Part shown: positions 1 to 64,000 of the stretch, in pieces
How positions within the stretch are numbered: the first letter of the stretch is position 1
Layout of the letters: every line of letters begins with the position of its first letter
Origin: Sulfolobales archaeon HS-7
GTDB lineage: Archaea; Thermoproteota; Thermoprotei_A; Sulfolobales; Sulfolobaceae
Assembly (NCBI GenBank): GCA_019704295.1
Contig: AP024596.1
Coordinates: forward strand, 192,001 to 256,000
Length of the DNA: 64,000 bases
Reading direction: 5' to 3'
Made by a program: the position numbers and the translations under genes
The notes under the pieces: model-generated
What the model was told of the DNA's origin: nothing
The model's database searches: none
The model's input: the letters and a program-made list of their open reading frames with translations, nothing else

Positions 1-29
1 ATGCAATACTTTACCTCTTTGGATATCAT
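1..29 (-). CDS. Possible 5' end of a gene running off the window edge (MISKEVKYC...)
   Basis: ATG at 29-27 on the minus strand, open to position 1, divergent from 105..449; too short to assign. Confidence 0.25.
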
Positions 30-104
30 TTAATAGATAAGCTGAGGAGGGAAATCTCGGATTCGCCATTTCCAATAAATAACGTTATTAAACTGAGCAA
101 GCTT

Positions 105-449
105 ATGGATAAAGCGAATAGGGATATTGTTGAAAGGGAGATAGCTAACATTGAAAATCTAGCTCAAATAGCTCTGAAAAATGAGATTAGGGGTGAGGAG
201 TTCTCCCTTAATTACCTTTGGGCTATAGGTAACATGAGGGTCATCGATTACATTAGGAAAAAAGAACCCGAAAAAGAGGACGAGGAATGCGTGTTCGATG
301 AGAGGAACTTCTCAGCACACGCGGGAATAGTTAAGGAGCTAACAAAGGTCACCCTAAAGGACGGAAAAATCATGCTCAGTTACAGGGGAAATTGTAAGGA
401 CGTCGTTATTAATGAAATAAAGAGACTTGGAAGAGGGGAGAACGACTAA
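105..449 (+). CDS. Hypothetical protein
   Basis: 114-aa ORF, ATG ~20 nt after an AT-rich TATA-like box; no motif recognised. Confidence 0.6.
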   Translation: MDKANRDIVEREIANIENLAQIALKNEIRGEEFSLNYLWAIGNMRVIDYIRKKEPEKEDEECVFDERNFSAHAGIVKELTKVTLKDGKIMLSYRGNCKDVVINEIKRLGRGEND

Positions 450-556
450 GGGCGACTTCTAAAAAAAGAAATACAGTCGGATTTAGAGCTGAAGTTCGAG
501 TAGCCTACAACATGTTTTAGGGAATTTATATATAAAAGCACGTTAATTTAGTATCT

Positions 557-1489
557 ATGGTAATAGATGTAACTAGACTTTCTCATGTTGTCATACGCGT
601 GTCCTCCCTAGAGAAGGCAAAGGTCTTCTATGAGGATCTCCTAGGTTTTGCAGAGTCGGAAAAGGACGGGGATACGATGTATTTGAGGGGAATTGAGGAA
701 GTAACTCACCATAGCCTAGTCTTGAAAAAGGCTTCCTCTCCAGGTTTATCCTATCTGGGATTCAGGGTGGATAACTTAAGTAAGGCGGAAAAGGAAATAG
801 AGGAAATGGGACTCCCTAGAAGGACTCATAAGGAAAAAGGAGTTGAGGACGGCATACTTTTTCAAGATCCAGCTGGACTCCCGATCTTTTTATACCACGA
901 TATGGAGAGTGCTGAGGACGTAAGGCTTAAGTTTTACGCTCATAAGGGGGTTTCTCCAGTAAGGATAGCTCACGTAAACCTCGTCGTTGATGATTTACAA
1001 AGGGAAAGGGAATTCTTTGAGAAGAAGATGGGATTTATCACTACAGAGTACTTCGTAGACGATGCGAGTAATGAGGAGGTTATATGGTTGACAAAGAGAG
1101 GTTCCTCTCATGAAGTGGCAATGTCGAGAAGCAGAAGAAGTCCTGGATTCCATCACGAAACGTATTACGTCTACGATGTACATAGCATAATAAGGGCTGC
1201 GGACATTCTAGCGTCATACGAGATGTGGGATAGCATAGAGAGGGGACCGGGAAGACATGGTGTAACTCAGGGGCTCTACATTTACCTGAGAGATCAGGAC
1301 AAGAATAGGATCGAGTTCTTCACGGCGGATTATGAGGTACTTGATAGGGATAAATGGAAACCTATAAGGTGGGATGCCACGCAGAGGAGATACAGGTCCG
1401 ATTATTGGGGAAGAGCAATTCCGGAGAGTTGGTTAAAGGAGTGGATGCCCGTAGAGGACATTGTTACGGGTGAGCTTAAGGGGTGGTGA
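557..1489 (+). CDS. hpaD: 3,4-dihydroxyphenylacetate 2,3-dioxygenase (VOC extradiol dioxygenase)
   Basis: Two VOC domains; metal ligands in AHVNL, FHHETY, RIEFF; ERGPGRHG motif; adjacent to HpaB-type hydroxylase. Confidence 0.9.
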
Positions 1490-1490
1490 A

Positions 1491-2960
1491 ATGATCAGGA
1501 AAGGAGAGGATTACATAAAGTCGATAAGCGAACATCATGGTACAATATATTACGATGGTAAAGTGGTAGAGGATGTGGTTAGTCATCCCGCATTCAGAAT
1601 TCCGATAAGAACAGTGGCCGACTATTACGATCTCCACTGGAAGGAAGAGTCGTTAAGGGTTTACAATGGAGACGTAGGCGAGGAAACCAGCATATCCTTT
1701 ATGAGACCTAAAAATAGGGAAGAGCTGAGAAGATTGAGGGATGGACTGGTGAAGATCTACGATTTCTACCACGGTTTCTTCGGGAGAAGTCCAGACTACC
1801 TTAATCTGTGGAGTACTGTGTTCGCAGCCCACGCTGATGACTACTTTGGGAAAGCCTTCGGTCAAGATTACTCTGAAAGAGTGAGGAACATCTATAAGGA
1901 AGCTGCCCACAATGACCTATTTTACACTCACGCTATTGTAGCCCCAATGTACGATAGGTCAACTCCTCCTTCAAAATGGAAGGATGGTTACGTACAGGTT
2001 GGGGTGGTAAAGGAGGAAAAAGACGGCGTAATAGTAAGAGGTGCGTGCCTGTTATCAACTGCAGGCCCTTACGCTGAATACCTCTGGTATCTTCCCAATA
2101 TAAGAAGGGATACGGATCCTAAGTACGCAATATTCTTCAGTATTCCTACGTGGTCGAAAGGAGTGAAGTTCCTCACGAGGAGGGGTTTCTATCCCCGTGA
2201 AAATTACGGTCCTTTCGAGTATCCGATATCCTCAAGATTTGAGGAAAGCGACGCTATACTGATGTTCGATGACGTGTTCGTACCTTGGGATAGAATAATA
2301 TTTTATGGGAAAACTGACGAAATTGAAGGGTTCATGTGGAATAAAGTGAGGCTGAGGACCTGGTTTAACTGGCATTTCACCATACAGCACTATACCAGGA
2401 TTAAGTTTTACGCTGGATTAGCCATAGCTATGTCAGAAGCTGTAGGAATTAACAATTTCATAAATGTGCAGGAGAAGATAGGGGAGATTCTCATCTACCT
2501 CGCGATGAACGAGGCGGCGTTACTCGGGGCGGAGGAAGCAGGGGAACAGCTTGAGACGATCTATCGTCCTAATACTCAACTAGCTATCGCGGCGAGTCAC
2601 TTCAATATGAGAGTACTTCCCAGGATACATGAATTACTTAGATTGATACCTGGCGGTTCCAGTATACCGGTACCTGCGGGATTGAACGACTTCGAGAATC
2701 CGGAGGAAAGGAAATACATTGAGAAATACCTCGACAGCAAGGGGTTAAATCCATTAGAAAGAGTCAAACTGTTCAACATACTGTGGGACGTGATAGGTTC
2801 GGAATCTGGTCTAAGGTACGAACAGTACGACAGGTTCAGCAGGGGAGATCCCACTATACGCTGGGCACAGATATACACTGAAGTTTACAAGGATAAAAAG
2901 CATGAACTGGTTAAGATAGTAAGGGACATAATGGATCAAATGCCCGACCCGCGTGAGTGA
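1491..2960 (+). CDS. hpaB: 4-hydroxyphenylacetate 3-hydroxylase family flavin monooxygenase, oxygenase component
   Basis: [45 protein letters not shown] motifs; likely start is ATG 1491 after GGTGG rather than the ORF-track 1461. Confidence 0.88.
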
Positions 2961-3688
2961 ATGTGCAGGCTGAGATCTCCGATCTGAGAATACCTCAACC
3001 CCCCTTCTACTACGGCGTTGATTACGTTGGAGTTCACGTCGAATTAGAGGGGGTTGATAAGTTCCTCCCTAGGGAGCTGAAGTCCACCGGCGAGGGATGG
3101 ATATACGTATCAGAGTTCGTCTCTGTATCGGGTGAGGATTGGGAAAAGATATGGACAGATCCATACTTCACCCAATACAGGGAGGCAGCAATTGCAGTGA
3201 AGGTAATGTTCCAGGGAAAAAACTACCTTTTTTTCCCCTTTATGTGGGTTGACAAGGATTGGGCACTTATTAGAGGATGGCTTAACGGCTACCCTAAGGA
3301 AATTGCCAGAATAGAGATGTCCAAATTTCACCCCCTGCTACCCAGGTATAGTAAACCTGAGGCGGGTGTAAAGTTAGGGGGGTACGTCATCAGGGGTAAG
3401 GACGCGTTGTTAAAGGTAGTAGTGGAGTTAACTGAGATCTCCAACACCCCTCCTCCCTCATCCTTCGGACCTACACTTACATATAGGTACTTCCCAGCAA
3501 TAGGAGACGGGAGTTCTGTTAGAGAGTTCGCTAAAGTAATCAAAAGTGAGGGGAAGACTGGAACGATATGGAAGGGGAGAGGAGGCGTTGAGTTAGGAGG
3601 TGCTCTAGGTGAGATAAAGGTAAAGAAGGTAATGGGAGGTTACTTTTACCCCTCCTTCTTTAAAATTGATGGGACGAAAAGGGAGTAA
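2957..3688 (+). CDS. Acetoacetate decarboxylase-like family protein
   Basis: [19 protein letters not shown] and GYPK (Schiff-base Lys position); overlaps the hpaB stop. Confidence 0.8.
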
Positions 3689-3690
3689 GA

Positions 3691-4515
3691 TTGAGATGGG
3701 CTAGAGTTAAGGTAAGAGATAAGGTACTAAAGGGCGAAGTAAGGAAGGGAGAAATCGTTACTGAAGAAGGGGAGTTCCCGTTGACTGAAGTTAAATTCTT
3801 ACCCCCCGTAGATCCTCCCTTTATACTCTGTACCCTAGCGAACACGCCGGAAATGTTGGGTTTCAAATCAAAGGAAGAGGGGAGGGAAGCCCTAGGTACT
3901 CCTAAATTCTTCGTAAAACTACCTAACACGGTGGTAGGTCATAACGATACAGTTGTGATCCCTAAGTCCGGTTTCAGGCCAGAAGTAGAGATAGGGGTCA
4001 TAATAGGTAAAAGTTTATGGAAGCCCACGAAGGAGCAGGTTAAGGAGGCAATACTTGGGTACACCGTCTTCAATGACGTAACAGCCCCTGCAGAATTCAA
4101 AAAAGAAAGTTATTATGCGATGAGGCGAGATCCTGCAGACGGAAAGGTTAAGCGGATGTTAATAAGGGGGAACCACTTCCGTAACAAGAACAGACCAACA
4201 TTTTCGCCTATGGGGCCAGTGGTAGTTTCCCCAGACGAGATTGACGTATTTAATCTCAGTATGAGAAGTTATGTGAATGGGAAAATAATTCAAAACGGAA
4301 GTTCCTCTAGCCTCATATTCTCAGTAGATGAAGTAATTTACGAATTATCTAAGATAATTGAGTTACCGCGTTATACGGTTATTACTACCGGTTCGGTGGG
4401 GTATAAAGCAGAGGAACAAAGCGAGTTTCTCCTTGAACCCGTAAATGGAGAAATGGTCGCGGAGGTAGAGGGGATCGGAATCCTAAGGAATGAAATAAGA
4501 GTAGAAGAACAATAG
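3691..4515 (+). CDS. Fumarylacetoacetate hydrolase family protein (HpaG/HpcE-like)
   Basis: FFVK, EVEIGVIIGK, GYTVFNDVT, PMGP, VITTGS, EVEGIGILRN motifs. Confidence 0.85.
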   Translation: MRWARVKVRDKVLKGEVRKGEIVTEEGEFPLTEVKFLPPVDPPFILCTLANTPEMLGFKSKEEGREALGTPKFFVKLPNTVVGHNDTVVIPKSGFRPEVEIGVIIGKSLWKPTKEQVKEAILGYTVFNDVTAPAEFKKESYYAMRRDPADGKVKRMLIRGNHFRNKNRPTFSPMGPVVVSPDEIDVFNLSMRSYVNGKIIQNGSSSSLIFSVDEVIYELSKIIELPRYTVITTGSVGYKAEEQSEFLLEPVNGEMVAEVEGIGILRNEIRVEEQ

Positions 4516-4551
4516 GAGTTTAACAGTAGTTTCCATAAGGGCGAAGTCCTT

Positions 4552-4622
4552 TGCCTATTCAGGGGTATTTTACGTATTGTAATTTATGATAAAGATGATG
4601 AAATACAGTGAATTGTTGGGGG
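4552..4622 (+). mobile_element. Left half of ~160-bp MITE (subtype A), copy M1
   Basis: ATTGTAATTTATG..AAATACAGTGAATTGTT matches the left half of the 4877-5037 element. Confidence 0.65.
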
Positions 4623-4626
4623 CAAG

Positions 4627-4784
4627 TGGTAATTTACGTCTTCTTTGCGAGTTGAGTTTATTTAGAAAAATGGAATAGACCCAACTGAATGACGTCGTAT
4701 GGATTAGGAAGGATTCGCTTAATAATTTCCTTTATTCAATTCCTATTTGCCACAATTACAATTAGCGTGGAAATGTAAATTCCC
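4627..4784 (-). mobile_element. ~160-bp MITE (subtype B), copy M2
   Basis: Reverse complement aligns end to end with 9122-9279 and 33204-33364. Confidence 0.75.
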
Positions 4785-4876
4785 TGGCGCATGTCCGACG
4801 AATAGTTGTTGCGGTGTTATTGATTAAGGTAGTACTGATCATATTTATCACAAATATTAAAGCAAACCGATATTGC

Positions 4877-5037
4877 GGGCCGTTCACGCGTTCATTGTGA
4901 ATTGTAATTTATAAGAAGATATGATAAAATACAGAAAATTGTTAAGTTTAAATCCCCCACAAGTCATGGCGGTATCAAATTAAATTTGTTGTAGTTGTTG
5001 AAATAAACTGAATTCGCGAAGGAGGCGTAAATCGCCC
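4877..5037 (+). mobile_element. 161-bp MITE (subtype A, SM4-like), copy M3, with 8-bp TSD
   Basis: ~27-bp imperfect TIRs (GGGCCGTTCACGC.../...GCGTAAATCGCCC); perfect flanking direct repeat GATATTGC at 4869-4876 and 5038-5045. Confidence 0.9.
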
Positions 5038-5106
5038 GATATTGCCGTGGTAACAGTTTCCGATAAACCGTGGAGTTTATGTTATTTTATAAAACTCTTA
5101 CACAGT

Positions 5107-5660
5107 ACTAAGACCTAAAGAGGGATGCCAACGCCTAGGAATCTCATAAAACACTTGGAGAATGCGTCAAGGCTACGTTAAACACGTAATAGTAGAGAAT
5201 GGCCAATTGAGATTCAAAGAAAAAGATGTAGAGAAACTAATGGACACTGTCAAGAAGAGGAAAACGACATATACGGCACAGTATAATTAAACACACGAAA
5301 GGACGAGTCAATAAACTAGGCAAAGTACCTCGGGAACAGGTCAAGGAATACGATCAAGTAATAACGGATATAGCTGGATTGAGTGTGAAAAGGATTTCAG
5401 ACTAGAAAATAACACTACACAGTGAGGTGTCAAAAATAGTTATTGCATACCCATGCAGAGTAATAAGATTCTGTTTAGGTACTTGAGGAAGTATGCAAAG
5501 CACGCAATTGCTACTCGCATCGAACAAGGAGGACAAGACACTAGAACGAGAGTTAGTAGAAGACCTAGCCGTCCTAATCTCATTTAGCGGTAAACTCTAC
5601 GGTATAAGGGGTTACAAGTACGAGAGGGTGAGGAAATGCGTTGAAGAGCTTATGGCTTAG
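5107..5660 (+). pseudogene. tnpA: IS607 TnpA serine recombinase pseudogene
   Basis: Fragments LRPKEGCQRLGIS*, LRFKEKDVEKLM, ELVEDL..LISFSGKLYG..VRKCVEELMA*; multiple stops and frameshifts. Confidence 0.8.
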
Positions 5661-6893
5661 GCGCTCCACACCAGAAGAGGAGTGCGTTTACTTAACGTAC
5701 TCCATCAACAATGAAAAGAGGGAGGAAAGCAAGATACTACTGGAGAACTACGGGAAATTGTTACAGAAGGCATTAGACTGGTTGTGGGAGAGGATTAGGG
5801 TAAGGAGGAGAGAGGTTAGGAAAGATAGGAAAGTCCTCACGAAGCTTAAGATTCAATTACCTAAGAAGAGGAAAGTGTACAACAAGCTTAAGGACGAACT
5901 GGAGAGGGTATACGCGTTAGCTTCCCATCATGGTGATAAGGCGATAAGTGATGCATTCTCTATCCTAAAGTCGAGGAAGAGGAGGGCTGAAAAGGGACAA
6001 GCGTCACCTAGAAAACCGAGACTCAAGAGGGTGTACGTTAGGGTAAAGTCAACGCTGAGGAGAGTAGAGGCTGTACGTTAGGGTAACAGTAAAACCCCAC
6101 AAGTACGTTACCTTCTCTTGGTCTCTCACCTGGTTCTCTCGACGGGTTAGGGGACTTGAGCTTGGTGAGCCTGTAATTAAGGACGATAAAGTGTACTTAC
6201 CGTTCCGCTAAAAGCTACCTTGGAGTTCTCCCCTTGATTTTCCTATCCGTTGACAGTAATTTATACACTCTCGATGCTTATGACGGTGATAAGTTTGTAA
6301 CGTTTTCTATGAAGGAGTTGTATAGTTTGAAGTACGGGATGCAGTTGAAGACGGGTAGGATAAGGTCTTTTGCTTCTAAGCACACGAAAAAGGGCAAGGA
6401 AATAATGAGGAAGTATTCTCACCGTGAGAGGAATCGTGTGTTGGATTACGTACACAAGTTTGTTAACAATTTGCTGGAGATGTATCCCACGACTTTGTTT
6501 GCTGTCGAGAAGTTAAATAAGCAATCAATGTTTGAGGACGCAAGTGATTCCCTCTCTAAGAAGATATCCCTAACGGTTTGGAGGACTGTACATCGGGTGT
6601 CGAGGTATAAGGCTCCTCTTTACGGCTCTTTCGTAAAAGAGGTGAACCCGTACCTCACCTCCAAGTCCTTCCCCGGATGGGTTTCCCGAAAGGTCGGTAG
6701 GACTTTTAGGTGTGGGAGGTGTGGGTTCATCCTGGACAGGCAGCTAAATGCGTCTCTAAATATCTACCTCAAGATGTGCGGGCTTCCCCACATCAGTGAT
6801 GTTCCGCGGATGTGGGTTGGAGTTACCCCGCTAAAGCGACGAAGAGGGATGAGCGGGGCATGCCCCGCGACTTTGGTGAAGTCCAAGGGCTGA
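5641..6893 (+). pseudogene. tnpB: TnpB (RuvC RNA-guided nuclease) pseudogene, split into 5641-6081 and 6234-6893
   Basis: SVDSN (RuvC-I), AVEKL (RuvC-II), CGRCG..DRQLNAS; frameshift near 6080, stop near 6210, first Zn-finger Cys pair lost. Confidence 0.85.
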
Positions 6894-7007
6894 GAATTGA
6901 TATGGAATGTCATGACATCCTATGAAGCCCGAACCCCCAAATACACTTGAATTGCGCGAAGTTCCTAAGTTAAGTTATTATATAGTCACAATTTTTATTC
7001 GTAATAT

Positions 7008-7583
7008 CTAAAATTTTAAGTTGTACTTACTCCTTATTAGATCTAATTTTTGGTAAGGATTCTCTACGTTAGGTATGATAACATTTTTCCCATTAACTGT
7101 AGTTACGGACCATGTACCTAGGGTGGAAGAGCTGTTAGGGTTTGTAAATTCGGAAGATACACTGATATTTGCCACTGTTATCCAGGGTATTAATAATTCG
7201 CCCGTTAAGCTGGAGACTCTCCGGGAAGTTACTACTTTTCTTGGTAGTAAACTATCTGCCATGAGAATAATTCCGCTTAATGTGGCCATCCCCCCAAGAA
7301 CGTCTGCGAGTATAAAGTACCAATACTCTCGTATTATCGATACACCTCCTGCTATCATTATTAACGATATTATTACCGTTTTTATCCTATTAATAACGCT
7401 GGTTTGCTCTTTAGATTGAAGACTTTCTGAGATATCTAGCTTATAAATACCATTTTTTCCTGCCGCATAGAATTTTTCTCCGGAAACTGTTCGACGAAGA
7501 GTTACCTCTCCCGTCTTTTCATCATAATCAAATGGAAAACGAGTGAGGATTACGATATCTCTTATTTTTAAATTATCCCTCAC
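7008..7583 (-). CDS. Membrane protein with two TM helices, possible bacterial PH-like domain
   Basis: 191 aa; hydrophobic stretches IISLIMIAGGVSII and FILADVLGGMATLSGIILMA; TATA-like TTTTAA upstream. Confidence 0.6.
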   Translation of the reverse strand: MRDNLKIRDIVILTRFPFDYDEKTGEVTLRRTVSGEKFYAAGKNGIYKLDISESLQSKEQTSVINRIKTVIISLIMIAGGVSIIREYWYFILADVLGGMATLSGIILMADSLLPRKVVTSRRVSSLTGELLIPWITVANISVSSEFTNPNSSSTLGTWSVTTVNGKNVIIPNVENPYQKLDLIRSKYNLKF

Positions 7584-7711
7584 GAGAATGTACTAAATTC
7601 ATCGGGTTAAAAGTATTTCTGTCGTAATGAGATAAGGAGTGATTCAGAGCTCTTTTGCAAATTGTAATTTATAGAAGGTACAATAAAGTTGAGTAAATCG
7701 GTAAGTTTAGA
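7515..7711. repeat. Left arm of perfect 197-bp inverted duplication (partner 9293-9489)
   Basis: Base-by-base reverse-complement identity; contains the first 23 codons and promoter of 7008..7583 plus half a MITE. Confidence 0.95.
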
Positions 7712-7719
7712 ACCCCTAC
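7637..7719 (+). mobile_element. Left half of MITE (subtype A), copy M4
   Basis: GTGATTCAG..AATTGTAATTTATAG..GTAAGTTTAGAACCCC aligns with the left half of M3/M11. Confidence 0.7.
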
Positions 7720-7728
7720 AGGAGAATT

Positions 7729-7888
7729 AGGCGATTCAGGTTTCCATTGCGAATCGTAATTATTGCAAATTGATATAAAATAAAGGAAATTGTTAAGTGC
7801 GAATCTCTACCTATTACGTCGATTGAATCAAAAAATCATTATGTTTTTCAAAGTAAACTAAATTCGAAAAGAAGACGTGTGTGGTCCT
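7729..7888 (+). mobile_element. ~160-bp MITE (subtype B), copy M5
   Basis: AGGCGATTCAGG...GAAGACGTGTGTGGTCCT; aligns with M6, M9, M10. Confidence 0.8.
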
Positions 7889-7986
7889 TCCCCAATAGAT
7901 GTAAGTTATGAGTATATTACTCCATTTCTGGTACTTGTTTTTGAACTTAATTCAAGATCATCTAAATAGGGGTTACGAGCCAAAAA

Positions 7987-9072
7987 TCAGATCTCGAACA
8001 CTATCCCAGGCAAGATCTCGTCTTGTTCTGGAACTGCGGTGAACATTTCAGCGTTTCCAGAGACATTGTAGTAGTGAGATGGAATGAAAATCATTCCGTT
8101 CCTCACGGAATTTTCAAGAAATTGCAGCTCTATGTAACTAAAGGTGGAATTATAAGGCCTCTCCCTAGGTACACTTAAGGGCGCAGGGGTTATGAACTCT
8201 GGAGTGTTAGCGCTTAGAGCAGTGACGTTGAGCACTACGAAATTAGGTTCCATTACCTCGTCCAACAGCTTGAGGTTACTCACGTAAGTTGGTTTCGCGT
8301 TGACGAACACCTTCCCAGTGTAGTTAATAAGGGTGAGGGAACCCCTTATCACAAGGCCGTTACTGAGGTCCTTAATACCTCCTATTATTGTGGCCGTCAT
8401 CAGGTATTGACTAGGTGAGGTGTAAGAGGGTTCGTAAGTTACCTTGATGAGGGTTCCGCTGATCTCGAATCCGTCGAGATACGTAGAAACGTTGGTTTGG
8501 TAATAGTACACTAGGGATTTCACGGGTACTCCGGAACTTGAGAGGTAAGCACTAATCGATAGTGAGATGTTATTGTAAGTTATGACAGGAATGCAGCCAC
8601 CCGGAAACGGTGGACAAGGGTAAATAAAGGACTTATTTACCTCCTCCAATTTCTCGAACCAGGTTCCATCATAAGAGAGGTTTAACTTAGTTATTGATAG
8701 ATTGCACGTCCTATTTTTGGTTAAAGGGTTTAGGTAGAAACCGAACGCATATGAGTTTGACGTCGTTGGAACCAAAGCCTGATATTTTAGCTCAATAGGT
8801 TCGGCGGGATAGAAAACTGCGCTCTTTGGCTCCACGGACAGGTTGAGGTATTTGTTAACGTCCTGAGGAGTTAGAGGTACGGACAAACCTACGGAATACT
8901 GTTTTGAGTACGAGATCTTCTTACAATAAGCAATTAATGTGAAACATCCATGCCAATTAACGAAAAACTTAGTGTTCACATGTTGCGTTCCATAGGGTAT
9001 GTAAACAACGTACATATATAATATTACAAAAACAAAAAGAGCTCCAATAACCCCCTTGGCAACTCTGTTCAT
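7987..9072 (-). CDS. Membrane-anchored or secreted hypothetical protein
   Basis: 361 aa; N-terminal TM/signal segment; Y/S/T/N-rich with several N-x-S/T sequons. Confidence 0.7.
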   Translation of the reverse strand: MNRVAKGVIGALFVFVILYMYVVYIPYGTQHVNTKFFVNWHGCFTLIAYCKKISYSKQYSVGLSVPLTPQDVNKYLNLSVEPKSAVFYPAEPIELKYQALVPTTSNSYAFGFYLNPLTKNRTCNLSITKLNLSYDGTWFEKLEEVNKSFIYPCPPFPGGCIPVITYNNISLSISAYLSSSGVPVKSLVYYYQTNVSTYLDGFEISGTLIKVTYEPSYTSPSQYLMTATIIGGIKDLSNGLVIRGSLTLINYTGKVFVNAKPTYVSNLKLLDEVMEPNFVVLNVTALSANTPEFITPAPLSVPRERPYNSTFSYIELQFLENSVRNGMIFIPSHYYNVSGNAEMFTAVPEQDEILPGIVFEI

Positions 9073-9121
9073 ATTGATTTTGTCTAAATGTCCATATAAA
9101 AACCTTCGGTCAAAAACTATG

Positions 9122-9279
9122 GGGGATTCAGACTTTCATTGCGAATTGAAATTATGACAAATAAAGATTAAATAAATGAAATTGTTAAGCGCGAATCCTT
9201 ACCTAGTCCATACAATGTCATTCAATTCATTTGATTTTTCTAAATAAACTGAATTCGCTATGAACAGGTAAACGTCCCC
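9122..9279 (+). mobile_element. ~160-bp MITE (subtype B), copy M6
   Basis: GGGGATTCAGACTTTCATTGCGAATT...AAACTGAATTCGCTATGAACAGGTAAACGTCCCC. Confidence 0.8.
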
Positions 9280-9292
9280 TATCATGTGAGGA

Positions 9293-9489
9293 TCTAAACT
9301 TACCGATTTACTCAACTTTATTGTACCTTCTATAAATTACAATTTGCAAAAGAGCTCTGAATCACTCCTTATCTCATTACGACAGAAATACTTTTAACCC
9401 GATGAATTTAGTACATTCTCGTGAGGGATAATTTAAAAATAAGAGATATCGTAATCCTCACTCGTTTTCCATTTGATTATGATGAAAAG
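9293..9489. repeat. Right arm of 197-bp inverted duplication; includes half-MITE M7 and most of a truncated 28-aa ORF (9421-9507)
   Basis: Exact reverse complement of 7515-7711. Confidence 0.95.
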
Positions 9490-9842
9490 GAGAGCGTTTT
9501 CATGTAATCATCTTACTCGATAAGATGTGGTGAAATTATTCCTTAATTAGAAATGCCTTCCTTAACGATAATTAATCTCGTTAACCAATTCGGTTAATGG
9601 GATATAGGGTTATAAGGTGGTTAAGTAGTGTCTTGCTGAACGTTGTTGGTACAGTGATTTTTTAGGTGCAGAATTCAATCTAGAGGCTTATTTTGGTGGA
9701 GTGTAGTATACTACATCCCTGTTTTACATATACATATCGATGAGACAACTGCATGAGAACAGTCCTTTGAAGTAATCCACAACTCATATCTTAACGGTAA
9801 TGCATGGCGAATACCGATCTCGAGTTCGGAAAAGGCCTATCA

Positions 9843-10211
9843 TCACTCCCTAACCCGTCCGTCCATGACCCTCTTAAGTCCCCTGACCCTCTCAAGCACC
9901 TTCCCTTTTCTCTCCTCGTAGACGTTTAGTCCGTCACAGAGTAGTTTTCCCTCATAAAAAGCGTCAATAACTATGGTGTTGAACTCCCTTATTCTCTGGT
10001 CCAGCTTATCCCTTTTGACAAAGTGTAGCTCTATGGCATCAGTGGGCGGAAGCTTAGGTAACTTGTTACCGATAACCAGGAGGTCATAATCGCTGTACAC
10101 CCCATGATCGCCCATGGCTCTCGATCCGAAGAGTATGACCGTGTAATTACGGCTACAAATGTAGGTAACATATTCCTCGAAATGTCTTTCCTCTTCCTTG
10201 CATAACTCCAT
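9843..10211 (-). CDS. Minimal nucleotidyltransferase (MNT) antitoxin
   Basis: ILFGSRA.GD...SDYDLLVI motif; likely start ATG 10211 overlapping the HEPN stop (TGATG). Confidence 0.85.
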   Translation of the reverse strand: MELCKEEERHFEEYVTYICSRNYTVILFGSRAMGDHGVYSDYDLLVIGNKLPKLPPTDAIELHFVKRDKLDQRIREFNTIVIDAFYEGKLLCDGLNVYEERKGKVLERVRGLKRVMDGRVRE

Positions 10212-10570
10212 CAGGTCAGGAGAGAGAGGATCTCCTCCATACATCTGACACACTTCTCAGCCTCACTCCTCTCTAAGTCGATTACCTCTTCCCCTGGATA
10301 TCTTGATCCTAAGTACATTAAAGATAAGTATTCAGCGCAATCGAAGACTCTTTCGCCAAGGGTTATGTTCTCGACTTTAGCCTTTTCTCTGAGAAGCCTC
10401 CTAATGGAAGGGATGTAGGTTACTGCGCCGGTATTCTGTATTAGTACTCCTTTCAACCTTAGCTCCACTGCCATCACCGCGCCAAAGTAGGCCTCTGCTT
10501 AGTATCCCTTCTCTAGTAGTAGATGTGAGACCTCCTTGTCCCTAGCGCTTTTCTCAAGCCACTTTGCCAT
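10211..10570 (-). pseudogene. HEPN domain toxin with a premature stop at codon 24
   Basis: MAKWLEKSARDKEVSHLLLEKGY*AEAYFGAVMAVELRLKG...YLGSRYP; TAA at 10501-10499; paired with MNT. Confidence 0.8.
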
Positions 10571-10782
10571 GACCTAGGATCGCCCCGGTGAGTTTAAAAC
10601 TTACTTAGTCCCTCAGGGATCCATTTTAATATTCAGAAGTCTGACTTAACGTAATTTTCTAAGGTTAAATTTTACGCTAATCTGTAAGTGAATTGTGTTG
10701 ACCCCTGTGAAATTGTAATGTTCAACAATGAAAGGAATTGTTTCTAAGAAGACAAATTAATTCTCCATCAAGATATTAGACA

Positions 10783-11144
10783 GTGTCCAATGTGCAATAA
10801 ATGTTATTTACTTAATTAACTACTTTAACATATGGAATACTCCATCTCTTAGTACATGATCAGGGAGATAGTACGGGGGGGAATTACGAGAGATCAAACT
10901 CCTTTACTGCCTTCATGAGCTTAAAAATATTCTGTTTTACCCTCTGTTAACTCTTAACTCATAACGCCAAAACCTCTTTTTAGCTTTTGTTGTCAAGAAA
11001 TATGTGGTTACTTGTGCTTATTATTAATAAAATTATATTTTATGTTACTTTCATGCCTGTAATTAAACGGATTTAATTCTAGAGAGACGTGTTTCATAAC
11101 TTTTTAGTTTATTTAGTTGTTCATGTTAATTACACATTGGACAC
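10783..11144. mobile_element. 362-bp non-coding element with long imperfect TIRs (second MITE or internally deleted IS type)
   Basis: GTGTCCAATGTGCAATAAA at 10783 versus reverse complement GTGTCCAATGTGTAATTAA ending at 11144; similarity extends ~65 bp; no TSD seen. Confidence 0.7.
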
Positions 11145-11410
11145 CATCACGTGTTTTCAAGTGAGGAAACTCCCTTGAATCAGGCCTATTTGAACGGTGT
11201 ACAGTATATTAGAGATAATCTGATATGCTATTACAGATATATATCGAATACGATGACTCCATGAGAACACTCCCTCGTAATTAGCCGAGAATACTTCCAC
11301 GGGAAAAACACATAGCATTAGGGGGATAGCGATCCATTACGATGTCGATCTAAGCAGCGTTCTGAAATCCCTACTCCCATAGCTTTGTTAGAGGCGAAGC
11401 GTGTAGTGCC

Positions 11411-12557
11411 TTGGGCTTAATTAGTGAATTTTTTTTGAGGAAATCATAAACGAGTTCAAGAATGTAATTGCGAAGGAATTCTAAGATTTTAATTTCCTTA
11501 AACGGAATTAACGTTAGTTAAGCTGTGGACCCATACTTTACGCTACCCGCTGATCTTTCCCACTATTAGGTTAATATTCCACTTCTTAGCCATCTCCTCA
11601 AGTTCCCTATAGGTTTTTTTCCTCGTGGTCATAATTATAAGGTACTTTGCCGGTTCTTTCCCATACTTTCTCCTAAATACCTCAGCCTTCCTTAATATCT
11701 TGTTAATTTCGTCAGTAGATTGCGTAAATGAAGTAACTTCACCAATTATTGGGGGATCCTCGCTGAAAACGTCAATCTCCTCACCTTCTATTATAGTCGA
11801 GGTCAAAGATTTATCTTTTGGTAATATTTTCATATCCTTTAGGTAATTTTCGAGAAATCTTCTCACGAATTCTTCGAAAGTCATTCCGGCAAACTGGGAT
11901 AAGTCGGTAAATCCCTTTAACATAGCTCCGAACATTCTATCTACTTTTTTATCTAGCCTCTTGTAGGAGAGTTTCAGCTCTTTTACTTCATTCAAAAGTT
12001 TGTTGAAGTCCTCCCTAAGCTTTACCTGTTCTTGGGCTAACCTAGTCTGTTCCTCAGATAACTTCTGGAAGTCCTCCCTAAGCTTTACCTGTTCTTGGGC
12101 TAACCTAGTCTGTTCCTCAGATAACTTCTGGAAGTCCTCCCTGAGCTTTACCTGTTCTTGGTAAAGTTTGTTGAAGTCCTCCCTGAGCTTTACCTGTTCT
12201 TGGGCTAACCTAGTCTGTTCCTCAGATAGCCTTTGAATGTCCTGTCTATATATTTTAAGCTCTCTAGATATTTCCGTTAATGTAACGTTCTCTATGAGCT
12301 TTTTCAGCTTATCAGCTAGTTCGGGATTCTCCGTTATCTCAGCAATTAGCCTCTCAGTAAGAGAGCCTGAACTCATTAATTATAATTAAGTCGTTTACGC
12401 GTTATTAACTTAACTTTCTGTGGGATTTCTTGAACTTGTTTAGGAAAAAATCCCTAATTTTCTGTTAGTTGAATATAAATTTCGTCATTATTAATAAAAC
12501 CGTCAGAAACGTACAGTACCTAACCGATATCGATAAACTACTCTTCATCTCTTATCT
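11411..12557 (-). repeat. Copy 1 (1147 bp) of duplicated coiled-coil nuclease unit; inverted partner 61092-62301
   Basis: Flanks and non-repeat coding sequence identical to copy 2; copy 2 has 63 extra bp in the heptad array. Confidence 0.95.
11543..12376 (-). CDS. Heptad-repeat coiled-coil protein with C-terminal PD-(D/E)XK nuclease-like domain
   Basis: 11 heptads (LSEEQT/RLAQEQV/KLREDF); G.TFEE..., EEIDVF...IIGEVT restriction-like fold motifs. Confidence 0.8.
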   Translation of the reverse strand: MSSGSLTERLIAEITENPELADKLKKLIENVTLTEISRELKIYRQDIQRLSEEQTRLAQEQVKLREDFNKLYQEQVKLREDFQKLSEEQTRLAQEQVKLREDFQKLSEEQTRLAQEQVKLREDFNKLLNEVKELKLSYKRLDKKVDRMFGAMLKGFTDLSQFAGMTFEEFVRRFLENYLKDMKILPKDKSLTSTIIEGEEIDVFSEDPPIIGEVTSFTQSTDEINKILRKAEVFRRKYGKEPAKYLIIMTTRKKTYRELEEMAKKWNINLIVGKISG

Positions 12558-12813
12558 GTACAAGGAGCACTAAGCCTGTGAAAGTAATCAGTGTTCAATC
12601 ATAAGTCTAATTCTGTAAGGCCTTCGCTTAACTAGTTTATACCTTATCAGAACATAAAAACCAAGGTGATTGGTTTGTATAATAACAATAACTTCCGATA
12701 CTATCATTCCCAGTATTCCAAAGAGTTAGGCATGTTATGCGTTGCCCTATGAGAGATCCTTGCTTGAACATCAAGGTCTGACTAAGTATAATGTTATCTC
12801 GGTAATCGTTCAT

Positions 12814-13881
12814 TTATTTCATAAGAGAATCTAAGGCCGTACCTATAACAGGGTCGGCTAACTCATAATTTCCCTTATCGCTCTTGATGACGTATCCTCT
12901 CTTCTCCAGGTTATTCAGGTATCTCCCTAGTTCAGCGTCAAATATTGTCCTCCTCCTCTTATCTTCGAAGTATCTCTTTATTTCGCTCCACCTCCTATAT
13001 CCCTTAGCTATGGCCTCAACTACTACGATGTATTCCCTGGAGAAATGGCTCAATTCCTCAACCGTAGTTTTCATCGCAAGTTCCAGGATATCGTCCACAA
13101 AGGTCTTCCTAACTTCCTTAGTTCTTAAACACCGAAGCCCGAACTCCGTCAGCCACCCTACAACACCGTCAAGTTTCTCCACAGCAAACTCTAGGACGTC
13201 CTTTGGGGGGGTTATTCCGATCTGTTCGAAACCCTTCTCTAGGAAATCCAAAGAACGTGACGAATCAAATTTGTTTACTCTTACCTCCTCTAAGTGTCTC
13301 CCGTAGAGGGGAGAGGAGGGGTCCTCAACCTTTAGAAAATCGTACAATAGTCCTATCTCAGAGCCGGTTAAGATGAAGGTCACATTCTTACAGTAATCGT
13401 AACAGTGGGCTAGAAGGGAGAGCATCTCCTGGCCTAACTTTCCTCTGAGGTTTTGAGCCTCATCAAAGGCTATGATCACCCTACTTTCCTCATTTATCCT
13501 GTCCAAGATCTGAGTAAGTGAAGCTCTTTCGTTAGGATCCCAGGATAGGGAAACGTTAACTTCAAATACCGAAATTCCTCTGATGTGCTTAAGGATGGAT
13601 CTAATGGGTAATCTCCTATTTAGCTGCGATAGTACCTCCGAAAATATTGTATAGATTGCCCTATAAGAGGAGAGCGGAAGTCTTCCGTCTACTAGTGCGT
13701 GAGGTAAATCGATGTCATTTAGGAAAGCCTTCAGGATTGAGGTCTTGCCTACTCTCCTTATACCGGTAAGAAGAACTATGGGTTCTGACATAGCTGAACT
13801 TAGCGAGTTAAGTTCCTCTTCCCTATCGTACAACTGCTCCCTAGTTTCCTTTGGTCGTCCATCAAAGAAAATAACTAACAC
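12814..13881 (-). CDS. Archaeal AAA+/STAND-like ATPase with C-terminal wHTH
   Basis: LYDREEEL, Walker A GIRRVGKTS, Walker B IAFDEAQ, LTGSEIG, SPLYGR, C-terminal YLNNLEKRGYV..YELADP. Confidence 0.88.
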   Translation of the reverse strand: MLVIFFDGRPKETREQLYDREEELNSLSSAMSEPIVLLTGIRRVGKTSILKAFLNDIDLPHALVDGRLPLSSYRAIYTIFSEVLSQLNRRLPIRSILKHIRGISVFEVNVSLSWDPNERASLTQILDRINEESRVIIAFDEAQNLRGKLGQEMLSLLAHCYDYCKNVTFILTGSEIGLLYDFLKVEDPSSPLYGRHLEEVRVNKFDSSRSLDFLEKGFEQIGITPPKDVLEFAVEKLDGVVGWLTEFGLRCLRTKEVRKTFVDDILELAMKTTVEELSHFSREYIVVVEAIAKGYRRWSEIKRYFEDKRRRTIFDAELGRYLNNLEKRGYVIKSDKGNYELADPVIGTALDSLMK

Positions 13882-13908
13882 CCTGTTAGTATACTAACAC
13901 CCTGTTAG
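13874..13908. promoter_or_regulatory. Tandem palindromic operator (CTAACA-CCC-TGTTAG x2) between the TATA box and start of the ATPase gene
   Basis: ACTAACACCCTGTTAG at 13874-13889 and 13893-13908; minus-strand CTTAAAT box immediately upstream. Confidence 0.6.
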
Positions 13909-14243
13909 ATTTAAGGTTTCTCATTCAGTCGTCCTGTGTTCATCATGAGATAACATATAGCCCTTAGGATACCATCCTTAGCGCGAATGAATACGATACA
14001 TCTCAAATGGAGATCAATGAATTACTTCAATCCATTGGGGGGTTCGGGAAATACCATTGACGAGAGCAATGTATAGGAACAACTGAAATTTAATATTAAA
14101 TAATTAATAATTAATTTAAAGCGACTTCAATTCAATTGATTGCTAATATCCCACAATCCACGTTTATATTGCATACTATGCAGAATTTGCATTAATAGAA
14201 AGATTAAAATACGTTTAATCATAGATATTAATTAAGTGAGAAT

Positions 14244-14477
14244 ATGAGCCTTAAGATATATAAAAAATTAGATCTTACAGGGGTTTCTTGTGCCGGACCT
14301 CTGGGAGAGCTATCGGGAACTTTTGATGAACTACAGCCTGGGGAGGCTGTAGAAGTTCTATTAGGGGACGAAGCGACCCGAAATGACATTTTGGTGTGGT
14401 CGAAAAAGCGAGGAGCTAAGATTGTAGAGGATTCGAAAGAGGGGAATAGGTACAGATTAGTAATACAGAGGCTGTAA
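14244..14477 (+). CDS. tusA: TusA/SirA-family sulfur carrier
   Basis: [11 protein letters not shown] (variant of the CPxP motif), GEAVEVL..D; 77 aa. Confidence 0.85.
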
Positions 14478-14479
14478 AG

Positions 14480-15634
14480 ATGAAAAGGGTAATTATAGCA
14501 GGAGGAGGAATAGCAGGAACGATTTTGGCTAACAGACTCTCTGACAAGCTAGCTGCTGAACTAAAGAAAGGGGAAATCGAGCTAGTAGTTTTAGACAGAA
14601 CGGACAAACACGTTTATCAGCCTGGACAACTCTTTGTAAGCCTGGGATTGTCAGAGCCTGAGGAGATTGTTAGGAATGAAAGGGAACTATTGAATCCTCA
14701 CGTGAAATTCTTCACAGGTACATCAGGAGAGATGACGAAGATAGATGTAGCTAATCATCAGGTATTAACAGCTGACGGAAAGGCTCACTCATATGATTAC
14801 TTGGTGATTGCCACCGGATCCCATAACAACTACGACGAAATACCCGGTCTGAAGGAGGCCGAATTCACGCCCTGGGATCTAGAGAGTGCAGTAAAGATGA
14901 GGGAAGTGGTCCAAAACTTCAATGGAGGAACGGTAGTAATAAACGTTGCTAGAACTCCGCACAAATGTCCAGTAGGACCTTTAGAGCTTACGTTTATGTT
15001 TGAGGATATGGTGAGGAGGAGAGGGATAAGGGATAAAACCGAGATTATTTACACTTATCCCGTTCAGGGGGTTTTCGGCATACCCAGTACGAATCAGGTG
15101 ATGCTAAAGATTTTCGAGGAACGGGGGATAAAAGTGGTGTCTCCTTTCAAGGTCGCAAAGGTAGATCCGAAGGAGAAGGTGATCGAATCGGATGACGGAC
15201 AAAAGCTGAAATTCGACTACCTCTTCGGAGTACCACCTAACGTGGGAGCTAAGGTGATAAAGGACTCTGGTATAGGAGACAGAAGTAACTGGGTTCCAAC
15301 GGATAAGTACACCTTAAGAATGGAGAATCAGAGCAACGTTTACGTCATGGGAGATACGACAAACCTTCCCATATCTAAGGCGGGTTCAACAGCGGACTTC
15401 GAGTCCTATGTGATCACGGGAAATTTAGTTAATGACATAAGGGGAACAGGGAGTAAAAGGATGTTTGACGGCTCGGTATTTTGTTACATAGCTACCGGAC
15501 TTGACCAGGCGACTTACATAAGGTTCAACTATAATTACCCTCCGGTACCACCTCCTCCCTCCTACGTGCATTGGTGGGGCAAGATAATGTATAACAGGAT
15601 GTACTGGACGGTTACTGCGAAGGGAATAGTATGA
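14480..15634 (+). CDS. sqr: Sulfide:quinone oxidoreductase-like flavoprotein (short, type III-like)
   Basis: [27 protein letters not shown] (catalytic Cys), GDT...SKAGS, FCYIATG (second Cys). Confidence 0.8.
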
Positions 15635-16002
15635 GACATGGATTGATAGTGGGCACTAACGACAAAAGCAGGTTAGTCTACGCAAGTATGGAGGCTGTAG
15701 TAAGAACGTCATTGGGAGATGAGGTGTCTATCTTTTTCACGATGGATGGAGTAAAAGCTATTACAAGGAATCCTGAAACGGTAACTAAGAACGATTCGTC
15801 GAAATACCTCGAGAGTTCGAACGAGTTTTACGAGAACCTAAGTAAGACTAAGAAGACGGGAAGGGCTAAGGTGTATGCTTGTTCGTATGCGTCTAAACTT
15901 TACGGATTTTCTAAAGAGTCGTATTCGGATCTCGTTGACGCCATTGTTGGAATTACGACATTCATAGGCGAAGTGGACGGACAGATAGTATCGATCTGGT
16001 GA
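15631..16002 (+). CDS. DsrE/DsrF-like sulfurtransferase
   Basis: [25 protein letters not shown] motifs; in operon with tusA and sqr. Confidence 0.8.
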
Positions 16003-16910
16003 TAAAAGTGGAACAGATTAACTTGGACACGATCTTAAACAAGCTTGATCAGAAAAAACTGGATGACATAGCATCAATGTTAGATAGATTAGGTACTCTA
16101 AACGACGTTCTTTCGCGACTTGAGGAGCTTAAACAGTCGGGAGCGTTTGACGTGTTAATTAACACCTCCTATGCTCTCAAAACGATGAGGGATATGCTTA
16201 ACGATGACGCTATACAGAACGTAGCAGGAATGACAAGTACTATAATGGAGGTATTGAAGACCGCTTCAGATCAAGAGGTCAAGGACAGGCTAATTTCTGT
16301 CCTTAAGGGATTGGAAGGAATTGAAATGTTAACTAACAAGCTAAGGGAATTAACCTCCTCTGGCGCACTGGATGTCCTGGTTAACATGTCGTATGCGCTT
16401 AAGACGTTAAAGGACATGTTAAATGATGACGCGATACAGAACATTGCATCCTATACTTCCTCTCTTCTAGAATTACTTAAGGTGATGGACGACAGAACGA
16501 TAAGTTCTATGAAGAACGTCATAGTGAAGTTTAACACACTAGAAAAGGTAGTTTCAAAGTTAGAGGAGTTGGACAAAAGTGGAACATTGGATACGCTGAT
16601 GGAAATGGGATATCTAGTAAAGACCATGCGAGATATGCTAAACGAGGATTCTCTAGTCAACCTTGCGACGACGCTATCGACTGCCCTGGAATTCCTTAAA
16701 GGCGGTAAGGATTTCCTTGATCTATTTAATAGTAGCCTTGGTAGGGTAGTTGCCGAAGTAGCAGCTTCAGACGAAATGAGAAAGGTTATTGACAACCCCA
16801 CTCCTTACAACCTATCGAGGATTATAAAGGCGCTGGGAGATCCTGACGTTCAGAAGGGAGTTGGAATAATGATGACGTACCTGAAACTACTGGGTCAAAG
16901 GGAGAGTTAA
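15999..16910 (+). CDS. DUF1641-domain protein with three internal helical repeats
   Basis: C-terminal LSRIIKALGDPDVQKGVG; three ~74-aa repeats SG(A/T)(F/L)D..LKT(M/L)(R/K)DMLN(D/E)D. Confidence 0.8.
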   Translation: MIKVEQINLDTILNKLDQKKLDDIASMLDRLGTLNDVLSRLEELKQSGAFDVLINTSYALKTMRDMLNDDAIQNVAGMTSTIMEVLKTASDQEVKDRLISVLKGLEGIEMLTNKLRELTSSGALDVLVNMSYALKTLKDMLNDDAIQNIASYTSSLLELLKVMDDRTISSMKNVIVKFNTLEKVVSKLEELDKSGTLDTLMEMGYLVKTMRDMLNEDSLVNLATTLSTALEFLKGGKDFLDLFNSSLGRVVAEVAASDEMRKVIDNPTPYNLSRIIKALGDPDVQKGVGIMMTYLKLLGQRES

Positions 16911-16911
16911 A

Positions 16912-17475
16912 TTAAATTTTTTTGCAATCTATTGACGCTTCCTTGAAAAGGAGTTTTAAAAGAGGATCAGGGATATTCGCCTCCTCCCTGTAATTTTCGT
17001 GGAGTACTAGTATTTTCGCAGTAGAAGGAGATGCGCTGCTTATATCGAAGAAGAGATATTGGACTGTAGAGAATTCCTCTCCTTGTTCTCTTCCCTTCTC
17101 TGGAACTCCTTGTATAAGCTTGTCTCCTATTTTAAGGAAAATTGAGTTGTATATTCCCCTTAAGGTTCTGAAAACCTCCTTAAGGTCGGCTTCATTCCAA
17201 GCGTTAATAAATAGAGTTGCCTTGATTAAGTTATTACATGGAATCATGGTTGAGTAGAGCTCAATCTCCCTCTTTATGTCATCTTCTTTTTCAAGCTTGT
17301 CTAAGTAGATCATTTCCTGTATTTGATGTATGACGGTTTCTTTGTTTTCGAAGAGCAACGTTAGCCTCTTTCCAAGTTCGAATCTCCTATCCCTCTTTAT
17401 CTCCGCTATTTGCTTATACCTTTCCATCCTGACTTTTTCATAGTCTTTCCAATTCATGAATTGTGAAGGATCCAT
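16912..17475 (-). CDS. DUF3501 family protein
   Basis: RRFELG..LTLLFEN.ETV.HQIQEM, ATLFI, STVQYLFF; typical rubrerythrin-cluster position. Confidence 0.85.
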   Translation of the reverse strand: MDPSQFMNWKDYEKVRMERYKQIAEIKRDRRFELGKRLTLLFENKETVIHQIQEMIYLDKLEKEDDIKREIELYSTMIPCNNLIKATLFINAWNEADLKEVFRTLRGIYNSIFLKIGDKLIQGVPEKGREQGEEFSTVQYLFFDISSASPSTAKILVLHENYREEANIPDPLLKLLFKEASIDCKKI

Positions 17476-18669
17476 TTATAATGCCTCCTTAAGGAGGGAT
17501 ATGGGATGCTTTGGCTTTACTCCTGTGGCTTTAGTGATCTGCATACCCGCTAGCGGACATTCCGTAACGAAGACGTCGGCCTTACCATCTTTAAATGCGT
17601 CCATCATTCCCTTACCAACCCTCTTTGCAGTATCGTAATGTCTCAACCCCCAACCTCCATCTATTCCTGAACAACCCTTATCGACTCTTTCCACCTCAAC
17701 TTTAACTCCTCTTAGTAACTGCACTCCTGGCTGACCTACCCCTAAGTACCTGAGGTGACATGGTGGGTGATATAGGGCTTTAAGAGGTTTCTCACCCTTT
17801 ATGTTTACTTTCCCCTCCTTTTTTAGCTTCAGGAGAAACTCCATTGCGTCGTAGACCTTAGGTACGTCCTTAAGTAGGTGCGAGTACTCTTTGGTAACCA
17901 TTAGGGTACACGTAGGTATGGGACACACCACATCGTAGCCTTTGTTAACGAATTCCCTAATTAACTTGGCGTTGTGCTCTGCATTCCTCTTCAATCCCCA
18001 TGCATTTCCAGAGTCCAAAAAAGGCGCCCCGCAACATTTGAAGTTAGCGGCAACTACCTTTATTCCCAGTTTAGTGTAAACCTCTACGAGGTCTTTTCCT
18101 ATCTCGGGAAAGAAGTTCTCAACAAGACATGTATGGAAGAGAACGACTTTAGCCACCGGATTACTCACGTCATTCTCCCTGAACTCCTCGAGGAAACCCC
18201 TCTCCGATATTTCCAGTTGCGGAGCATCCTCTTGTACGCCCGCGTAACCTGAAAGGACCTTATAGGCTTCCCTCCCTACTTTACCTAACTTCCTGATGAG
18301 TGGTATTCCGTCAGTTAACGACATTAAGGACTCTTTTAGGGGGACGCCTTTCACAGTTCTAAAGTAAAGCCATCCCCACTCTAAGATCCTGGGGAAATCC
18401 ATGCTAAACTCATGAGGTGGTGTATATGGACAATTTACAAAGCACATATTGCAGTGAAAGCACTTTGAGGCTACTTCCTCCACATCCTCGAGAGTTAACG
18501 CCCCTGGACCCTTTTCGTCCGTTTTTTTGAATAGGGTTGGAAAAGAGTCGCAGTAGTTAAAACACCTTCTGCATCCATGACAAACTGTGGATTGCCTAAC
18601 GAACTCCTTCAATAGTGATTTACTATCATAAAATCTAGGGTTGTCAGGATCTAAAATCATGATTATCAC
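17476..18669 (-). CDS. Fe-S oxidoreductase (4Fe-4S dicluster + two CCG domains), rubrerythrin-associated
   Basis: CHGCRRCFNYC, CFHCNMCFVNCP, CCGAP, CSGIDG, TECPLA. Confidence 0.88.
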   Translation of the reverse strand: MIIMILDPDNPRFYDSKSLLKEFVRQSTVCHGCRRCFNYCDSFPTLFKKTDEKGPGALTLEDVEEVASKCFHCNMCFVNCPYTPPHEFSMDFPRILEWGWLYFRTVKGVPLKESLMSLTDGIPLIRKLGKVGREAYKVLSGYAGVQEDAPQLEISERGFLEEFRENDVSNPVAKVVLFHTCLVENFFPEIGKDLVEVYTKLGIKVVAANFKCCGAPFLDSGNAWGLKRNAEHNAKLIREFVNKGYDVVCPIPTCTLMVTKEYSHLLKDVPKVYDAMEFLLKLKKEGKVNIKGEKPLKALYHPPCHLRYLGVGQPGVQLLRGVKVEVERVDKGCSGIDGGWGLRHYDTAKRVGKGMMDAFKDGKADVFVTECPLAGMQITKATGVKPKHPISLLKEAL

Positions 18670-18687
18670 AGAAAAAGAGGAAAAAAT

Positions 18688-19116
18688 TTATCCCTTTAGT
18701 TCCTTAAGAAGTTGTTCGAACTTAGCTGCGTGACTCTTTTCGGCTTTGGCTAAAGTCTCATACCACTCCGCTAGTTCAGTGAAGCCCTCCTCTCTAGCGT
18801 CCTTGGCAAACCCAGGATACATCTGAGTCCACTCGTAAGTTTCGCCCTCTATTGCGGACTTTATCATATCCTCTAAAGTGTTTATCTTAACGCCTGTGGC
18901 GGGATCTCCCATATTCCCCTGTCTTACGAAATCGAGATGACCGAACGCGTGAGCTGTCTCCCCTTCAGCTATACTCCTTATTGTAGCAGCTATTTCTGGG
19001 TACCCTTCTTCGTCTGCTCTCCTTGCAAAGTAGAGGTATCTCCTGTTAGCCATGGACTCCCCTATAAAAGCGTTTTTCAAGTTCGTTTCCGATTTAGTAC
19101 CTTTTAACTCCTTCAT
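18688..19116 (-). CDS. rbr: Rubrerythrin lacking rubredoxin domain (sulerythrin-type)
   Basis: AFIGESMANRRY, EGETAHA, GETYEWTQMYP, AEKSHA di-iron ligands. Confidence 0.93.
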   Translation of the reverse strand: MKELKGTKSETNLKNAFIGESMANRRYLYFARRADEEGYPEIAATIRSIAEGETAHAFGHLDFVRQGNMGDPATGVKINTLEDMIKSAIEGETYEWTQMYPGFAKDAREEGFTELAEWYETLAKAEKSHAAKFEQLLKELKG

Positions 19117-19189
19117 GGTTATCTGAGATATTGATCCTCTACTTAAATAAAAACTTTTTCTTAGTATGAACTCCTTACTTGTAGTAATT

Positions 19190-20215
19190 TCAAAAAACGG
19201 GCAACGTTACGTTTTCGTGAGTTCTTACGTAGGATGTGTTTACGTATCTGGGAAAAGTTCCATTAAGTATTCCCCTGATCATGGCAATTGCGTAAACTGA
19301 TAACGGACCCGGCTCGTTAAGCAGACTCGCTGGCAACCCCTCCGACATAACGTATATCTTATATTGATAGCTGTTTCCTAGGAAACCTTCTATAGTATTT
19401 ACTACGCCCGTAACATTCGAAAAGTCCTGAGCTATTATTACTCCCGGTTGAAGGGATAGTAGCGTCGCACCTGACTCTACAGGATAGGCAGTAGTTACGT
19501 TCTGGTATACGTTTACTCCTCCAGCATCGCTAATAATGACGGAGATGAAGGAATTTCCAGAGACGGTGTAGAAAGTGTTACCAGGTTCCCAACAAAGCAC
19601 GTAAGCCACTTTTACGTTGCCGTGAGTTGAAAAAGCACTTATCTTACTCTCCATCCAATTGATTAGGAGCTGAGCCTGATGTTCCTTATTGAACACCTTT
19701 CCTACTAACTCTATATCCGAGAAAATTTCCGAAAAGTTGTTGTCTAGGCTTCCATGAAGGTAAAGGACAGGTAATCCAGCCTCTACGAAGTCCTTATAGT
19801 AACCTCCTTCAATTCCCGCGTCTGCTATGATCAGAGAGGGATGATATTTTTCGAGTAGAGCAGCGTCGAGAGTAGGATACGTGACGTTGGCTGGAAGAAT
19901 TGTTACGTTACTTGGGAGTAAAGAGGTCTCATTTACCTGTTCTAGCAGTTGATAGGAGTAATAGTCTATCGCGACTAGATCCTTTGTAAGATTCAAAGCT
20001 ATTAGTATCTGCGTTACACTAGGTGCAAGGGATATTACTCTGGTAGGATAAGCCGGAATCGTAACGTTGTTTCCGAGGCCGTCGACGACAGTTAGCGGGT
20101 AATAGTTGACTGACTTTGATAAGTGAGTATGTGAGGTGAAATAGTACCCGGCAAATATACTCGCTGCGATAATTATTACTGCAAGTGCTATCCCGATAAC
20201 AACGGTGGATTTCAT
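19190..20215 (-). CDS. ABC transporter substrate-binding protein, BtuF/Fe-siderophore family
   Basis: N-terminal TM; VDGLGNNVTIPAYPTRVISLAPSVTQIL; SFISVIISDAGGVN; EPGP. Confidence 0.85.
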   Translation of the reverse strand: MKSTVVIGIALAVIIIAASIFAGYYFTSHTHLSKSVNYYPLTVVDGLGNNVTIPAYPTRVISLAPSVTQILIALNLTKDLVAIDYYSYQLLEQVNETSLLPSNVTILPANVTYPTLDAALLEKYHPSLIIADAGIEGGYYKDFVEAGLPVLYLHGSLDNNFSEIFSDIELVGKVFNKEHQAQLLINWMESKISAFSTHGNVKVAYVLCWEPGNTFYTVSGNSFISVIISDAGGVNVYQNVTTAYPVESGATLLSLQPGVIIAQDFSNVTGVVNTIEGFLGNSYQYKIYVMSEGLPASLLNEPGPLSVYAIAMIRGILNGTFPRYVNTSYVRTHENVTLPVF

Positions 20216-20218
20216 AGA

Positions 20219-20234
20219 TGGATAGGCTATCCAA
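20219..20234. promoter_or_regulatory. Palindromic operator TGGATAGGCTATCCAA upstream of the binding-protein gene
   Basis: Nearly identical to 21841-21857; lies 3 nt upstream of the start codon. Confidence 0.65.
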
Positions 20235-20237
20235 GCC

Positions 20238-20903
20238 TTAAAAAATTACCGGTACGTAGTATTTGATCGAGCTAAGCGTGATTTCAGTAATGGGTATGGA
20301 AAACGCCTCTGACAATATTTCGGAATTTACATTCTGACCATGATAGAACACTTTTCCCTCCTTAAGCACGGTTACTGTAGAGGCAAAAGATACTATACCT
20401 AGGTCGTGAGTGGCCACAACTACTTGCCTGTTAGAGGATAATTGGAGGACTCTGGTAGCTACGACGTGTCTGTTCAACGGATCCAAGTTTGCCGTTGGTT
20501 CATCTAATAACAGGATCTTGTTCGTAAGAAGGGCTTTCGCTATTAGTACTAGGCGTTTTTCCCCGGAACTCAAAGTGGGGAAACTTCTGTATGCTAACTT
20601 AGCTATGCCCATTTCCCTGAGTGCCTCAAGGGCCTGCTTTATCTCATCTTCCTTTGGGAAAAACCACGCGTCCTTAGCCAGGAGGATCTTCATTACTGAA
20701 CTCTTAAAATCGGGCACCTCAGCAGGTATGTAAACCGCATCTAATAGCTTAGGGTGTTTTGGAAGGAGTCCCGCGAGTGCCTTGAGTAGAGTCGTTTTTC
20801 CAGCACCATTAGGTCCTACTATTACGTTTAATCCATCACTTAACTTCAATTTAACTCCTGAAAGTATAGGAGAACCTCCGATTTCAACACTCACTTCAAT
20901 CAA
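20238..20903 (-). CDS. ABC transporter ATP-binding protein (FecE/BtuD-like)
   Basis: GPNGAGKTT, LSSGE, LLLDEPT, THD. Confidence 0.9.
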   Translation of the reverse strand: MIEVSVEIGGSPILSGVKLKLSDGLNVIVGPNGAGKTTLLKALAGLLPKHPKLLDAVYIPAEVPDFKSSVMKILLAKDAWFFPKEDEIKQALEALREMGIAKLAYRSFPTLSSGEKRLVLIAKALLTNKILLLDEPTANLDPLNRHVVATRVLQLSSNRQVVVATHDLGIVSFASTVTVLKEGKVFYHGQNVNSEILSEAFSIPITEITLSSIKYYVPVIF

Positions 20904-21834
20904 GGGTCCTCACCAGCCTTATCAGTATAGGCATGGCTATTATTGCAGTTACTGACGTCATAGGCAGAATGAATCCGAAAGTCCCTCCCGCGATAACGTT
21001 TGCCAATCCGAGAAGACTTGCTCCTATTAGCGCAGAGTAAATTAGGGACTCGCGAAATCCGTCCGCTCCGGAGTTTCTTGCAATGTGAGGCGCCATCAGC
21101 CCAATGAATCCAATTATTCCTACTTGTGAAACAAGATACGCTATAACAATACTAGTTACCATGAACCATACAATCCTGAAAGCAGAGCTGTTAAGTCCGA
21201 AGGAAGATGAGAGTTCGTCTCCCGCTGAAATCAGATCGAAGCGTCTCTCTGAGGAGATAGCGAAAGCTATGAAACCGAGGGTAATTAGCAGTAGTATTAC
21301 CACCTGCTTGTAGGATTCTACCCCTATTTCCCCAAAAATCCAAAACAGGGGACTGGGTGTGGATGGAAATTTAAGGGCAAGGTACTCTTCAGCTATCATT
21401 AGGCCTGATACGAATGCGAAGTTCACCGTAAGCCCGGCAAAAAGCAAGGCGTTTACAGTTCCTTTTCTGCCCAATAGGAGCGTGATCACCGACGCCAGCA
21501 AGGCGAAGAGAAAGGCGGTGAGGGTTTCATACATAACCGAGGCTATAAGTTCGAAAGGTAAGAGGAAAGACACTACTGCCCCGAAAGAGGCACCTGCAGA
21601 AGTTCCTGAAACATAGGGATCCATAAGTGGGTTCCTGAAGAGGTATTGTAGGATCAGACCTGATACCGCTAGCAAAGCTCCGGCTATGCACGCGAAGAGT
21701 TCAGAAGGAAGCTTGATATACACCGCGATTTTGATGTCTAGAGGTGTAAACGGAGGTAGAGTGTATACGGGCCCCAGAAGGAAGAATAACATGATACTTG
21801 CTACGAGAAGCGCTAGGAATAATAAAACCTTCAT
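20896..21834 (-). CDS. FecCD/BtuC-family permease
   Basis: LFRNPLMDPYVSGTSAGA, GIIGFIGLMAPHIAR. Confidence 0.9.
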   Translation of the reverse strand: MKVLLFLALLVASIMLFFLLGPVYTLPPFTPLDIKIAVYIKLPSELFACIAGALLAVSGLILQYLFRNPLMDPYVSGTSAGASFGAVVSFLLPFELIASVMYETLTAFLFALLASVITLLLGRKGTVNALLFAGLTVNFAFVSGLMIAEEYLALKFPSTPSPLFWIFGEIGVESYKQVVILLLITLGFIAFAISSERRFDLISAGDELSSSFGLNSSAFRIVWFMVTSIVIAYLVSQVGIIGFIGLMAPHIARNSGADGFRESLIYSALIGASLLGLANVIAGGTFGFILPMTSVTAIIAMPILIRLVRTLD

Positions 21835-21840
21835 TACTAC

Positions 21841-21857
21841 TTGGATAGGTTATCCAA
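21841..21857. promoter_or_regulatory. Palindromic operator TTGGATAGGTTATCCAA upstream of the permease gene
   Basis: TTGGATA-N3-TATCCAA, 6 nt upstream of ATG; duplicated at 20219. Confidence 0.65.
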
Positions 21858-22114
21858 CCTAATATATCTTTAGTAGAATTTATCTCAACTGGTTAGAGTG
21901 GTTAGACGATCTCGTCTACTTTATCACTAATCAATTGAATTTCCCTCTTCCAAAATCTGTTAAGGTAGTTTCAATATCCTACCATTCTGTCATGAAAAGA
22001 AAAACTGCTTGGATTTACGAGCAGGGTAATTTATAGCAGGAAATTCTAATAATATGTGGTTACCTTCCTCAACCTTTTCACACCCTTCAAATTTAGCAGG
22101 GGATAACCTTTAGC

Positions 22115-23656
22115 TTAACTTCCTCTTTTCACATCATCTAGCAATGTCATAGCAGCGTTATAACCGGGAGCTCCAGTAACTCCTCCCCCTGGATGCGTGC
22201 CTGCTCCACATAGGTAAAGACCTTTAATGGGCGTCCTATATTTATTCATGAACTCAGTAGGTCTGAAGAAAAGCATCTGATCTGGAGTCATATCCAAGTG
22301 GAATATATTCCCTTCCCATATACCAAACCTCCTCTCTATATCTAAAGGTGTTAATACCTCATATTTTACTGGCCTGAAGTTCGGAGCGTATTCCCTTATT
22401 TCCTCAAGAACTGTTTGATAGATTTCTTCCTTCTTTTCATCTAATTTTCTTGAATACCGTAAATATTGCCCGAATATTGAAAACACGAAGTATCCGGAGG
22501 GAGCTAATGTTTGATCGTTTATATTTAGAATGTTTATTGACAACCAAGGTCTTTTGGAAAACCCAGTTGCTACAGCATCAGCGTAACTCTTCTCCAGGTG
22601 TTCTAGACTGTCTATGATCAGTATGGAAGAACCGTGTTCAGGAGAGAGGTTCTTACCGTGGCCGAAATCCGGGAGTTCCTCTAGATAGCCTACAATTTTA
22701 AAGGAAACTCCTTCAGTCTTTAATGAAGCGATCCTGTTAAGATATCTGGATTCAAGTTCAGCATTCCGCAGCAATTTCAGAAATGTGGTTTTCGGATCTG
22801 CATTAGACAGCACGTATTTTGAATTTATCACCTTACCATTATCGAGCTTTACGCCAACTGCCTTACCGTTATGCACCAAAATTTCGTCAACACGTGTATT
22901 CAAGAAGACGTCAACACCGTTTTCCTTTGCAGCTATCATCAAGGATTGCGTAACGCTCCCCATTCCCCCTTCAGGATACCCCCAGGCACCCTTTACTCCA
23001 TTAACTTCCCCTATAACGTGATGAGCTAAAACGTACGCCGTTCCCGGTGCTGAAGGTGGTGAAAACGTTCCTACTACCGAATCCTCCGCGAGAGCCGATT
23101 TTACCTCCTCGGATTCGAAGTACTCATTAAGCATCGACTTTGCGTCGCTCAAAACTACTCTTAGAAATGAAAGGGAATCCTCTTCATTTCCCATACCTCC
23201 GAAGAGATTTGACAACTGGTCAAGCTGAGGAGGAGGGTTTAACATGAAGATATCCGCTAGGTAAGAGAACTTTTCCCACAAATCGCTCCACTTAGCGTAG
23301 AACTCCGCATCCCTTTTAGAGTATTTCTCTATTTCCCTTTGAGTTTTCTTCAGATCGGACCAGATGTAAAGCCCTCCTTTTGATGTAGGTAAAAAAAGTC
23401 CTGGGTCCTTGATCTTAACCTTAAGTCCCCTTTGGTAAAGGTTAAGATCCTTAATTATCTTAGGTCTAAGAAGACTGAGCACGTAGGCACCAGTTGAGAC
23501 TTTAATTCCTGGCCACAGCTCCTCAGTAGTGCAAGCCCCACCTATGATAGGTCTTCTCTCCAGCACGGCTACCTTCATTCCGTTCATGGCTAAGTATGAG
23601 GCAGCAACTAAACCGTTGTGTCCTCCACCGACTATTATAACATCATATGAACTCAT
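22115..23656 (-). CDS. Phytoene dehydrogenase-like FAD oxidoreductase (PYROXD2-like)
   Basis: GGGHNGLVAA, IGGAC, WGYPEGGMG, GNIFH, LYLCGAGTHPGGGVTGAPG. Confidence 0.88.
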   Translation of the reverse strand: MSSYDVIIVGGGHNGLVAASYLAMNGMKVAVLERRPIIGGACTTEELWPGIKVSTGAYVLSLLRPKIIKDLNLYQRGLKVKIKDPGLFLPTSKGGLYIWSDLKKTQREIEKYSKRDAEFYAKWSDLWEKFSYLADIFMLNPPPQLDQLSNLFGGMGNEEDSLSFLRVVLSDAKSMLNEYFESEEVKSALAEDSVVGTFSPPSAPGTAYVLAHHVIGEVNGVKGAWGYPEGGMGSVTQSLMIAAKENGVDVFLNTRVDEILVHNGKAVGVKLDNGKVINSKYVLSNADPKTTFLKLLRNAELESRYLNRIASLKTEGVSFKIVGYLEELPDFGHGKNLSPEHGSSILIIDSLEHLEKSYADAVATGFSKRPWLSINILNINDQTLAPSGYFVFSIFGQYLRYSRKLDEKKEEIYQTVLEEIREYAPNFRPVKYEVLTPLDIERRFGIWEGNIFHLDMTPDQMLFFRPTEFMNKYRTPIKGLYLCGAGTHPGGGVTGAPGYNAAMTLLDDVKRGS

Positions 23657-24009
23657 TTGATATGATAATTAGAACCAGTTTTAAAGAGTTGAGGATTGAA
23701 ACCTTTTTATTAAAGAGACAGCGCGGCTAAAACAACGTCCCTTTACTTTAGTAGCTATCACTTATTTCCAAGAATACTCACTAACTACACTGACCATATG
23801 AGGACATTTATTCACATTCATTGTACTTCTTAAAAGAGACGAAATTTAATAAAAGAATCAAGGTGAACGCAATTGAACTGAGCGTACTTGCCTTATATCA
23901 AATCGTAATAGTCTAGAAATCGTAATAGTTTAGCGAAATTAATTTACAGGGGACAGGCGAACAACACTTAAAGAATTATCCAAGGCCGTTCTGACTATTT
24001 CCCTGTCAT

Positions 24010-24717
24010 ATGGATATCATGAAAGCCCTCGTTACTTATTCCGCTAATGAAATGCACCGAGTTCAAAACTCCGAACTTAAAGCTGTGGTTAAAAAGGTCC
24101 CCTTATACATTCCATTAATGATCCCAATATTTCAATCGTATTTCAATGAAGATGTGTTTTACTTAGTCTACATCGTCGTATTCGGCACCGACCTTATCGT
24201 TACTTACGGTATTAGATTGATGAGAAGGAAAGCGGGAGTCAAGAAAGTGGAGTACTCGACTTTTTTCCTCTTCATAGGAACGTTATTTTTAATTATATTT
24301 CTCTCTTACCTCTTTGGTTACTACTCTTATTTCACAGGAGTGGGAGAGTTACCCCTGGAGTTCTTATATGTTGGAATTTTCCTAATGATAGTAGGAGAGG
24401 CCTTCAGGATGTGGGGGATACTCACCCTTGGCAAGTACTTTTCCCCAGTAGTTACGGTCTACTCTGATCATAGAGTCATAACTCAGGGACCGTATAAGCT
24501 GGTCAGGCATCCGGCGTATGGAGGGACTATCATTCTGCTTTTAGGGGTGACCTTATCCTTAAGAAGTATTATCTCTCTGCTCTCGATCTTAATTGTAGTT
24601 GCCTTATATAACTACAGGGCAAACCTGGAGGAGAGTCTATTAACAGAGAATTTAGGAGAGGAGTACGTTAACTATAAGATTAAGGTAAGGAAGAAGTTCA
24701 TTCCTTATCTGTTCTAG
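24010..24717 (+). CDS. Isoprenylcysteine carboxyl methyltransferase (ICMT/Ste14) family membrane protein; start uncertain
   Basis: TLGKYFS, HRVITQGPYKLVRHPAY, EESLL..GEEY..Y. Confidence 0.85.
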   Translation: MDIMKALVTYSANEMHRVQNSELKAVVKKVPLYIPLMIPIFQSYFNEDVFYLVYIVVFGTDLIVTYGIRLMRRKAGVKKVEYSTFFLFIGTLFLIIFLSYLFGYYSYFTGVGELPLEFLYVGIFLMIVGEAFRMWGILTLGKYFSPVVTVYSDHRVITQGPYKLVRHPAYGGTIILLLGVTLSLRSIISLLSILIVVALYNYRANLEESLLTENLGEEYVNYKIKVRKKFIPYLF

Positions 24718-24829
24718 GAGTTCTTATGGGGGTATTATCGTAGTCTTCGAGTTAGCTTGATTATTTTATAGAGAAGTTACACTAATAAAATTCATAGAGC
24801 AACACTTTTGGTGAAACAACACTGATAAT

Positions 24830-25654
24830 TTGCCACTGAGAGCTAACAGTTATTATAATGACAAATGTGATGATAGTTCCATGGGGATACGGAAGGCTTA
24901 CTTGCATGATATTAAGGCTATGAGTCTGGTGTGGAGCGAAGCGATAAATTCAATTAATTTAAACGCTATTGAGAACACCTTTAACCTTTTCATAAAGTTA
25001 GGGGAATGTCTGGTGATAGATGAAAGTCAAGGAATAATAGCGACCTCCTGTTTCATCCCTTACGTTAACTCGTCTTGGATTGGAAATGTGGGAGTTAGCA
25101 AAAACTATCAACGAAGAGGTTACGGAAGGAAGTTGATGATTGAATTATTGAACAGAATAAGAACATCAGTTACAGGACTTGATGCAACGGAGGCTGGTTT
25201 CCCTCTTTACAGGGAACTTGGATTCAGGGAAGTTTATAATACGGTGATATACAATATCTCAGAAGTAGGAGAACAAGAGGTTAATGTAGGAGATCGGCTA
25301 GAGAGATGGATGCTAGAACTCGATAAAGAGGCATTCGGGGACGACAGATCGTTGCTTTTACAAGAACTAGTAATGTCTGGAGGAAAAGTAATTTCTTTAA
25401 GAGAAGGTTTTGGTATCATATATCAGAACGTATTGGGTCCGCTAATAGCAACCGACGAGGAGATAGCGGAAAGGCTGATTAGGGGGAGCGTCAGATTAGG
25501 AACTAGGACGATCATAACTCTGGAGGATAAAGGGAAGTTTTTAGCTGATATTGGAGGTAAGAAAACCCAATATGGATGCATTAGAATGATGAGAGGTAAG
25601 GAAATCGGGAATAAGAAACTTCTATGGTCGATTTTCAGATGGGCGTTCGGATGA
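24830..25654 (+). CDS. GNAT N-acetyltransferase (tandem-domain type); likely start ATG 24881
   Basis: WIGNVGVSKNYQRRGYG, LDATEAGFPLYRELGF, LDKEAFGDDR. Confidence 0.85.
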   Translation: MPLRANSYYNDKCDDSSMGIRKAYLHDIKAMSLVWSEAINSINLNAIENTFNLFIKLGECLVIDESQGIIATSCFIPYVNSSWIGNVGVSKNYQRRGYGRKLMIELLNRIRTSVTGLDATEAGFPLYRELGFREVYNTVIYNISEVGEQEVNVGDRLERWMLELDKEAFGDDRSLLLQELVMSGGKVISLREGFGIIYQNVLGPLIATDEEIAERLIRGSVRLGTRTIITLEDKGKFLADIGGKKTQYGCIRMMRGKEIGNKKLLWSIFRWAFG

Positions 25655-25891
25655 ACGCTCGGATAAATAGGCGTCTCATTGTATTATAGGACGAGCTATA
25701 TTTTCATAAGATAGCGAACCATAACTCGGAATCTTCTTGAGATATTATAGACAATTGTCTATATACCGTTGTGTCACCTATATTTAAGCCTAGCAGACAA
25801 TAATGTACTTATGATGAGCACTACACACAAAAGAGATATATCACTTGACGAGTACCTCACTCTAATGGCAGTGGAGATCTGAATGTAAACT

Positions 25892-26620
25892 TCATTTGAG
25901 GATTTCACTTTTAATTTTATTTATTAATTTTTTCTTAACGTTTAAGATCTCCTCAGAATTATACCTTCCGAGTTCGGTTATGAACTCATGGAAGGCGGAT
26001 AAGGGCGTTAAATCGAACAAAGGTATTCTAACTCCCCTAAGCTCCACTTCATGGAAATCCGGTGAAGGACCGTCTGATACCTTGAAGGATTCAAGTACAG
26101 CTATCTTCTTTCCAGGGAAGATCTTAGAAAGTACTTTTGTTCCTATTTTATTTACTAAGCCGTCAGTGTATACCCCATCTGCTCCTACAACCATGCACTC
26201 AATCCCCGACGAGAAGTACTCCATAGTCAGGTCTGGTACAAGAATAACCTCAGCGTATCTTGAGTATTCGTTGTATGCCATCTCAGTTTCATTACCAGGC
26301 TTTGACTCTAGAAGAACGACTCTTTTTATGCCGTTTTTTATTGCATGTAATACAGCATTACTGTAACTTATCGTAATCGCACTAGTACACCCAGTAGGGG
26401 GAAAAACTATGTTCTTAGCATAAGATTTAAGGTAGTTTAATCCGCTAGGTCCGAAGTTTTCATATACTTCTACTACTGTTTGGATGGAGGCCATACCCCT
26501 CCTCACTGTGAGTAATTCGCTAAAATTCCCTCCTTTCTCCAGGTAATCAATGGATTTAATTAAATACCACGAGGCACCGTGAACGTAATCTTCTTTCATC
26601 TCCTTTATGATCTCACTCAA
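25892..26620 (-). CDS. eIF-2B alpha/beta/delta-like family protein
   Basis: VHGAS, TISYS, LESKPG, VGADGV..GLVNKIGT, FDLTP, ITELG. Confidence 0.82.
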   Translation of the reverse strand: MSEIIKEMKEDYVHGASWYLIKSIDYLEKGGNFSELLTVRRGMASIQTVVEVYENFGPSGLNYLKSYAKNIVFPPTGCTSAITISYSNAVLHAIKNGIKRVVLLESKPGNETEMAYNEYSRYAEVILVPDLTMEYFSSGIECMVVGADGVYTDGLVNKIGTKVLSKIFPGKKIAVLESFKVSDGPSPDFHEVELRGVRIPLFDLTPLSAFHEFITELGRYNSEEILNVKKKLINKIKSEILK

Positions 26621-27875
26621 GGAGTTTCACGAGATACTTCATCTGGTTTATAATAATCTGGTAATCGTCTTTCCTTATATTCTCATTGAATGAGTGAATA
26701 TTCGAATCGTAACTATCAACGCCCACCCCGTCAGCAATTTCGGTAATACCCGTGTACTTAGCAACAGCTGCCATGGGTCCTGTTCCCGGACTATTCGGCC
26801 AGATCACAGGTTCAGTTGCATACGCTCTAAGAGCAGACTCCCTTACCGCCTTAGCGAAAAAGCTTGTTGGTGAAGTCCTGAAGGGTTCTTCCATACCGTA
26901 AACTACAACCTCCCCTCCCCATTTTTCAGCCAAGGGTTTCAAGGTCTCAAGTACCTCCTCCGGTGACATATCTGGTACCAGCCTGAAGTCCATTTTTACG
27001 AAACAGTAGGATGGTATTACCGTCTTACTACCCTGTCCCGTATATCCGCCGAAAATTCCCGCTATGTTACACGTGGGTTCCTCGACTAACTTCACGGGGA
27101 AATCATTGGGTATGCTTTGACCTAACGCTTCCTCCATCTTCCCCTTATCGAGTTTAAGTAATGACTTCTTCTGTTCCTCGCTTATTCTCCTTACCTTTGA
27201 GTAAAATCCAGTTAGGTTAACTTTTTCGTCTTTTTTCAACTCGTTTAAAAATGACGTCATTCTCCATACCGGATTGTCGGCTATCGGAGCGTACATTGAA
27301 TGCAGGTCCTTTGCCGTTTTGAACCTTATCTCGACGTAGAGAAGACCTTTAACTCCCAGGACGATCTGTGGGGAGTTATTCGACGCTCTTCCTGCTCCCT
27401 CCCATAAAAGGAAATCTCCTTTTATTACTTCGGCGTGCTTTTCCAGAAACTTTTTCATGTTAGGACTCCCTATTTCCTCCTCTCCCTCATAGAAGAAGAT
27501 CACGTTAGTCCTAAGAGTTCCTTCCTTAATCATATCCCTTACGGCCTGAAGTCTGGCTAGAAGGGTTCCCTTATCATCGGCAACTCCCCTTGCGTATATT
27601 CTATCTCCTTTTGTCACCGGATCGAAGGGGTTTGAGTCCCATTTATCCAATTCCTCCGCTGGTTGTACGTCGTAATGGTTATACACAACTAGAGTCCTCT
27701 TCCCCCCTACGTTGATTTTTCCAATTACATACGGATTGGGATTTTCCGGAATCTCCATGACATCCGCTTTTAACTCCAGTAGCTTGTCTCTGAGGAATTT
27801 GCCTGCCTCTTTTCCCTTACCTTTAGCTGAGGTTGAGTCCAGTTTGAGGAAATCAAATAGTTCGGAGAAATCCAA
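26613..27875 (-). CDS. M20/M25/M40 metallopeptidase
   Basis: YNHYDVQP, ARGVADDKG, EGEEEIGS, DLHS, IHSFNE. Confidence 0.9.
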   Translation of the reverse strand: MDFSELFDFLKLDSTSAKGKGKEAGKFLRDKLLELKADVMEIPENPNPYVIGKINVGGKRTLVVYNHYDVQPAEELDKWDSNPFDPVTKGDRIYARGVADDKGTLLARLQAVRDMIKEGTLRTNVIFFYEGEEEIGSPNMKKFLEKHAEVIKGDFLLWEGAGRASNNSPQIVLGVKGLLYVEIRFKTAKDLHSMYAPIADNPVWRMTSFLNELKKDEKVNLTGFYSKVRRISEEQKKSLLKLDKGKMEEALGQSIPNDFPVKLVEEPTCNIAGIFGGYTGQGSKTVIPSYCFVKMDFRLVPDMSPEEVLETLKPLAEKWGGEVVVYGMEEPFRTSPTSFFAKAVRESALRAYATEPVIWPNSPGTGPMAAVAKYTGITEIADGVGVDSYDSNIHSFNENIRKDDYQIIINQMKYLVKLLE

Positions 27876-27876
27876 C

Positions 27877-30207
27877 TTACTTTCCCCTTAACTTGAGGAC
27901 TATATCCAGCATTTCCAATCCCGTCTTTATCCCTATCGTTGCCTCGGGCATATCCAGTGAGGTAAAGAATTTCCTCACCTCGTCTTCTTTAACCAATCCT
28001 AGGTAGGGGATCGCATAACCTAAGCTCCGCGCTAAGATGCCAGTAGCGTGGTACATTGCTCTTAACGTATCGAAATTGGCCTTTAACCACCTCCACGCCA
28101 CGTCCCTTCCGTGAGGATTGGAGGCCGCCTCCATGAAGTACCTAAATGCATCCTGTTTCTTAACCTCGCCAGAGAGGAGATATCCCAGGGCTAACGCTAA
28201 ATCCACTTTGTTTTTAGTGTTCATTAAACCGGCGAGGATCCTATTCCTATCCTCGTCCCCTATTGACTTCTTATACATCGATACTAACTTATCGTAAGGT
28301 TCATCCCCTGAGATGGCGTAACCGTTTACAATTGCCCTCCTTAATGCGGGTTCAGTTGTAAAGTACTCATCTATACTACTTGCCATCTCCTTCGCGTACT
28401 CCTCGTCTACTAAGGCTAGTCTCTGTGCTACTACTCCTTTGAACATCTTGCTGTTCTCGTCAGTTTTCCCCTCAAGTCGATTTAATTGATTTCTGTGGAA
28501 CTTAATGTAAACGTCCTTAACTTTTTCAGGAAATATTGCGTAGAGTGATGACAGCTGATCCGATAGAGTCCATGCAGGTAACCAATCGTCCTCACTTATC
28601 TCCTTTTCTACTACGGAAAGGTACTCCCTAAGGGAAACTCCTCCTTGATAGAGGAGTCCCATAATGTCCACTAGAACATTCCACCTGTCTTCTGGGGTTT
28701 TACATGAGGCTAGGGCAGCTTCAAAATTTGGATATTTGACTCTATAGAATCCCACTCCTCCTGCGTTTAACTTATACGGACGCTTGACAACGATCTTTTT
28801 CTCCTTCTCCTCGAGTAGAGTCGCGTGGAATTCCCCATCCGAGTAATAAGTTAGGGGGATAGGCCACACGTCATCCGTGTCCCCCTTGTAGAGGAATCTC
28901 CTTTGAGAAAGGTGAAGCTCATCCCCATCTTCCCTCACCGTTATGATAGGATGTCCAGCTTTAGTAATCCACTCGGTCATAATTTTGCTAACCGGCTTTC
29001 CTGAAGCCTTCTCCAAACTTTCCCATAATTCCCTGGCTTCGGCGTTAGAGAACTTATGTGAGTTCAGGTAGAGTCTAATTCCCTTCTTAAAGTCCTCTTC
29101 TCCTAAGTAACTCTCAATCATTCTTAAAACGCTTGCCCCTTTACCGTAACTTATTGCGTCAAAGATTTGTTCCAGCTCCTCCTCTTGCTTTACGTCAACG
29201 TGAATGGGATGAGTGGTCGTCAGGGAATCCCTGGCAAAAGCTCCACCCGTCTCGCTCATCATGAACTCCTTCCACGGAGTCCAATCGGGATATAGCGTCG
29301 ATATGGCCTTATAGCTCATAAAGGTGGCAAAGCTTTCGTTTAGCCAGAGATCGTCCCACCACTTCATCGTAACGAGATCCCCGAACCACTGATGAGCTAT
29401 TTCGTGAGCGACGACCTCAGCAACTCTTCTCCTGTTTAACTCCGCCGTGTTCTCGTCCACGAGTAACGCTGTTTCCCTGAATGTTATTGCTCCCCAGTTC
29501 TCCATGGCTCCCGCAGCGAACTCGGGAACGGCTATGAGATGCATCTTGGGTAGTTGATACGGAATCCCGTAATAATTCTCGTAAAATTGTATTACCCTCT
29601 TCGCAACCTCTAGAGCGAATTTCCCCTTATTTGCTAGACCTGGAGGCGTTGCTACCGTTATCTCCCTTTCACCGAGCTTATCAGATATTGTGTCGAACTT
29701 GCCGATTCCCAAATAGAGCAAATAGGTCGACATGGGAGGGGTATCGTGGAATAGGACGGTCTTTAAGTTTCCCTCTTCTCTCACCTCTTTCACTGGCATG
29801 TTAGAAATCACGTCGAGTTCCTTGGATACTCTTACAGAAAGCGAGAAGACGGCTTTTATCCCAGGTCTATCAATGCATGGAAACATCCTCCTAGCTCCTA
29901 TAGCTTCAAACTGGGTGGAGAACATGTAACCTCCCTTGTAGGGAGCCTTATAGAATCCCATCAAGTAGCTGGTAACGCTTCCGTCGAACTCAACTTCTAC
30001 TTCTTTCTCAACCTGTGTCTCCGCTACCAACTTCTTCCCGTCATATGAGAACTTAACTTCCTTCCCATCCACCTTTACGTTCTTTATGGCGAGGTCTACG
30101 GCATCAAATTCAACCTTTTCTCCTTTCATCTCAACCTTCACTCTACCTGAGTAAATTGCCTTCTCGAAGTTTACGTCTAGAAATAAATCGTATTTGCTAA
30201 CTTGCAT
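27877..30207 (-). CDS. M1 aminopeptidase (tricorn-interacting factor F2/F3 or leucyl aminopeptidase type)
   Basis: TQFE, GAMEN, HEIAH-x18-E (WWDDLWLNESFA), ISYGKG. Confidence 0.93.
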   Translation of the reverse strand: MQVSKYDLFLDVNFEKAIYSGRVKVEMKGEKVEFDAVDLAIKNVKVDGKEVKFSYDGKKLVAETQVEKEVEVEFDGSVTSYLMGFYKAPYKGGYMFSTQFEAIGARRMFPCIDRPGIKAVFSLSVRVSKELDVISNMPVKEVREEGNLKTVLFHDTPPMSTYLLYLGIGKFDTISDKLGEREITVATPPGLANKGKFALEVAKRVIQFYENYYGIPYQLPKMHLIAVPEFAAGAMENWGAITFRETALLVDENTAELNRRRVAEVVAHEIAHQWFGDLVTMKWWDDLWLNESFATFMSYKAISTLYPDWTPWKEFMMSETGGAFARDSLTTTHPIHVDVKQEEELEQIFDAISYGKGASVLRMIESYLGEEDFKKGIRLYLNSHKFSNAEARELWESLEKASGKPVSKIMTEWITKAGHPIITVREDGDELHLSQRRFLYKGDTDDVWPIPLTYYSDGEFHATLLEEKEKKIVVKRPYKLNAGGVGFYRVKYPNFEAALASCKTPEDRWNVLVDIMGLLYQGGVSLREYLSVVEKEISEDDWLPAWTLSDQLSSLYAIFPEKVKDVYIKFHRNQLNRLEGKTDENSKMFKGVVAQRLALVDEEYAKEMASSIDEYFTTEPALRRAIVNGYAISGDEPYDKLVSMYKKSIGDEDRNRILAGLMNTKNKVDLALALGYLLSGEVKKQDAFRYFMEAASNPHGRDVAWRWLKANFDTLRAMYHATGILARSLGYAIPYLGLVKEDEVRKFFTSLDMPEATIGIKTGLEMLDIVLKLRGK

Positions 30208-30244
30208 AAGCGTGTATATCCAGTATGAATAAAAGTTTAAGGAA

Positions 30245-30377
30245 GGATTTAGGCTTCATAGGATTTCATGACATCTCAATCCTGAGCCTGGAGTTCATTA
30301 AAGTCGCAGAGCTTTGTTCACTTGTCCCTTTAGGAACAACCCGCGCCTGTTCGTGAATATGGGGAAATCCCTACATC
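30245..30377 (-). mobile_element. Orphan IS607 right-end / tnpB 3' (omegaRNA-region) remnant
   Basis: Reverse complement GATGTAGGGATTTCCCCATAT...GCGACTTTAATGAACTCCAGG...GTCATGAAATCCTATGAAGCCTAAATCC aligns with 6773-6937. Confidence 0.75.
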
Positions 30378-30527
30378 GGGTGGTTTACGTCCCCTTTGCG
30401 AACTCAGTTTAATTCAGTAACAAATTTTATTCGATACTACCGCAATGACCAGGTATTTACCCTCAACAATTTACTGTATTTGTTCTTTCTCATAAATTAC
30501 AATTCCAAAGAAACATCGTATCGCTCC
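30378..30527 (-). mobile_element. MITE (subtype A), copy M8
   Basis: Reverse complement contains AATTGTAATTTATG..AAATACAGTAAATTGTT and AAACTGAGTTCGCAAAGGGGACGTAAAC. Confidence 0.75.
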
Positions 30528-30594
30528 ACATCCCGTTAAGTCCTGGAAATTCCGCAAAGCCTAAAAAATATCGTTTAACATTAAATTTACCCTT

Positions 30595-30960
30595 TCATTT
30601 CATGATCTCTTTTAACGGAATAGCGTTAGCCTTCCTTATTAACTCTCTATCTTCTGATACTAAAACAAGTCCTTTTGATTCGGCAGAATACACATATGCA
30701 GCGTCGTAAAAAGTTAATCCCCTCTCTGAGGCGACTTTCATTACTTCTTCCAATGGAGGATCTTCCAGGACTTTAAGTTCTCTCATGAACTTTTGAAAAA
30801 GTTTAGCTACTGAAACAGGATCTTTAATCCTTTTATGCATATAGTACTCTTTCCATATTACGTTTCCCACTTCGTAGAAAGTCAAAGTTAATATGTACAC
30901 ATTATTTACATCAATTTTATCAACGTAATTCAGAATAGGGTATAAAGCGGACGTATCCAA
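30595..30960 (-). CDS. vapC: VapC PIN-domain toxin; canonical start apparently mutated (ACG at 30978)
   Basis: (FLL)DTSA, YEVGNVIWK, LTFYDAAY, LVSEDREL. Confidence 0.85.
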   Translation of the reverse strand: MDTSALYPILNYVDKIDVNNVYILTLTFYEVGNVIWKEYYMHKRIKDPVSVAKLFQKFMRELKVLEDPPLEEVMKVASERGLTFYDAAYVYSAESKGLVLVSEDRELIRKANAIPLKEIMK

Positions 30961-30967
30961 TAGGAAT

Positions 30968-31192
30968 CTATCTTTCGTTTCTATCCTCTCTAACTGCAGT
31001 TATCCAGTCTTCTTCTCTTACGTCCTTCATCAACTCCTTAATTTTAGTTGCAGTGTCCCTAAGTTCATCTTTTTCTTTTTGACTTATTGCATCCTCTAAC
31101 GCTCTCTCAATAACTTCTCTAACGTTAAGTCCCAACTCCTCTGCTCTTCTCTTTAACTCTCTCCTAACTCTTACGCTTATCACGTCCGACAT
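30968..31192 (-). CDS. vapB: VapB/CcdA-like RHH antitoxin
   Basis: MSDVISVRVRRELKRRAEELGLNVREVI...AVREDR; upstream ACGTATACGT palindrome. Confidence 0.85.
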   Translation of the reverse strand: MSDVISVRVRRELKRRAEELGLNVREVIERALEDAISQKEKDELRDTATKIKELMKDVREEDWITAVREDRNER

Positions 31193-31398
31193 AATTACGT
31201 ATACGTTAGTGACGTATATAAAGGTTTGGATTAGGAAGGTATATGATAATGTACGTAAGTTTCAATGCCTACAATGGTGGAAGTGTTTGTGATATATTCA
31301 GGTATAAGCTTAAGCTGTTAAGTTAACCGGGCACGGGTTACAATGTGTATACTCGTCAGTAAAGGCGTTTTATACACATTTACTACTCCCCCCATAAC

Positions 31399-31561
31399 AG
31401 GTGATTCACGTCTTCATCACTAATTCAGTATATTAAGGAATATGAAATGAATTTGATTAAATGTCATCGTAGGGACTAGGAGGGGATTGACACATAACAA
31501 TTTCCTTTATTTAATACCTATTTGCTATAATTACAATTCCCAATGGAAACCTGAATCGCCC
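31399..31561 (-). mobile_element. MITE (subtype B), copy M9; abuts the stop codon of 31561..32922
   Basis: TIRs AGGTGATTCACG / CCTGAATCGCCC; aligns with M5 and M6. Confidence 0.8.
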
Positions 31562-32922
31562 TATGTGTTCTTACCGTCCTTTTTCCTAAATATCAGCAAA
31601 ATTATTACTTCGGCGATAACTACGGCAGCAACTAATTCATAGAACTTTTTAAAATAGTCTGATTGAATTACCGTTGTAACAACTGTAGTGACTTCGTGAA
31701 GAGTTATAAACGTTTCGTCAGGCAGTACAATGGTTTTGGTTTGAGTTACGGTTTCCGTTATAGTTTTTGTAACGGTTAATGTTAAGATCGACGCGTTAGT
31801 TGAACTCGTCAATGTGGAAGTAGAGCTAGTAGTGGTCGTAATGTTTTTGGACGTACTTCCGTTAATAAGGATAGGTTCGTATGAACCGTTAATTAGGGTA
31901 AATACGTACTCCTCTTGGGGAACCCAGAAGTTATTACTCCCGTATATACGCACTTCCGAAACCACGTGATAAAGCTTCTGTAGTTTGAACTGCGTTACGT
32001 TGGGCAGAAGGTTATCATAAGGCAACGAGAAATTGCCGTAGGGATAGACTTCAGCACCCTCTACGTATTCCGTTTGATTAACGAATATCGATGAGGTACC
32101 GTTGGGGTACTTTATGACCCAGAGGCTGTTAAACGGGAACACTAAAACCTTATTCCCGCTTATAATAAGGCTAGGTAGGGCAAGTATTTGAGGCTCGTAA
32201 AGCATATTACGTGTATTATTGTATACCACAAAGACGGTATTTCGTGGGGCTAGGTAAGCCCTACCGTAAACTGCGCTCTCTCCCGTATTGGGGAAACCAC
32301 TGAAAATTGCCGGGGGTACGTACCATTTGTCATTTACTTTTATTTCGCTGGAAATTGATACGTTAAATCCTGGTGCAAAATAAGCTGTTGAACCGTTTCC
32401 ATATCCCACTACTACCGTTCCAGAATTAGTGCCTACAACACCTCCATACACACCAGGTACGTATTTGGAAATGTCATCTTTCCACGTAATGTTAGATAAG
32501 CAAAAGTCAATTACGACTCCGCTCCCGTTATTTTGCCACACCATGGTTAAAACATAAGTGTTACCGGTCATCTCCAATTCTGTAGAGACGATGTGATAAC
32601 TCCCGTCGTAAAATATACTAATTCCCCATCCTGGGTGAAAATCCTCTCCGTAATACCAAAGAACGTTCTGCACAAATATTGGCGAATCATTAATGGAAAG
32701 ACAGACATTCTGTTGAACGGAAGGTATTTGAGAGGTGGTACTAATATTGTAATACGTAATTGTCGAATTAATCCCATTAATTTGCATTACGGGGAATTCA
32801 TAGCCGTAATCGTCAGGACCTATCCCCACACATATGCCGATCTGCGAATAGGTTAACATTGCTAACGCCGACAAAGCGATTACGATCGCCATGAGCAAAA
32901 TACATGACGAATTACACGACAT
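31561..32922 (-). CDS. Thermopsin-like (peptidase A5-like) cell-surface protein
   Basis: Signal peptide; SVQQNV..FVQNV, VVGYGNGSTAYF and NTGESA resemble thermopsin motifs; Thr-rich stalk and C-terminal TM anchor. Confidence 0.6.
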   Translation of the reverse strand: MSCNSSCILLMAIVIALSALAMLTYSQIGICVGIGPDDYGYEFPVMQINGINSTITYYNISTTSQIPSVQQNVCLSINDSPIFVQNVLWYYGEDFHPGWGISIFYDGSYHIVSTELEMTGNTYVLTMVWQNNGSGVVIDFCLSNITWKDDISKYVPGVYGGVVGTNSGTVVVGYGNGSTAYFAPGFNVSISSEIKVNDKWYVPPAIFSGFPNTGESAVYGRAYLAPRNTVFVVYNNTRNMLYEPQILALPSLIISGNKVLVFPFNSLWVIKYPNGTSSIFVNQTEYVEGAEVYPYGNFSLPYDNLLPNVTQFKLQKLYHVVSEVRIYGSNNFWVPQEEYVFTLINGSYEPILINGSTSKNITTTTSSTSTLTSSTNASILTLTVTKTITETVTQTKTIVLPDETFITLHEVTTVVTTVIQSDYFKKFYELVAAVVIAEVIILLIFRKKDGKNT

Positions 32923-33203
32923 TTAAACCAGTCTCAGCAACTGTTATAAAATAATTCGTAGTAGGAAAATAAATTTGATTACCACCTATTGCTATTCCCT
33001 CGGTTCGTTTACTTTACCAATTCGATGTTAGCCAAGTCCTTTACACTTAGAAAGTCCCCATGCTCAATTAAGAGCTTTTCATTTTACGCTTCTACTGTAG
33101 ATGTAAAATCGGGGTCTAAGTCTGTACGATTATCTTTTGATAGAAAAGGCTAAGCCTTACTTTTATAGGTTTCATTTCTTTGAACTCCAGTTCTATATTA
33201 TAG

Positions 33204-33364
33204 GGGAGTTTCAGATTTCCATTGCGAATTGTAATTATAGCAAATAGTGATTAGATAGAGGAAATTGTTAATTCCGAAACTCAACAGTCCATGCGATAGT
33301 ATTGAATTAAATTTACTCTATTTTTCTAAATAAACTTAATCCACAATGAACGCGTGAATAGCCC
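33204..33364 (+). mobile_element. MITE (subtype B), copy M10
   Basis: GGGAGTTTCAGATTTCCATTGCGAATTGTAATT...GAACGCGTGAATAGCCC; 161 bp. Confidence 0.8.
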
Positions 33365-33466
33365 CTATAGGCTAAAGTAATTAAAGTATTTCAATCACAG
33401 CGAGTTTATTCTAATGTCTGTTAACGCAGATAACGTTAAAATCCTAAAAAAACTAATTATGTTCTA

Positions 33467-34198
33467 TTAATCCCCTGAGGACTTCAGGGAGTCAAGTAAC
33501 GATAAGTATGCATCTTCTAGGTTCCCTTTTTTCAACCCGGTCGTTATCTCTGAGGGTTTTCCCACGGCAATTATCTTCCCCTGAAAGAGGATCGCTATGT
33601 TGTCTGAGAGGTTTTCCGCTTCTTCCATATAATGGGTCGTCATGAAAACTATCCTCCCCTCCTTCTTTACTTCCCTTATGTAGTTCCACAGATCCCTTCG
33701 CGTCTGAGGATCTAATCCTACACTGGGTTCGTCCATGAATATAATAGAGGGGTTTCCCGCCAGAGCACACGCTATTGCTACTCTCCTCTGATATCCACCG
33801 GAAAGTCTTCTGAACTTAACTCTCCTGTAATCCTCAAGTGAAAAGAGGGAAATTAATTGCTCCGTTTGATTGTTACGTCCAGAATAGAGCTTGACGAAGT
33901 ATTCAATATTCTCCTCAACCGTAAGATCTGCAAAACCCACGAATTTTTGGGGTACAACGCCGATTTGCCCCCTGATTTTCGAACATCGCTTAGGAACTTC
34001 CAATCCGTTTACTATTACTTCTCCTGCCGTAGGACGAGTGACGCATGACAATATATTAACTGTGGTTGTCTTACCTGCTCCGTTAGGACCTAAGAGTGAG
34101 AAAATAGTTCCGTATTCAACGGTGAAACTAATCCCCTTTAGGGCTTCTACATTCTGTTTGTAAATCTTTTTTAAATTCCTAACGGTGATGCCGCTCAA
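33467..34198 (-). CDS. ABC-2 type exporter ATP-binding protein, no adjacent permease
   Basis: GPNGAGKTT, LSGGYQRR, FMDEPSVGLDP, TTHYMEEAE. Confidence 0.88.
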   Translation of the reverse strand: MSGITVRNLKKIYKQNVEALKGISFTVEYGTIFSLLGPNGAGKTTTVNILSCVTRPTAGEVIVNGLEVPKRCSKIRGQIGVVPQKFVGFADLTVEENIEYFVKLYSGRNNQTEQLISLFSLEDYRRVKFRRLSGGYQRRVAIACALAGNPSIIFMDEPSVGLDPQTRRDLWNYIREVKKEGRIVFMTTHYMEEAENLSDNIAILFQGKIIAVGKPSEITTGLKKGNLEDAYLSLLDSLKSSGD

Positions 34199-34589
34199 CT
34201 AGCCCATCTACAGTCTATTTTCTTTGAAACAAAAAACGATTTTCTTGTAAATTCTTGAAATCTTAGTAACCAGTGAAAGCCATCGCTGTGTTATTTCCTT
34301 TGTAATTGTGTGCGTTCTTGGGCAGTCCATACGTTAAGGCAAATTATAGTATTCTTCATGAATTAGTATAGTTCGGCATATAATGATCTAAATATAATTG
34401 TAAGAGAAATGAGGATGGCTTTAATATTATGAGAATAATCTTAGAAGTTTTACGCGATAGTATACTGTAGAACTTGCAAAATTTTCCGCTAGAAGTAGAA
34501 CAGACGGGAGCCTATCGGACCCTCTCCTTTCCTTAAAGCTGATAGATCACGGAATAAGATTCTGATACTTCCCTAAACCTCTTATGCAG

Positions 34590-34676
34590 ATTAGCGCGAC
34601 CCTTAAGGCCTGTGAAGCCCTCTACCACTAACAAGGCGAAGTTGTGAAGCAGAAAGCTTTCTCCTTCAAGGTAGAT
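34590..34676 (+). mobile_element. Possible IS200/IS605-group tnpB right-end remnant
   Basis: GCCTGTGAAGCCCTCTACC..GGCGAAGTTGTGAAGCAGAAAGC..CCTTCAAGG resembles IS605-type 3' ends; degenerate. Confidence 0.35.
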
Positions 34677-34819
34677 GCAAAAATAGGGAAGTTGGTTATC
34701 AAGTAACGGAAAAATTATTTCGATAAGTACTTACAGGTCTAAGCCTATGGAGTTAGTTCATGACTAAAGGATATTAAGGGCTAATTTAACTCTTGCATCC
34801 ATATCTAGAACTTATTATA

Positions 34820-35509
34820 CTAAACCAGCTTGCTATTTATTCTATTTTCTAACAGGTACAGAATTAATGAAATTGACCCAGCTAAGGAAGAAGCTACTAA
34901 TAGTGGAATAAATAATTCAGGTTTTGCGGAAAGGACAAACGTCAGAGAAAACAGGAAATAGGGTATTATGAAGAGTGGACTTAGCCGGCTATAATAGGTC
35001 CTGTTGGAGAAGGTAAGCGAGATTATGAGGGATACTAAATACCATCCCAAGAAATTGGTCACTGGGATCCCAAACCATTCAACAGCCGATGGCGCCCACG
35101 TCCAGAAACCAGCCGTGACCATTACGGGGTCGACAGACAAATCTATTATGACCATAAGTAGTGGGAAAAAGATCACTTTATACTTTTTGGGAAAATCCAT
35201 TATGACTAAGTAAGATATAAAACTGAATACTCCCCAACCCAATATAACGAATATTGGGACACCTAGGATATAAGGCGGAAAGTTGTATGCATAACGGCCG
35301 AAGGGAATTCCTGTGTGTATTCCCAATTCCTCGAAGAGAAATCCGACTATCATTGAAACTAAGACTACCGTTATAACATCTTTTCTTCTTATGGAGATTA
35401 GGATTAGAGAAACGATCGATAACAAAAAGAAGGTGATGACAGATCCGTTCAAAATTATACCTACAATCAATATGACAAGTGAAGCTAGTTGAACTTTATC
35501 AATATCCAT
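34820..35509 (-). CDS. Carotenoid biosynthesis membrane protein (CruF/DUF422 family)
   Basis: EELGIHTGIPFGRYAY, GVP..LGW, DLSVDPVM...FWTW, FGIPVTNFLGW. Confidence 0.85.
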   Translation of the reverse strand: MDIDKVQLASLVILIVGIILNGSVITFFLLSIVSLILISIRRKDVITVVLVSMIVGFLFEELGIHTGIPFGRYAYNFPPYILGVPIFVILGWGVFSFISYLVIMDFPKKYKVIFFPLLMVIIDLSVDPVMVTAGFWTWAPSAVEWFGIPVTNFLGWYLVSLIISLTFSNRTYYSRLSPLFIIPYFLFSLTFVLSAKPELFIPLLVASSLAGSISLILYLLENRINSKLV

Positions 35510-35889
35510 GTAACTACGTTCAGGCGATCTCTTAAGAGGCTCTATTAAACTTATTGGTCAAGGAGATCGGGAAAAAGGCCCTTGGGATAAGATAAGTCAC
35601 AAATAGGGGGTTATGAGGAAAGGGTTTAAAATTGTATCTCCTTAAGGGCTTCGCGATCGTGATAAAATATAGGTGGGAGATCTACAGACTCTTCTACGTT
35701 AGGGTGAAATTACCTGTCTTGTACGAGGAGGGTCAGGACACAAGTATAAGATAAACTGAAACAGGAGAGCAACGGAGTGGTTAAGTACCTTCCCATACTT
35801 CTCCTTTTGGGGGTTATTCAAAGGCCTTTTTAGTAGCAACACCAAACGCCAAGAGCAACTTCAAATAGGTAGATGGAAAAACGTTAAAG

Positions 35890-36072
35890 TAACTTTTACG
35901 GGAAAACGTATAGCATTAAGGGTGAGGATAGCGACTCCCTATGAGGGTTTAGTCTAAGGAGGTTCAAGTTGTCCAAAGGTAAGAACGCCGAGGACTACGC
36001 TGTTGATATATGCAACTTTCTGAACTCGCTATTTCCATAGCTGTGTTAGATACGAGGCGTGTAGTACCTTAA
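35890..36072 (+). pseudogene. Decayed coding remnant homologous to 11295-11410
   Basis: Shared blocks ACGGGAAAA..ATAGCATTA..GGATAGCGA and CCATAGCT.TGTTAGA...GCGTGTAGT.CCTT; several stops; identity unknown. Confidence 0.45.
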
Positions 36073-36229
36073 AGAGGAACAGCGAGCGAAAGGAAGGAAT
36101 TAAACTTTCTTAATCTGAAGTAGGACAACCTCATGGGGACACCTTCGTACCCTGGAAAAAGGGACTCAACAGTTAAAACCCCTTTTAGGAGAGAAAATAA
36201 CTTTAATTTACCTAAAAAGAATAGAACAT

Positions 36230-36610
36230 ATGTATTTCAAACTAAAACAGGAGGAGGTTAAACTCGAACAGGTTCAGGTTCCAGGTTCACGTGATGCCTT
36301 TATTCAATGGTTGGCTACTAGGGAAAGGGGTTCTACGAGATATGCGGTCAGGAAATTCACCGTGAAACCCGACGGTATCATAGCCATGCATAAGCATCCG
36401 TATGAGGAGGCAGTTTACGTGATTAATGGAGAGGCTAAGGTTTGTGTAGGTGAAAGAAAAGAGGATATTAGGCAAGGAGAGCTAATTTATATATCGGGTG
36501 GCGAACCCCATTCCTTCTTCAATCACAGTAAGAACGAGCTAGAATTCATCTGTATAATTCCATACATAGAGGACATGACCATTACCCCAGTTAGTGGCGA
36601 CTGCGTTTAG
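36230..36610 (+). CDS. Cupin domain protein
   Basis: HKHPYEE.VYVINGE and G.LIYI.GGEPHSF metal-binding motifs. Confidence 0.88.
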
Positions 36611-38237
36611 AGCCAATCAAGGAGAACATGGACCTCTTTATTCTCTGAAAGTCCTGTTTGAAAGTGCCCATTAATGGAGAACCCTCTAGTGGAGGAACCC
36701 ATCTAAGTGAGTAAGTAACGGTCGCAACAGCCTGTTCCACAGTCCCTATTTCGGTATTTACTGGGGACCCTTTAACCATTGATGCCAGAACGTTTAAGAG
36801 CCATACCAAAGTTGCACCGTCGGCTAAGAAAGCTCCAGCTGTAGCAACGACTTCAGCTATTACGTTTTCCGGAGTCCTAGGAAATATTTCAGATCTCCTA
36901 ACTATTCCATCGAGCCCAAGCTGATCAAACCCGTATACTATCATCCCCGCTCCTATTGTGTATCCGAAGAAGTGTACCCACGCCGCCTTTGTAGAATACC
37001 AGTTCCTTCCCGTAATTATAGGGAGGATCAGGTAAAGTATTGCGAAACCTGCTGGGACAATGGAGAAAAATATCATAGCATGGAAATGGCCTACCACCCA
37101 CATTGTGTTGTGAATTATGGAGTCAAACGAGATTGTACCGTTGGCTATTCCCGTTACTCCCGCCCCAATTGCTCCAGCGAATGCAGTAACGACCCATGCC
37201 GTGATCACGTTCCATTCCACCTTTCCTCCCCTAGCGGTTGCCCACAGATTGAAAAAGGTCATCATTGACGGAACTACGACCGCATAGGTGAAGATTTCCT
37301 CAACTATTTTCAGGACGACCGGAAGGTCTACCATATAGAGGTGATGAATGGGGACGTTATTGGAGAAGATCAGGTAGAGTATGGCTGAAATCCTTCCCAT
37401 TCTGTCACTATAAAGCGGTTTGTTCGATAATAGAGGTACTAGTACGTAAAGGGCGCCAACTGCCGGAAGCCATGTCATATACACTACTGAATGACCGAAA
37501 ATCCACCATGAAATTTGATTTGCAATGGGATTTATTGAAACCACATTGTAATACCCTAAAACGTCCCATATATCCGAGAAAGTCCTTCCAGAATAACCCA
37601 TTAAGTACACCAGGACGTCCATAAGGAAGAAGAGAAGACCGATAGGAAGTTTCTGACTCATTTGCTTACTCGCCAAGTAGAAGTGATAGAGAATCCATAT
37701 GCCCATTATATAAGTACCTATATCTACCATGAGGCTTCCAATAAACCAAAGGGGAGACGCCACATAAGAGGAGTAACCAGGCAGTCCTATCGGAGAGAGG
37801 TAATACCAACTAGTTGCAGGGAAGAAGTTATCGTTGAACTTAGGGTATAGTATTATTGGTCCTTCCTGTAGCATAAAGGATATGTTAAATATTATGAAGC
37901 CAATGTTGAATACCCATTTCCCCCTTGCTTTTACTTTCGTTTGCCAGAATAAGAAGAATATGAAGATAGCGAACTCTAGCTGCTGCGCAAAACCGAGTAG
38001 ATCTCTAACCGCATGCAGACCTATTCCCGCGTAGTATTCCTGACTTGTCATCAACAAAGTGGCCTGAGTACCCCAAGCGGCCTCTTGGATCCTAACCATA
38101 AGTGAGTCAATGAGTCCTAACACCCCCCAGATTAATGCCATAACTATCATTCCCATAACTACGCGTTTGTACCATTCATCATTCTTGAGTTGAAACAATT
38201 GGTTAATAATATCTGTTAGCCCTATTTTCTCTGCCAT
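36591..38237 (-). CDS. foxA: Heme-copper oxidase subunit I, FoxA-like
   Basis: His ligands in [21 protein letters not shown]; sequence resembles Sulfolobaceae FoxA as recalled; divergent from a subunit II gene with small genes between. Confidence 0.75.
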
Positions 38238-38442
38238 AATATAGAACTACTCTGAGATCTTTATAAACTTTCTTTTTAAAAAAATAAACGCCTTTTCTAC
38301 TTCATTTTCTAAATACTAAAATTACCTCCCTTGAAAGGAGATCCACCTATTAAATAGCGTGTATAAGAAGATCAATATAATTGTGAAAGTATATACTATT
38401 AAGCAGATTTCTTGGGGTTGTTGTTGGTAAAAGTATATATAT

Positions 38443-38757
38443 TTGATTAAGTGTACATATATTATGGGAGAAAAAGACGAGAGAATTATAGCAGAAATGA
38501 GGTTGACTGACGGAAAGTTAATAGAGGAAAGGGGGAGTTGTCCTGTAAATAAGGATAAACTATTCCGCATTATCCAAGAAAATATTCAAACAGCAAAGGA
38601 GCATTACTCTAGTGAAATAGGGGACGTAATGGGATTCACCATGATCCTTGATGAAATGGGGTTTTTAGTCCTGAGGGACAAGGTGATCGTGGTAAAGGCA
38701 AGGGCTGTGTGCTGGGACGACCTCATAAAGAAGTACATTGAGGTGAGGGAAAATTAA
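38443..38757 (+). CDS. Small hypothetical protein of the oxidase cluster (roadblock/DUF2173-like)
   Basis: 104 aa; GF.MI...KVIVV....W..L pattern shared with the next ORF. Confidence 0.6.
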   Translation: MIKCTYIMGEKDERIIAEMRLTDGKLIEERGSCPVNKDKLFRIIQENIQTAKEHYSSEIGDVMGFTMILDEMGFLVLRDKVIVVKARAVCWDDLIKKYIEVREN

Positions 38758-38761
38758 GGGA

Positions 38762-39166
38762 TTGAGGAGAGTAGTCGACGAAAATGATGAATTGGGTAAG
38801 GTGGCAAGAGAGGATCTAAAGAAGGGTATGGAGGAGGCTAAAGAGCTTGGATTTAAAAGAATTAACGGATTCGCAGTAATAGGAACAAAAGGTAGTGTAG
38901 TTCATGTAAGGAATAAGGTGATCTTGGTCGATACTTACAATACAAACTGGGACAGCCTATTCCGTTATTTCACCTTCTTTAAGGGCTACTTAATAGCTGG
39001 GGTTGTTCTCTTCTCTTTGGCTCTACTGATGACCTACTTGTCGTTCTTTACCTCATACATGAATTATTTTGAACCTGGACCTAAAATCTACTCCAACATA
39101 CTACTTTACATAATATCAATAATCCTATTGTTTATGTCTAGAACTAAATGGAGCTATAGACTCTGA
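38762..39166 (+). CDS. Small hypothetical protein with two C-terminal TM helices, paralogous to the previous ORF
   Basis: GFAVIG...KVILVD...NWDSLF followed by two hydrophobic segments. Confidence 0.65.
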   Translation: MRRVVDENDELGKVAREDLKKGMEEAKELGFKRINGFAVIGTKGSVVHVRNKVILVDTYNTNWDSLFRYFTFFKGYLIAGVVLFSLALLMTYLSFFTSYMNYFEPGPKIYSNILLYIISIILLFMSRTKWSYRL

Positions 39167-39438
39167 AAACGAGGAAACGTTGTGTAAAATAGAATTTAAG
39201 AGAATTACCTTTTCCATCGTATAGGGGCTTAACAAGATTTACTATCCTCGTGGGGGATTATATTCCTTTTAAAAGATCCTAATGAGATTAAACATAAAGA
39301 GAGATCAAAGATAGATCAAAATGAGTTGTTCAGAAAAAAGAACAATATTAGCGAATTTAGGCTTAAACTAGTACTTTCTGAAAATCTAGAAAAAGGTTTA
39401 ATAACTTGAAAAAGGGATAATCTACTTGTGATGAATAA

Positions 39439-39615
39439 TTGTTCGGCGTATTAATATACCTAAGCTTAACCGGTGCATTTCTAATAGCTCTAAGTTCACT
39501 GTTTTTATTTCTTGACGGATCATCGCTTTTAGGTCAATGGGGCTGGTTGGCCGTATTAACTGTGGGGATATTCATGATTTCCCCCTCACTCCTTAGGGAG
39601 ATGAAAGGAATATAG
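39439..39615 (+). CDS. 58-aa two-TM protein missing from the ORF track
   Basis: TTG start after GTGATG; LFGVLIYLSLTGAFLIALSSLFLFLDG..WGWLAVLTVGIFMISP; promoter AAAAAAGGTTTAATA upstream; stop 9 nt before foxB. Confidence 0.6.
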   Translation: MFGVLIYLSLTGAFLIALSSLFLFLDGSSLLGQWGWLAVLTVGIFMISPSLLREMKGI

Positions 39616-39624
39616 GGTGATAAT

Positions 39625-40713
39625 ATGGATAAGAATGAGAAATGGGAAATTTCGTTCACTCTTTTCGTAATATTACTTTTTGCCATTGTAATAGTGGCGA
39701 CCTCAGGTCAGGACTTTCAGGTGGGCGGAGTGCCGCAAAGTGCCAAGTTAGTTAAGGACTATTCCACACAGAGAGTTGTCGACGTTCAGATCACTCAGGA
39801 ACAATACGTTTTTAACGTGACTGAGATGGGTGCTGTAAACGCGACTTTCGAAGGCCGTAATTACCTCTTTAACTTAATATTCGCTCATCCCGGTGAAGTC
39901 CTAAACCTAACCATGAGCGCTAAGCAATACCCCTATGGTTCCGCAACGGGGAACTTCTACTTTCCAGATTACGCAGATAGGTTTGTGGATGATCAGATCG
40001 TACCTGGACTTACGGCATACGATGCTCTACCCGTACCCAATGTTACGGGGGTATACGCTTTTCTTGATGGGGAGTACGACGGTCCTTGGTTTTCCTATCA
40101 GTTAGGAGAACTGTTGGTACTTCCCTCCTCTGGGTATTTCACTACATACAACTTAACTACCTATTTCCTCCAAACTGAGAAGGCGTACACTACGGGACTT
40201 GTTGGCGATCCCTATAATCCGCCAATAGTCTTCTTCAATAACACTGATACACCAGTAATTTCCTTTGTAGGTGACCAGGAGGGACTCCTTCATCTGACAA
40301 CTTCTGGATATCTTGAAAGCGTTGTTAGTGCAAGTAGAGCGAGCGTCCCCGCACCTACAGTTATCGTAAAAAGAGGTTCCAACGTTACGTTAACGATCTA
40401 TATTCCATATCCTGTGTCAGATAATGACTTCTTCAAGACTTACGTTAACGGTACGGCTGCTCCCTTATACAATGTAACCCTTGGGATCTACGGTGTATAT
40501 AATAACGGTACAATTGTACCCGTGGCCACTACACAGATTAAATACAATACTACATTAACGTTTAATTTTAACGCAACTTTCCCCGCTTACATCTACGGAA
40601 TTGTAAATCCCGTTTTCACTCAATATAACCCTGATAACGAGGCTAATTTAGTAACTGGAGAGGATTTCGGGTTAGTTATGGGGGCTTGGGGAGTAATCCT
40701 GGTGGAGGAATGA
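39625..40713 (+). CDS. foxB: Heme-copper oxidase subunit II-like protein (FoxB-like), CuA ligands absent
   Basis: N-terminal TM (KWE..FTLFVILLF); cupredoxin features QYVF, QIVPG, GVYAFLDGEYDGPWFSYQ. Confidence 0.65.
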   Translation: MDKNEKWEISFTLFVILLFAIVIVATSGQDFQVGGVPQSAKLVKDYSTQRVVDVQITQEQYVFNVTEMGAVNATFEGRNYLFNLIFAHPGEVLNLTMSAKQYPYGSATGNFYFPDYADRFVDDQIVPGLTAYDALPVPNVTGVYAFLDGEYDGPWFSYQLGELLVLPSSGYFTTYNLTTYFLQTEKAYTTGLVGDPYNPPIVFFNNTDTPVISFVGDQEGLLHLTTSGYLESVVSASRASVPAPTVIVKRGSNVTLTIYIPYPVSDNDFFKTYVNGTAAPLYNVTLGIYGVYNNGTIVPVATTQIKYNTTLTFNFNATFPAYIYGIVNPVFTQYNPDNEANLVTGEDFGLVMGAWGVILVEE

Positions 40714-40716
40714 GGA

Positions 40717-40908
40717 ATGCAGATAAGCATGTTTAAGGCAATGGGAATAGGATACATGCTGGCTTTGGCTCTTCTTCTTTGGGAAATAGGTGATATCTCT
40801 CTCCATAAGGCTGCAATGCCGTTCGTCTTACCCTTCACCTTAGCCGCACTGGTGGGATTCTTGGCCTATTTTCTCTTCGTATACTTTGCGCCCAAGGAGG
40901 AAAAGTAG
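40717..40908 (+). CDS. Small two-TM protein, probable oxidase accessory subunit
   Basis: 63 aa, hydrophobic; starts 3 nt after the subunit II stop. Confidence 0.65.
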   Translation: MQISMFKAMGIGYMLALALLLWEIGDISLHKAAMPFVLPFTLAALVGFLAYFLFVYFAPKEEK

Positions 40909-41024
40909 CACTAATAAGCCTTTCTCTACTCCAATTAGGATTCTTTTATCAAATACTTAGGCGAAGAATGAAGGGCGAATTACACGTCTATTACTAAAAA
41001 AGCTTTTTTCGGAACGATAATACT

Positions 41025-43007
41025 ATGAACTATGCGCTTTTGCTGAGACTCAGCGAACCTGTAGTGCTCTTAAATGGGTATCTCGTCCCCTACGATAAGG
41101 AAGTGGAACTTAAGGAGGGCGAACTGGGAAAGGTTTGTAAGGTAGAGGGGGGTAAGCTGAAGTTAAGCAAGAAGTCCGTGTACAGGGTTGAAGACTTAAA
41201 GCTTAAGGTTGGTCTCACTCTAAAGGACTACATAGATAAGTTAAACGCGTATATGTTTACCGATCAGGAGGACAACGTTTACCTCTATATGGGGGAGTTG
41301 TCCAAGATAGCTATTTCGGAGATCTACGATATTGTAAACGGAACTCCTGTCCTTAGGGGAGATTTCTCAAGCATAATCAATTTAATGAAGAAGGACGACG
41401 CCTATCTTGATTACGCGGAGAAGAACTACAATGATGAAGTGGTAATAAAGCAGGCGATATCCTTAGAATTCAGCAAGGGAAGGTGTGATAAGGTTCTTTC
41501 CCTTTCGGCTAAGTTAGAGAATATTGACGAAGTCAGGAGGGAAGTCGGACTGTGTTATGAGGAAAGGGGAGAACTCCTTAAAGCGCTTAACGTGCTAACT
41601 TCCATTTACGAGGAGGATAGAAATAGGATAATTGATAAACTAAAGGGTAGGGTTGCGGAGTTCGTTTCAGCGTATGATAGGACGCAGGAACTCAGGTACC
41701 TCTACGATGCGGTGAAAATATATCCAGACTACTTTGTGCCCTACCTAAAGCTCTCGCTGCATTACATGCAGAGGAATAATTTAAAGGAGGCTTTAAAGTA
41801 CGTCGACATATCCCTATCAAAGGAGGAAACGTTTGAGTCGCTAATAACTAAGGTCAGGATATTGATGGAAATGAGAAATTACCAGGAGGCCTTTAATCTA
41901 ATAAACCGAGTGGAACTAAAGAGAAGAAATGGAGTCACGGCATACTTAAGAGGTCTTATTCTCAGGAATTTGAATGCGAGTTCCGTAGCCGAGAAGGACT
42001 TCAAATTCGCCTGTTCCGAGGGTGTAGTTGAGGCGTGTTTTTACTTAAATGTAAGCACTCTAGAACAGCTCAGGAGTTCTAGACTCTCATCTCTGGAGGG
42101 AAGGAGAATATACGGATACGATGTGGAGGCGCTCTTGGGTTCTGGTGGAATGGGGCACGTGTATAAGGTAAGGAAAGGCGAAGTACATTTCGCTATGAAG
42201 GTTTACTCTCCTGATGTCCCCCTTCAGGAAATGCTAAGGGAGGCCTCAAAAATGCAAGAACTTTCCTCTTCCTCTAAGTACTTAGTGAAGGTTCACGGGA
42301 CTTATATAGACGAGAATGCCTCAAGAGAAGATCCGCAAGCAATAATTATGGACCTCATGGAAGGAGGTGATTTCAAAAACATAATATCCTCAGAGGAGTA
42401 CTCTTCCCTTAGGTACTCTTCAAGGTGGGAGGATATAATCACAATTATATTCTCAAAGGTCGCCTACGGATTGGCGAAAATACATAAGGAGGGATATGTT
42501 CACTGTGACGTAAAGCCCTCAAACATCCTATTCGCGTCACCTTTACCAAGGTATGGGGAGGAGGCACTTAGATCACTGATAAACGAATTAGTAGTCCCGA
42601 AGATTTCAGATCTTGGGTCGATTGTACGCACGGGTTCCGTTCCGATACAGTACACGGAACATTACGCTCACCCCCTTCAGCGTTTCGGAGTAAAGGCGGA
42701 GCCCATGATGGACGTCTTTTCCCTGGGTGTTTCCATGTATTACGCTCTAACCGGGGATTACCCTATTCCAAGCCATCTGGAGAGTAAGGTGGAGACCGCT
42801 GTAATTAAGCCAGAGTTAAGAGATGAAGTTATGAGCGAATTCTATAAGTTCTCCTATGATCTTTCGCCACTTCCTGATAGGTTTAAAAACGTTATAAACG
42901 ACATGTTGCAAGGAGAACTTACGGCTGAGGAGGTTGCTAAGGAATTGGAAAACTTGCTCAACATATCGAGCGGAGAAGTTTTACAAAAGCACTTCTCTAT
43001 TGTCTGA
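41025..43007 (+). CDS. Hanks-type Ser/Thr protein kinase with TPR-like region
   Basis: GSGGMGHVY, AMK, HCDVKPSN, SDLG, DVFSLG; helical TPR-like central part. Confidence 0.9.
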   Translation: MNYALLLRLSEPVVLLNGYLVPYDKEVELKEGELGKVCKVEGGKLKLSKKSVYRVEDLKLKVGLTLKDYIDKLNAYMFTDQEDNVYLYMGELSKIAISEIYDIVNGTPVLRGDFSSIINLMKKDDAYLDYAEKNYNDEVVIKQAISLEFSKGRCDKVLSLSAKLENIDEVRREVGLCYEERGELLKALNVLTSIYEEDRNRIIDKLKGRVAEFVSAYDRTQELRYLYDAVKIYPDYFVPYLKLSLHYMQRNNLKEALKYVDISLSKEETFESLITKVRILMEMRNYQEAFNLINRVELKRRNGVTAYLRGLILRNLNASSVAEKDFKFACSEGVVEACFYLNVSTLEQLRSSRLSSLEGRRIYGYDVEALLGSGGMGHVYKVRKGEVHFAMKVYSPDVPLQEMLREASKMQELSSSSKYLVKVHGTYIDENASREDPQAIIMDLMEGGDFKNIISSEEYSSLRYSSRWEDIITIIFSKVAYGLAKIHKEGYVHCDVKPSNILFASPLPRYGEEALRSLINELVVPKISDLGSIVRTGSVPIQYTEHYAHPLQRFGVKAEPMMDVFSLGVSMYYALTGDYPIPSHLESKVETAVIKPELRDEVMSEFYKFSYDLSPLPDRFKNVINDMLQGELTAEEVAKELENLLNISSGEVLQKHFSIV

Positions 43008-43279
43008 ATTAGTGGCACTGTAAGCCGTAATAGGTCGCTCTTATTGATTTTGCGTTTTACATTGATAATCTAAGAGATAATCCAGAGATTTAGAAAACCA
43101 CCTTCCATTTAGGTTCATTCCTCAAATAATATTTACATATTACTTCAATTCTCGTGAATGATAAACCTGCTATATTTTCCTAAATTCAAAATTAAAGGTT
43201 AAGGAGTATTCTCACTCAGTTATCCTATTTAATATATCTTAGATTTTGGATTATCATTATGTTGAAAGGCCTAAGAGTG

Positions 43280-43344
43280 TTTTTAAATTACTTGATACCT
43301 ATAGTATCAACTCTTTTTAAATTACTTGATACTTATAGTATCAA
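43280..43344 (+). promoter_or_regulatory. Tandemly duplicated promoter/operator (31-bp unit, 34-bp period)
   Basis: TTTTTAAATTACTTGATAC(C/T)TATAGTATCAA twice; each unit has a TATA box and the palindrome TTGATAC-N5-GTATCAA; the second unit runs into ATG 43344. Confidence 0.7.
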
Positions 43345-44574
43345 TGGAAGAGAACATTTGGTGGAGAGGAAAGGACTATATAAACGAAGATGTAGAAATC
43401 AAGAAGCGGAACTCCGCTAAATTTAAATGGATTCCTAAGGAGATGAACAAGGTCTCACTCCAACCCTTTTCCCTAAATTTCATAGTCGGCCCTAGACAAG
43501 TCGGAAAGACGACTTTTATGAAACTTTTAATCAAGAAGTTGCTTGAGTCTAATTATAACCCCTTATCAATATTCTACTGTAATTGCGACATCGTATCCGG
43601 TTATGAAGAACTTCTAAACTAAAAATAAAGGATTATCTAAAAATTAGGAAACGGGAGGGCATTAAATCGTCATTCATTTTCCTTGATGAGGTCACTTTCG
43701 TAAAGGATTGGTATAGGACAGTGAAGCACTTGATTGACACCGGTGAACTAACGGGAGATGCGATAACGATTTCTGGCTCAAGCTCATTATCGATTCTAAA
43801 GCAGAGGGAAGTTTCCCTGGAAGAAGGGGAGATGGAACAGATGTAGCCATGTTCCCTCTAAGCTTCTCTAGTTACATTAGGGTAATTAATCCGGAAATTG
43901 AGGTTAGACCAGGTTGGTACGGAGAGATTGAAGAGCTTTTTGAGAGTTATCTAAAGGTAGGAGGACTACCTACATCGATCAGCGGTCTTTCTCCGTAGAA
44001 GGCATATATAGAGTGGATCATTTACGAGATAAATAGGATAGGAAAAGACGAAATACTCGCTAAACAGATACTCTCTGCGCTTCTCTCAATGACACCCAGT
44101 AAGGTTAGCTATAACTTAGTTGCTAAAGAGATAGGAGTAAACCATAGAACTGTCGAGGAGTACATCAAGCTCTTTAATGACATGATTTTAACTCTAACAC
44201 TTCACTTCGTAGACGTAAATACCGGCTACTATAACTACAGAAAGCAGATTAAGGTACACTTACTAGATCCACTGTTTTACGACGTAGTATCCACGTGGAC
44301 CGGAGTTAAGAGACCTGACGATTCAATAATTTTTGAGGGGAATGTAGCATCGCATCTCTCAAGAATTCACAACGCAGGTTATACTGAGATTGGAAAGAAG
44401 GAAATAGACGTCGTAACACTGCCATAAGTCATTGGATACGAGGTGAAATACAAAGAAAGAGCTAAACAAGTCAAAGCTGTTGCCGGAAAGACGAAGAAAG
44501 TGATCACATTGTCAAGGAATACAGACAACGGCACTATCCCTGTTCATTTGTTCTTAGCTGAAATGAATATATAA
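43344..44574 (+). pseudogene. AAA_14/DUF4143 ATPase-nuclease pseudogene
   Basis: GPRQVGKTT, FIFLDEVT, SGSS, GGLP, HLLDP, EIDVV..GYEVKY spread over frames; disruptions near 43620, 43800, 43997 and 44425. Confidence 0.85.
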
Positions 44575-45147
44575 AAAATTCAAAAATCTTTATTTAATTC
44601 AAACACCTTAGAGATACTGGGTTACACAAACTGTGTTAGAAAATCCATCATTTATTCTCAAAATTACGTGCTTATGAATATGGATAATAAACTAATTTTC
44701 TATTGATAGCCTTCTCAAAGCTAAATAAATTTAATTCTTGATAGACATGTTTTAGTAAGTCATTCACATTAATCATGCGTTGAATTTTGTGTTGTGGACT
44801 TTTGCTAACACCTTTCCTGATTCGGGTCATTGGATACTTCATCTAACTAAAAATATACACCTGAATTTCACGTAAGTGGCGTTGATAGTCATTTAAACGG
44901 TCTCGAAGGAATTAGTGTCAGTCAGTTGCTCTCTGCTATATATGGAAACCTACTTACACAATCGAAAGTGCCTTAGTTGTTTATAATGACTAGATGAGAG
45001 TCCGTTAGGAGGTCTTCAGGAAGAAGTTATTTTCTCATGTCCACCAAAAGGAGTCCGAAGAAGTGCTAAAGCTCAATAAGAGGCTATCTTGAAAGTTGAA
45101 GCTTTTTCCTCCTTAACTTCCCATTAAATATGAAATATTTGTAGGTG

Positions 45148-46395
45148 CTATTGAGTTGACTGTCTGAATGCTCTCCCAACAGCTTCTGCTAACCCCATAA
45201 GTATTCCCATCCCCAACTGAACGTCCTTGTTACTTCTCAGCTGTCCTGTTATGCCTAAAAGTCCTAGTTCTCTCGTCTTGGGGAGGTTTTCAAGCCATAT
45301 CTGAAGAGCAAGCATCATCCTTGACATGACGATAGACAGGTTATTAATTGTCCTCTCATCCGTAAGCGTCTTAACCATCGAATTCCACCCTTGTGTCTTT
45401 TGTAATCCGCTTAGTTTCTCCGCTAATGTTAGTAGGGAATCGACGTCTATGCTACTCATTATTTTAGTTGTCCTATCACTCATCATCTGTTTCATGAGTG
45501 GTGTTATAGCCTCTAATCCCCCGAGCAGTGAGTCCCAATCCATGGAGTTCAACAACTTAACTGCCCTTTCACCTGTCATCTTCTGGAAAATTGGCATTAG
45601 CGATTCCATTGCTGAAAACAGTGAGTCCCAATCCATTTGTTGCATCAAGTTAAGCGTTTTCTCACTTCCTAATTTCTCTAAAAGAGGCCATACTGCCTGG
45701 ATTTTCGGTAACTGATCCATACCGAAAGATATTAGCGCATTAACCAGATCTGATTTCTGGACTGCATCGAGTAGGGAAAGCGCCTGAGACATGAAGTTAA
45801 GTGCGGAGTCCAAAGTCCCCGAGCTTTCAGCTTCTTTCATCCAGTTAATTAACTTCTGAAACACTGGCCAAGAGTCCATTACAGAGGGTAGTTGCTCCAT
45901 TGCCTTCAACATTTTATCGCTGCTGAGCTCCTTAAGTAAGGGAGTTGAAGTTTCTAGGGCGGTGAGCAGTGAGTCCCAATCCATGGAGTTCAACAACTTA
46001 ACTGCCCTTTCACCTGTCATCTTCTGGAAAATTGGCATTAGCGATTCCATTGCTGAAAACAGTGAGTCCCAATCCATTTGTTGCATCAAGTTAAGCGTTT
46101 TCTCACTTCCTAATTTCTCTAAAAGAGGCCATACTGCCTGGATTTTCGGTAACTGATCCATACCGAAAGATATTAGCGCATTAACCAGATCTGATTTCTG
46201 GACTGCATCGAGTAGGGAAAGCGCCTGAGACATGAAGTTAAGTGCGGAGTCCAGCGTGCCATCTCTCTGCATTTGATTAATCCATTCTAGCACCTTGTCC
46301 AGTGCAGGTAACTCGTTAACTATTTTGTCAAGTACCTTCAGGTTTGAGGGTTCCAGTAATTTTCCTATCGGATCAACCTCTAGTTCCTCGCTCAT
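45148..46395 (-). CDS. DUF1641-domain protein with 147-aa internal duplication
   Basis: C-terminal [30 protein letters not shown]; repeated [14 protein letters not shown]...DWDSLL block. Confidence 0.8.
45523..46253. repeat. Identical 290-bp intragenic direct repeat (45523-45812 and 45964-46253, 441-bp period)
   Basis: No mismatch seen, including synonymous positions. Confidence 0.92.
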
Positions 46396-46440
46396 AAATA
46401 CATCGCATATATTTATGATTTCACTATTTTATATCTTAAT

Positions 46441-46761
46441 ATGTTAGTTATCGCTCCTAGCGCGTTTGATTACTTCCTTCAAATTAAGACGAAATACCCT
46501 AAAGAGGACGTAGTAATAACCACCTCTTCTTTTGCTGAAGGGCTTAAGCTAGGAAAGGACGTTGATCTAATGCTTGACAAAGGAGTTAGAGTTAAAGCCT
46601 TCTCTCATAAGCTAATCCCCATTCCTGAGTTAAGCGACGGCGAATCCGAGTCGATCTACGTCGCAAAGGAGTTTGAAGCGACGTTAATAACATGTGATGA
46701 AAAAACAGTTGCCTTCTCAAGAAGAGAAGGGATTCGTGTGCTCTCCTGTAATGAAGTGTGA
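46441..46761 (+). CDS. Small degenerate PIN-like protein without antitoxin
   Basis: LSDGESESI.VAKE..ATLITCDEK; Ala at the first Asp position (VIAPSA). Confidence 0.6.
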   Translation: MLVIAPSAFDYFLQIKTKYPKEDVVITTSSFAEGLKLGKDVDLMLDKGVRVKAFSHKLIPIPELSDGESESIYVAKEFEATLITCDEKTVAFSRREGIRVLSCNEV

Positions 46762-46764
46762 AGT

Positions 46765-48780
46765 TCAGGATGTGACATTAAATGGTTCATACTGCATTGT
46801 GTTGTAAAAGTATATTAAGTATCCGTCTGCTACTGTAAATACTGTATTTTTTACGTAAGGTTGTACGAAATAGTACGAATATGGTACCGGGAGCCATACG
46901 TAAGGAGCGGAGTTGTAAATTACGTTATATGCCTTTGCTATGAGGTTTATCTGTTCGCTCTCATTGGTTATGAAGGGCAGTTTAGCGTATATCTGCTGGA
47001 GGTAGGAGTTATTAAACCAGGCAGCATTACCTCCAGGTCCACCGAAGTTTATATCAGTAAGTGGCATCATTTGTTGGAGTATGGGATCTGGCCAATCTGG
47101 AGTCCACCCTATAAACTCCATGTTAGGCGACGAGAGGGGCGTCGTGTAACTTTCGAGGACGGAAAAGGTTACCGGCATAACGGAAATGGATATCCCTATC
47201 TGTTCCAAGTCTGCGGAAACCACATCTAGTTCCTCCTGCTGTAGTTCAGATATGGGAGCTAGTGTGACTACCGTTAAAGGCTTTAGTTGGACACCATTCG
47301 TATCTCCTATAGTGCTACCGTTAGGCAAAACTACGTAAAATGAGCCTTGATATCCAGCTTCATTAAGATAACGTAAAGCTAGGGAAACGTTATACGTGTA
47401 AAAAGACAGATTGTCAGGGTTATAGTAAGCGCCATACTGGGGGGAAATCGGTCCTAACGGTAAGGAGGCAAGCGTTGTACCGTTATATGAGTAAAGTGAC
47501 ATAAGCTGTGAGTAGTTGATCGCATGGAGAATTGCTAGCCTTAGGTCTGTAATGTTAAGCGGATATTTCTCGGTATTCATCCCTATTGTTTGAACTCCAG
47601 GTGTAGAACCGAAGTCGACAAGGATGTCCGATAACGGTAACTTATACGGATATCCAGATACGACCTGTCCTATATAAGGTACCCCTACATAGGAAATCTG
47701 AGCTTGATTCTTATCGAAGTCCTCAACCCTCTGTACATGAGTGAAACCGTAGTCTATTTCAATAATGGGGATATGAGGTGGTTCAGCCTCTGGAGGAACA
47801 TTATGGCCTATTGCCCAATAGTTTGGGTTTGCCTTAATAACTATTGTGGAAAATCCCTCACTAACGCTCGAAATCACATAAGGCCCTGAACCTATTAATC
47901 CGTGAAGATCCGCGTAATTGTTAGGTTGATTTGGAACTACTCCTCCATGTTGATCTACGAAAGCGGGATACACTATAGCGCCCCAAGTTCCAGCAATATC
48001 CAGTAGGAAAAACCTGTAAGGCTCTAAGGTATTGAACTGCACAGTGTAGTTACCTTTGACTACTACTGCTTGATACGGATACTCCATTATTTTCATAATA
48101 GTCGAGTTAGTCGGATTAAAATTAGAAAGAATGTTGGATAATATAGTTGCGGTTAGACTGGCGTTACCAATTGTATGAATTCCAGTGACGTTCTCAATGG
48201 CTTGTTCTATTCCGTACGGTAGAGCGAAACCTGTTGAGGCAGATTGCGTGCCATTGTAAAGTATACAGATGTAATCTGCAGCTCCAGCAGGCTGATTCAT
48301 CAATATTGCCCTATAAATCGAAAACCAAACATCAGAGGCGTTCACAGGCATTCCGTTACTGAACTTCGCATAGGGCCTAATATAGAAAGTGTAATTCTGA
48401 TAGTTTGGCGACACAGTGTAATTTTGCGCTAATACGGGTACAACGCTCATGTAATTTGAACCATTCGGTTCTACTAACTGTTGATAAATTGCGAAAAATA
48501 ACGGTTCAACTTCGTCTAGGAAGTCCGTAGCTGGATCTAAACAGCTGGGCGGAACTGTCTGGGCAACGTCTATCAATACTGAGGAATTGGATGGGGAGAG
48601 ATACTGGTAGGTCTGGGATGTCGTTGACTGAGTCGAGGAGGTTGTTGACGTAATGGGGGAAATAGTGTGTGGTGACACGCTTTGAATATAGAAAGCTACG
48701 CCAATTGCCGCTACGATTACGAGGAGTGCGATCACTATAGCGAGCGTTTTACTTATAGCTTGTTTATATGGAGAATTCAT
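46765..48780 (-). CDS. ABC peptide/oligopeptide substrate-binding protein (family 5), solo
   Basis: Class III signal-like KQAIS, S/T linker, LDPA, PVLAQNY, IGSGPY, LRLAILHAIN, WTPDWPDP. Confidence 0.88.
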   Translation of the reverse strand: MNSPYKQAISKTLAIVIALLVIVAAIGVAFYIQSVSPHTISPITSTTSSTQSTTSQTYQYLSPSNSSVLIDVAQTVPPSCLDPATDFLDEVEPLFFAIYQQLVEPNGSNYMSVVPVLAQNYTVSPNYQNYTFYIRPYAKFSNGMPVNASDVWFSIYRAILMNQPAGAADYICILYNGTQSASTGFALPYGIEQAIENVTGIHTIGNASLTATILSNILSNFNPTNSTIMKIMEYPYQAVVVKGNYTVQFNTLEPYRFFLLDIAGTWGAIVYPAFVDQHGGVVPNQPNNYADLHGLIGSGPYVISSVSEGFSTIVIKANPNYWAIGHNVPPEAEPPHIPIIEIDYGFTHVQRVEDFDKNQAQISYVGVPYIGQVVSGYPYKLPLSDILVDFGSTPGVQTIGMNTEKYPLNITDLRLAILHAINYSQLMSLYSYNGTTLASLPLGPISPQYGAYYNPDNLSFYTYNVSLALRYLNEAGYQGSFYVVLPNGSTIGDTNGVQLKPLTVVTLAPISELQQEELDVVSADLEQIGISISVMPVTFSVLESYTTPLSSPNMEFIGWTPDWPDPILQQMMPLTDINFGGPGGNAAWFNNSYLQQIYAKLPFITNESEQINLIAKAYNVIYNSAPYVWLPVPYSYYFVQPYVKNTVFTVADGYLIYFYNTMQYEPFNVTS

Positions 48781-49130
48781 TGGAAAGATGGAAATTCATT
48801 GGTAACTAAAAAGGATTTCGCACTTGAAAATTAATTAGTCGTACTTAATGAGATATCGTAGGATTCGGTATTTAGTTGAGTGGAAAACTAGAAAGGACGG
48901 CTTATTGCATTAGTAAATAAATTTTCGTTTTTCTTGCCTCTCATGTCCTAAGTGTGAGAGAAAATAGTTGAGGTTTCTTATCGTTGGTTTAGGTGAAGTT
49001 GTGGTTATGAGAATAATAGGAACGTTATTGCCACAGATAATTTAAACGGGGTCTCTAACCCTCTAAACCCCTTAAATGAGAGATGTAGAGCCGAATCAAT
49101 GAGGGAAACTTCCGTCATTCAGACGGAATG

Positions 49131-49919
49131 TCAGTTTAGTTTTAGAAGACTCTTCGCGTTATAAAGCATAATCTTCTCGCTTCTGAGACTTCTGTATACT
49201 CTGTAAGCATGTATAGCTAAATTCTGTTTTCTGTAATTCGGGAAATCGCTTCCATACAAAACCTTATCCTCTATTTCCATGAGCCTAGGCATCTCGGTTA
49301 GTATCTTTTCAGGAGGAATTGAGGATATCTCTAAATACACGTTAGAGTAATTTCTTCCTAAATAAAACGCAGTGTTATACCAAAGGGGTCTACCAGAGTG
49401 GGCAAGAATAATGGTGATATCGAAGTCCTTTACTACGTCGTCAATCAGAAGTGGATCCCCAAATTTATTACGAGATCTTTCACCTACGCTTGTTCCAGTG
49501 TGGATCATCACAGGTAATTTCCTCTCCTGTGCAAAGGAGTATATTTCCTCTAACGCTTTCAGTCCCATTTCCTCCTCCCTATATGCATTCGGAGAGTAGC
49601 CGTGGTGAACCGGGTGTAGCTTAATTCCCACGACGCCATAACTTATCTGTCTTTCTAATTCCTCAATTACGTTATTACATCCCAGGGGATTTACTGACGC
49701 CCATATGGGGTTGTCCCCTTTGTTTTTCACTTGTTGATAGAATCCATCTGAACACGTGTTGTTACCACACGGAAAAGAGGGAACGAAAATAACCTTTTCT
49801 ATAACTATATCTTCGTAACTTAACTCGAAGACGGAATTTTCAGACCTTCTGGAAACTTCGGAACAGTTTTCAGGTAGCTTTTCATATCCCACGTGAACGT
49901 GGACGTCAATGACCCTCAT
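49131..49919 (-). CDS. Amidohydrolase family 2 protein
   Basis: IDVHVH, GIKLHP, IHTG, ILAHSG, VLYGSDFP. Confidence 0.88.
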   Translation of the reverse strand: MRVIDVHVHVGYEKLPENCSEVSRRSENSVFELSYEDIVIEKVIFVPSFPCGNNTCSDGFYQQVKNKGDNPIWASVNPLGCNNVIEELERQISYGVVGIKLHPVHHGYSPNAYREEEMGLKALEEIYSFAQERKLPVMIHTGTSVGERSRNKFGDPLLIDDVVKDFDITIILAHSGRPLWYNTAFYLGRNYSNVYLEISSIPPEKILTEMPRLMEIEDKVLYGSDFPNYRKQNLAIHAYRVYRSLRSEKIMLYNAKSLLKLN

Positions 49920-50989
49920 AACTTGACTTGATTTATCCTACTCCATATTAAGTTTCTCTCAACTTCGTCCGTCCCTTCTCCTATTCTGAGTAATCTGGCG
50001 TCTCTGTAAGCCCTTTCAGAGAGACTTCCCTTAGCATATCCTATTCCTCCGAGGATCTGCACCGCTCTATCAATAACCCTGTTTGCTACAAGAGCTGAGA
50101 ATATCTTCGCCATCGGAACTACCACGTCTCCTTCCTCTTCATCAAATTTTTGTGACGCCTCTACTGCCAGTGAATCGGCGGCCTTTACTTCAGTTATCGA
50201 ATCCGCTATGTACCACTGTAAACCCTGCATTTCGCTTAAAGTCTTGCTGAAAGCCGTTCTGCTCTTCATCCAGTCCTGGGCCTCTTTTAACGACCCAAGA
50301 GCTAAACCAACGGCGATCCCTGCGATAGCTAGTCTGCCTATCTTAAGCCCGTATCTGGGAACTTCCCATCCCCCTATCCTACTTTCCTTCGGAACCCAAC
50401 AGTTCTCGAAAGTAAGTTCAGCTGTACCTGTCCCTCTACATCCCATTACCTCTATTTTCCGTCTTTTTATGCACTCATCATATTTAACTAAAAACGCGCT
50501 AATCCCTTTTGCCCCAGGTCCTCCCGTTCTGGCCGAAACCAGGTAGAGATCCGCATACATTCCCTGCGTTATCCACATTTTCTTTCCATTAATTACATAA
50601 CCTCCATCTTTTTCCTCAGCCTTTGTCTTCAAGTTAGTAGCATCACTTCCCCCTCCAGGTTCACTGAGGGCAAAGGCTCCTATCTCATCTCCGGATACGA
50701 TCTTTGATAAATCAAATGAGGAATGCTTCTTTACAGGAGCGTAAAAAAGAGCAGCTTGAACATCTATCAAAAGGGCTACAGAACCGCTTACCTTTGCTAC
50801 CTCTTTCTCAACTTCGTAGAGCGTCCTTAGATCGTAAACGTCATTAGGGACTAGGTAACCATGTCTTCCTAGTTCTCTAATCACTTCGCGCGGGTATTCG
50901 TCATCACGATCTATTATGGGAGCACTAGGAGCTATTTTACTTTCGACAAATTCCCTTACTGAATCCCTAATGATTTCCAACTCACTCAT
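49916..50989 (-). CDS. Acyl-CoA dehydrogenase
   Basis: AFALSEPGGGSD, NGKKMWIT, GRLAIA, AVQILGGIGY, RIGEGTDEV. Confidence 0.92.
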   Translation of the reverse strand: MSELEIIRDSVREFVESKIAPSAPIIDRDDEYPREVIRELGRHGYLVPNDVYDLRTLYEVEKEVAKVSGSVALLIDVQAALFYAPVKKHSSFDLSKIVSGDEIGAFALSEPGGGSDATNLKTKAEEKDGGYVINGKKMWITQGMYADLYLVSARTGGPGAKGISAFLVKYDECIKRRKIEVMGCRGTGTAELTFENCWVPKESRIGGWEVPRYGLKIGRLAIAGIAVGLALGSLKEAQDWMKSRTAFSKTLSEMQGLQWYIADSITEVKAADSLAVEASQKFDEEEGDVVVPMAKIFSALVANRVIDRAVQILGGIGYAKGSLSERAYRDARLLRIGEGTDEVERNLIWSRINQVKL

Positions 50990-52823
50990 ATCCCAATGCC
51001 CTCTTTATTTCCTCGAGACTGGAAATGTCATCTAGTGTAGAAATATCTCCTATTTCCTCTCTATTTGCTACCGCCCTTATAAGTCTTCTCATTATTTTTC
51101 CGCTTTTAGTCTTGGGCAATCTCTTAACGAATCTGACGTCATGAAGTATCGAACCGGAGTTCCTCACATAATCCTTAAGCTCATTCGCTATAACGTCTCC
51201 TGCTTCACCTCTAGGCACTATAAGGGCAATTATCTTACCATCCTTAGTTCCTGATACAGCAACCTCAGCTACCCTCGGATTTTTGGCTAATATTCCCTCT
51301 ATCTCCATCGTCCCTATCCGAGAGCCCTCAGCTGTAATTACGTCATCAGCTCTACCCAGAACGTATAAGTATCCTTCATCGTCGTAATATCCGAAGTCTC
51401 CTGTGTAGAACCTGCCTGGGAATCTCAACCAGTAGGACTTCTGTAACCTTTCTCCTGAAGGATCGTTCCACATTTTAGCCATAGCCGGGTTGGGTAAGGT
51501 AAGAACTATGTAACCCTTCCTATCGGGTGGAAGGGGGGTACCATCATCATCTACTACTGCAAATTCAGAACCTGGGAATCCCGTTCCTGCTGAACCGGGT
51601 TTAAACGGTATTTCCCCTAATCCATAAGGAGTAGCCGCTAGAGGAAGTAGGTGTTCCGTCATCCAGTATGCATCTCCTATAGTAACTCCGGGTAAGTGGT
51701 TGACAAGCCAATCCCACGCTCCAGGGTTAAGCGTTTCTCCTGTATTCAAGATCATCCTTAGCGTATCAACGCCTCTAACCGACTCCTCTCCTAACGCCTT
51801 TAACGTATAAAGGGACGTTGTAGATGACCAGATTAAGGTTATCCCAAATTTCCTAACTATTGATGCGAAAGTGTTAAGCTTATAATTAATTGCCCCCTCG
51901 TAAAGAACACCCGTCAGCCCCATGTAAGGAATGGTGTAAAGGTTTGCCATCGGCCATACTGGCCATCCTAATTCGGATATTGTCCACCATATATCATCCT
52001 CCGTGGGCGCCATGAGGGCGTTGAATGCCCAGTTTAGTGCAACGGGCAATCCCGCCGTTGTGTGATACAATCCCTTCGGTCTTCCAGTAGTTCCAGATGT
52101 ATAATATATTGTGAGGGGGTGATTTGCTTCAACTTCCACAGGAGATACATATTCGTCAACATATTCTCCTACTACGTCCCTCTCTGCCTTTAACGAGAGC
52201 TCGTCACCCTTTCTAGGAACTACGATAACTTTCTCGATTGGATTCTCCCTTTCCAGAACTTTATCCACGAAGCCCTTTATGTTAATTTCATTTCCTCCTC
52301 TTATCGTTTTAGGAGTCGTAATGAAAAATCTCGAATTGCTATCCTTAAGTCTGTAAGCGAGAGTTTCCTCGCTCAACCCTATGTAGTGTATTACCAGAAT
52401 CGCACCAAGTCTGTGAATTGCCAGGGACCAAATCACAGCTTCTGGAGATGATGGCATCATTAGGGATACTGTGTCTCCTTTACTCACGCCAAGTTCTCTC
52501 AGAAAAGCCGCAGCACCATTTACTTTCCTGTAGAGTTCCCCATAACTTATTCCACGGTCCTCTCCCTTTTCATTAGTGTAATAGAACGCAACCCTGTTTT
52601 TTAGTTTTGGAATGTGTCTGTCTACTGCATTAAAACTCACGTTAGTAGTGCCTCCAACAAACCAATTAACTAACGGAGGCTCCCCTTCGAGCACTTTTAC
52701 CGGAGACTTGAACCATGAAATGGCCTTCGCTTTGTCTTCCCAGAACTCCTCGAGGTTTTCTTTAGCATATTGTCTTAGCGTTTTTAATCGATCTACAGAG
52801 TAGAGTTTCATATGCGATATCAA
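50982..52823 (-). CDS. AMP-forming short-chain acyl-CoA synthetase (Acs/PrpE-like); start may be 52811
   Basis: YTSGTTGRPKG, DAYWMTE, YTGD, GRADD, PKTKSGKIMRR. Confidence 0.88.
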   Translation of the reverse strand: MISHMKLYSVDRLKTLRQYAKENLEEFWEDKAKAISWFKSPVKVLEGEPPLVNWFVGGTTNVSFNAVDRHIPKLKNRVAFYYTNEKGEDRGISYGELYRKVNGAAAFLRELGVSKGDTVSLMMPSSPEAVIWSLAIHRLGAILVIHYIGLSEETLAYRLKDSNSRFFITTPKTIRGGNEINIKGFVDKVLERENPIEKVIVVPRKGDELSLKAERDVVGEYVDEYVSPVEVEANHPLTIYYTSGTTGRPKGLYHTTAGLPVALNWAFNALMAPTEDDIWWTISELGWPVWPMANLYTIPYMGLTGVLYEGAINYKLNTFASIVRKFGITLIWSSTTSLYTLKALGEESVRGVDTLRMILNTGETLNPGAWDWLVNHLPGVTIGDAYWMTEHLLPLAATPYGLGEIPFKPGSAGTGFPGSEFAVVDDDGTPLPPDRKGYIVLTLPNPAMAKMWNDPSGERLQKSYWLRFPGRFYTGDFGYYDDEGYLYVLGRADDVITAEGSRIGTMEIEGILAKNPRVAEVAVSGTKDGKIIALIVPRGEAGDVIANELKDYVRNSGSILHDVRFVKRLPKTKSGKIMRRLIRAVANREEIGDISTLDDISSLEEIKRALGYE

Positions 52824-53069
52824 ATTAATACATTATAAGTTTTTATACTTCGGTTCCCAGGCGTACTTGCACATAGCATCGTGAAAACACTTCAAAAAAT
52901 CTATGTCGGTTTGGTCCGTATAAGTTCGTAATGGTAAAGCAGATGTCACGCCGGATAATACAAACAAAAGTTTTTATCGGATTTACGTGGACACTGTGTG
53001 TTGTTTGCCATTTAATATTGACGATAAAGATACTACTAAAAATTTTTTAGAAATAATTCGAATTATATC

Positions 53070-55064
53070 TTACTTCCTAACCTGCTCCTTGAACTCGTGA
53101 AGAGCTTTCTTTACTTCCTCTACTGAAGCTTCATCCTCTAACGTTGTTACATCTCCTACTGGAGAATCCGTAGCTACCGACTTTATTACCCTCCTCATTA
53201 TCTTTCCGCTCCTCGTCTTGGGTAGTTTATTTACGAAGTGAATCTCCTTAAATACTGCGATTGGACTGTAGTTTTCCCTTACAAAGTTAATAAGTTCCTT
53301 ACTAAGCTCCTCGCTTGGTTCGACATTGGATCTCAAGATAATGAATGCTTCAGCAACTTCCCCTCTCACTTGATCAGGAACTCCTACAACTGCTGCCTCG
53401 GCTACGGCTGGATGTTGAATTAAGGCAGATTCCAGTTCGTAAGTCCCGATTCTATGTCCCGCGATCTTTAGCACTTCGTCAGCTCGTCCTAGTATCCAAA
53501 AGTAACCGTCCTGATCCTTTATAGCGTAATCCCCAGCATAGAATGAGTTAGGATATTTACTCCAATACACCTTAACATACCTCTCAGGGTCCTTATTAAT
53601 AGTAAGCGGCATTCCAGGCCAGGGTTTAGTGATCACCAAATATCCTTTCTTTCCCTCTGGCACTGGTTTACCCACCTCATCGAAGACGTTTGCCTCAATT
53701 CCGAAGAGCGGCGGACCGTTGGTGCCCGGCTTCATTGAAACTAGGTAGCTACCTGGTGCATGTGAAATCATGATGCCTCCTGTCTCAGTCATCCACCACG
53801 TGCTTCCAAACGGAGCTTTACCCCTCCCGACCAGCTTGTGGAACCATCTCCAAGCTTCTGGATTTATTGGCTCTCCGACAGAGTGTATGAGCCTTATACT
53901 GGTTACATCGTGTTTCGTGATCCACTTTTCTCCCTGCTTCATAAAGGTCCTTATCGCCGTTGGTGAGGTATATAGGATAGAAACCTGGTGTCTCTCCACT
54001 ATTGAAACCCATCTGTCTGGTTCTGGATAGTCCATAGCACCCTCGTACATAACTTCTGTAGCTCCTTCCTGAAGGGGACCGAATACTATGTAAGAGTGCC
54101 CAGTAACCCACCCAATATCAGCGGTGCACCAGAAGATATCGTCGTCCCTAACATCGAACACATGCTTCATCGTAGAGTGTAAAAGCGTCAAATATCCACC
54201 TGTATCATGCACAATTCCCTTGGGCTTTCCCGTTGTTCCAGAGGTGTAAAGTATATAGAGGGGACTTTCGCTTTTCATTCTCTCTGGTTCCACATACGCG
54301 TTCCCCGGAACTTCGGACATTACATCATGAAGGTAAGCATCTCTATCTTGCTTCATACTTATTTCGGTACCTGTTCTCTTAACTACCAGAACTTTCTTGA
54401 CGGTTTTTGCGGATTCGAGCGCTCTATCAACCACCTCCTTTAACGGAACTACTTTCCCTCTCCTCCATCCTCCATCTGCGGTGACTATGAGTTTTGCATC
54501 GGCATCGTTCATCCTATCTGCAACCGCTTGGGAACTGAATCCGGAGAAGACGACCGTAAATACGACGCCTATCCTTGCTGCGGCTAGCATAAAAATGGGT
54601 AACTCAGGTATCATTGGCAAGTAGATCCCTATTGTATCTCCTCTCTTAAGACCGTAGATCTCCTTTAGCAAATGGGCTACTCGATTTACTTCCCTGTATA
54701 AGTCAAGATAGGTAAATTTTCTCACTTCTTTAGGCCCGTTTTCCCAGGGTTCTCCCTCCCATATTATCGCTACTTTATTTCTTCTCCAAGAGTTCGCATG
54801 TCTATCTACGGTTAGGTATGAGGCATTAAGCTCGCCTCCTACAAACCACTTGTAAAATGGCGGATCCGAGTCGTCAAGAGTTTTTTCCCACGGTTTAAAC
54901 CAATCTAGTTCCTTTGCTATTGATTCCCAGTACTCCCTGCTGTTTTCAATAGTCATCCTATGTATTCTCATATACTCCTCAGGTGAAACTAGACGGTGCC
55001 TAAGGAGTTCGGGAATTATTTTATCTTGAAAAGGCAGATTAGACGGATTTTCCATATAAGACAT
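53070..55064 (-). CDS. acs: Acetyl-CoA synthetase
   Basis: YTSGTTGKPKG, CTADIGWVTGHSY, VGEPINPEAW, TWWMTETG, PKTRSGKIMRR. Confidence 0.92.
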   Translation of the reverse strand: MSYMENPSNLPFQDKIIPELLRHRLVSPEEYMRIHRMTIENSREYWESIAKELDWFKPWEKTLDDSDPPFYKWFVGGELNASYLTVDRHANSWRRNKVAIIWEGEPWENGPKEVRKFTYLDLYREVNRVAHLLKEIYGLKRGDTIGIYLPMIPELPIFMLAAARIGVVFTVVFSGFSSQAVADRMNDADAKLIVTADGGWRRGKVVPLKEVVDRALESAKTVKKVLVVKRTGTEISMKQDRDAYLHDVMSEVPGNAYVEPERMKSESPLYILYTSGTTGKPKGIVHDTGGYLTLLHSTMKHVFDVRDDDIFWCTADIGWVTGHSYIVFGPLQEGATEVMYEGAMDYPEPDRWVSIVERHQVSILYTSPTAIRTFMKQGEKWITKHDVTSIRLIHSVGEPINPEAWRWFHKLVGRGKAPFGSTWWMTETGGIMISHAPGSYLVSMKPGTNGPPLFGIEANVFDEVGKPVPEGKKGYLVITKPWPGMPLTINKDPERYVKVYWSKYPNSFYAGDYAIKDQDGYFWILGRADEVLKIAGHRIGTYELESALIQHPAVAEAAVVGVPDQVRGEVAEAFIILRSNVEPSEELSKELINFVRENYSPIAVFKEIHFVNKLPKTRSGKIMRRVIKSVATDSPVGDVTTLEDEASVEEVKKALHEFKEQVRK

Positions 55065-55397
55065 ATATCTTAAAAATTAATACTATAAACCTAACGTAAC
55101 AGCGTAGTCTAGAGAGGATCGAATATAATCCTTTTCTTATGGACATCCTCATCTTCCGATATCCCCTCTGAAGTGGAAACATAAAGAATTAGAATACGTG
55201 AAATACTTAAACTAGGAAAAGTAATTAGACACGAAAGAGTACACCCATAAATCCCAACACCTCAGCCTGCTTAAGCGGACTTAAACCATGTTCTAAACTG
55301 AAGCAAAGATGAGAAAGATCACGGTAAATTCTGATAAGGGAATTTTCAATCAACTGCTATTGATTATTCACTCAAAATGTTATTTATCAATACCTTC

Positions 55398-55558
55398 GGG
55401 CCGTTCACGCTCTCATTGAGAATTGTAATTTATGGGAAAGTGTAATAAAATACAGTAAATTGCTAAGTTTAAATCCCGACAGTTACTGCAGTAGTATTGA
55501 ATTAGATTTGTCATAGTTATTGAAAGTAACTGAATTCAAAAGGAGACGTGAATAGCCC
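55398..55558 (+). mobile_element. 161-bp MITE (subtype A), copy M11
   Basis: GGGCCGTTCACGC...GACGTGAATAGCCC; closest to M3; no TSD retained. Confidence 0.85.
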
Positions 55559-55690
55559 AAAAGTATAGTCGTTATTCTGCATGCGGTAGACATTACCTTG
55601 AGAGAGTCTAATATTACTACATGAAAAAGAATAGGGCTACTAACAAACGTTAAGCGTTTTATCATTAAAGCGAAATTACTCTAGATAGTC

Positions 55691-55972
55691 TTGAGAAGAA
55701 TTAGTTACGAATTATTTGTAAATTATGGGAGGAGCGTGGGAGCTGTAACAGAGAGAGATAACCGCATAGAGATAACCTTTACTCCACCTACAGTTTCAGA
55801 TGCTGCAGAGACAGGGGATGTAGATGAGGTGCCCCCAGTTTACGTAATCGTAGCGGAGAGGAAGGGAGATGAGGTGGAGGTACAAGAAGTTAAGATCGAG
55901 TCTGAAAAGGGGAAACGTTACCTTACAGCGGAGGAAATAGAATTCTGGGTTGAGTCGGTATTTAGAGAGTAA
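55691..55972 (+). CDS. Hypothetical acidic protein
   Basis: 93 aa, TTG start, co-oriented just upstream of mscS. Confidence 0.6.
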   Translation: MRRISYELFVNYGRSVGAVTERDNRIEITFTPPTVSDAAETGDVDEVPPVYVIVAERKGDEVEVQEVKIESEKGKRYLTAEEIEFWVESVFRE

Positions 55973-56001
55973 TTTATTTTATGTAAAAACACATCTATTC
56001 T

Positions 56002-56904
56002 ATGAAGCGCTCTACTAGCTACATCGTGGCTCTTTCCCTTACGATAATTATAGCTTTCATCCTACTTGGATTAGCCGTCTACACATTAGTAGGTCTCAAA
56101 GTGTTACCAGTATCAGACTCGATAATTTTCTACGCTGTGATTATTGCAGGTGGGGGCACTGTAATTACGCTATTTCTCTCATCAATGATGAAAAGGCTTT
56201 CTGACGTTGTGGGTGAGGCCAATTCCAGTGTTCTGCAGTTTTTAGTAAGGCTATTAGGTTTCATAATAACGGCTGTTGCCCTACTTTCTCTGTTTAAGGT
56301 AAGTGCGGACTTAGCTTATTTCGGAGGGACAGCTATAGGACTTATTCTCGGATTAGCTTCACAGGACGTCCTTTCTAATATATTTGGGGGCTTAGTAATT
56401 CTATTCTCTAGACCATTTAAGGTAGGGGACAGGGTCACAATTTCCACATGGCAGTACGGTCTTCTTGCACCTACCTATCAACCGAAGTTTTGGTCAAATG
56501 ATTTCCTTATTCCCGGATATACCGGAAGAATTACCGAAATAGCACTAATGTATACCACCGTTATAACTGACGAGAATATCCCGCTAAAGATACCTAACAG
56601 CATCATGGTTCAGGCTGCGGTTTTCATTCACGGTGCAAATGAACATAGAGTGGTGCGCACCAAATATGAAATTCCTAAAGACATAGAACCTGATCTGGCG
56701 ATCTCCGAACTTAAGAGGGAACTCTCTAAATTAGATGTATTTGCAAGGGAACCTGAAATAAGGATATTAGATACTACGCTTAACACCTACGTTATTGTAA
56801 TTGAGGCATTGTGTAAAGGGGAATTTGAAGAGCCTCCACGAAGTGAAATAATTAAAATCGTAATGAGAACTGTGAGACAGTTACAGCTGGCTAAACAACG
56901 CTAA
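56002..56904 (+). CDS. mscS: Small-conductance mechanosensitive channel
   Basis: GLILGLASQDVLSNIFGG..SRPFKVGDRV, GRITEI.LMYT, IPNS. Confidence 0.9.
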   Translation: MKRSTSYIVALSLTIIIAFILLGLAVYTLVGLKVLPVSDSIIFYAVIIAGGGTVITLFLSSMMKRLSDVVGEANSSVLQFLVRLLGFIITAVALLSLFKVSADLAYFGGTAIGLILGLASQDVLSNIFGGLVILFSRPFKVGDRVTISTWQYGLLAPTYQPKFWSNDFLIPGYTGRITEIALMYTTVITDENIPLKIPNSIMVQAAVFIHGANEHRVVRTKYEIPKDIEPDLAISELKRELSKLDVFAREPEIRILDTTLNTYVIVIEALCKGEFEEPPRSEIIKIVMRTVRQLQLAKQR

Positions 56905-56934
56905 CCTTTTTTCCTATTCAGAAGAAGGACGAAT

Positions 56935-57948
56935 ATGGTAACGGTAATTCTCGGAGGGGGTTTCGCAGGAGTATCGGCGAAACTGAGATGTAGAGAGTGC
57001 GTACTAGTTGATAAGAGTGACTATTTCATCAATACTAGTAAACTGGTTGATGTCGTGGAAGGTAAAAACCCAGAATACTGTAAGATAAAGAGAAGGGCTG
57101 ACATCCAAGCGGAAGTGATCTCTGTTAACTACAGGGAGAGGAAAATAGTCATAAGTGAGGGACAGTTGCATTACGATAAATTAATTGTAGCTCTGGGATA
57201 CGTCCAAGACGTCTCCAGGATTAAGGGGGCAGAGAAGTTCGGGTACAGACTGTCAACAATGGAGGAAGCAATGAAACTTAGGGAGTTAAACAGGAAGGAT
57301 AAAACCGCAGTTATCATTGGTGGAGGTTCCCTTGGAGTTGAGCTAGCAGGAGTATGGAAGGGGAAAGTTAAGATCGTAGAAGGAGGAAAGGGATTAGTAT
57401 CATTCCTTGGTAGCGAAGTTTCAAAATACGCTGAGAAGAAATTAACGGAGAGCGGAGGTGAGGTGATAGTGGATGCACAGGTAGAGGAGGTTAAGGAAAG
57501 GGAGTTAGTAACTAGTCAGGGAACAATTCCTTATGACGTGTTAATCATTACAATAGGGATTTCTCCAAGTCCATTAATTAAAAATTCAGGGTTTCAGAAC
57601 AAGGGCGGTAGGATGTTAGTCGATAAATACCTTAGATCGATTGACGACGAGAACGTATTTGGAGTTGGTGATTGTGCCGTCGGAAACGATTACTTCTGGC
57701 CGATGTCTGCACAAATAGCGTTACAATCCGGTGAGATCGCTGCCCAAAACATTATGGGAAAGAATATCGAATTTACACCAAAACAAGAAGCGGTGGTTCT
57801 AAGGATTGGCCAAGAATACTTTGGGACTTTTAGAGGGAAGTTCGTTCAAGGTAAAACTGCATCTCTACTCAAACATTTAGCGATTATTAACAGCAACTTC
57901 AGGGCTTCCCTTTCCAACTTCACGCAGTTAACTGCACCTGTGACATAA
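56935..57948 (+). CDS. Type II NADH dehydrogenase-like FAD oxidoreductase
   Basis: [44 protein letters not shown]. Confidence 0.82.
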
Positions 57949-58834
57949 GTTCTTTAAACGTCTTGTGAAAGTCCCTCAATGCAGCGTTAAAGCTCTCTCT
58001 ATCTTTTTCACTTAGGGTTGATTCGAGTGTAGGTCCGATAGATGCCCCAACAACGGTTGGAATTCCAACGTGAATCATCTCTCCCTCGAACTCGTTGGGA
58101 ACAGCTATACTCATCACTCTATTCTCGTTCTTAACTACAGACCTCACTATGTCCTTTATTATAGTTGCCGGTCCCCACGTCGTACCCTTCAATACCCTTA
58201 TTATTTCCGCCGGTATCTTCTTAACATACTCCTCGACTTCTTTCTTATCTATGTTATATTGTTCGATAGGTTTTCCTTTTACTGTTACAGTACTCCAAAA
58301 GATCACCGCGTCCTCTCCGTGTTCGCCCCCTACAAAACCATTAACTTGTGTAACTGGAACTTTCAGCTTCTTAGCTATATAGGACCTCATTCTCATTGTC
58401 TCGACTTGATCCCCAGTACTGATCGTAAATTGTTTTGAGTACTTCTGAAATACAGAGGCCATCATGTCCACCGGATTTGTCACCATTATGTAAAGCGCTC
58501 CGGGATTCCTGTTAGGTAGTTGCTTGCTTAACTCGAACATCAGCTTTGCATTATCGGCAAATAGATCCCTTCTACTCATACCCTCCTTTCGTGGTTTCCC
58601 TGCTGTGATTACAATTATGTCGTAGTTGTTAATATCGTCTATATTCGTAGTTCCTAGCATTTCAACGTTTAACCCCCTCGTTGTCACGGCATGCCTCATT
58701 TCGTGCTCAAACTTTTCGCCTACCTCAGGTACTATGTCGTAAAATACGGCCTCGTTTGCTAAACCATCCATAACTATAGAGTAAGCAATCGTCTGACCTA
58801 TTTTTCCAACTCCAACAAAGCCTATTTTCGTCAT
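57920..58834 (-). CDS. mdh: Malate dehydrogenase (LDH-like); likely start ATG 58834
   Basis: [31 protein letters not shown]. Confidence 0.88.
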
Positions 58835-58887
58835 GATGAACGTGTAAAACTCCAAAAATATAAACCTAACCGTCCATAGTATCGAAT

Positions 58888-60156
58888 ATGTCTCTAGAAG
58901 AGGAATTAGTTAGCTCGATTGTAAACTTAAAGGACATTGAATTAGAGGAAAAGATCAAGCATGAAATTAGAAGAAGGGTTCTTGACTCCCTAGGAGTAGC
59001 TATTGCATCCTCGTCATCTCCCCCCGCCGAAGCTACTAAAAGGCTAATGAATTATTTTCCTGGTAAGGTATCTACAATTACAGGTGAATTGACAACTGTC
59101 GACTTAGCGGGATTTTACAACACTTTACTAATAAGATACCAGGACTTCAACGATACATACCTATCCAAAGAGCCTTTACATCCAAGTGATATGATAGGAG
59201 GTATTTTAGCAGTTGATAACGCCTTCAGGATAACCGATTTATATAAGGCAATAGCAATAGCCTATGAGGTTGGAGTGAGCCTATGTGATGCGGAGACCCT
59301 TAGAACTAAGGGGTTCGACCACGTCAATTACCTCCAATTAGCCGAGACAGCCGGACTTGGTGTTGCTCTTAACCTGACCGAGGACGAAGTTCGCAACGCA
59401 ATGGCTATTTCCTTGGTCCCTAATGTAGCTTTGAGGGAAACCAGAGTGGGAACTCTCTCTATGTGGAAAGCTGGGGCTGCCGCGGACGCAATAAGGAAAT
59501 CCGTCTTCGCAACGTTGGCTGCCAAGTCAGGTTTTACCGGTCCTGAAAAGTTCCTCTCTGGAAAAATGGGATTCGCCCAACTGGTAAAGGGGGATTATCA
59601 AGAGATAGCGAAAATCAAAGACGTTTCCGGCATAGAGCGTACTCTTATGAAGAAGTACCCTGTGGAATACCACGCGCAAGCAGCTGTTCAAATATCTCTG
59701 AATATCCACAAAAAGGTGAGACCCAGTGATATAAACTCAGTGACAGTAGAGATTTACGAAGCTGGGAAGACGATTCTCGCAGATCCGGAAAAATGGAACC
59801 CTACCACAAAAGAAACAGCAGATCATAGCTTACCGTTTGTTGTAGCCGCTGCTCTTGTAACTGGAGACTTTTGGTTGGATACTTACAACTTAATTTTCGA
59901 TGAGAAGATCAGGGATGTAATGAAAAAGGTTAAGGTTGAGGAGAATTCTGAGTATACTAAAGTATATCCAGGGAAGCTCCCAACAAAAATCGTGGTAAAA
60001 ACTGCGTCAGGAACGACGGAGGAGGAGTTACAAGTTCCTCGCGGTCATTATCTGGATCCCATGTCGGACCAGGAGGTTGCGGACAAATTCTTAAGACTTA
60101 TAGGAAGGAACGATTTGGTTGAGAGGATAATGAAAAGGGGTATTTTAAATGGATAA
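58888..60156 (+). CDS. prpD: 2-methylcitrate dehydratase (MmgE/PrpD)
   Basis: [40 protein letters not shown]. Confidence 0.9.
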
Positions 60157-61006
60157 CCCCATCCTGTTAGAGGAGTTCATGATAATTCCGGGCGTGTTTG
60201 ACCCGTTTACTGCTCTCTTAGCTAAGAGAGAGGGGTTTAAGGCAGTTTACCTCTCAGGTGCGGCTTTAACCTCTTCTCTAGGACTTCCAGACCTTGGGGT
60301 CATCTCTTTATATGAACTAGCTGACGTAGTGAGGAAGATAAGGGAGGTAACTGATATACCGATAATAGTTGATGCAGATACGGGTTTCGGAGAGGCACTT
60401 AACGTTTACAGAACAGTTAGAGTGCTTGAAGCGGCTGGTGCATCAGCAATACAAATAGAGGATCAGGTTAATCCAAAGAGGTGCGGTCATTTGGACGGAA
60501 AGGAGGTAATAATCAAGGATCACATGAGGGAGAAAATAAGGGCTGCGCTAATGGCAAGAAAGAACTGCGCGATCATCGCTAGGACCGACTCAAGAGCTGT
60601 TGAAGGATTTGAGGCCGCAATTGAGAGGGCGAAAAATTACCTTGAGGAGGGGGCAGATATCATATTTCCTGAGGCATTAACATCCGAGGAGGAGTTCAGG
60701 AGTTTCGCCCAGGAAGTTAAAGCCCCTTTGTTAGCTAATATGACGGAATTCGGAAAAACCCCGCTAATTCCAGCGTCAAAATTTAGAGAAATGGGATATA
60801 AATACGTTATATTTCCAGTGACGTTACTAAGAGTTGCAGCGAAGGCAATGATTAAGGCCCTGCGAACACTTAGGGACTATGGTACGCAGGAATCCATAAT
60901 GTCCGACATGATAACTAGAAATGAGCAATATGACATCATTGGCTACCACTTTTATGAGAAGCTTGATAAGGACTTAAGTAAGGGAGATAGACGTCTGGCG
61001 AGATAG
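60149..61006 (+). CDS. prpB: 2-methylisocitrate lyase
   Basis: YLSGA, LPDLG, VDADTGFG, IEDQV.PKRCGH, ARTD, LANMTEFGKTP. Confidence 0.92.
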   Translation: MDNPILLEEFMIIPGVFDPFTALLAKREGFKAVYLSGAALTSSLGLPDLGVISLYELADVVRKIREVTDIPIIVDADTGFGEALNVYRTVRVLEAAGASAIQIEDQVNPKRCGHLDGKEVIIKDHMREKIRAALMARKNCAIIARTDSRAVEGFEAAIERAKNYLEEGADIIFPEALTSEEEFRSFAQEVKAPLLANMTEFGKTPLIPASKFREMGYKYVIFPVTLLRVAAKAMIKALRTLRDYGTQESIMSDMITRNEQYDIIGYHFYEKLDKDLSKGDRRLAR

Positions 61007-61091
61007 CGTTTAACTAGTTAAACGAAGGCCTCACGTAATTAGGGTTATGAACAAACATTGTTTGCTTTCACAGGTTTGAAACTTCTTCTAT

Positions 61092-62301
61092 AGATAAGAG
61101 ATGAAGAGTAGTTTATCGATATCGGTTAGGTACTGTACGTTTCTGACGGTTTTATTAATAATGACGAAATTTATATTCAACTAACAGAAAATTAGGGATT
61201 TTTTCCTAAACAAGTTCAAGAAATCCCACAGAAAGTTAAGTTAATAACGCGTAAACGACTTAATTATAATTAATGAGTTCAGGCTCTCTTACTGAGAGGC
61301 TAATTGCTGAGATAACGGAGAATCCCGAACTAGCTGATAAGCTGAAAAAGCTCATAGAGAACGTTACATTAACGGAAATATCTAGAGAGCTTAAAATATA
61401 TAGACAGGACATTCAAAGGCTATCTGAGGAACAGACTAGGTTAGCCCAAGAACAGGTAAAGCTCAGGGAGGACTTCCAGAAGTTATCTGAGGAACAGACT
61501 AGGTTAGCCCAAGAACAGGTAAAGCTCAGGGAGGACTTCAACAAACTTTACCAAGAACAGGTAAAGCTTAGGGAGGACTTCCAGAAGTTATCTGAGGAAC
61601 AGACTAGGTTAGCCCAAGAACAGGTAAAGCTTAGGGAGGACTTCCAGAAGTTATCTGAGGAACAGACTAGGTTAGCCCAAGAACAGGTAAAGCTTAGGGA
61701 GGACTTCAACAAACTTTTGAATGAAGTAAAAGAGCTGAAACTCTCCTACAAGAGGCTAGATAAAAAAGTAGATAGAATGTTCGGAGCTATGTTAAAGGGA
61801 TTTACCGACTTATCCCAGTTTGCCGGAATGACTTTCGAAGAATTCGTGAGAAGATTTCTCGAAAATTACCTAAAGGATATGAAAATATTACCAAAAGATA
61901 AATCTTTGACCTCGACTATAATAGAAGGTGAGGAGATTGACGTTTTCAGCGAGGATCCCCCAATAATTGGTGAAGTTACTTCATTTACGCAATCTACTGA
62001 CGAAATTAACAAGATATTAAGGAAGGCTGAGGTATTTAGGAGAAAGTATGGGAAAGAACCGGCAAAGTACCTTATAATTATGACCACGAGGAAAAAAACC
62101 TATAGGGAACTTGAGGAGATGGCTAAGAAGTGGAATATTAACCTAATAGTGGGAAAGATCAGCGGGTAGCGTAAAGTATGGGTCCACAGCTTAACTAACG
62201 TTAATTCCGTTTAAGGAAATTAAAATCTTAGAATTCCTTCGCAATTACATTCTTGAACTCGTTTATGATTTCCTCAAAAAAAATTCACTAATTAAGCCCA
62301 A
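61092..62301 (+). repeat. Copy 2 (1210 bp) of duplicated coiled-coil nuclease unit
   Basis: Inverted, essentially identical to 11411-12557 plus three extra heptads. Confidence 0.95.
61273..62169 (+). CDS. Heptad-repeat coiled-coil protein with C-terminal PD-(D/E)XK nuclease-like domain (14 heptads)
   Basis: Same protein as 11543..12376 with a 21-aa insertion. Confidence 0.8.
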   Translation: MSSGSLTERLIAEITENPELADKLKKLIENVTLTEISRELKIYRQDIQRLSEEQTRLAQEQVKLREDFQKLSEEQTRLAQEQVKLREDFNKLYQEQVKLREDFQKLSEEQTRLAQEQVKLREDFQKLSEEQTRLAQEQVKLREDFNKLLNEVKELKLSYKRLDKKVDRMFGAMLKGFTDLSQFAGMTFEEFVRRFLENYLKDMKILPKDKSLTSTIIEGEEIDVFSEDPPIIGEVTSFTQSTDEINKILRKAEVFRRKYGKEPAKYLIIMTTRKKTYRELEEMAKKWNINLIVGKISG

Positions 62302-62713
62302 ATACTCTTGGTTGATTACGTATATAGGTAAATTAAAAGGTCGCTATATAACTTACTTGTAACCCTTTAGTTATCATTCTTAATAGGTCCTGTGGTACTT
62401 GTATCGCACTATAAAAATTTTGTTTATAAAGCAAATAACATTTATTGCGTAGCAAACAATGCCTTCTTTATTTACCTTCCTCTAAGAGCAAATGTTTATT
62501 TCCGCTACTTTAACGTAAATTTTGCGAGTTCTACTGTCGCTAGCTAGGTTTTATCATGTTTCCAAAGTACATTTTCAGTGAAATTTCAGTAACGTCACTA
62601 TCTGCAAATTCAATGTTAGCTTTTCCCCACTAATCTTTCGACCATCAACTATTATCAAGATAAATAAGCCCCGAGTTATAATCATTAACAACGAATAAAA
62701 TTTTTAATAAAAA

Positions 62714-63847
62714 TTACCTTTTTTCGATAGGGACATATTCCCTTCTCTCAGGTCCTGTATATATAGCTCTGGGCCTTATTAACCTGTGCTGATCCTCCAC
62801 ATATTCCATTATATGAGCTAACCATCCTGTGACTCTTGCTAGTGCGAAAAGTGCGGTAAACATGTCAACTGGAAAACCTATGTACCTGAATACCAGACCA
62901 GAGTAGAAGTCAGTGTTCGGGTAAATTCCTTTTGATGAGAACTGCTTTACTCCTAATTCCTCAAGTTTCTCAGCAACGGTGAGAAGCTTTTTCCCTTCCT
63001 CGTCAGATATCGACTTTTTGGCTATTTCTTTAAATATGAGCATTCTCGGATCGTATGTCTTGTACACTCTGTGACCGAAGCCCATTAATCGCTTTTTACC
63101 CTCCATCACGTTCTTCTTAAACCATTCCTCAACGTTATTTGGGGAACCGATTTGAAGGAATTGATTATAGGCGGCCTCTGCCGCTCCTCCATGAAGTGGA
63201 CCTTTAAGTGCGGCTAGAGCCGCTGTTATAGATGAGTACATATCGGATAATGTAGATGACGCAACTAGAGCAGCAGTCGTAGATGCAGGAACTTCATGAT
63301 CTACGTACAAAATTAAGGCCTTGTTCATTGCATCGATCTTTTCTTTTTCGTTTATATTCCCGAAGCACATGTTCAGGAAGGATTCACTGTAATTCCCTGA
63401 CTTTTCATGAATCGTTGATGGCGGCATGTCTCTCTTTCTTCTGTAAATCTCCGCTACAACTCTCGCCGTACTCCCTACTATCCTTAGTGCTATCTCCTTA
63501 TCCTTCTCCTTCGACCAGGCGAAGTTTTTCTCTGTAGTTGCCATAGCGCCGAATGCCGTTTCCATCATTGCGACTGCGTCAGAATCACTAGACAGAGTTC
63601 TAATCACCTGAATTACGAAATCCGGTACTTTGTAGCCCTCAGCTATGTTTTTCTTAGTTCGCTCAAGTTCATCGTGTCTCGGAAGTTCCCCATAGAACAT
63701 TAGGTGGACTATCTCCTCGTATTCGGCATTATACGCTAGGTCCTTTATATCGTAGCCCCTATATCTGAGTATCCCCTTCTGTCCGTCAATTGAAGTAAGA
63801 GAGGTATACTTTATAGCTACGTCCTCTAAACCGGGTATTACGCTCAT
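62714..63847 (-). CDS. Citrate synthase / 2-methylcitrate synthase
   Basis: GLEDV, LRYRGY, DHE, GPLHGGA, GFGHRVYKTYDPR, NTDFYSG. Confidence 0.92.
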   Translation of the reverse strand: MSVIPGLEDVAIKYTSLTSIDGQKGILRYRGYDIKDLAYNAEYEEIVHLMFYGELPRHDELERTKKNIAEGYKVPDFVIQVIRTLSSDSDAVAMMETAFGAMATTEKNFAWSKEKDKEIALRIVGSTARVVAEIYRRKRDMPPSTIHEKSGNYSESFLNMCFGNINEKEKIDAMNKALILYVDHEVPASTTAALVASSTLSDMYSSITAALAALKGPLHGGAAEAAYNQFLQIGSPNNVEEWFKKNVMEGKKRLMGFGHRVYKTYDPRMLIFKEIAKKSISDEEGKKLLTVAEKLEELGVKQFSSKGIYPNTDFYSGLVFRYIGFPVDMFTALFALARVTGWLAHIMEYVEDQHRLIRPRAIYTGPERREYVPIEKR

Positions 63848-64000
63848 TAGTCAGACCCCGCCCACGATTGTTCGGGAATTGCACTTAATGCTTCAAGAAC
63901 TTTTTCTTCTCCCAGTAAATCCCTTATTGAGATCACGCCCATTATTTCACCTGATCTATTCTTTACTACAACGTGCCTAATGAAGTGATCCTTCATTAAT
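63847..64000 (-). CDS. C-terminal part of a CBS-domain protein, truncated by the window edge
   Basis: ..LMKDHFIRHVVV...GEIMGVISIRDLL..; TAA overlaps the citrate synthase ATG. Confidence 0.75.
   Translation of the reverse strand, partial: LMKDHFIRHVVVKNRSGEIMGVISIRDLLGEEKVLEALSAIPEQSWAGSD

Follow-up and report, generated by a model that had tools for sequence, protein, structure and literature searches.

Non-allelic gene conversion between dispersed paralogs is known from the bacterial tufA/tufB genes and rRNA operons, and short-patch conversion is known in Sulfolobus. Coiled-coil proteins of the DUF3782 + DUF1626/PDDEXK_10 family (PF12644 plus PF07788, COG5493; C3a181 or Tpen_1359 of Shah et al. 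2019) are patchily distributed (Steczkiewicz 2012, PMC3424549), and the published association of C3a181 with type III CRISPR systems comprises three members, with a score of 25.55 (Shah et al. 2019). A gene of this family occurs twice, in inverted orientation, within the window (the whole 64,000-nt stretch of the chromosome of Sulfolobales archaeon HS-7 that was analysed). An initial annotation presented the pair as a candidate for a new mobile or self-copying unit and gave active gene conversion as the alternative. The two copies are not likely to be a mobile element; they are probably old paralogs, the middle of which was recently overwritten by ectopic gene conversion.

In a repeat search and alignment across the window, positions 11411-12557 and 61092-62301 are reverse complements of each other; the output of the inverted-repeat search comprised I1 (833 nt at 99%) and I2 (486 nt at 94%). 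A gapless outward walk remains identical for 181 nt upstream of the ATG and for 132 nt downstream of the stop codon, which reproduces the pair and both flank lengths as first described. Within the tract, alignment places the differences between the copies in the heptad array: one 63-nt (three-heptad) indel and one CTC/CTT base. The whole 2,151,177-bp single-contig genome contains these two copies only. As had also been reported, neither locus has a transposase, and comparison of the junctions of the two loci confirmed the lack of a target-site duplication. Rfam and tRNA scans of both loci gave no credible RNA gene. The features of locus 1 (copy 1) and locus 2 (copy 2) are listed in Table 1.

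Table 1. Features of the two loci, in positions of the window.
Feature	Positions	Strand	Description
HEPN/nucleotidyltransferase (MNT) pair	9843..10477	-	Downstream of copy 1; domain search
MITE A	10778..11153		~375 nt; terminal inverted repeats GTGTCCAATGTG; 25-67 genomic copies; locus 1 3' flank
Old diverged 3' homology, locus 1	11276..11294	-	Past MITE B; pairs with 62302-62320
MITE B	11295..11412		~118 nt; conserved terminus ...GTAGYGCCTT; in 3' flank of locus 1 copy
Identical (converted) tract, locus 1	11411..12557	-	1147 nt; alignment and gapless walk
Copy 1, coiled-coil + PD-(D/E)XK-fold gene	11543..12376	-	ORF; 277 aa; 11 heptad modules
Old diverged 5' homology, locus 1	12558..12637	-	Pairs with 61012-61091, 60/80
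MITE C	12640..12790		~150 nt; terminal inverted repeats TACTTTGTCAGACC; probable TA target duplication
Archaeal ATPase (PF01637) with C-terminal MCM_C-type winged helix	12814..13881	-	Upstream neighbour of copy 1; domain search
prpB (methylisocitrate lyase)	60149..61006	+	Left neighbour of copy 2; ORF; orthologues ~70-74% identical
Old diverged 5' homology, locus 2	61012..61091	+	60/80 identical to 12558-12637
Identical (converted) tract, locus 2	61092..62301	+	1210 nt; gapless walk; 181 nt 5' + gene + 132 nt 3'
Copy 2, coiled-coil + PD-(D/E)XK-fold gene	61273..62169	+	ORF; 298 aa; 14 heptad modules
MITE-like remnant D	62187..62451	+	Downstream of copy 2; first ~115 nt within identical tract
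Citrate/methylcitrate synthase (CS)	62714..63847	-	Inverted, with CBS-domain gene, relative to prpB
CBS-domain gene	63847..64272	-	Extends past window end; inverted together with CS

The evidence for two events of different age lies in what surrounds the identical tract. The ends of the pair had been called sharp, but at the 5' border full identity steps abruptly down to a further 80 nt that still match at 60/80, and weaker homology upstream at locus 2 reaches ~60996, which is in the last codons of prpB. The 3' end looks sharp only because MITE B sits there. Directly past MITE B, 14/19 nt match locus 2 (maximum in offset controls 10/19), and past the insertion site of MITE C, 11/16 nt match between the loci (maximum 9/16 in 80 offset controls); because the homology past each MITE is short (16-28 nt on the C side, 19 nt on the B side), each extension alone is only moderately significant. 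Plain local alignment of the flanks detected no homology past the MITEs, except a 27-nt subterminal segment of MITE A held in common, and the short extensions become visible only by in-register comparison once the MITE termini have been defined. With the MITEs removed, the flanking homology is ~69-75% identical on either side of the tract. Since ~25% of flank positions differ, versus one base and one 63-nt module in the tract, the tract and its flanks are of two different ages.

The flanks of copy 1 consist mostly of dispersed MITE copies, apart from 10478-10777. Both termini of MITE C are found in register in 11-15 other genomic copies, and MITE C entered the locus 1 copy later, by simple insertion: both of its termini are intact and homology to locus 2 resumes past it. 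The terminus of MITE B is conserved across an in-register alignment with 34 other copies, and the identical tract stops at its edge with an ambiguity of 2 nt (AA/TT). MITEs B and C did not carry the gene, since both are absent from copy 2. The remnant D aligns without a break over the 62301/62302 boundary with genome positions 1434960-1435280 and 1910790-1911100; at locus 1 only a truncated form of it is present. Near its far end, ~27-40 subterminal nt are common to MITE family A, and at locus 2 its extreme end is decayed. An inverted repeat of 17/19 nt that flanks the gene (61204-61222 versus 62250-62268) is real and mildly unusual, being reached in 3 of 500 shuffles; it was rejected as an element terminus, its right arm lying within D. 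An 11-nt direct repeat, ACTARTTAAGC, is found at both ends of the homologous unit and is unique in the genome; it was taken as chance, its 3' copy lying within D and being absent from other copies of D.

The pattern by which gene conversion is recognized, an identity tract with abrupt borders inside older diverged homology on both sides, is found here, and a history in four steps may be proposed. A ~1.3-kb segment of the prp locus, extending from the last few prpB codons through the coiled-coil/PD-(D/E)XK gene to the first ~135 nt of D, would, at an early date, have given rise to an inverted duplicate immediately downstream of the archaeal ATPase gene (locus 1). Because D is truncated at locus 1, this old duplication probably proceeded from locus 2 to locus 1. 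The copies then drifted apart to the ~69-75% identity of their non-coding flanks, and MITEs C and B subsequently entered the flanks of the copy at locus 1. A recent non-allelic conversion of 1.15-1.21 kb, by which one paralog was written onto the other, would produce the observed tract, with one endpoint within homology, 181 nt upstream of the ATG, and the other at the heterology of MITE B, a point past which strand exchange cannot proceed. Lastly, the heptad array changed by whole modules, via slippage or unequal exchange. Active gene conversion, offered as an alternative in the initial annotation, is thus well supported by a tract that lies within ~69-75% homology and ends at the MITE B heterology.

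A variant of this explanation, which we consider unlikely, is that a double-strand break at the MITE B end of locus 1, for example one made by a transposase, was repaired when it invaded the old paralog at locus 2. In such one-ended, break-induced copying, synthesis would proceed toward the break and the new strand would be joined to the MITE end via 2-nt microhomology, with locus 1 as the recipient. In agreement with this variant, the terminus of MITE B at which the tract ends is intact and overlaps it by 2 nt (AA/TT), the 5' endpoint of the tract falls within homology, and D, which is truncated at locus 1, is intact at locus 2; one-ended copying would leave the same pattern as classical conversion. 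However, a 2-nt overlap is expected by chance, an active family B transposase was not identified, and the 14/19 old homology directly past MITE B fits a simple earlier insertion of B that blocked the tract.

The contexts of the two copies had been described as unrelated, with copy 2 between prpB and citrate synthase, which is correct, and copy 1 cutting into a decayed pseudogene, which was not found. In relatives, the prpB orthologues sit in a prpD-prpB-(CBS)-CS cluster, and wherever CS was detected among the sampled relatives, it lies on the strand of prpB; the inversion of the CBS-CS block at the prp locus is unique to this genome among the sampled relatives. Examination of the two breakpoints of the CBS-CS inversion for inverted repeats found none. 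An inversion between the two copies of the nuclease-fold gene was rejected as the source of this gene order on the basis of the prp gene orders of relatives, as undoing it would not restore prpB-CBS-CS. The prpB-CS interval has no coiled-coil nuclease-fold gene in any sampled relative. The nearest genomes belong to other genera (prpB ~72% identical), and synteny with them is lost within a few genes. At locus 1, the PF01637 ATPase is a neighbour for which no linkage to the nuclease-fold family was found in other genomes. The ~1.2-kb inverted repeat itself could possibly invert the 48.5 kb between the copies, and such an inversion should be borne in mind in any strain comparison or assembly for this species.

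The gene product belongs to the DUF3782 + DUF1626/PDDEXK_10 (COG5493, C3a181) family, as a divergent member. It matches the PADLOC HMM for C3a181 (E 1.4e-27), and hhalign of the subfamily alignment against a set of relatives gives a probability of 99.9% (E 6e-36) over an alignment that spans the nuclease domain; the set of relatives includes P0080, which scores over the cut-off for both PF12644 (51.5 bits) and PF07788 (34.8 bits). By hmmscan there is no direct match to PF07788 or PF12644 at E <= 0.1, and a PDB sequence search returned coiled-coil noise and a weak EndoMS profile match. An AlphaFold2 model of the C-terminal 159 aa (pLDDT 87) consists of H49-63, E74-78, E81-87, E92-100, H104-120, E125-134, H135-147 and E150-158; the PD-(D/E)XK topology used for comparison was that described by Knizewski et al. 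2007 (PMC1913061). The best structural matches are all PD-(D/E)XK nucleases (NucS Z 9.6, AF1548 8.6, NucC 8.2, Can2 and Card1 7.4), and the Foldseek probability is 0.98-1.00 to structures of the NucS/EndoMS and AF1548 type, so that the model and its matches bear out the fold that had been predicted from the sequence.

The predicted active site comprises E189, D223 and E234-x-T236, with Lys247/Lys251 on the next helix. This is the pattern of the family, namely a motif I Glu, a motif II Asp and a motif III E-x-K that often has Thr in place of Lys, followed by a Lys/Arg patch; the replacement and the location of the patch on the next helix were described by Knizewski et al. 2007 (PMC1913061). Among 63 sequences, E189 is conserved in 62 and E234 in 61, position 223 is D in 32 and N in 29, and the motif III position 236 is T in 53, S in seven and K in two; on the helix that follows, K247 is present in 49 and K251 in 55. 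The protein has a coiled-coil stalk that bears a restriction-endonuclease-fold domain, and is most likely a metal-dependent nuclease or a DNA-binding protein.

The closest members of its divergent subfamily (44-53% identity) are from Marsarchaeota, Tardisphaera, Bathyarchaeia and Korarchaeia. The search for close relatives among genomes and metagenome contigs was negative, with a protein identity of ~53% at best. The homologues in 40 relatives and 80 metagenome loci include no near-identical multicopy set; they are either single genes that have diverged or old paralogs, and their contexts are unrelated. A search of viral contigs gave no relatives, and a scan of a genome-contig collection gave two distant matches only. 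The 80 metagenome loci have no conserved neighbourhood beyond lineage-specific synteny and no recurrent integrase or transposase neighbours; HEPN genes are neighbours in five of them, and AAA_14/DUF4143 ATPases in three. Placement of the gene as a type III CRISPR accessory was rejected for lack of cas adjacency: the Cas10/Cmr2 homologues of the genome, at 1.365 Mb and 1.461 Mb, are >1.1 Mb away from the two copies at 0.20 and 0.25 Mb.

Nothing indicates that the protein drives its own copying. It seems very improbable that it provokes breaks in or near its own paralog and so keeps the pair identical, as a selfish form of concerted evolution that is homing-like but has no fixed element ends; crossovers in the same events would invert the intervening 48.5 kb and produce two chromosome isomers in the population. 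Even less credence can be given to a new homing-like or self-copying unit, the protein of which would cleave its own paralog or target sites, with the gene being copied during repair. The occurrence of a nuclease-fold gene in two near-identical copies whose contexts are unrelated, its absence between prpB and CS in all of the relatives sampled, the patchy phylogenetic distribution of the family (PMC3424549) and the 17/19 inverted repeat around the gene would agree with such a unit. However, the genome has two copies only; the ends of the tract are not element ends, the 3' one falling within the MITE-like D and the 5' one within old homology; the junctions have no target-site duplication, direct repeat, common flank or shared target sequence; and the right arm of the 17/19 repeat is part of D. 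Furthermore, paralogs in other genomes are diverged, the 80 loci have no conserved mobile-element neighbours, viral contigs have none of the relatives, Thr occupies the place of the motif III Lys, and approximately half of the family has Asn at the Asp position. The headline of the initial annotation, a new mobile or self-copying unit with sharp ends, is not supported, given the same copy number, the nature of the ends, and the lack of a target-site duplication or of multicopy relatives. An assembly artefact in which one real copy was placed twice is the least credible reading of all, as one base and a 63-nt module distinguish the copies, each has unique flanks with independently diverged homology and locus-specific MITE insertions, and the assembly is a single 2.15-Mb contig.

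Compared with described systems, the protein resembles those of the DUF3782 + DUF1626/PDDEXK_10 family in having a variable-length N-terminal heptad coiled coil and a C-terminal restriction-endonuclease-fold domain; it differs in belonging to a divergent subfamily and in having no direct Pfam match, and its genes are not beside type III CRISPR-cas genes. An unannotated gene is thereby placed in a coiled-coil nuclease family (DUF1626/PDDEXK_10) that has been without an assigned function for almost 20 years. Its nuclease-fold domain resembles the C-terminal nuclease domain of NucS/EndoMS (PDB 2vld, 5gke; Z 9.6, rmsd 2.8 A, 101 residues) and AF1548 (1y88; Z 8.6), but sequence identity is ~10%, the NucS N-terminal domain is missing, and the catalytic Lys of E-x-K is Thr. 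The loci are reminiscent of homing endonuclease genes and of MITE-flanked composite cassettes, in that a nuclease-fold gene is present twice and MITEs bracket copy 1, but they differ from both in having no conserved element ends, target site or target-site duplication. What had been a candidate mobile element may instead be read as ectopic gene conversion in a thermoacidophilic archaeon, a well-resolved case in which sequence alone suffices to order an old duplication, two dated MITE insertions and a recent tract of conversion. As in non-allelic gene conversion elsewhere, a block of identity with abrupt borders lies in older homology, here between inverted copies and with one endpoint at an insertion heterology; unlike the conversion of tufA/tufB or rRNA operons, it concerns an accessory gene, and a MITE sets and marks the border of the tract.

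The two coiled-coil genes form an inverted repeat within the window, as determined by a repeat search and MAFFT alignment. An ungapped walk outwards from the start and stop codons found 181 nt upstream and 132 nt downstream to be identical, as the initial annotation had stated, and thereby set the limits of the identical tract at both loci. Two differences separate the copies, a three-heptad module and a CTC/CTT codon, and both fall within the heptad array; no single 63-nt deletion makes them identical, and the best such deletion leaves one mismatch. The window covers C1:192001-256000 of the genome, a single contig of 2,151,177 bp in which BLAST of the unit detects these two copies only, a count that argues against the new mobile unit originally proposed. 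Only a handful of repeats in the genome, this pair included, reach 300 nt in length and 98% identity. The only other long near-identical repeats are a three-copy 1.4-kb family and two more inverted pairs of ~1 kb with 99.7-99.8% identity, outside the window (genome C1:773214-774256 / 958239-959281 and C1:1275461-1276418 / 1636071-1637028).

Features of the inverted pair and MITE-type elements nearby (window positions)
Feature	Position	Strand	Remarks
Identical tract, locus 1	11411-12557	minus	ungapped walk
Identical tract, locus 2	61092-62301	plus	ungapped walk
Copy 1 gene	11543..12376	minus	277 aa
Copy 2 gene	61273..62169	plus	298 aa
Element C	12640-12790		complete at both termini; terminal inverted repeats TACTTTGTCAGACC; in-register alignment with 11-15 further copies
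Element B	about 11295-11412		conserved terminus ...GTAGYGCCTT; 34 other copies in register
MITE A	10778-11153		~375 nt; terminal inverted repeats GTGTCCAATGTG; 25-67 copies
MITE E	11207-11274
Further MITE family	9125-9275		about 60 copies
Element D	about 62187-62451		begins 18 nt past the copy 2 stop codon

The ends of the tract, which had been described as sharp, do not coincide with the ends of homology. Upstream of the identical 181 nt, an 80-nt stretch (12558-12637 versus 61012-61091) matches without gaps at 60 of 80 positions, and this diverged stretch occurs nowhere else in the genome. Mapping the coverage of dispersed repeats places a short multicopy element on either side of locus 1, C on one and B on the other. 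With C removed, locus 1 matches locus 2 in register at 11 of 16 positions (17 of 28), compared to offset-control maxima beyond C of 9/16 and 15/28; with B removed, the 3' side continues at 14 of 19 positions, compared to an offset-control maximum of 10 and mean of 4.9. The extensions past both MITEs are short (16-28 nt at C, 19 nt at B), and no farther homology between the loci was found by alignment beyond them. Since locus 1 still matches locus 2 once B and C are taken out, the tract is surrounded on both sides by older homology of ~69-75% identity. Its 3' border is the insertion site of B, with 2-nt ambiguity, and beyond the B terminus the flanks of the 34 other copies are unrelated.

At locus 2, the region of the MITE-like remnant D aligns with genome positions 1434960-1435280 and 1910790-1911100 at 67-68% identity. 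Both alignments are uninterrupted over the 62301/62302 border, which puts the tract's 3' limit inside D rather than at a unit terminus. The far end of D has a ~27-40-nt subterminal segment in common with the 375-nt MITE family A. The terminal inverted repeat of the initial annotation (61204-61222 versus 62250-62268) is real, with 17 of 19 positions matching, a level reached in 3 of 500 shuffles, but its right arm is part of D. The same objection applies to an 11-nt direct repeat found at both ends of the unit, whose 3' copy falls within D. Comparison of the junctions confirmed that neither locus has a target-site duplication.

Only one base substitution, located in the repeat array, was found over about 1150 nt, versus about 25% divergence in the adjacent flank, and therefore two different ages are required. 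An old duplication most likely copied about 1.3 kb from locus 2 to locus 1, because D is intact at locus 2 but shortened at locus 1, and because the old 5' homology appears to extend into the final codons of prpB, which is conserved and functional at locus 2, whereas the matching sequence of locus 1 is non-coding. Divergence of the flanks to about 25% followed, C and B inserted at locus 1, and a recent event rendered 1.15-1.21 kb identical. Such homogenisation is typically caused by non-allelic gene conversion, one endpoint of which was probably halted by the heterology of B; a break at the B terminus, if mended by one-ended repair, would leave an identical pattern. The repeat is real, but it is an ordinary outcome of old paralogs recombining ectopically in a genome rich in MITEs, and no new type of mobile unit. 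The inverted pair is a plausible substrate for inversion of the 48.5 kb between the copies.

Among the sampled same-family genomes that carry prpB (orthologues of about 70-74% identity), the genes prpD, prpB and citrate synthase are on one strand, and none has the coiled-coil gene between prpB and the synthase; a small CBS-domain gene is located there in three complete relatives. In HS-7, the block of CBS and synthase genes (62302-64000, continuing past the window end to about 64272) is inverted versus prpD-prpB; all are collinear on one strand in every sampled relative with the synthase detected. The left breakpoint of this inversion is occupied by the coiled-coil gene and D, and a search of the two breakpoints for inverted repeats found none. 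Because a 48.5-kb flip between the copies would not restore the ancestral order, the CBS-synthase rearrangement is a separate event.

Old MITE families of 70-90% identity are abundant throughout the genome, with totals of about 35 copies for B and about 12-17 for C, which is probably flanked by a TA duplication at locus 1. One B is nested within a C copy at genome ~95.7-96.0 kb. A perfect or near-perfect 200-nt inverted repeat (7515-7714 and 9290-9489) surrounds a MITE-gene-MITE cassette, and its left arm includes the start of gene 7008..7583. No diverged homology was found past either arm; both stop abruptly.

Direct Pfam and NCBIfam scans of the protein gave only coiled-coil noise and a weak DUF234 match. 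Homologues with 44-53% identity are found in Marsarchaeota, Tardisphaera, Bathyarchaeia, Korarchaeia and Nezhaarchaeales, and only one of 24 sampled same-family genomes has a close homologue (46% identity). More remote relatives exceed the thresholds of DUF3782 and PDDEXK_10, and profile-profile comparison with these relatives gives 99.9% probability, running through the C-terminal domain. The predicted C-terminal structure matches NucS (Z 9.6, rmsd 2.8 A, 101 residues), AF1548 (8.6), NucC, Can2, Card1 and many restriction enzymes, which bears out the PD-(D/E)XK fold proposed from sequence. Conserved residues are E189, D223 (Asn in about half of the family), E234, T236 at the canonical Lys position, and K247/K251 on the next helix, a pattern also described for DUF1626 (Knizewski et al. 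2007, PMC1913061). Coiled-coil stalks of the same endonuclease family have been discussed (Hartmann et al. 2016, PMC4786415), and the family is of unknown function and patchy distribution (Steczkiewicz et al. 2012, PMC3424549). The coiled-coil gene adds a new, divergent member to this known, functionally uncharacterised nuclease family. Two distant paralogs in the genome, C1:345160-346173 (minus) and C1:368678-369559 (plus), have 25-29% identity and exceed the DUF3782 threshold; paralogs inside other genomes are also diverged. Heptad number differs between otherwise near-identical homologues: the Marsarchaeota-type proteins P0002, P0003, P0004, P0005 and P0008 (281-372 aa) differ almost solely in their number of LREDF-type heptad modules, and variation in stalk length is therefore general in the family.

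Across 80 metagenome loci, no conserved neighbour was found beyond lineage-specific synteny, and no relatives were found in viral contigs. HEPN genes (5/80) and AAA_14/DUF4143 ATPases (3/80) echo the HEPN/MNT pair and ATPase of locus 1, neighbours that also recall published DUF1626-HEPN-MNT operons (Anantharaman et al. 2013, PMC3710099). This ATPase (12814-13881, PF01637) has an MCM_C-type winged helix at its C-terminus, where a DUF234 domain is usual, and weakly matches PADLOC candidate systems PDC-S27 and PDC-S01.

The PADLOC model C3a181 (PDLC01085) matches the protein with an E value of 1.4e-27. The C3a181 cluster (Tpen_1359), with three members and a score of 25.55, was labelled "diadenylate cyclase" (Shah et al. 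2019, PMC6546367). This label does not fit, because the protein is a coiled coil with a PD-(D/E)XK domain, and it probably goes back to a match driven by the coiled coil in the study it was taken from. Whereas C3a181 of Shah et al. is a type III CRISPR accessory, the HS-7 copies are located more than 1.1 Mb from Cas10 homologues.
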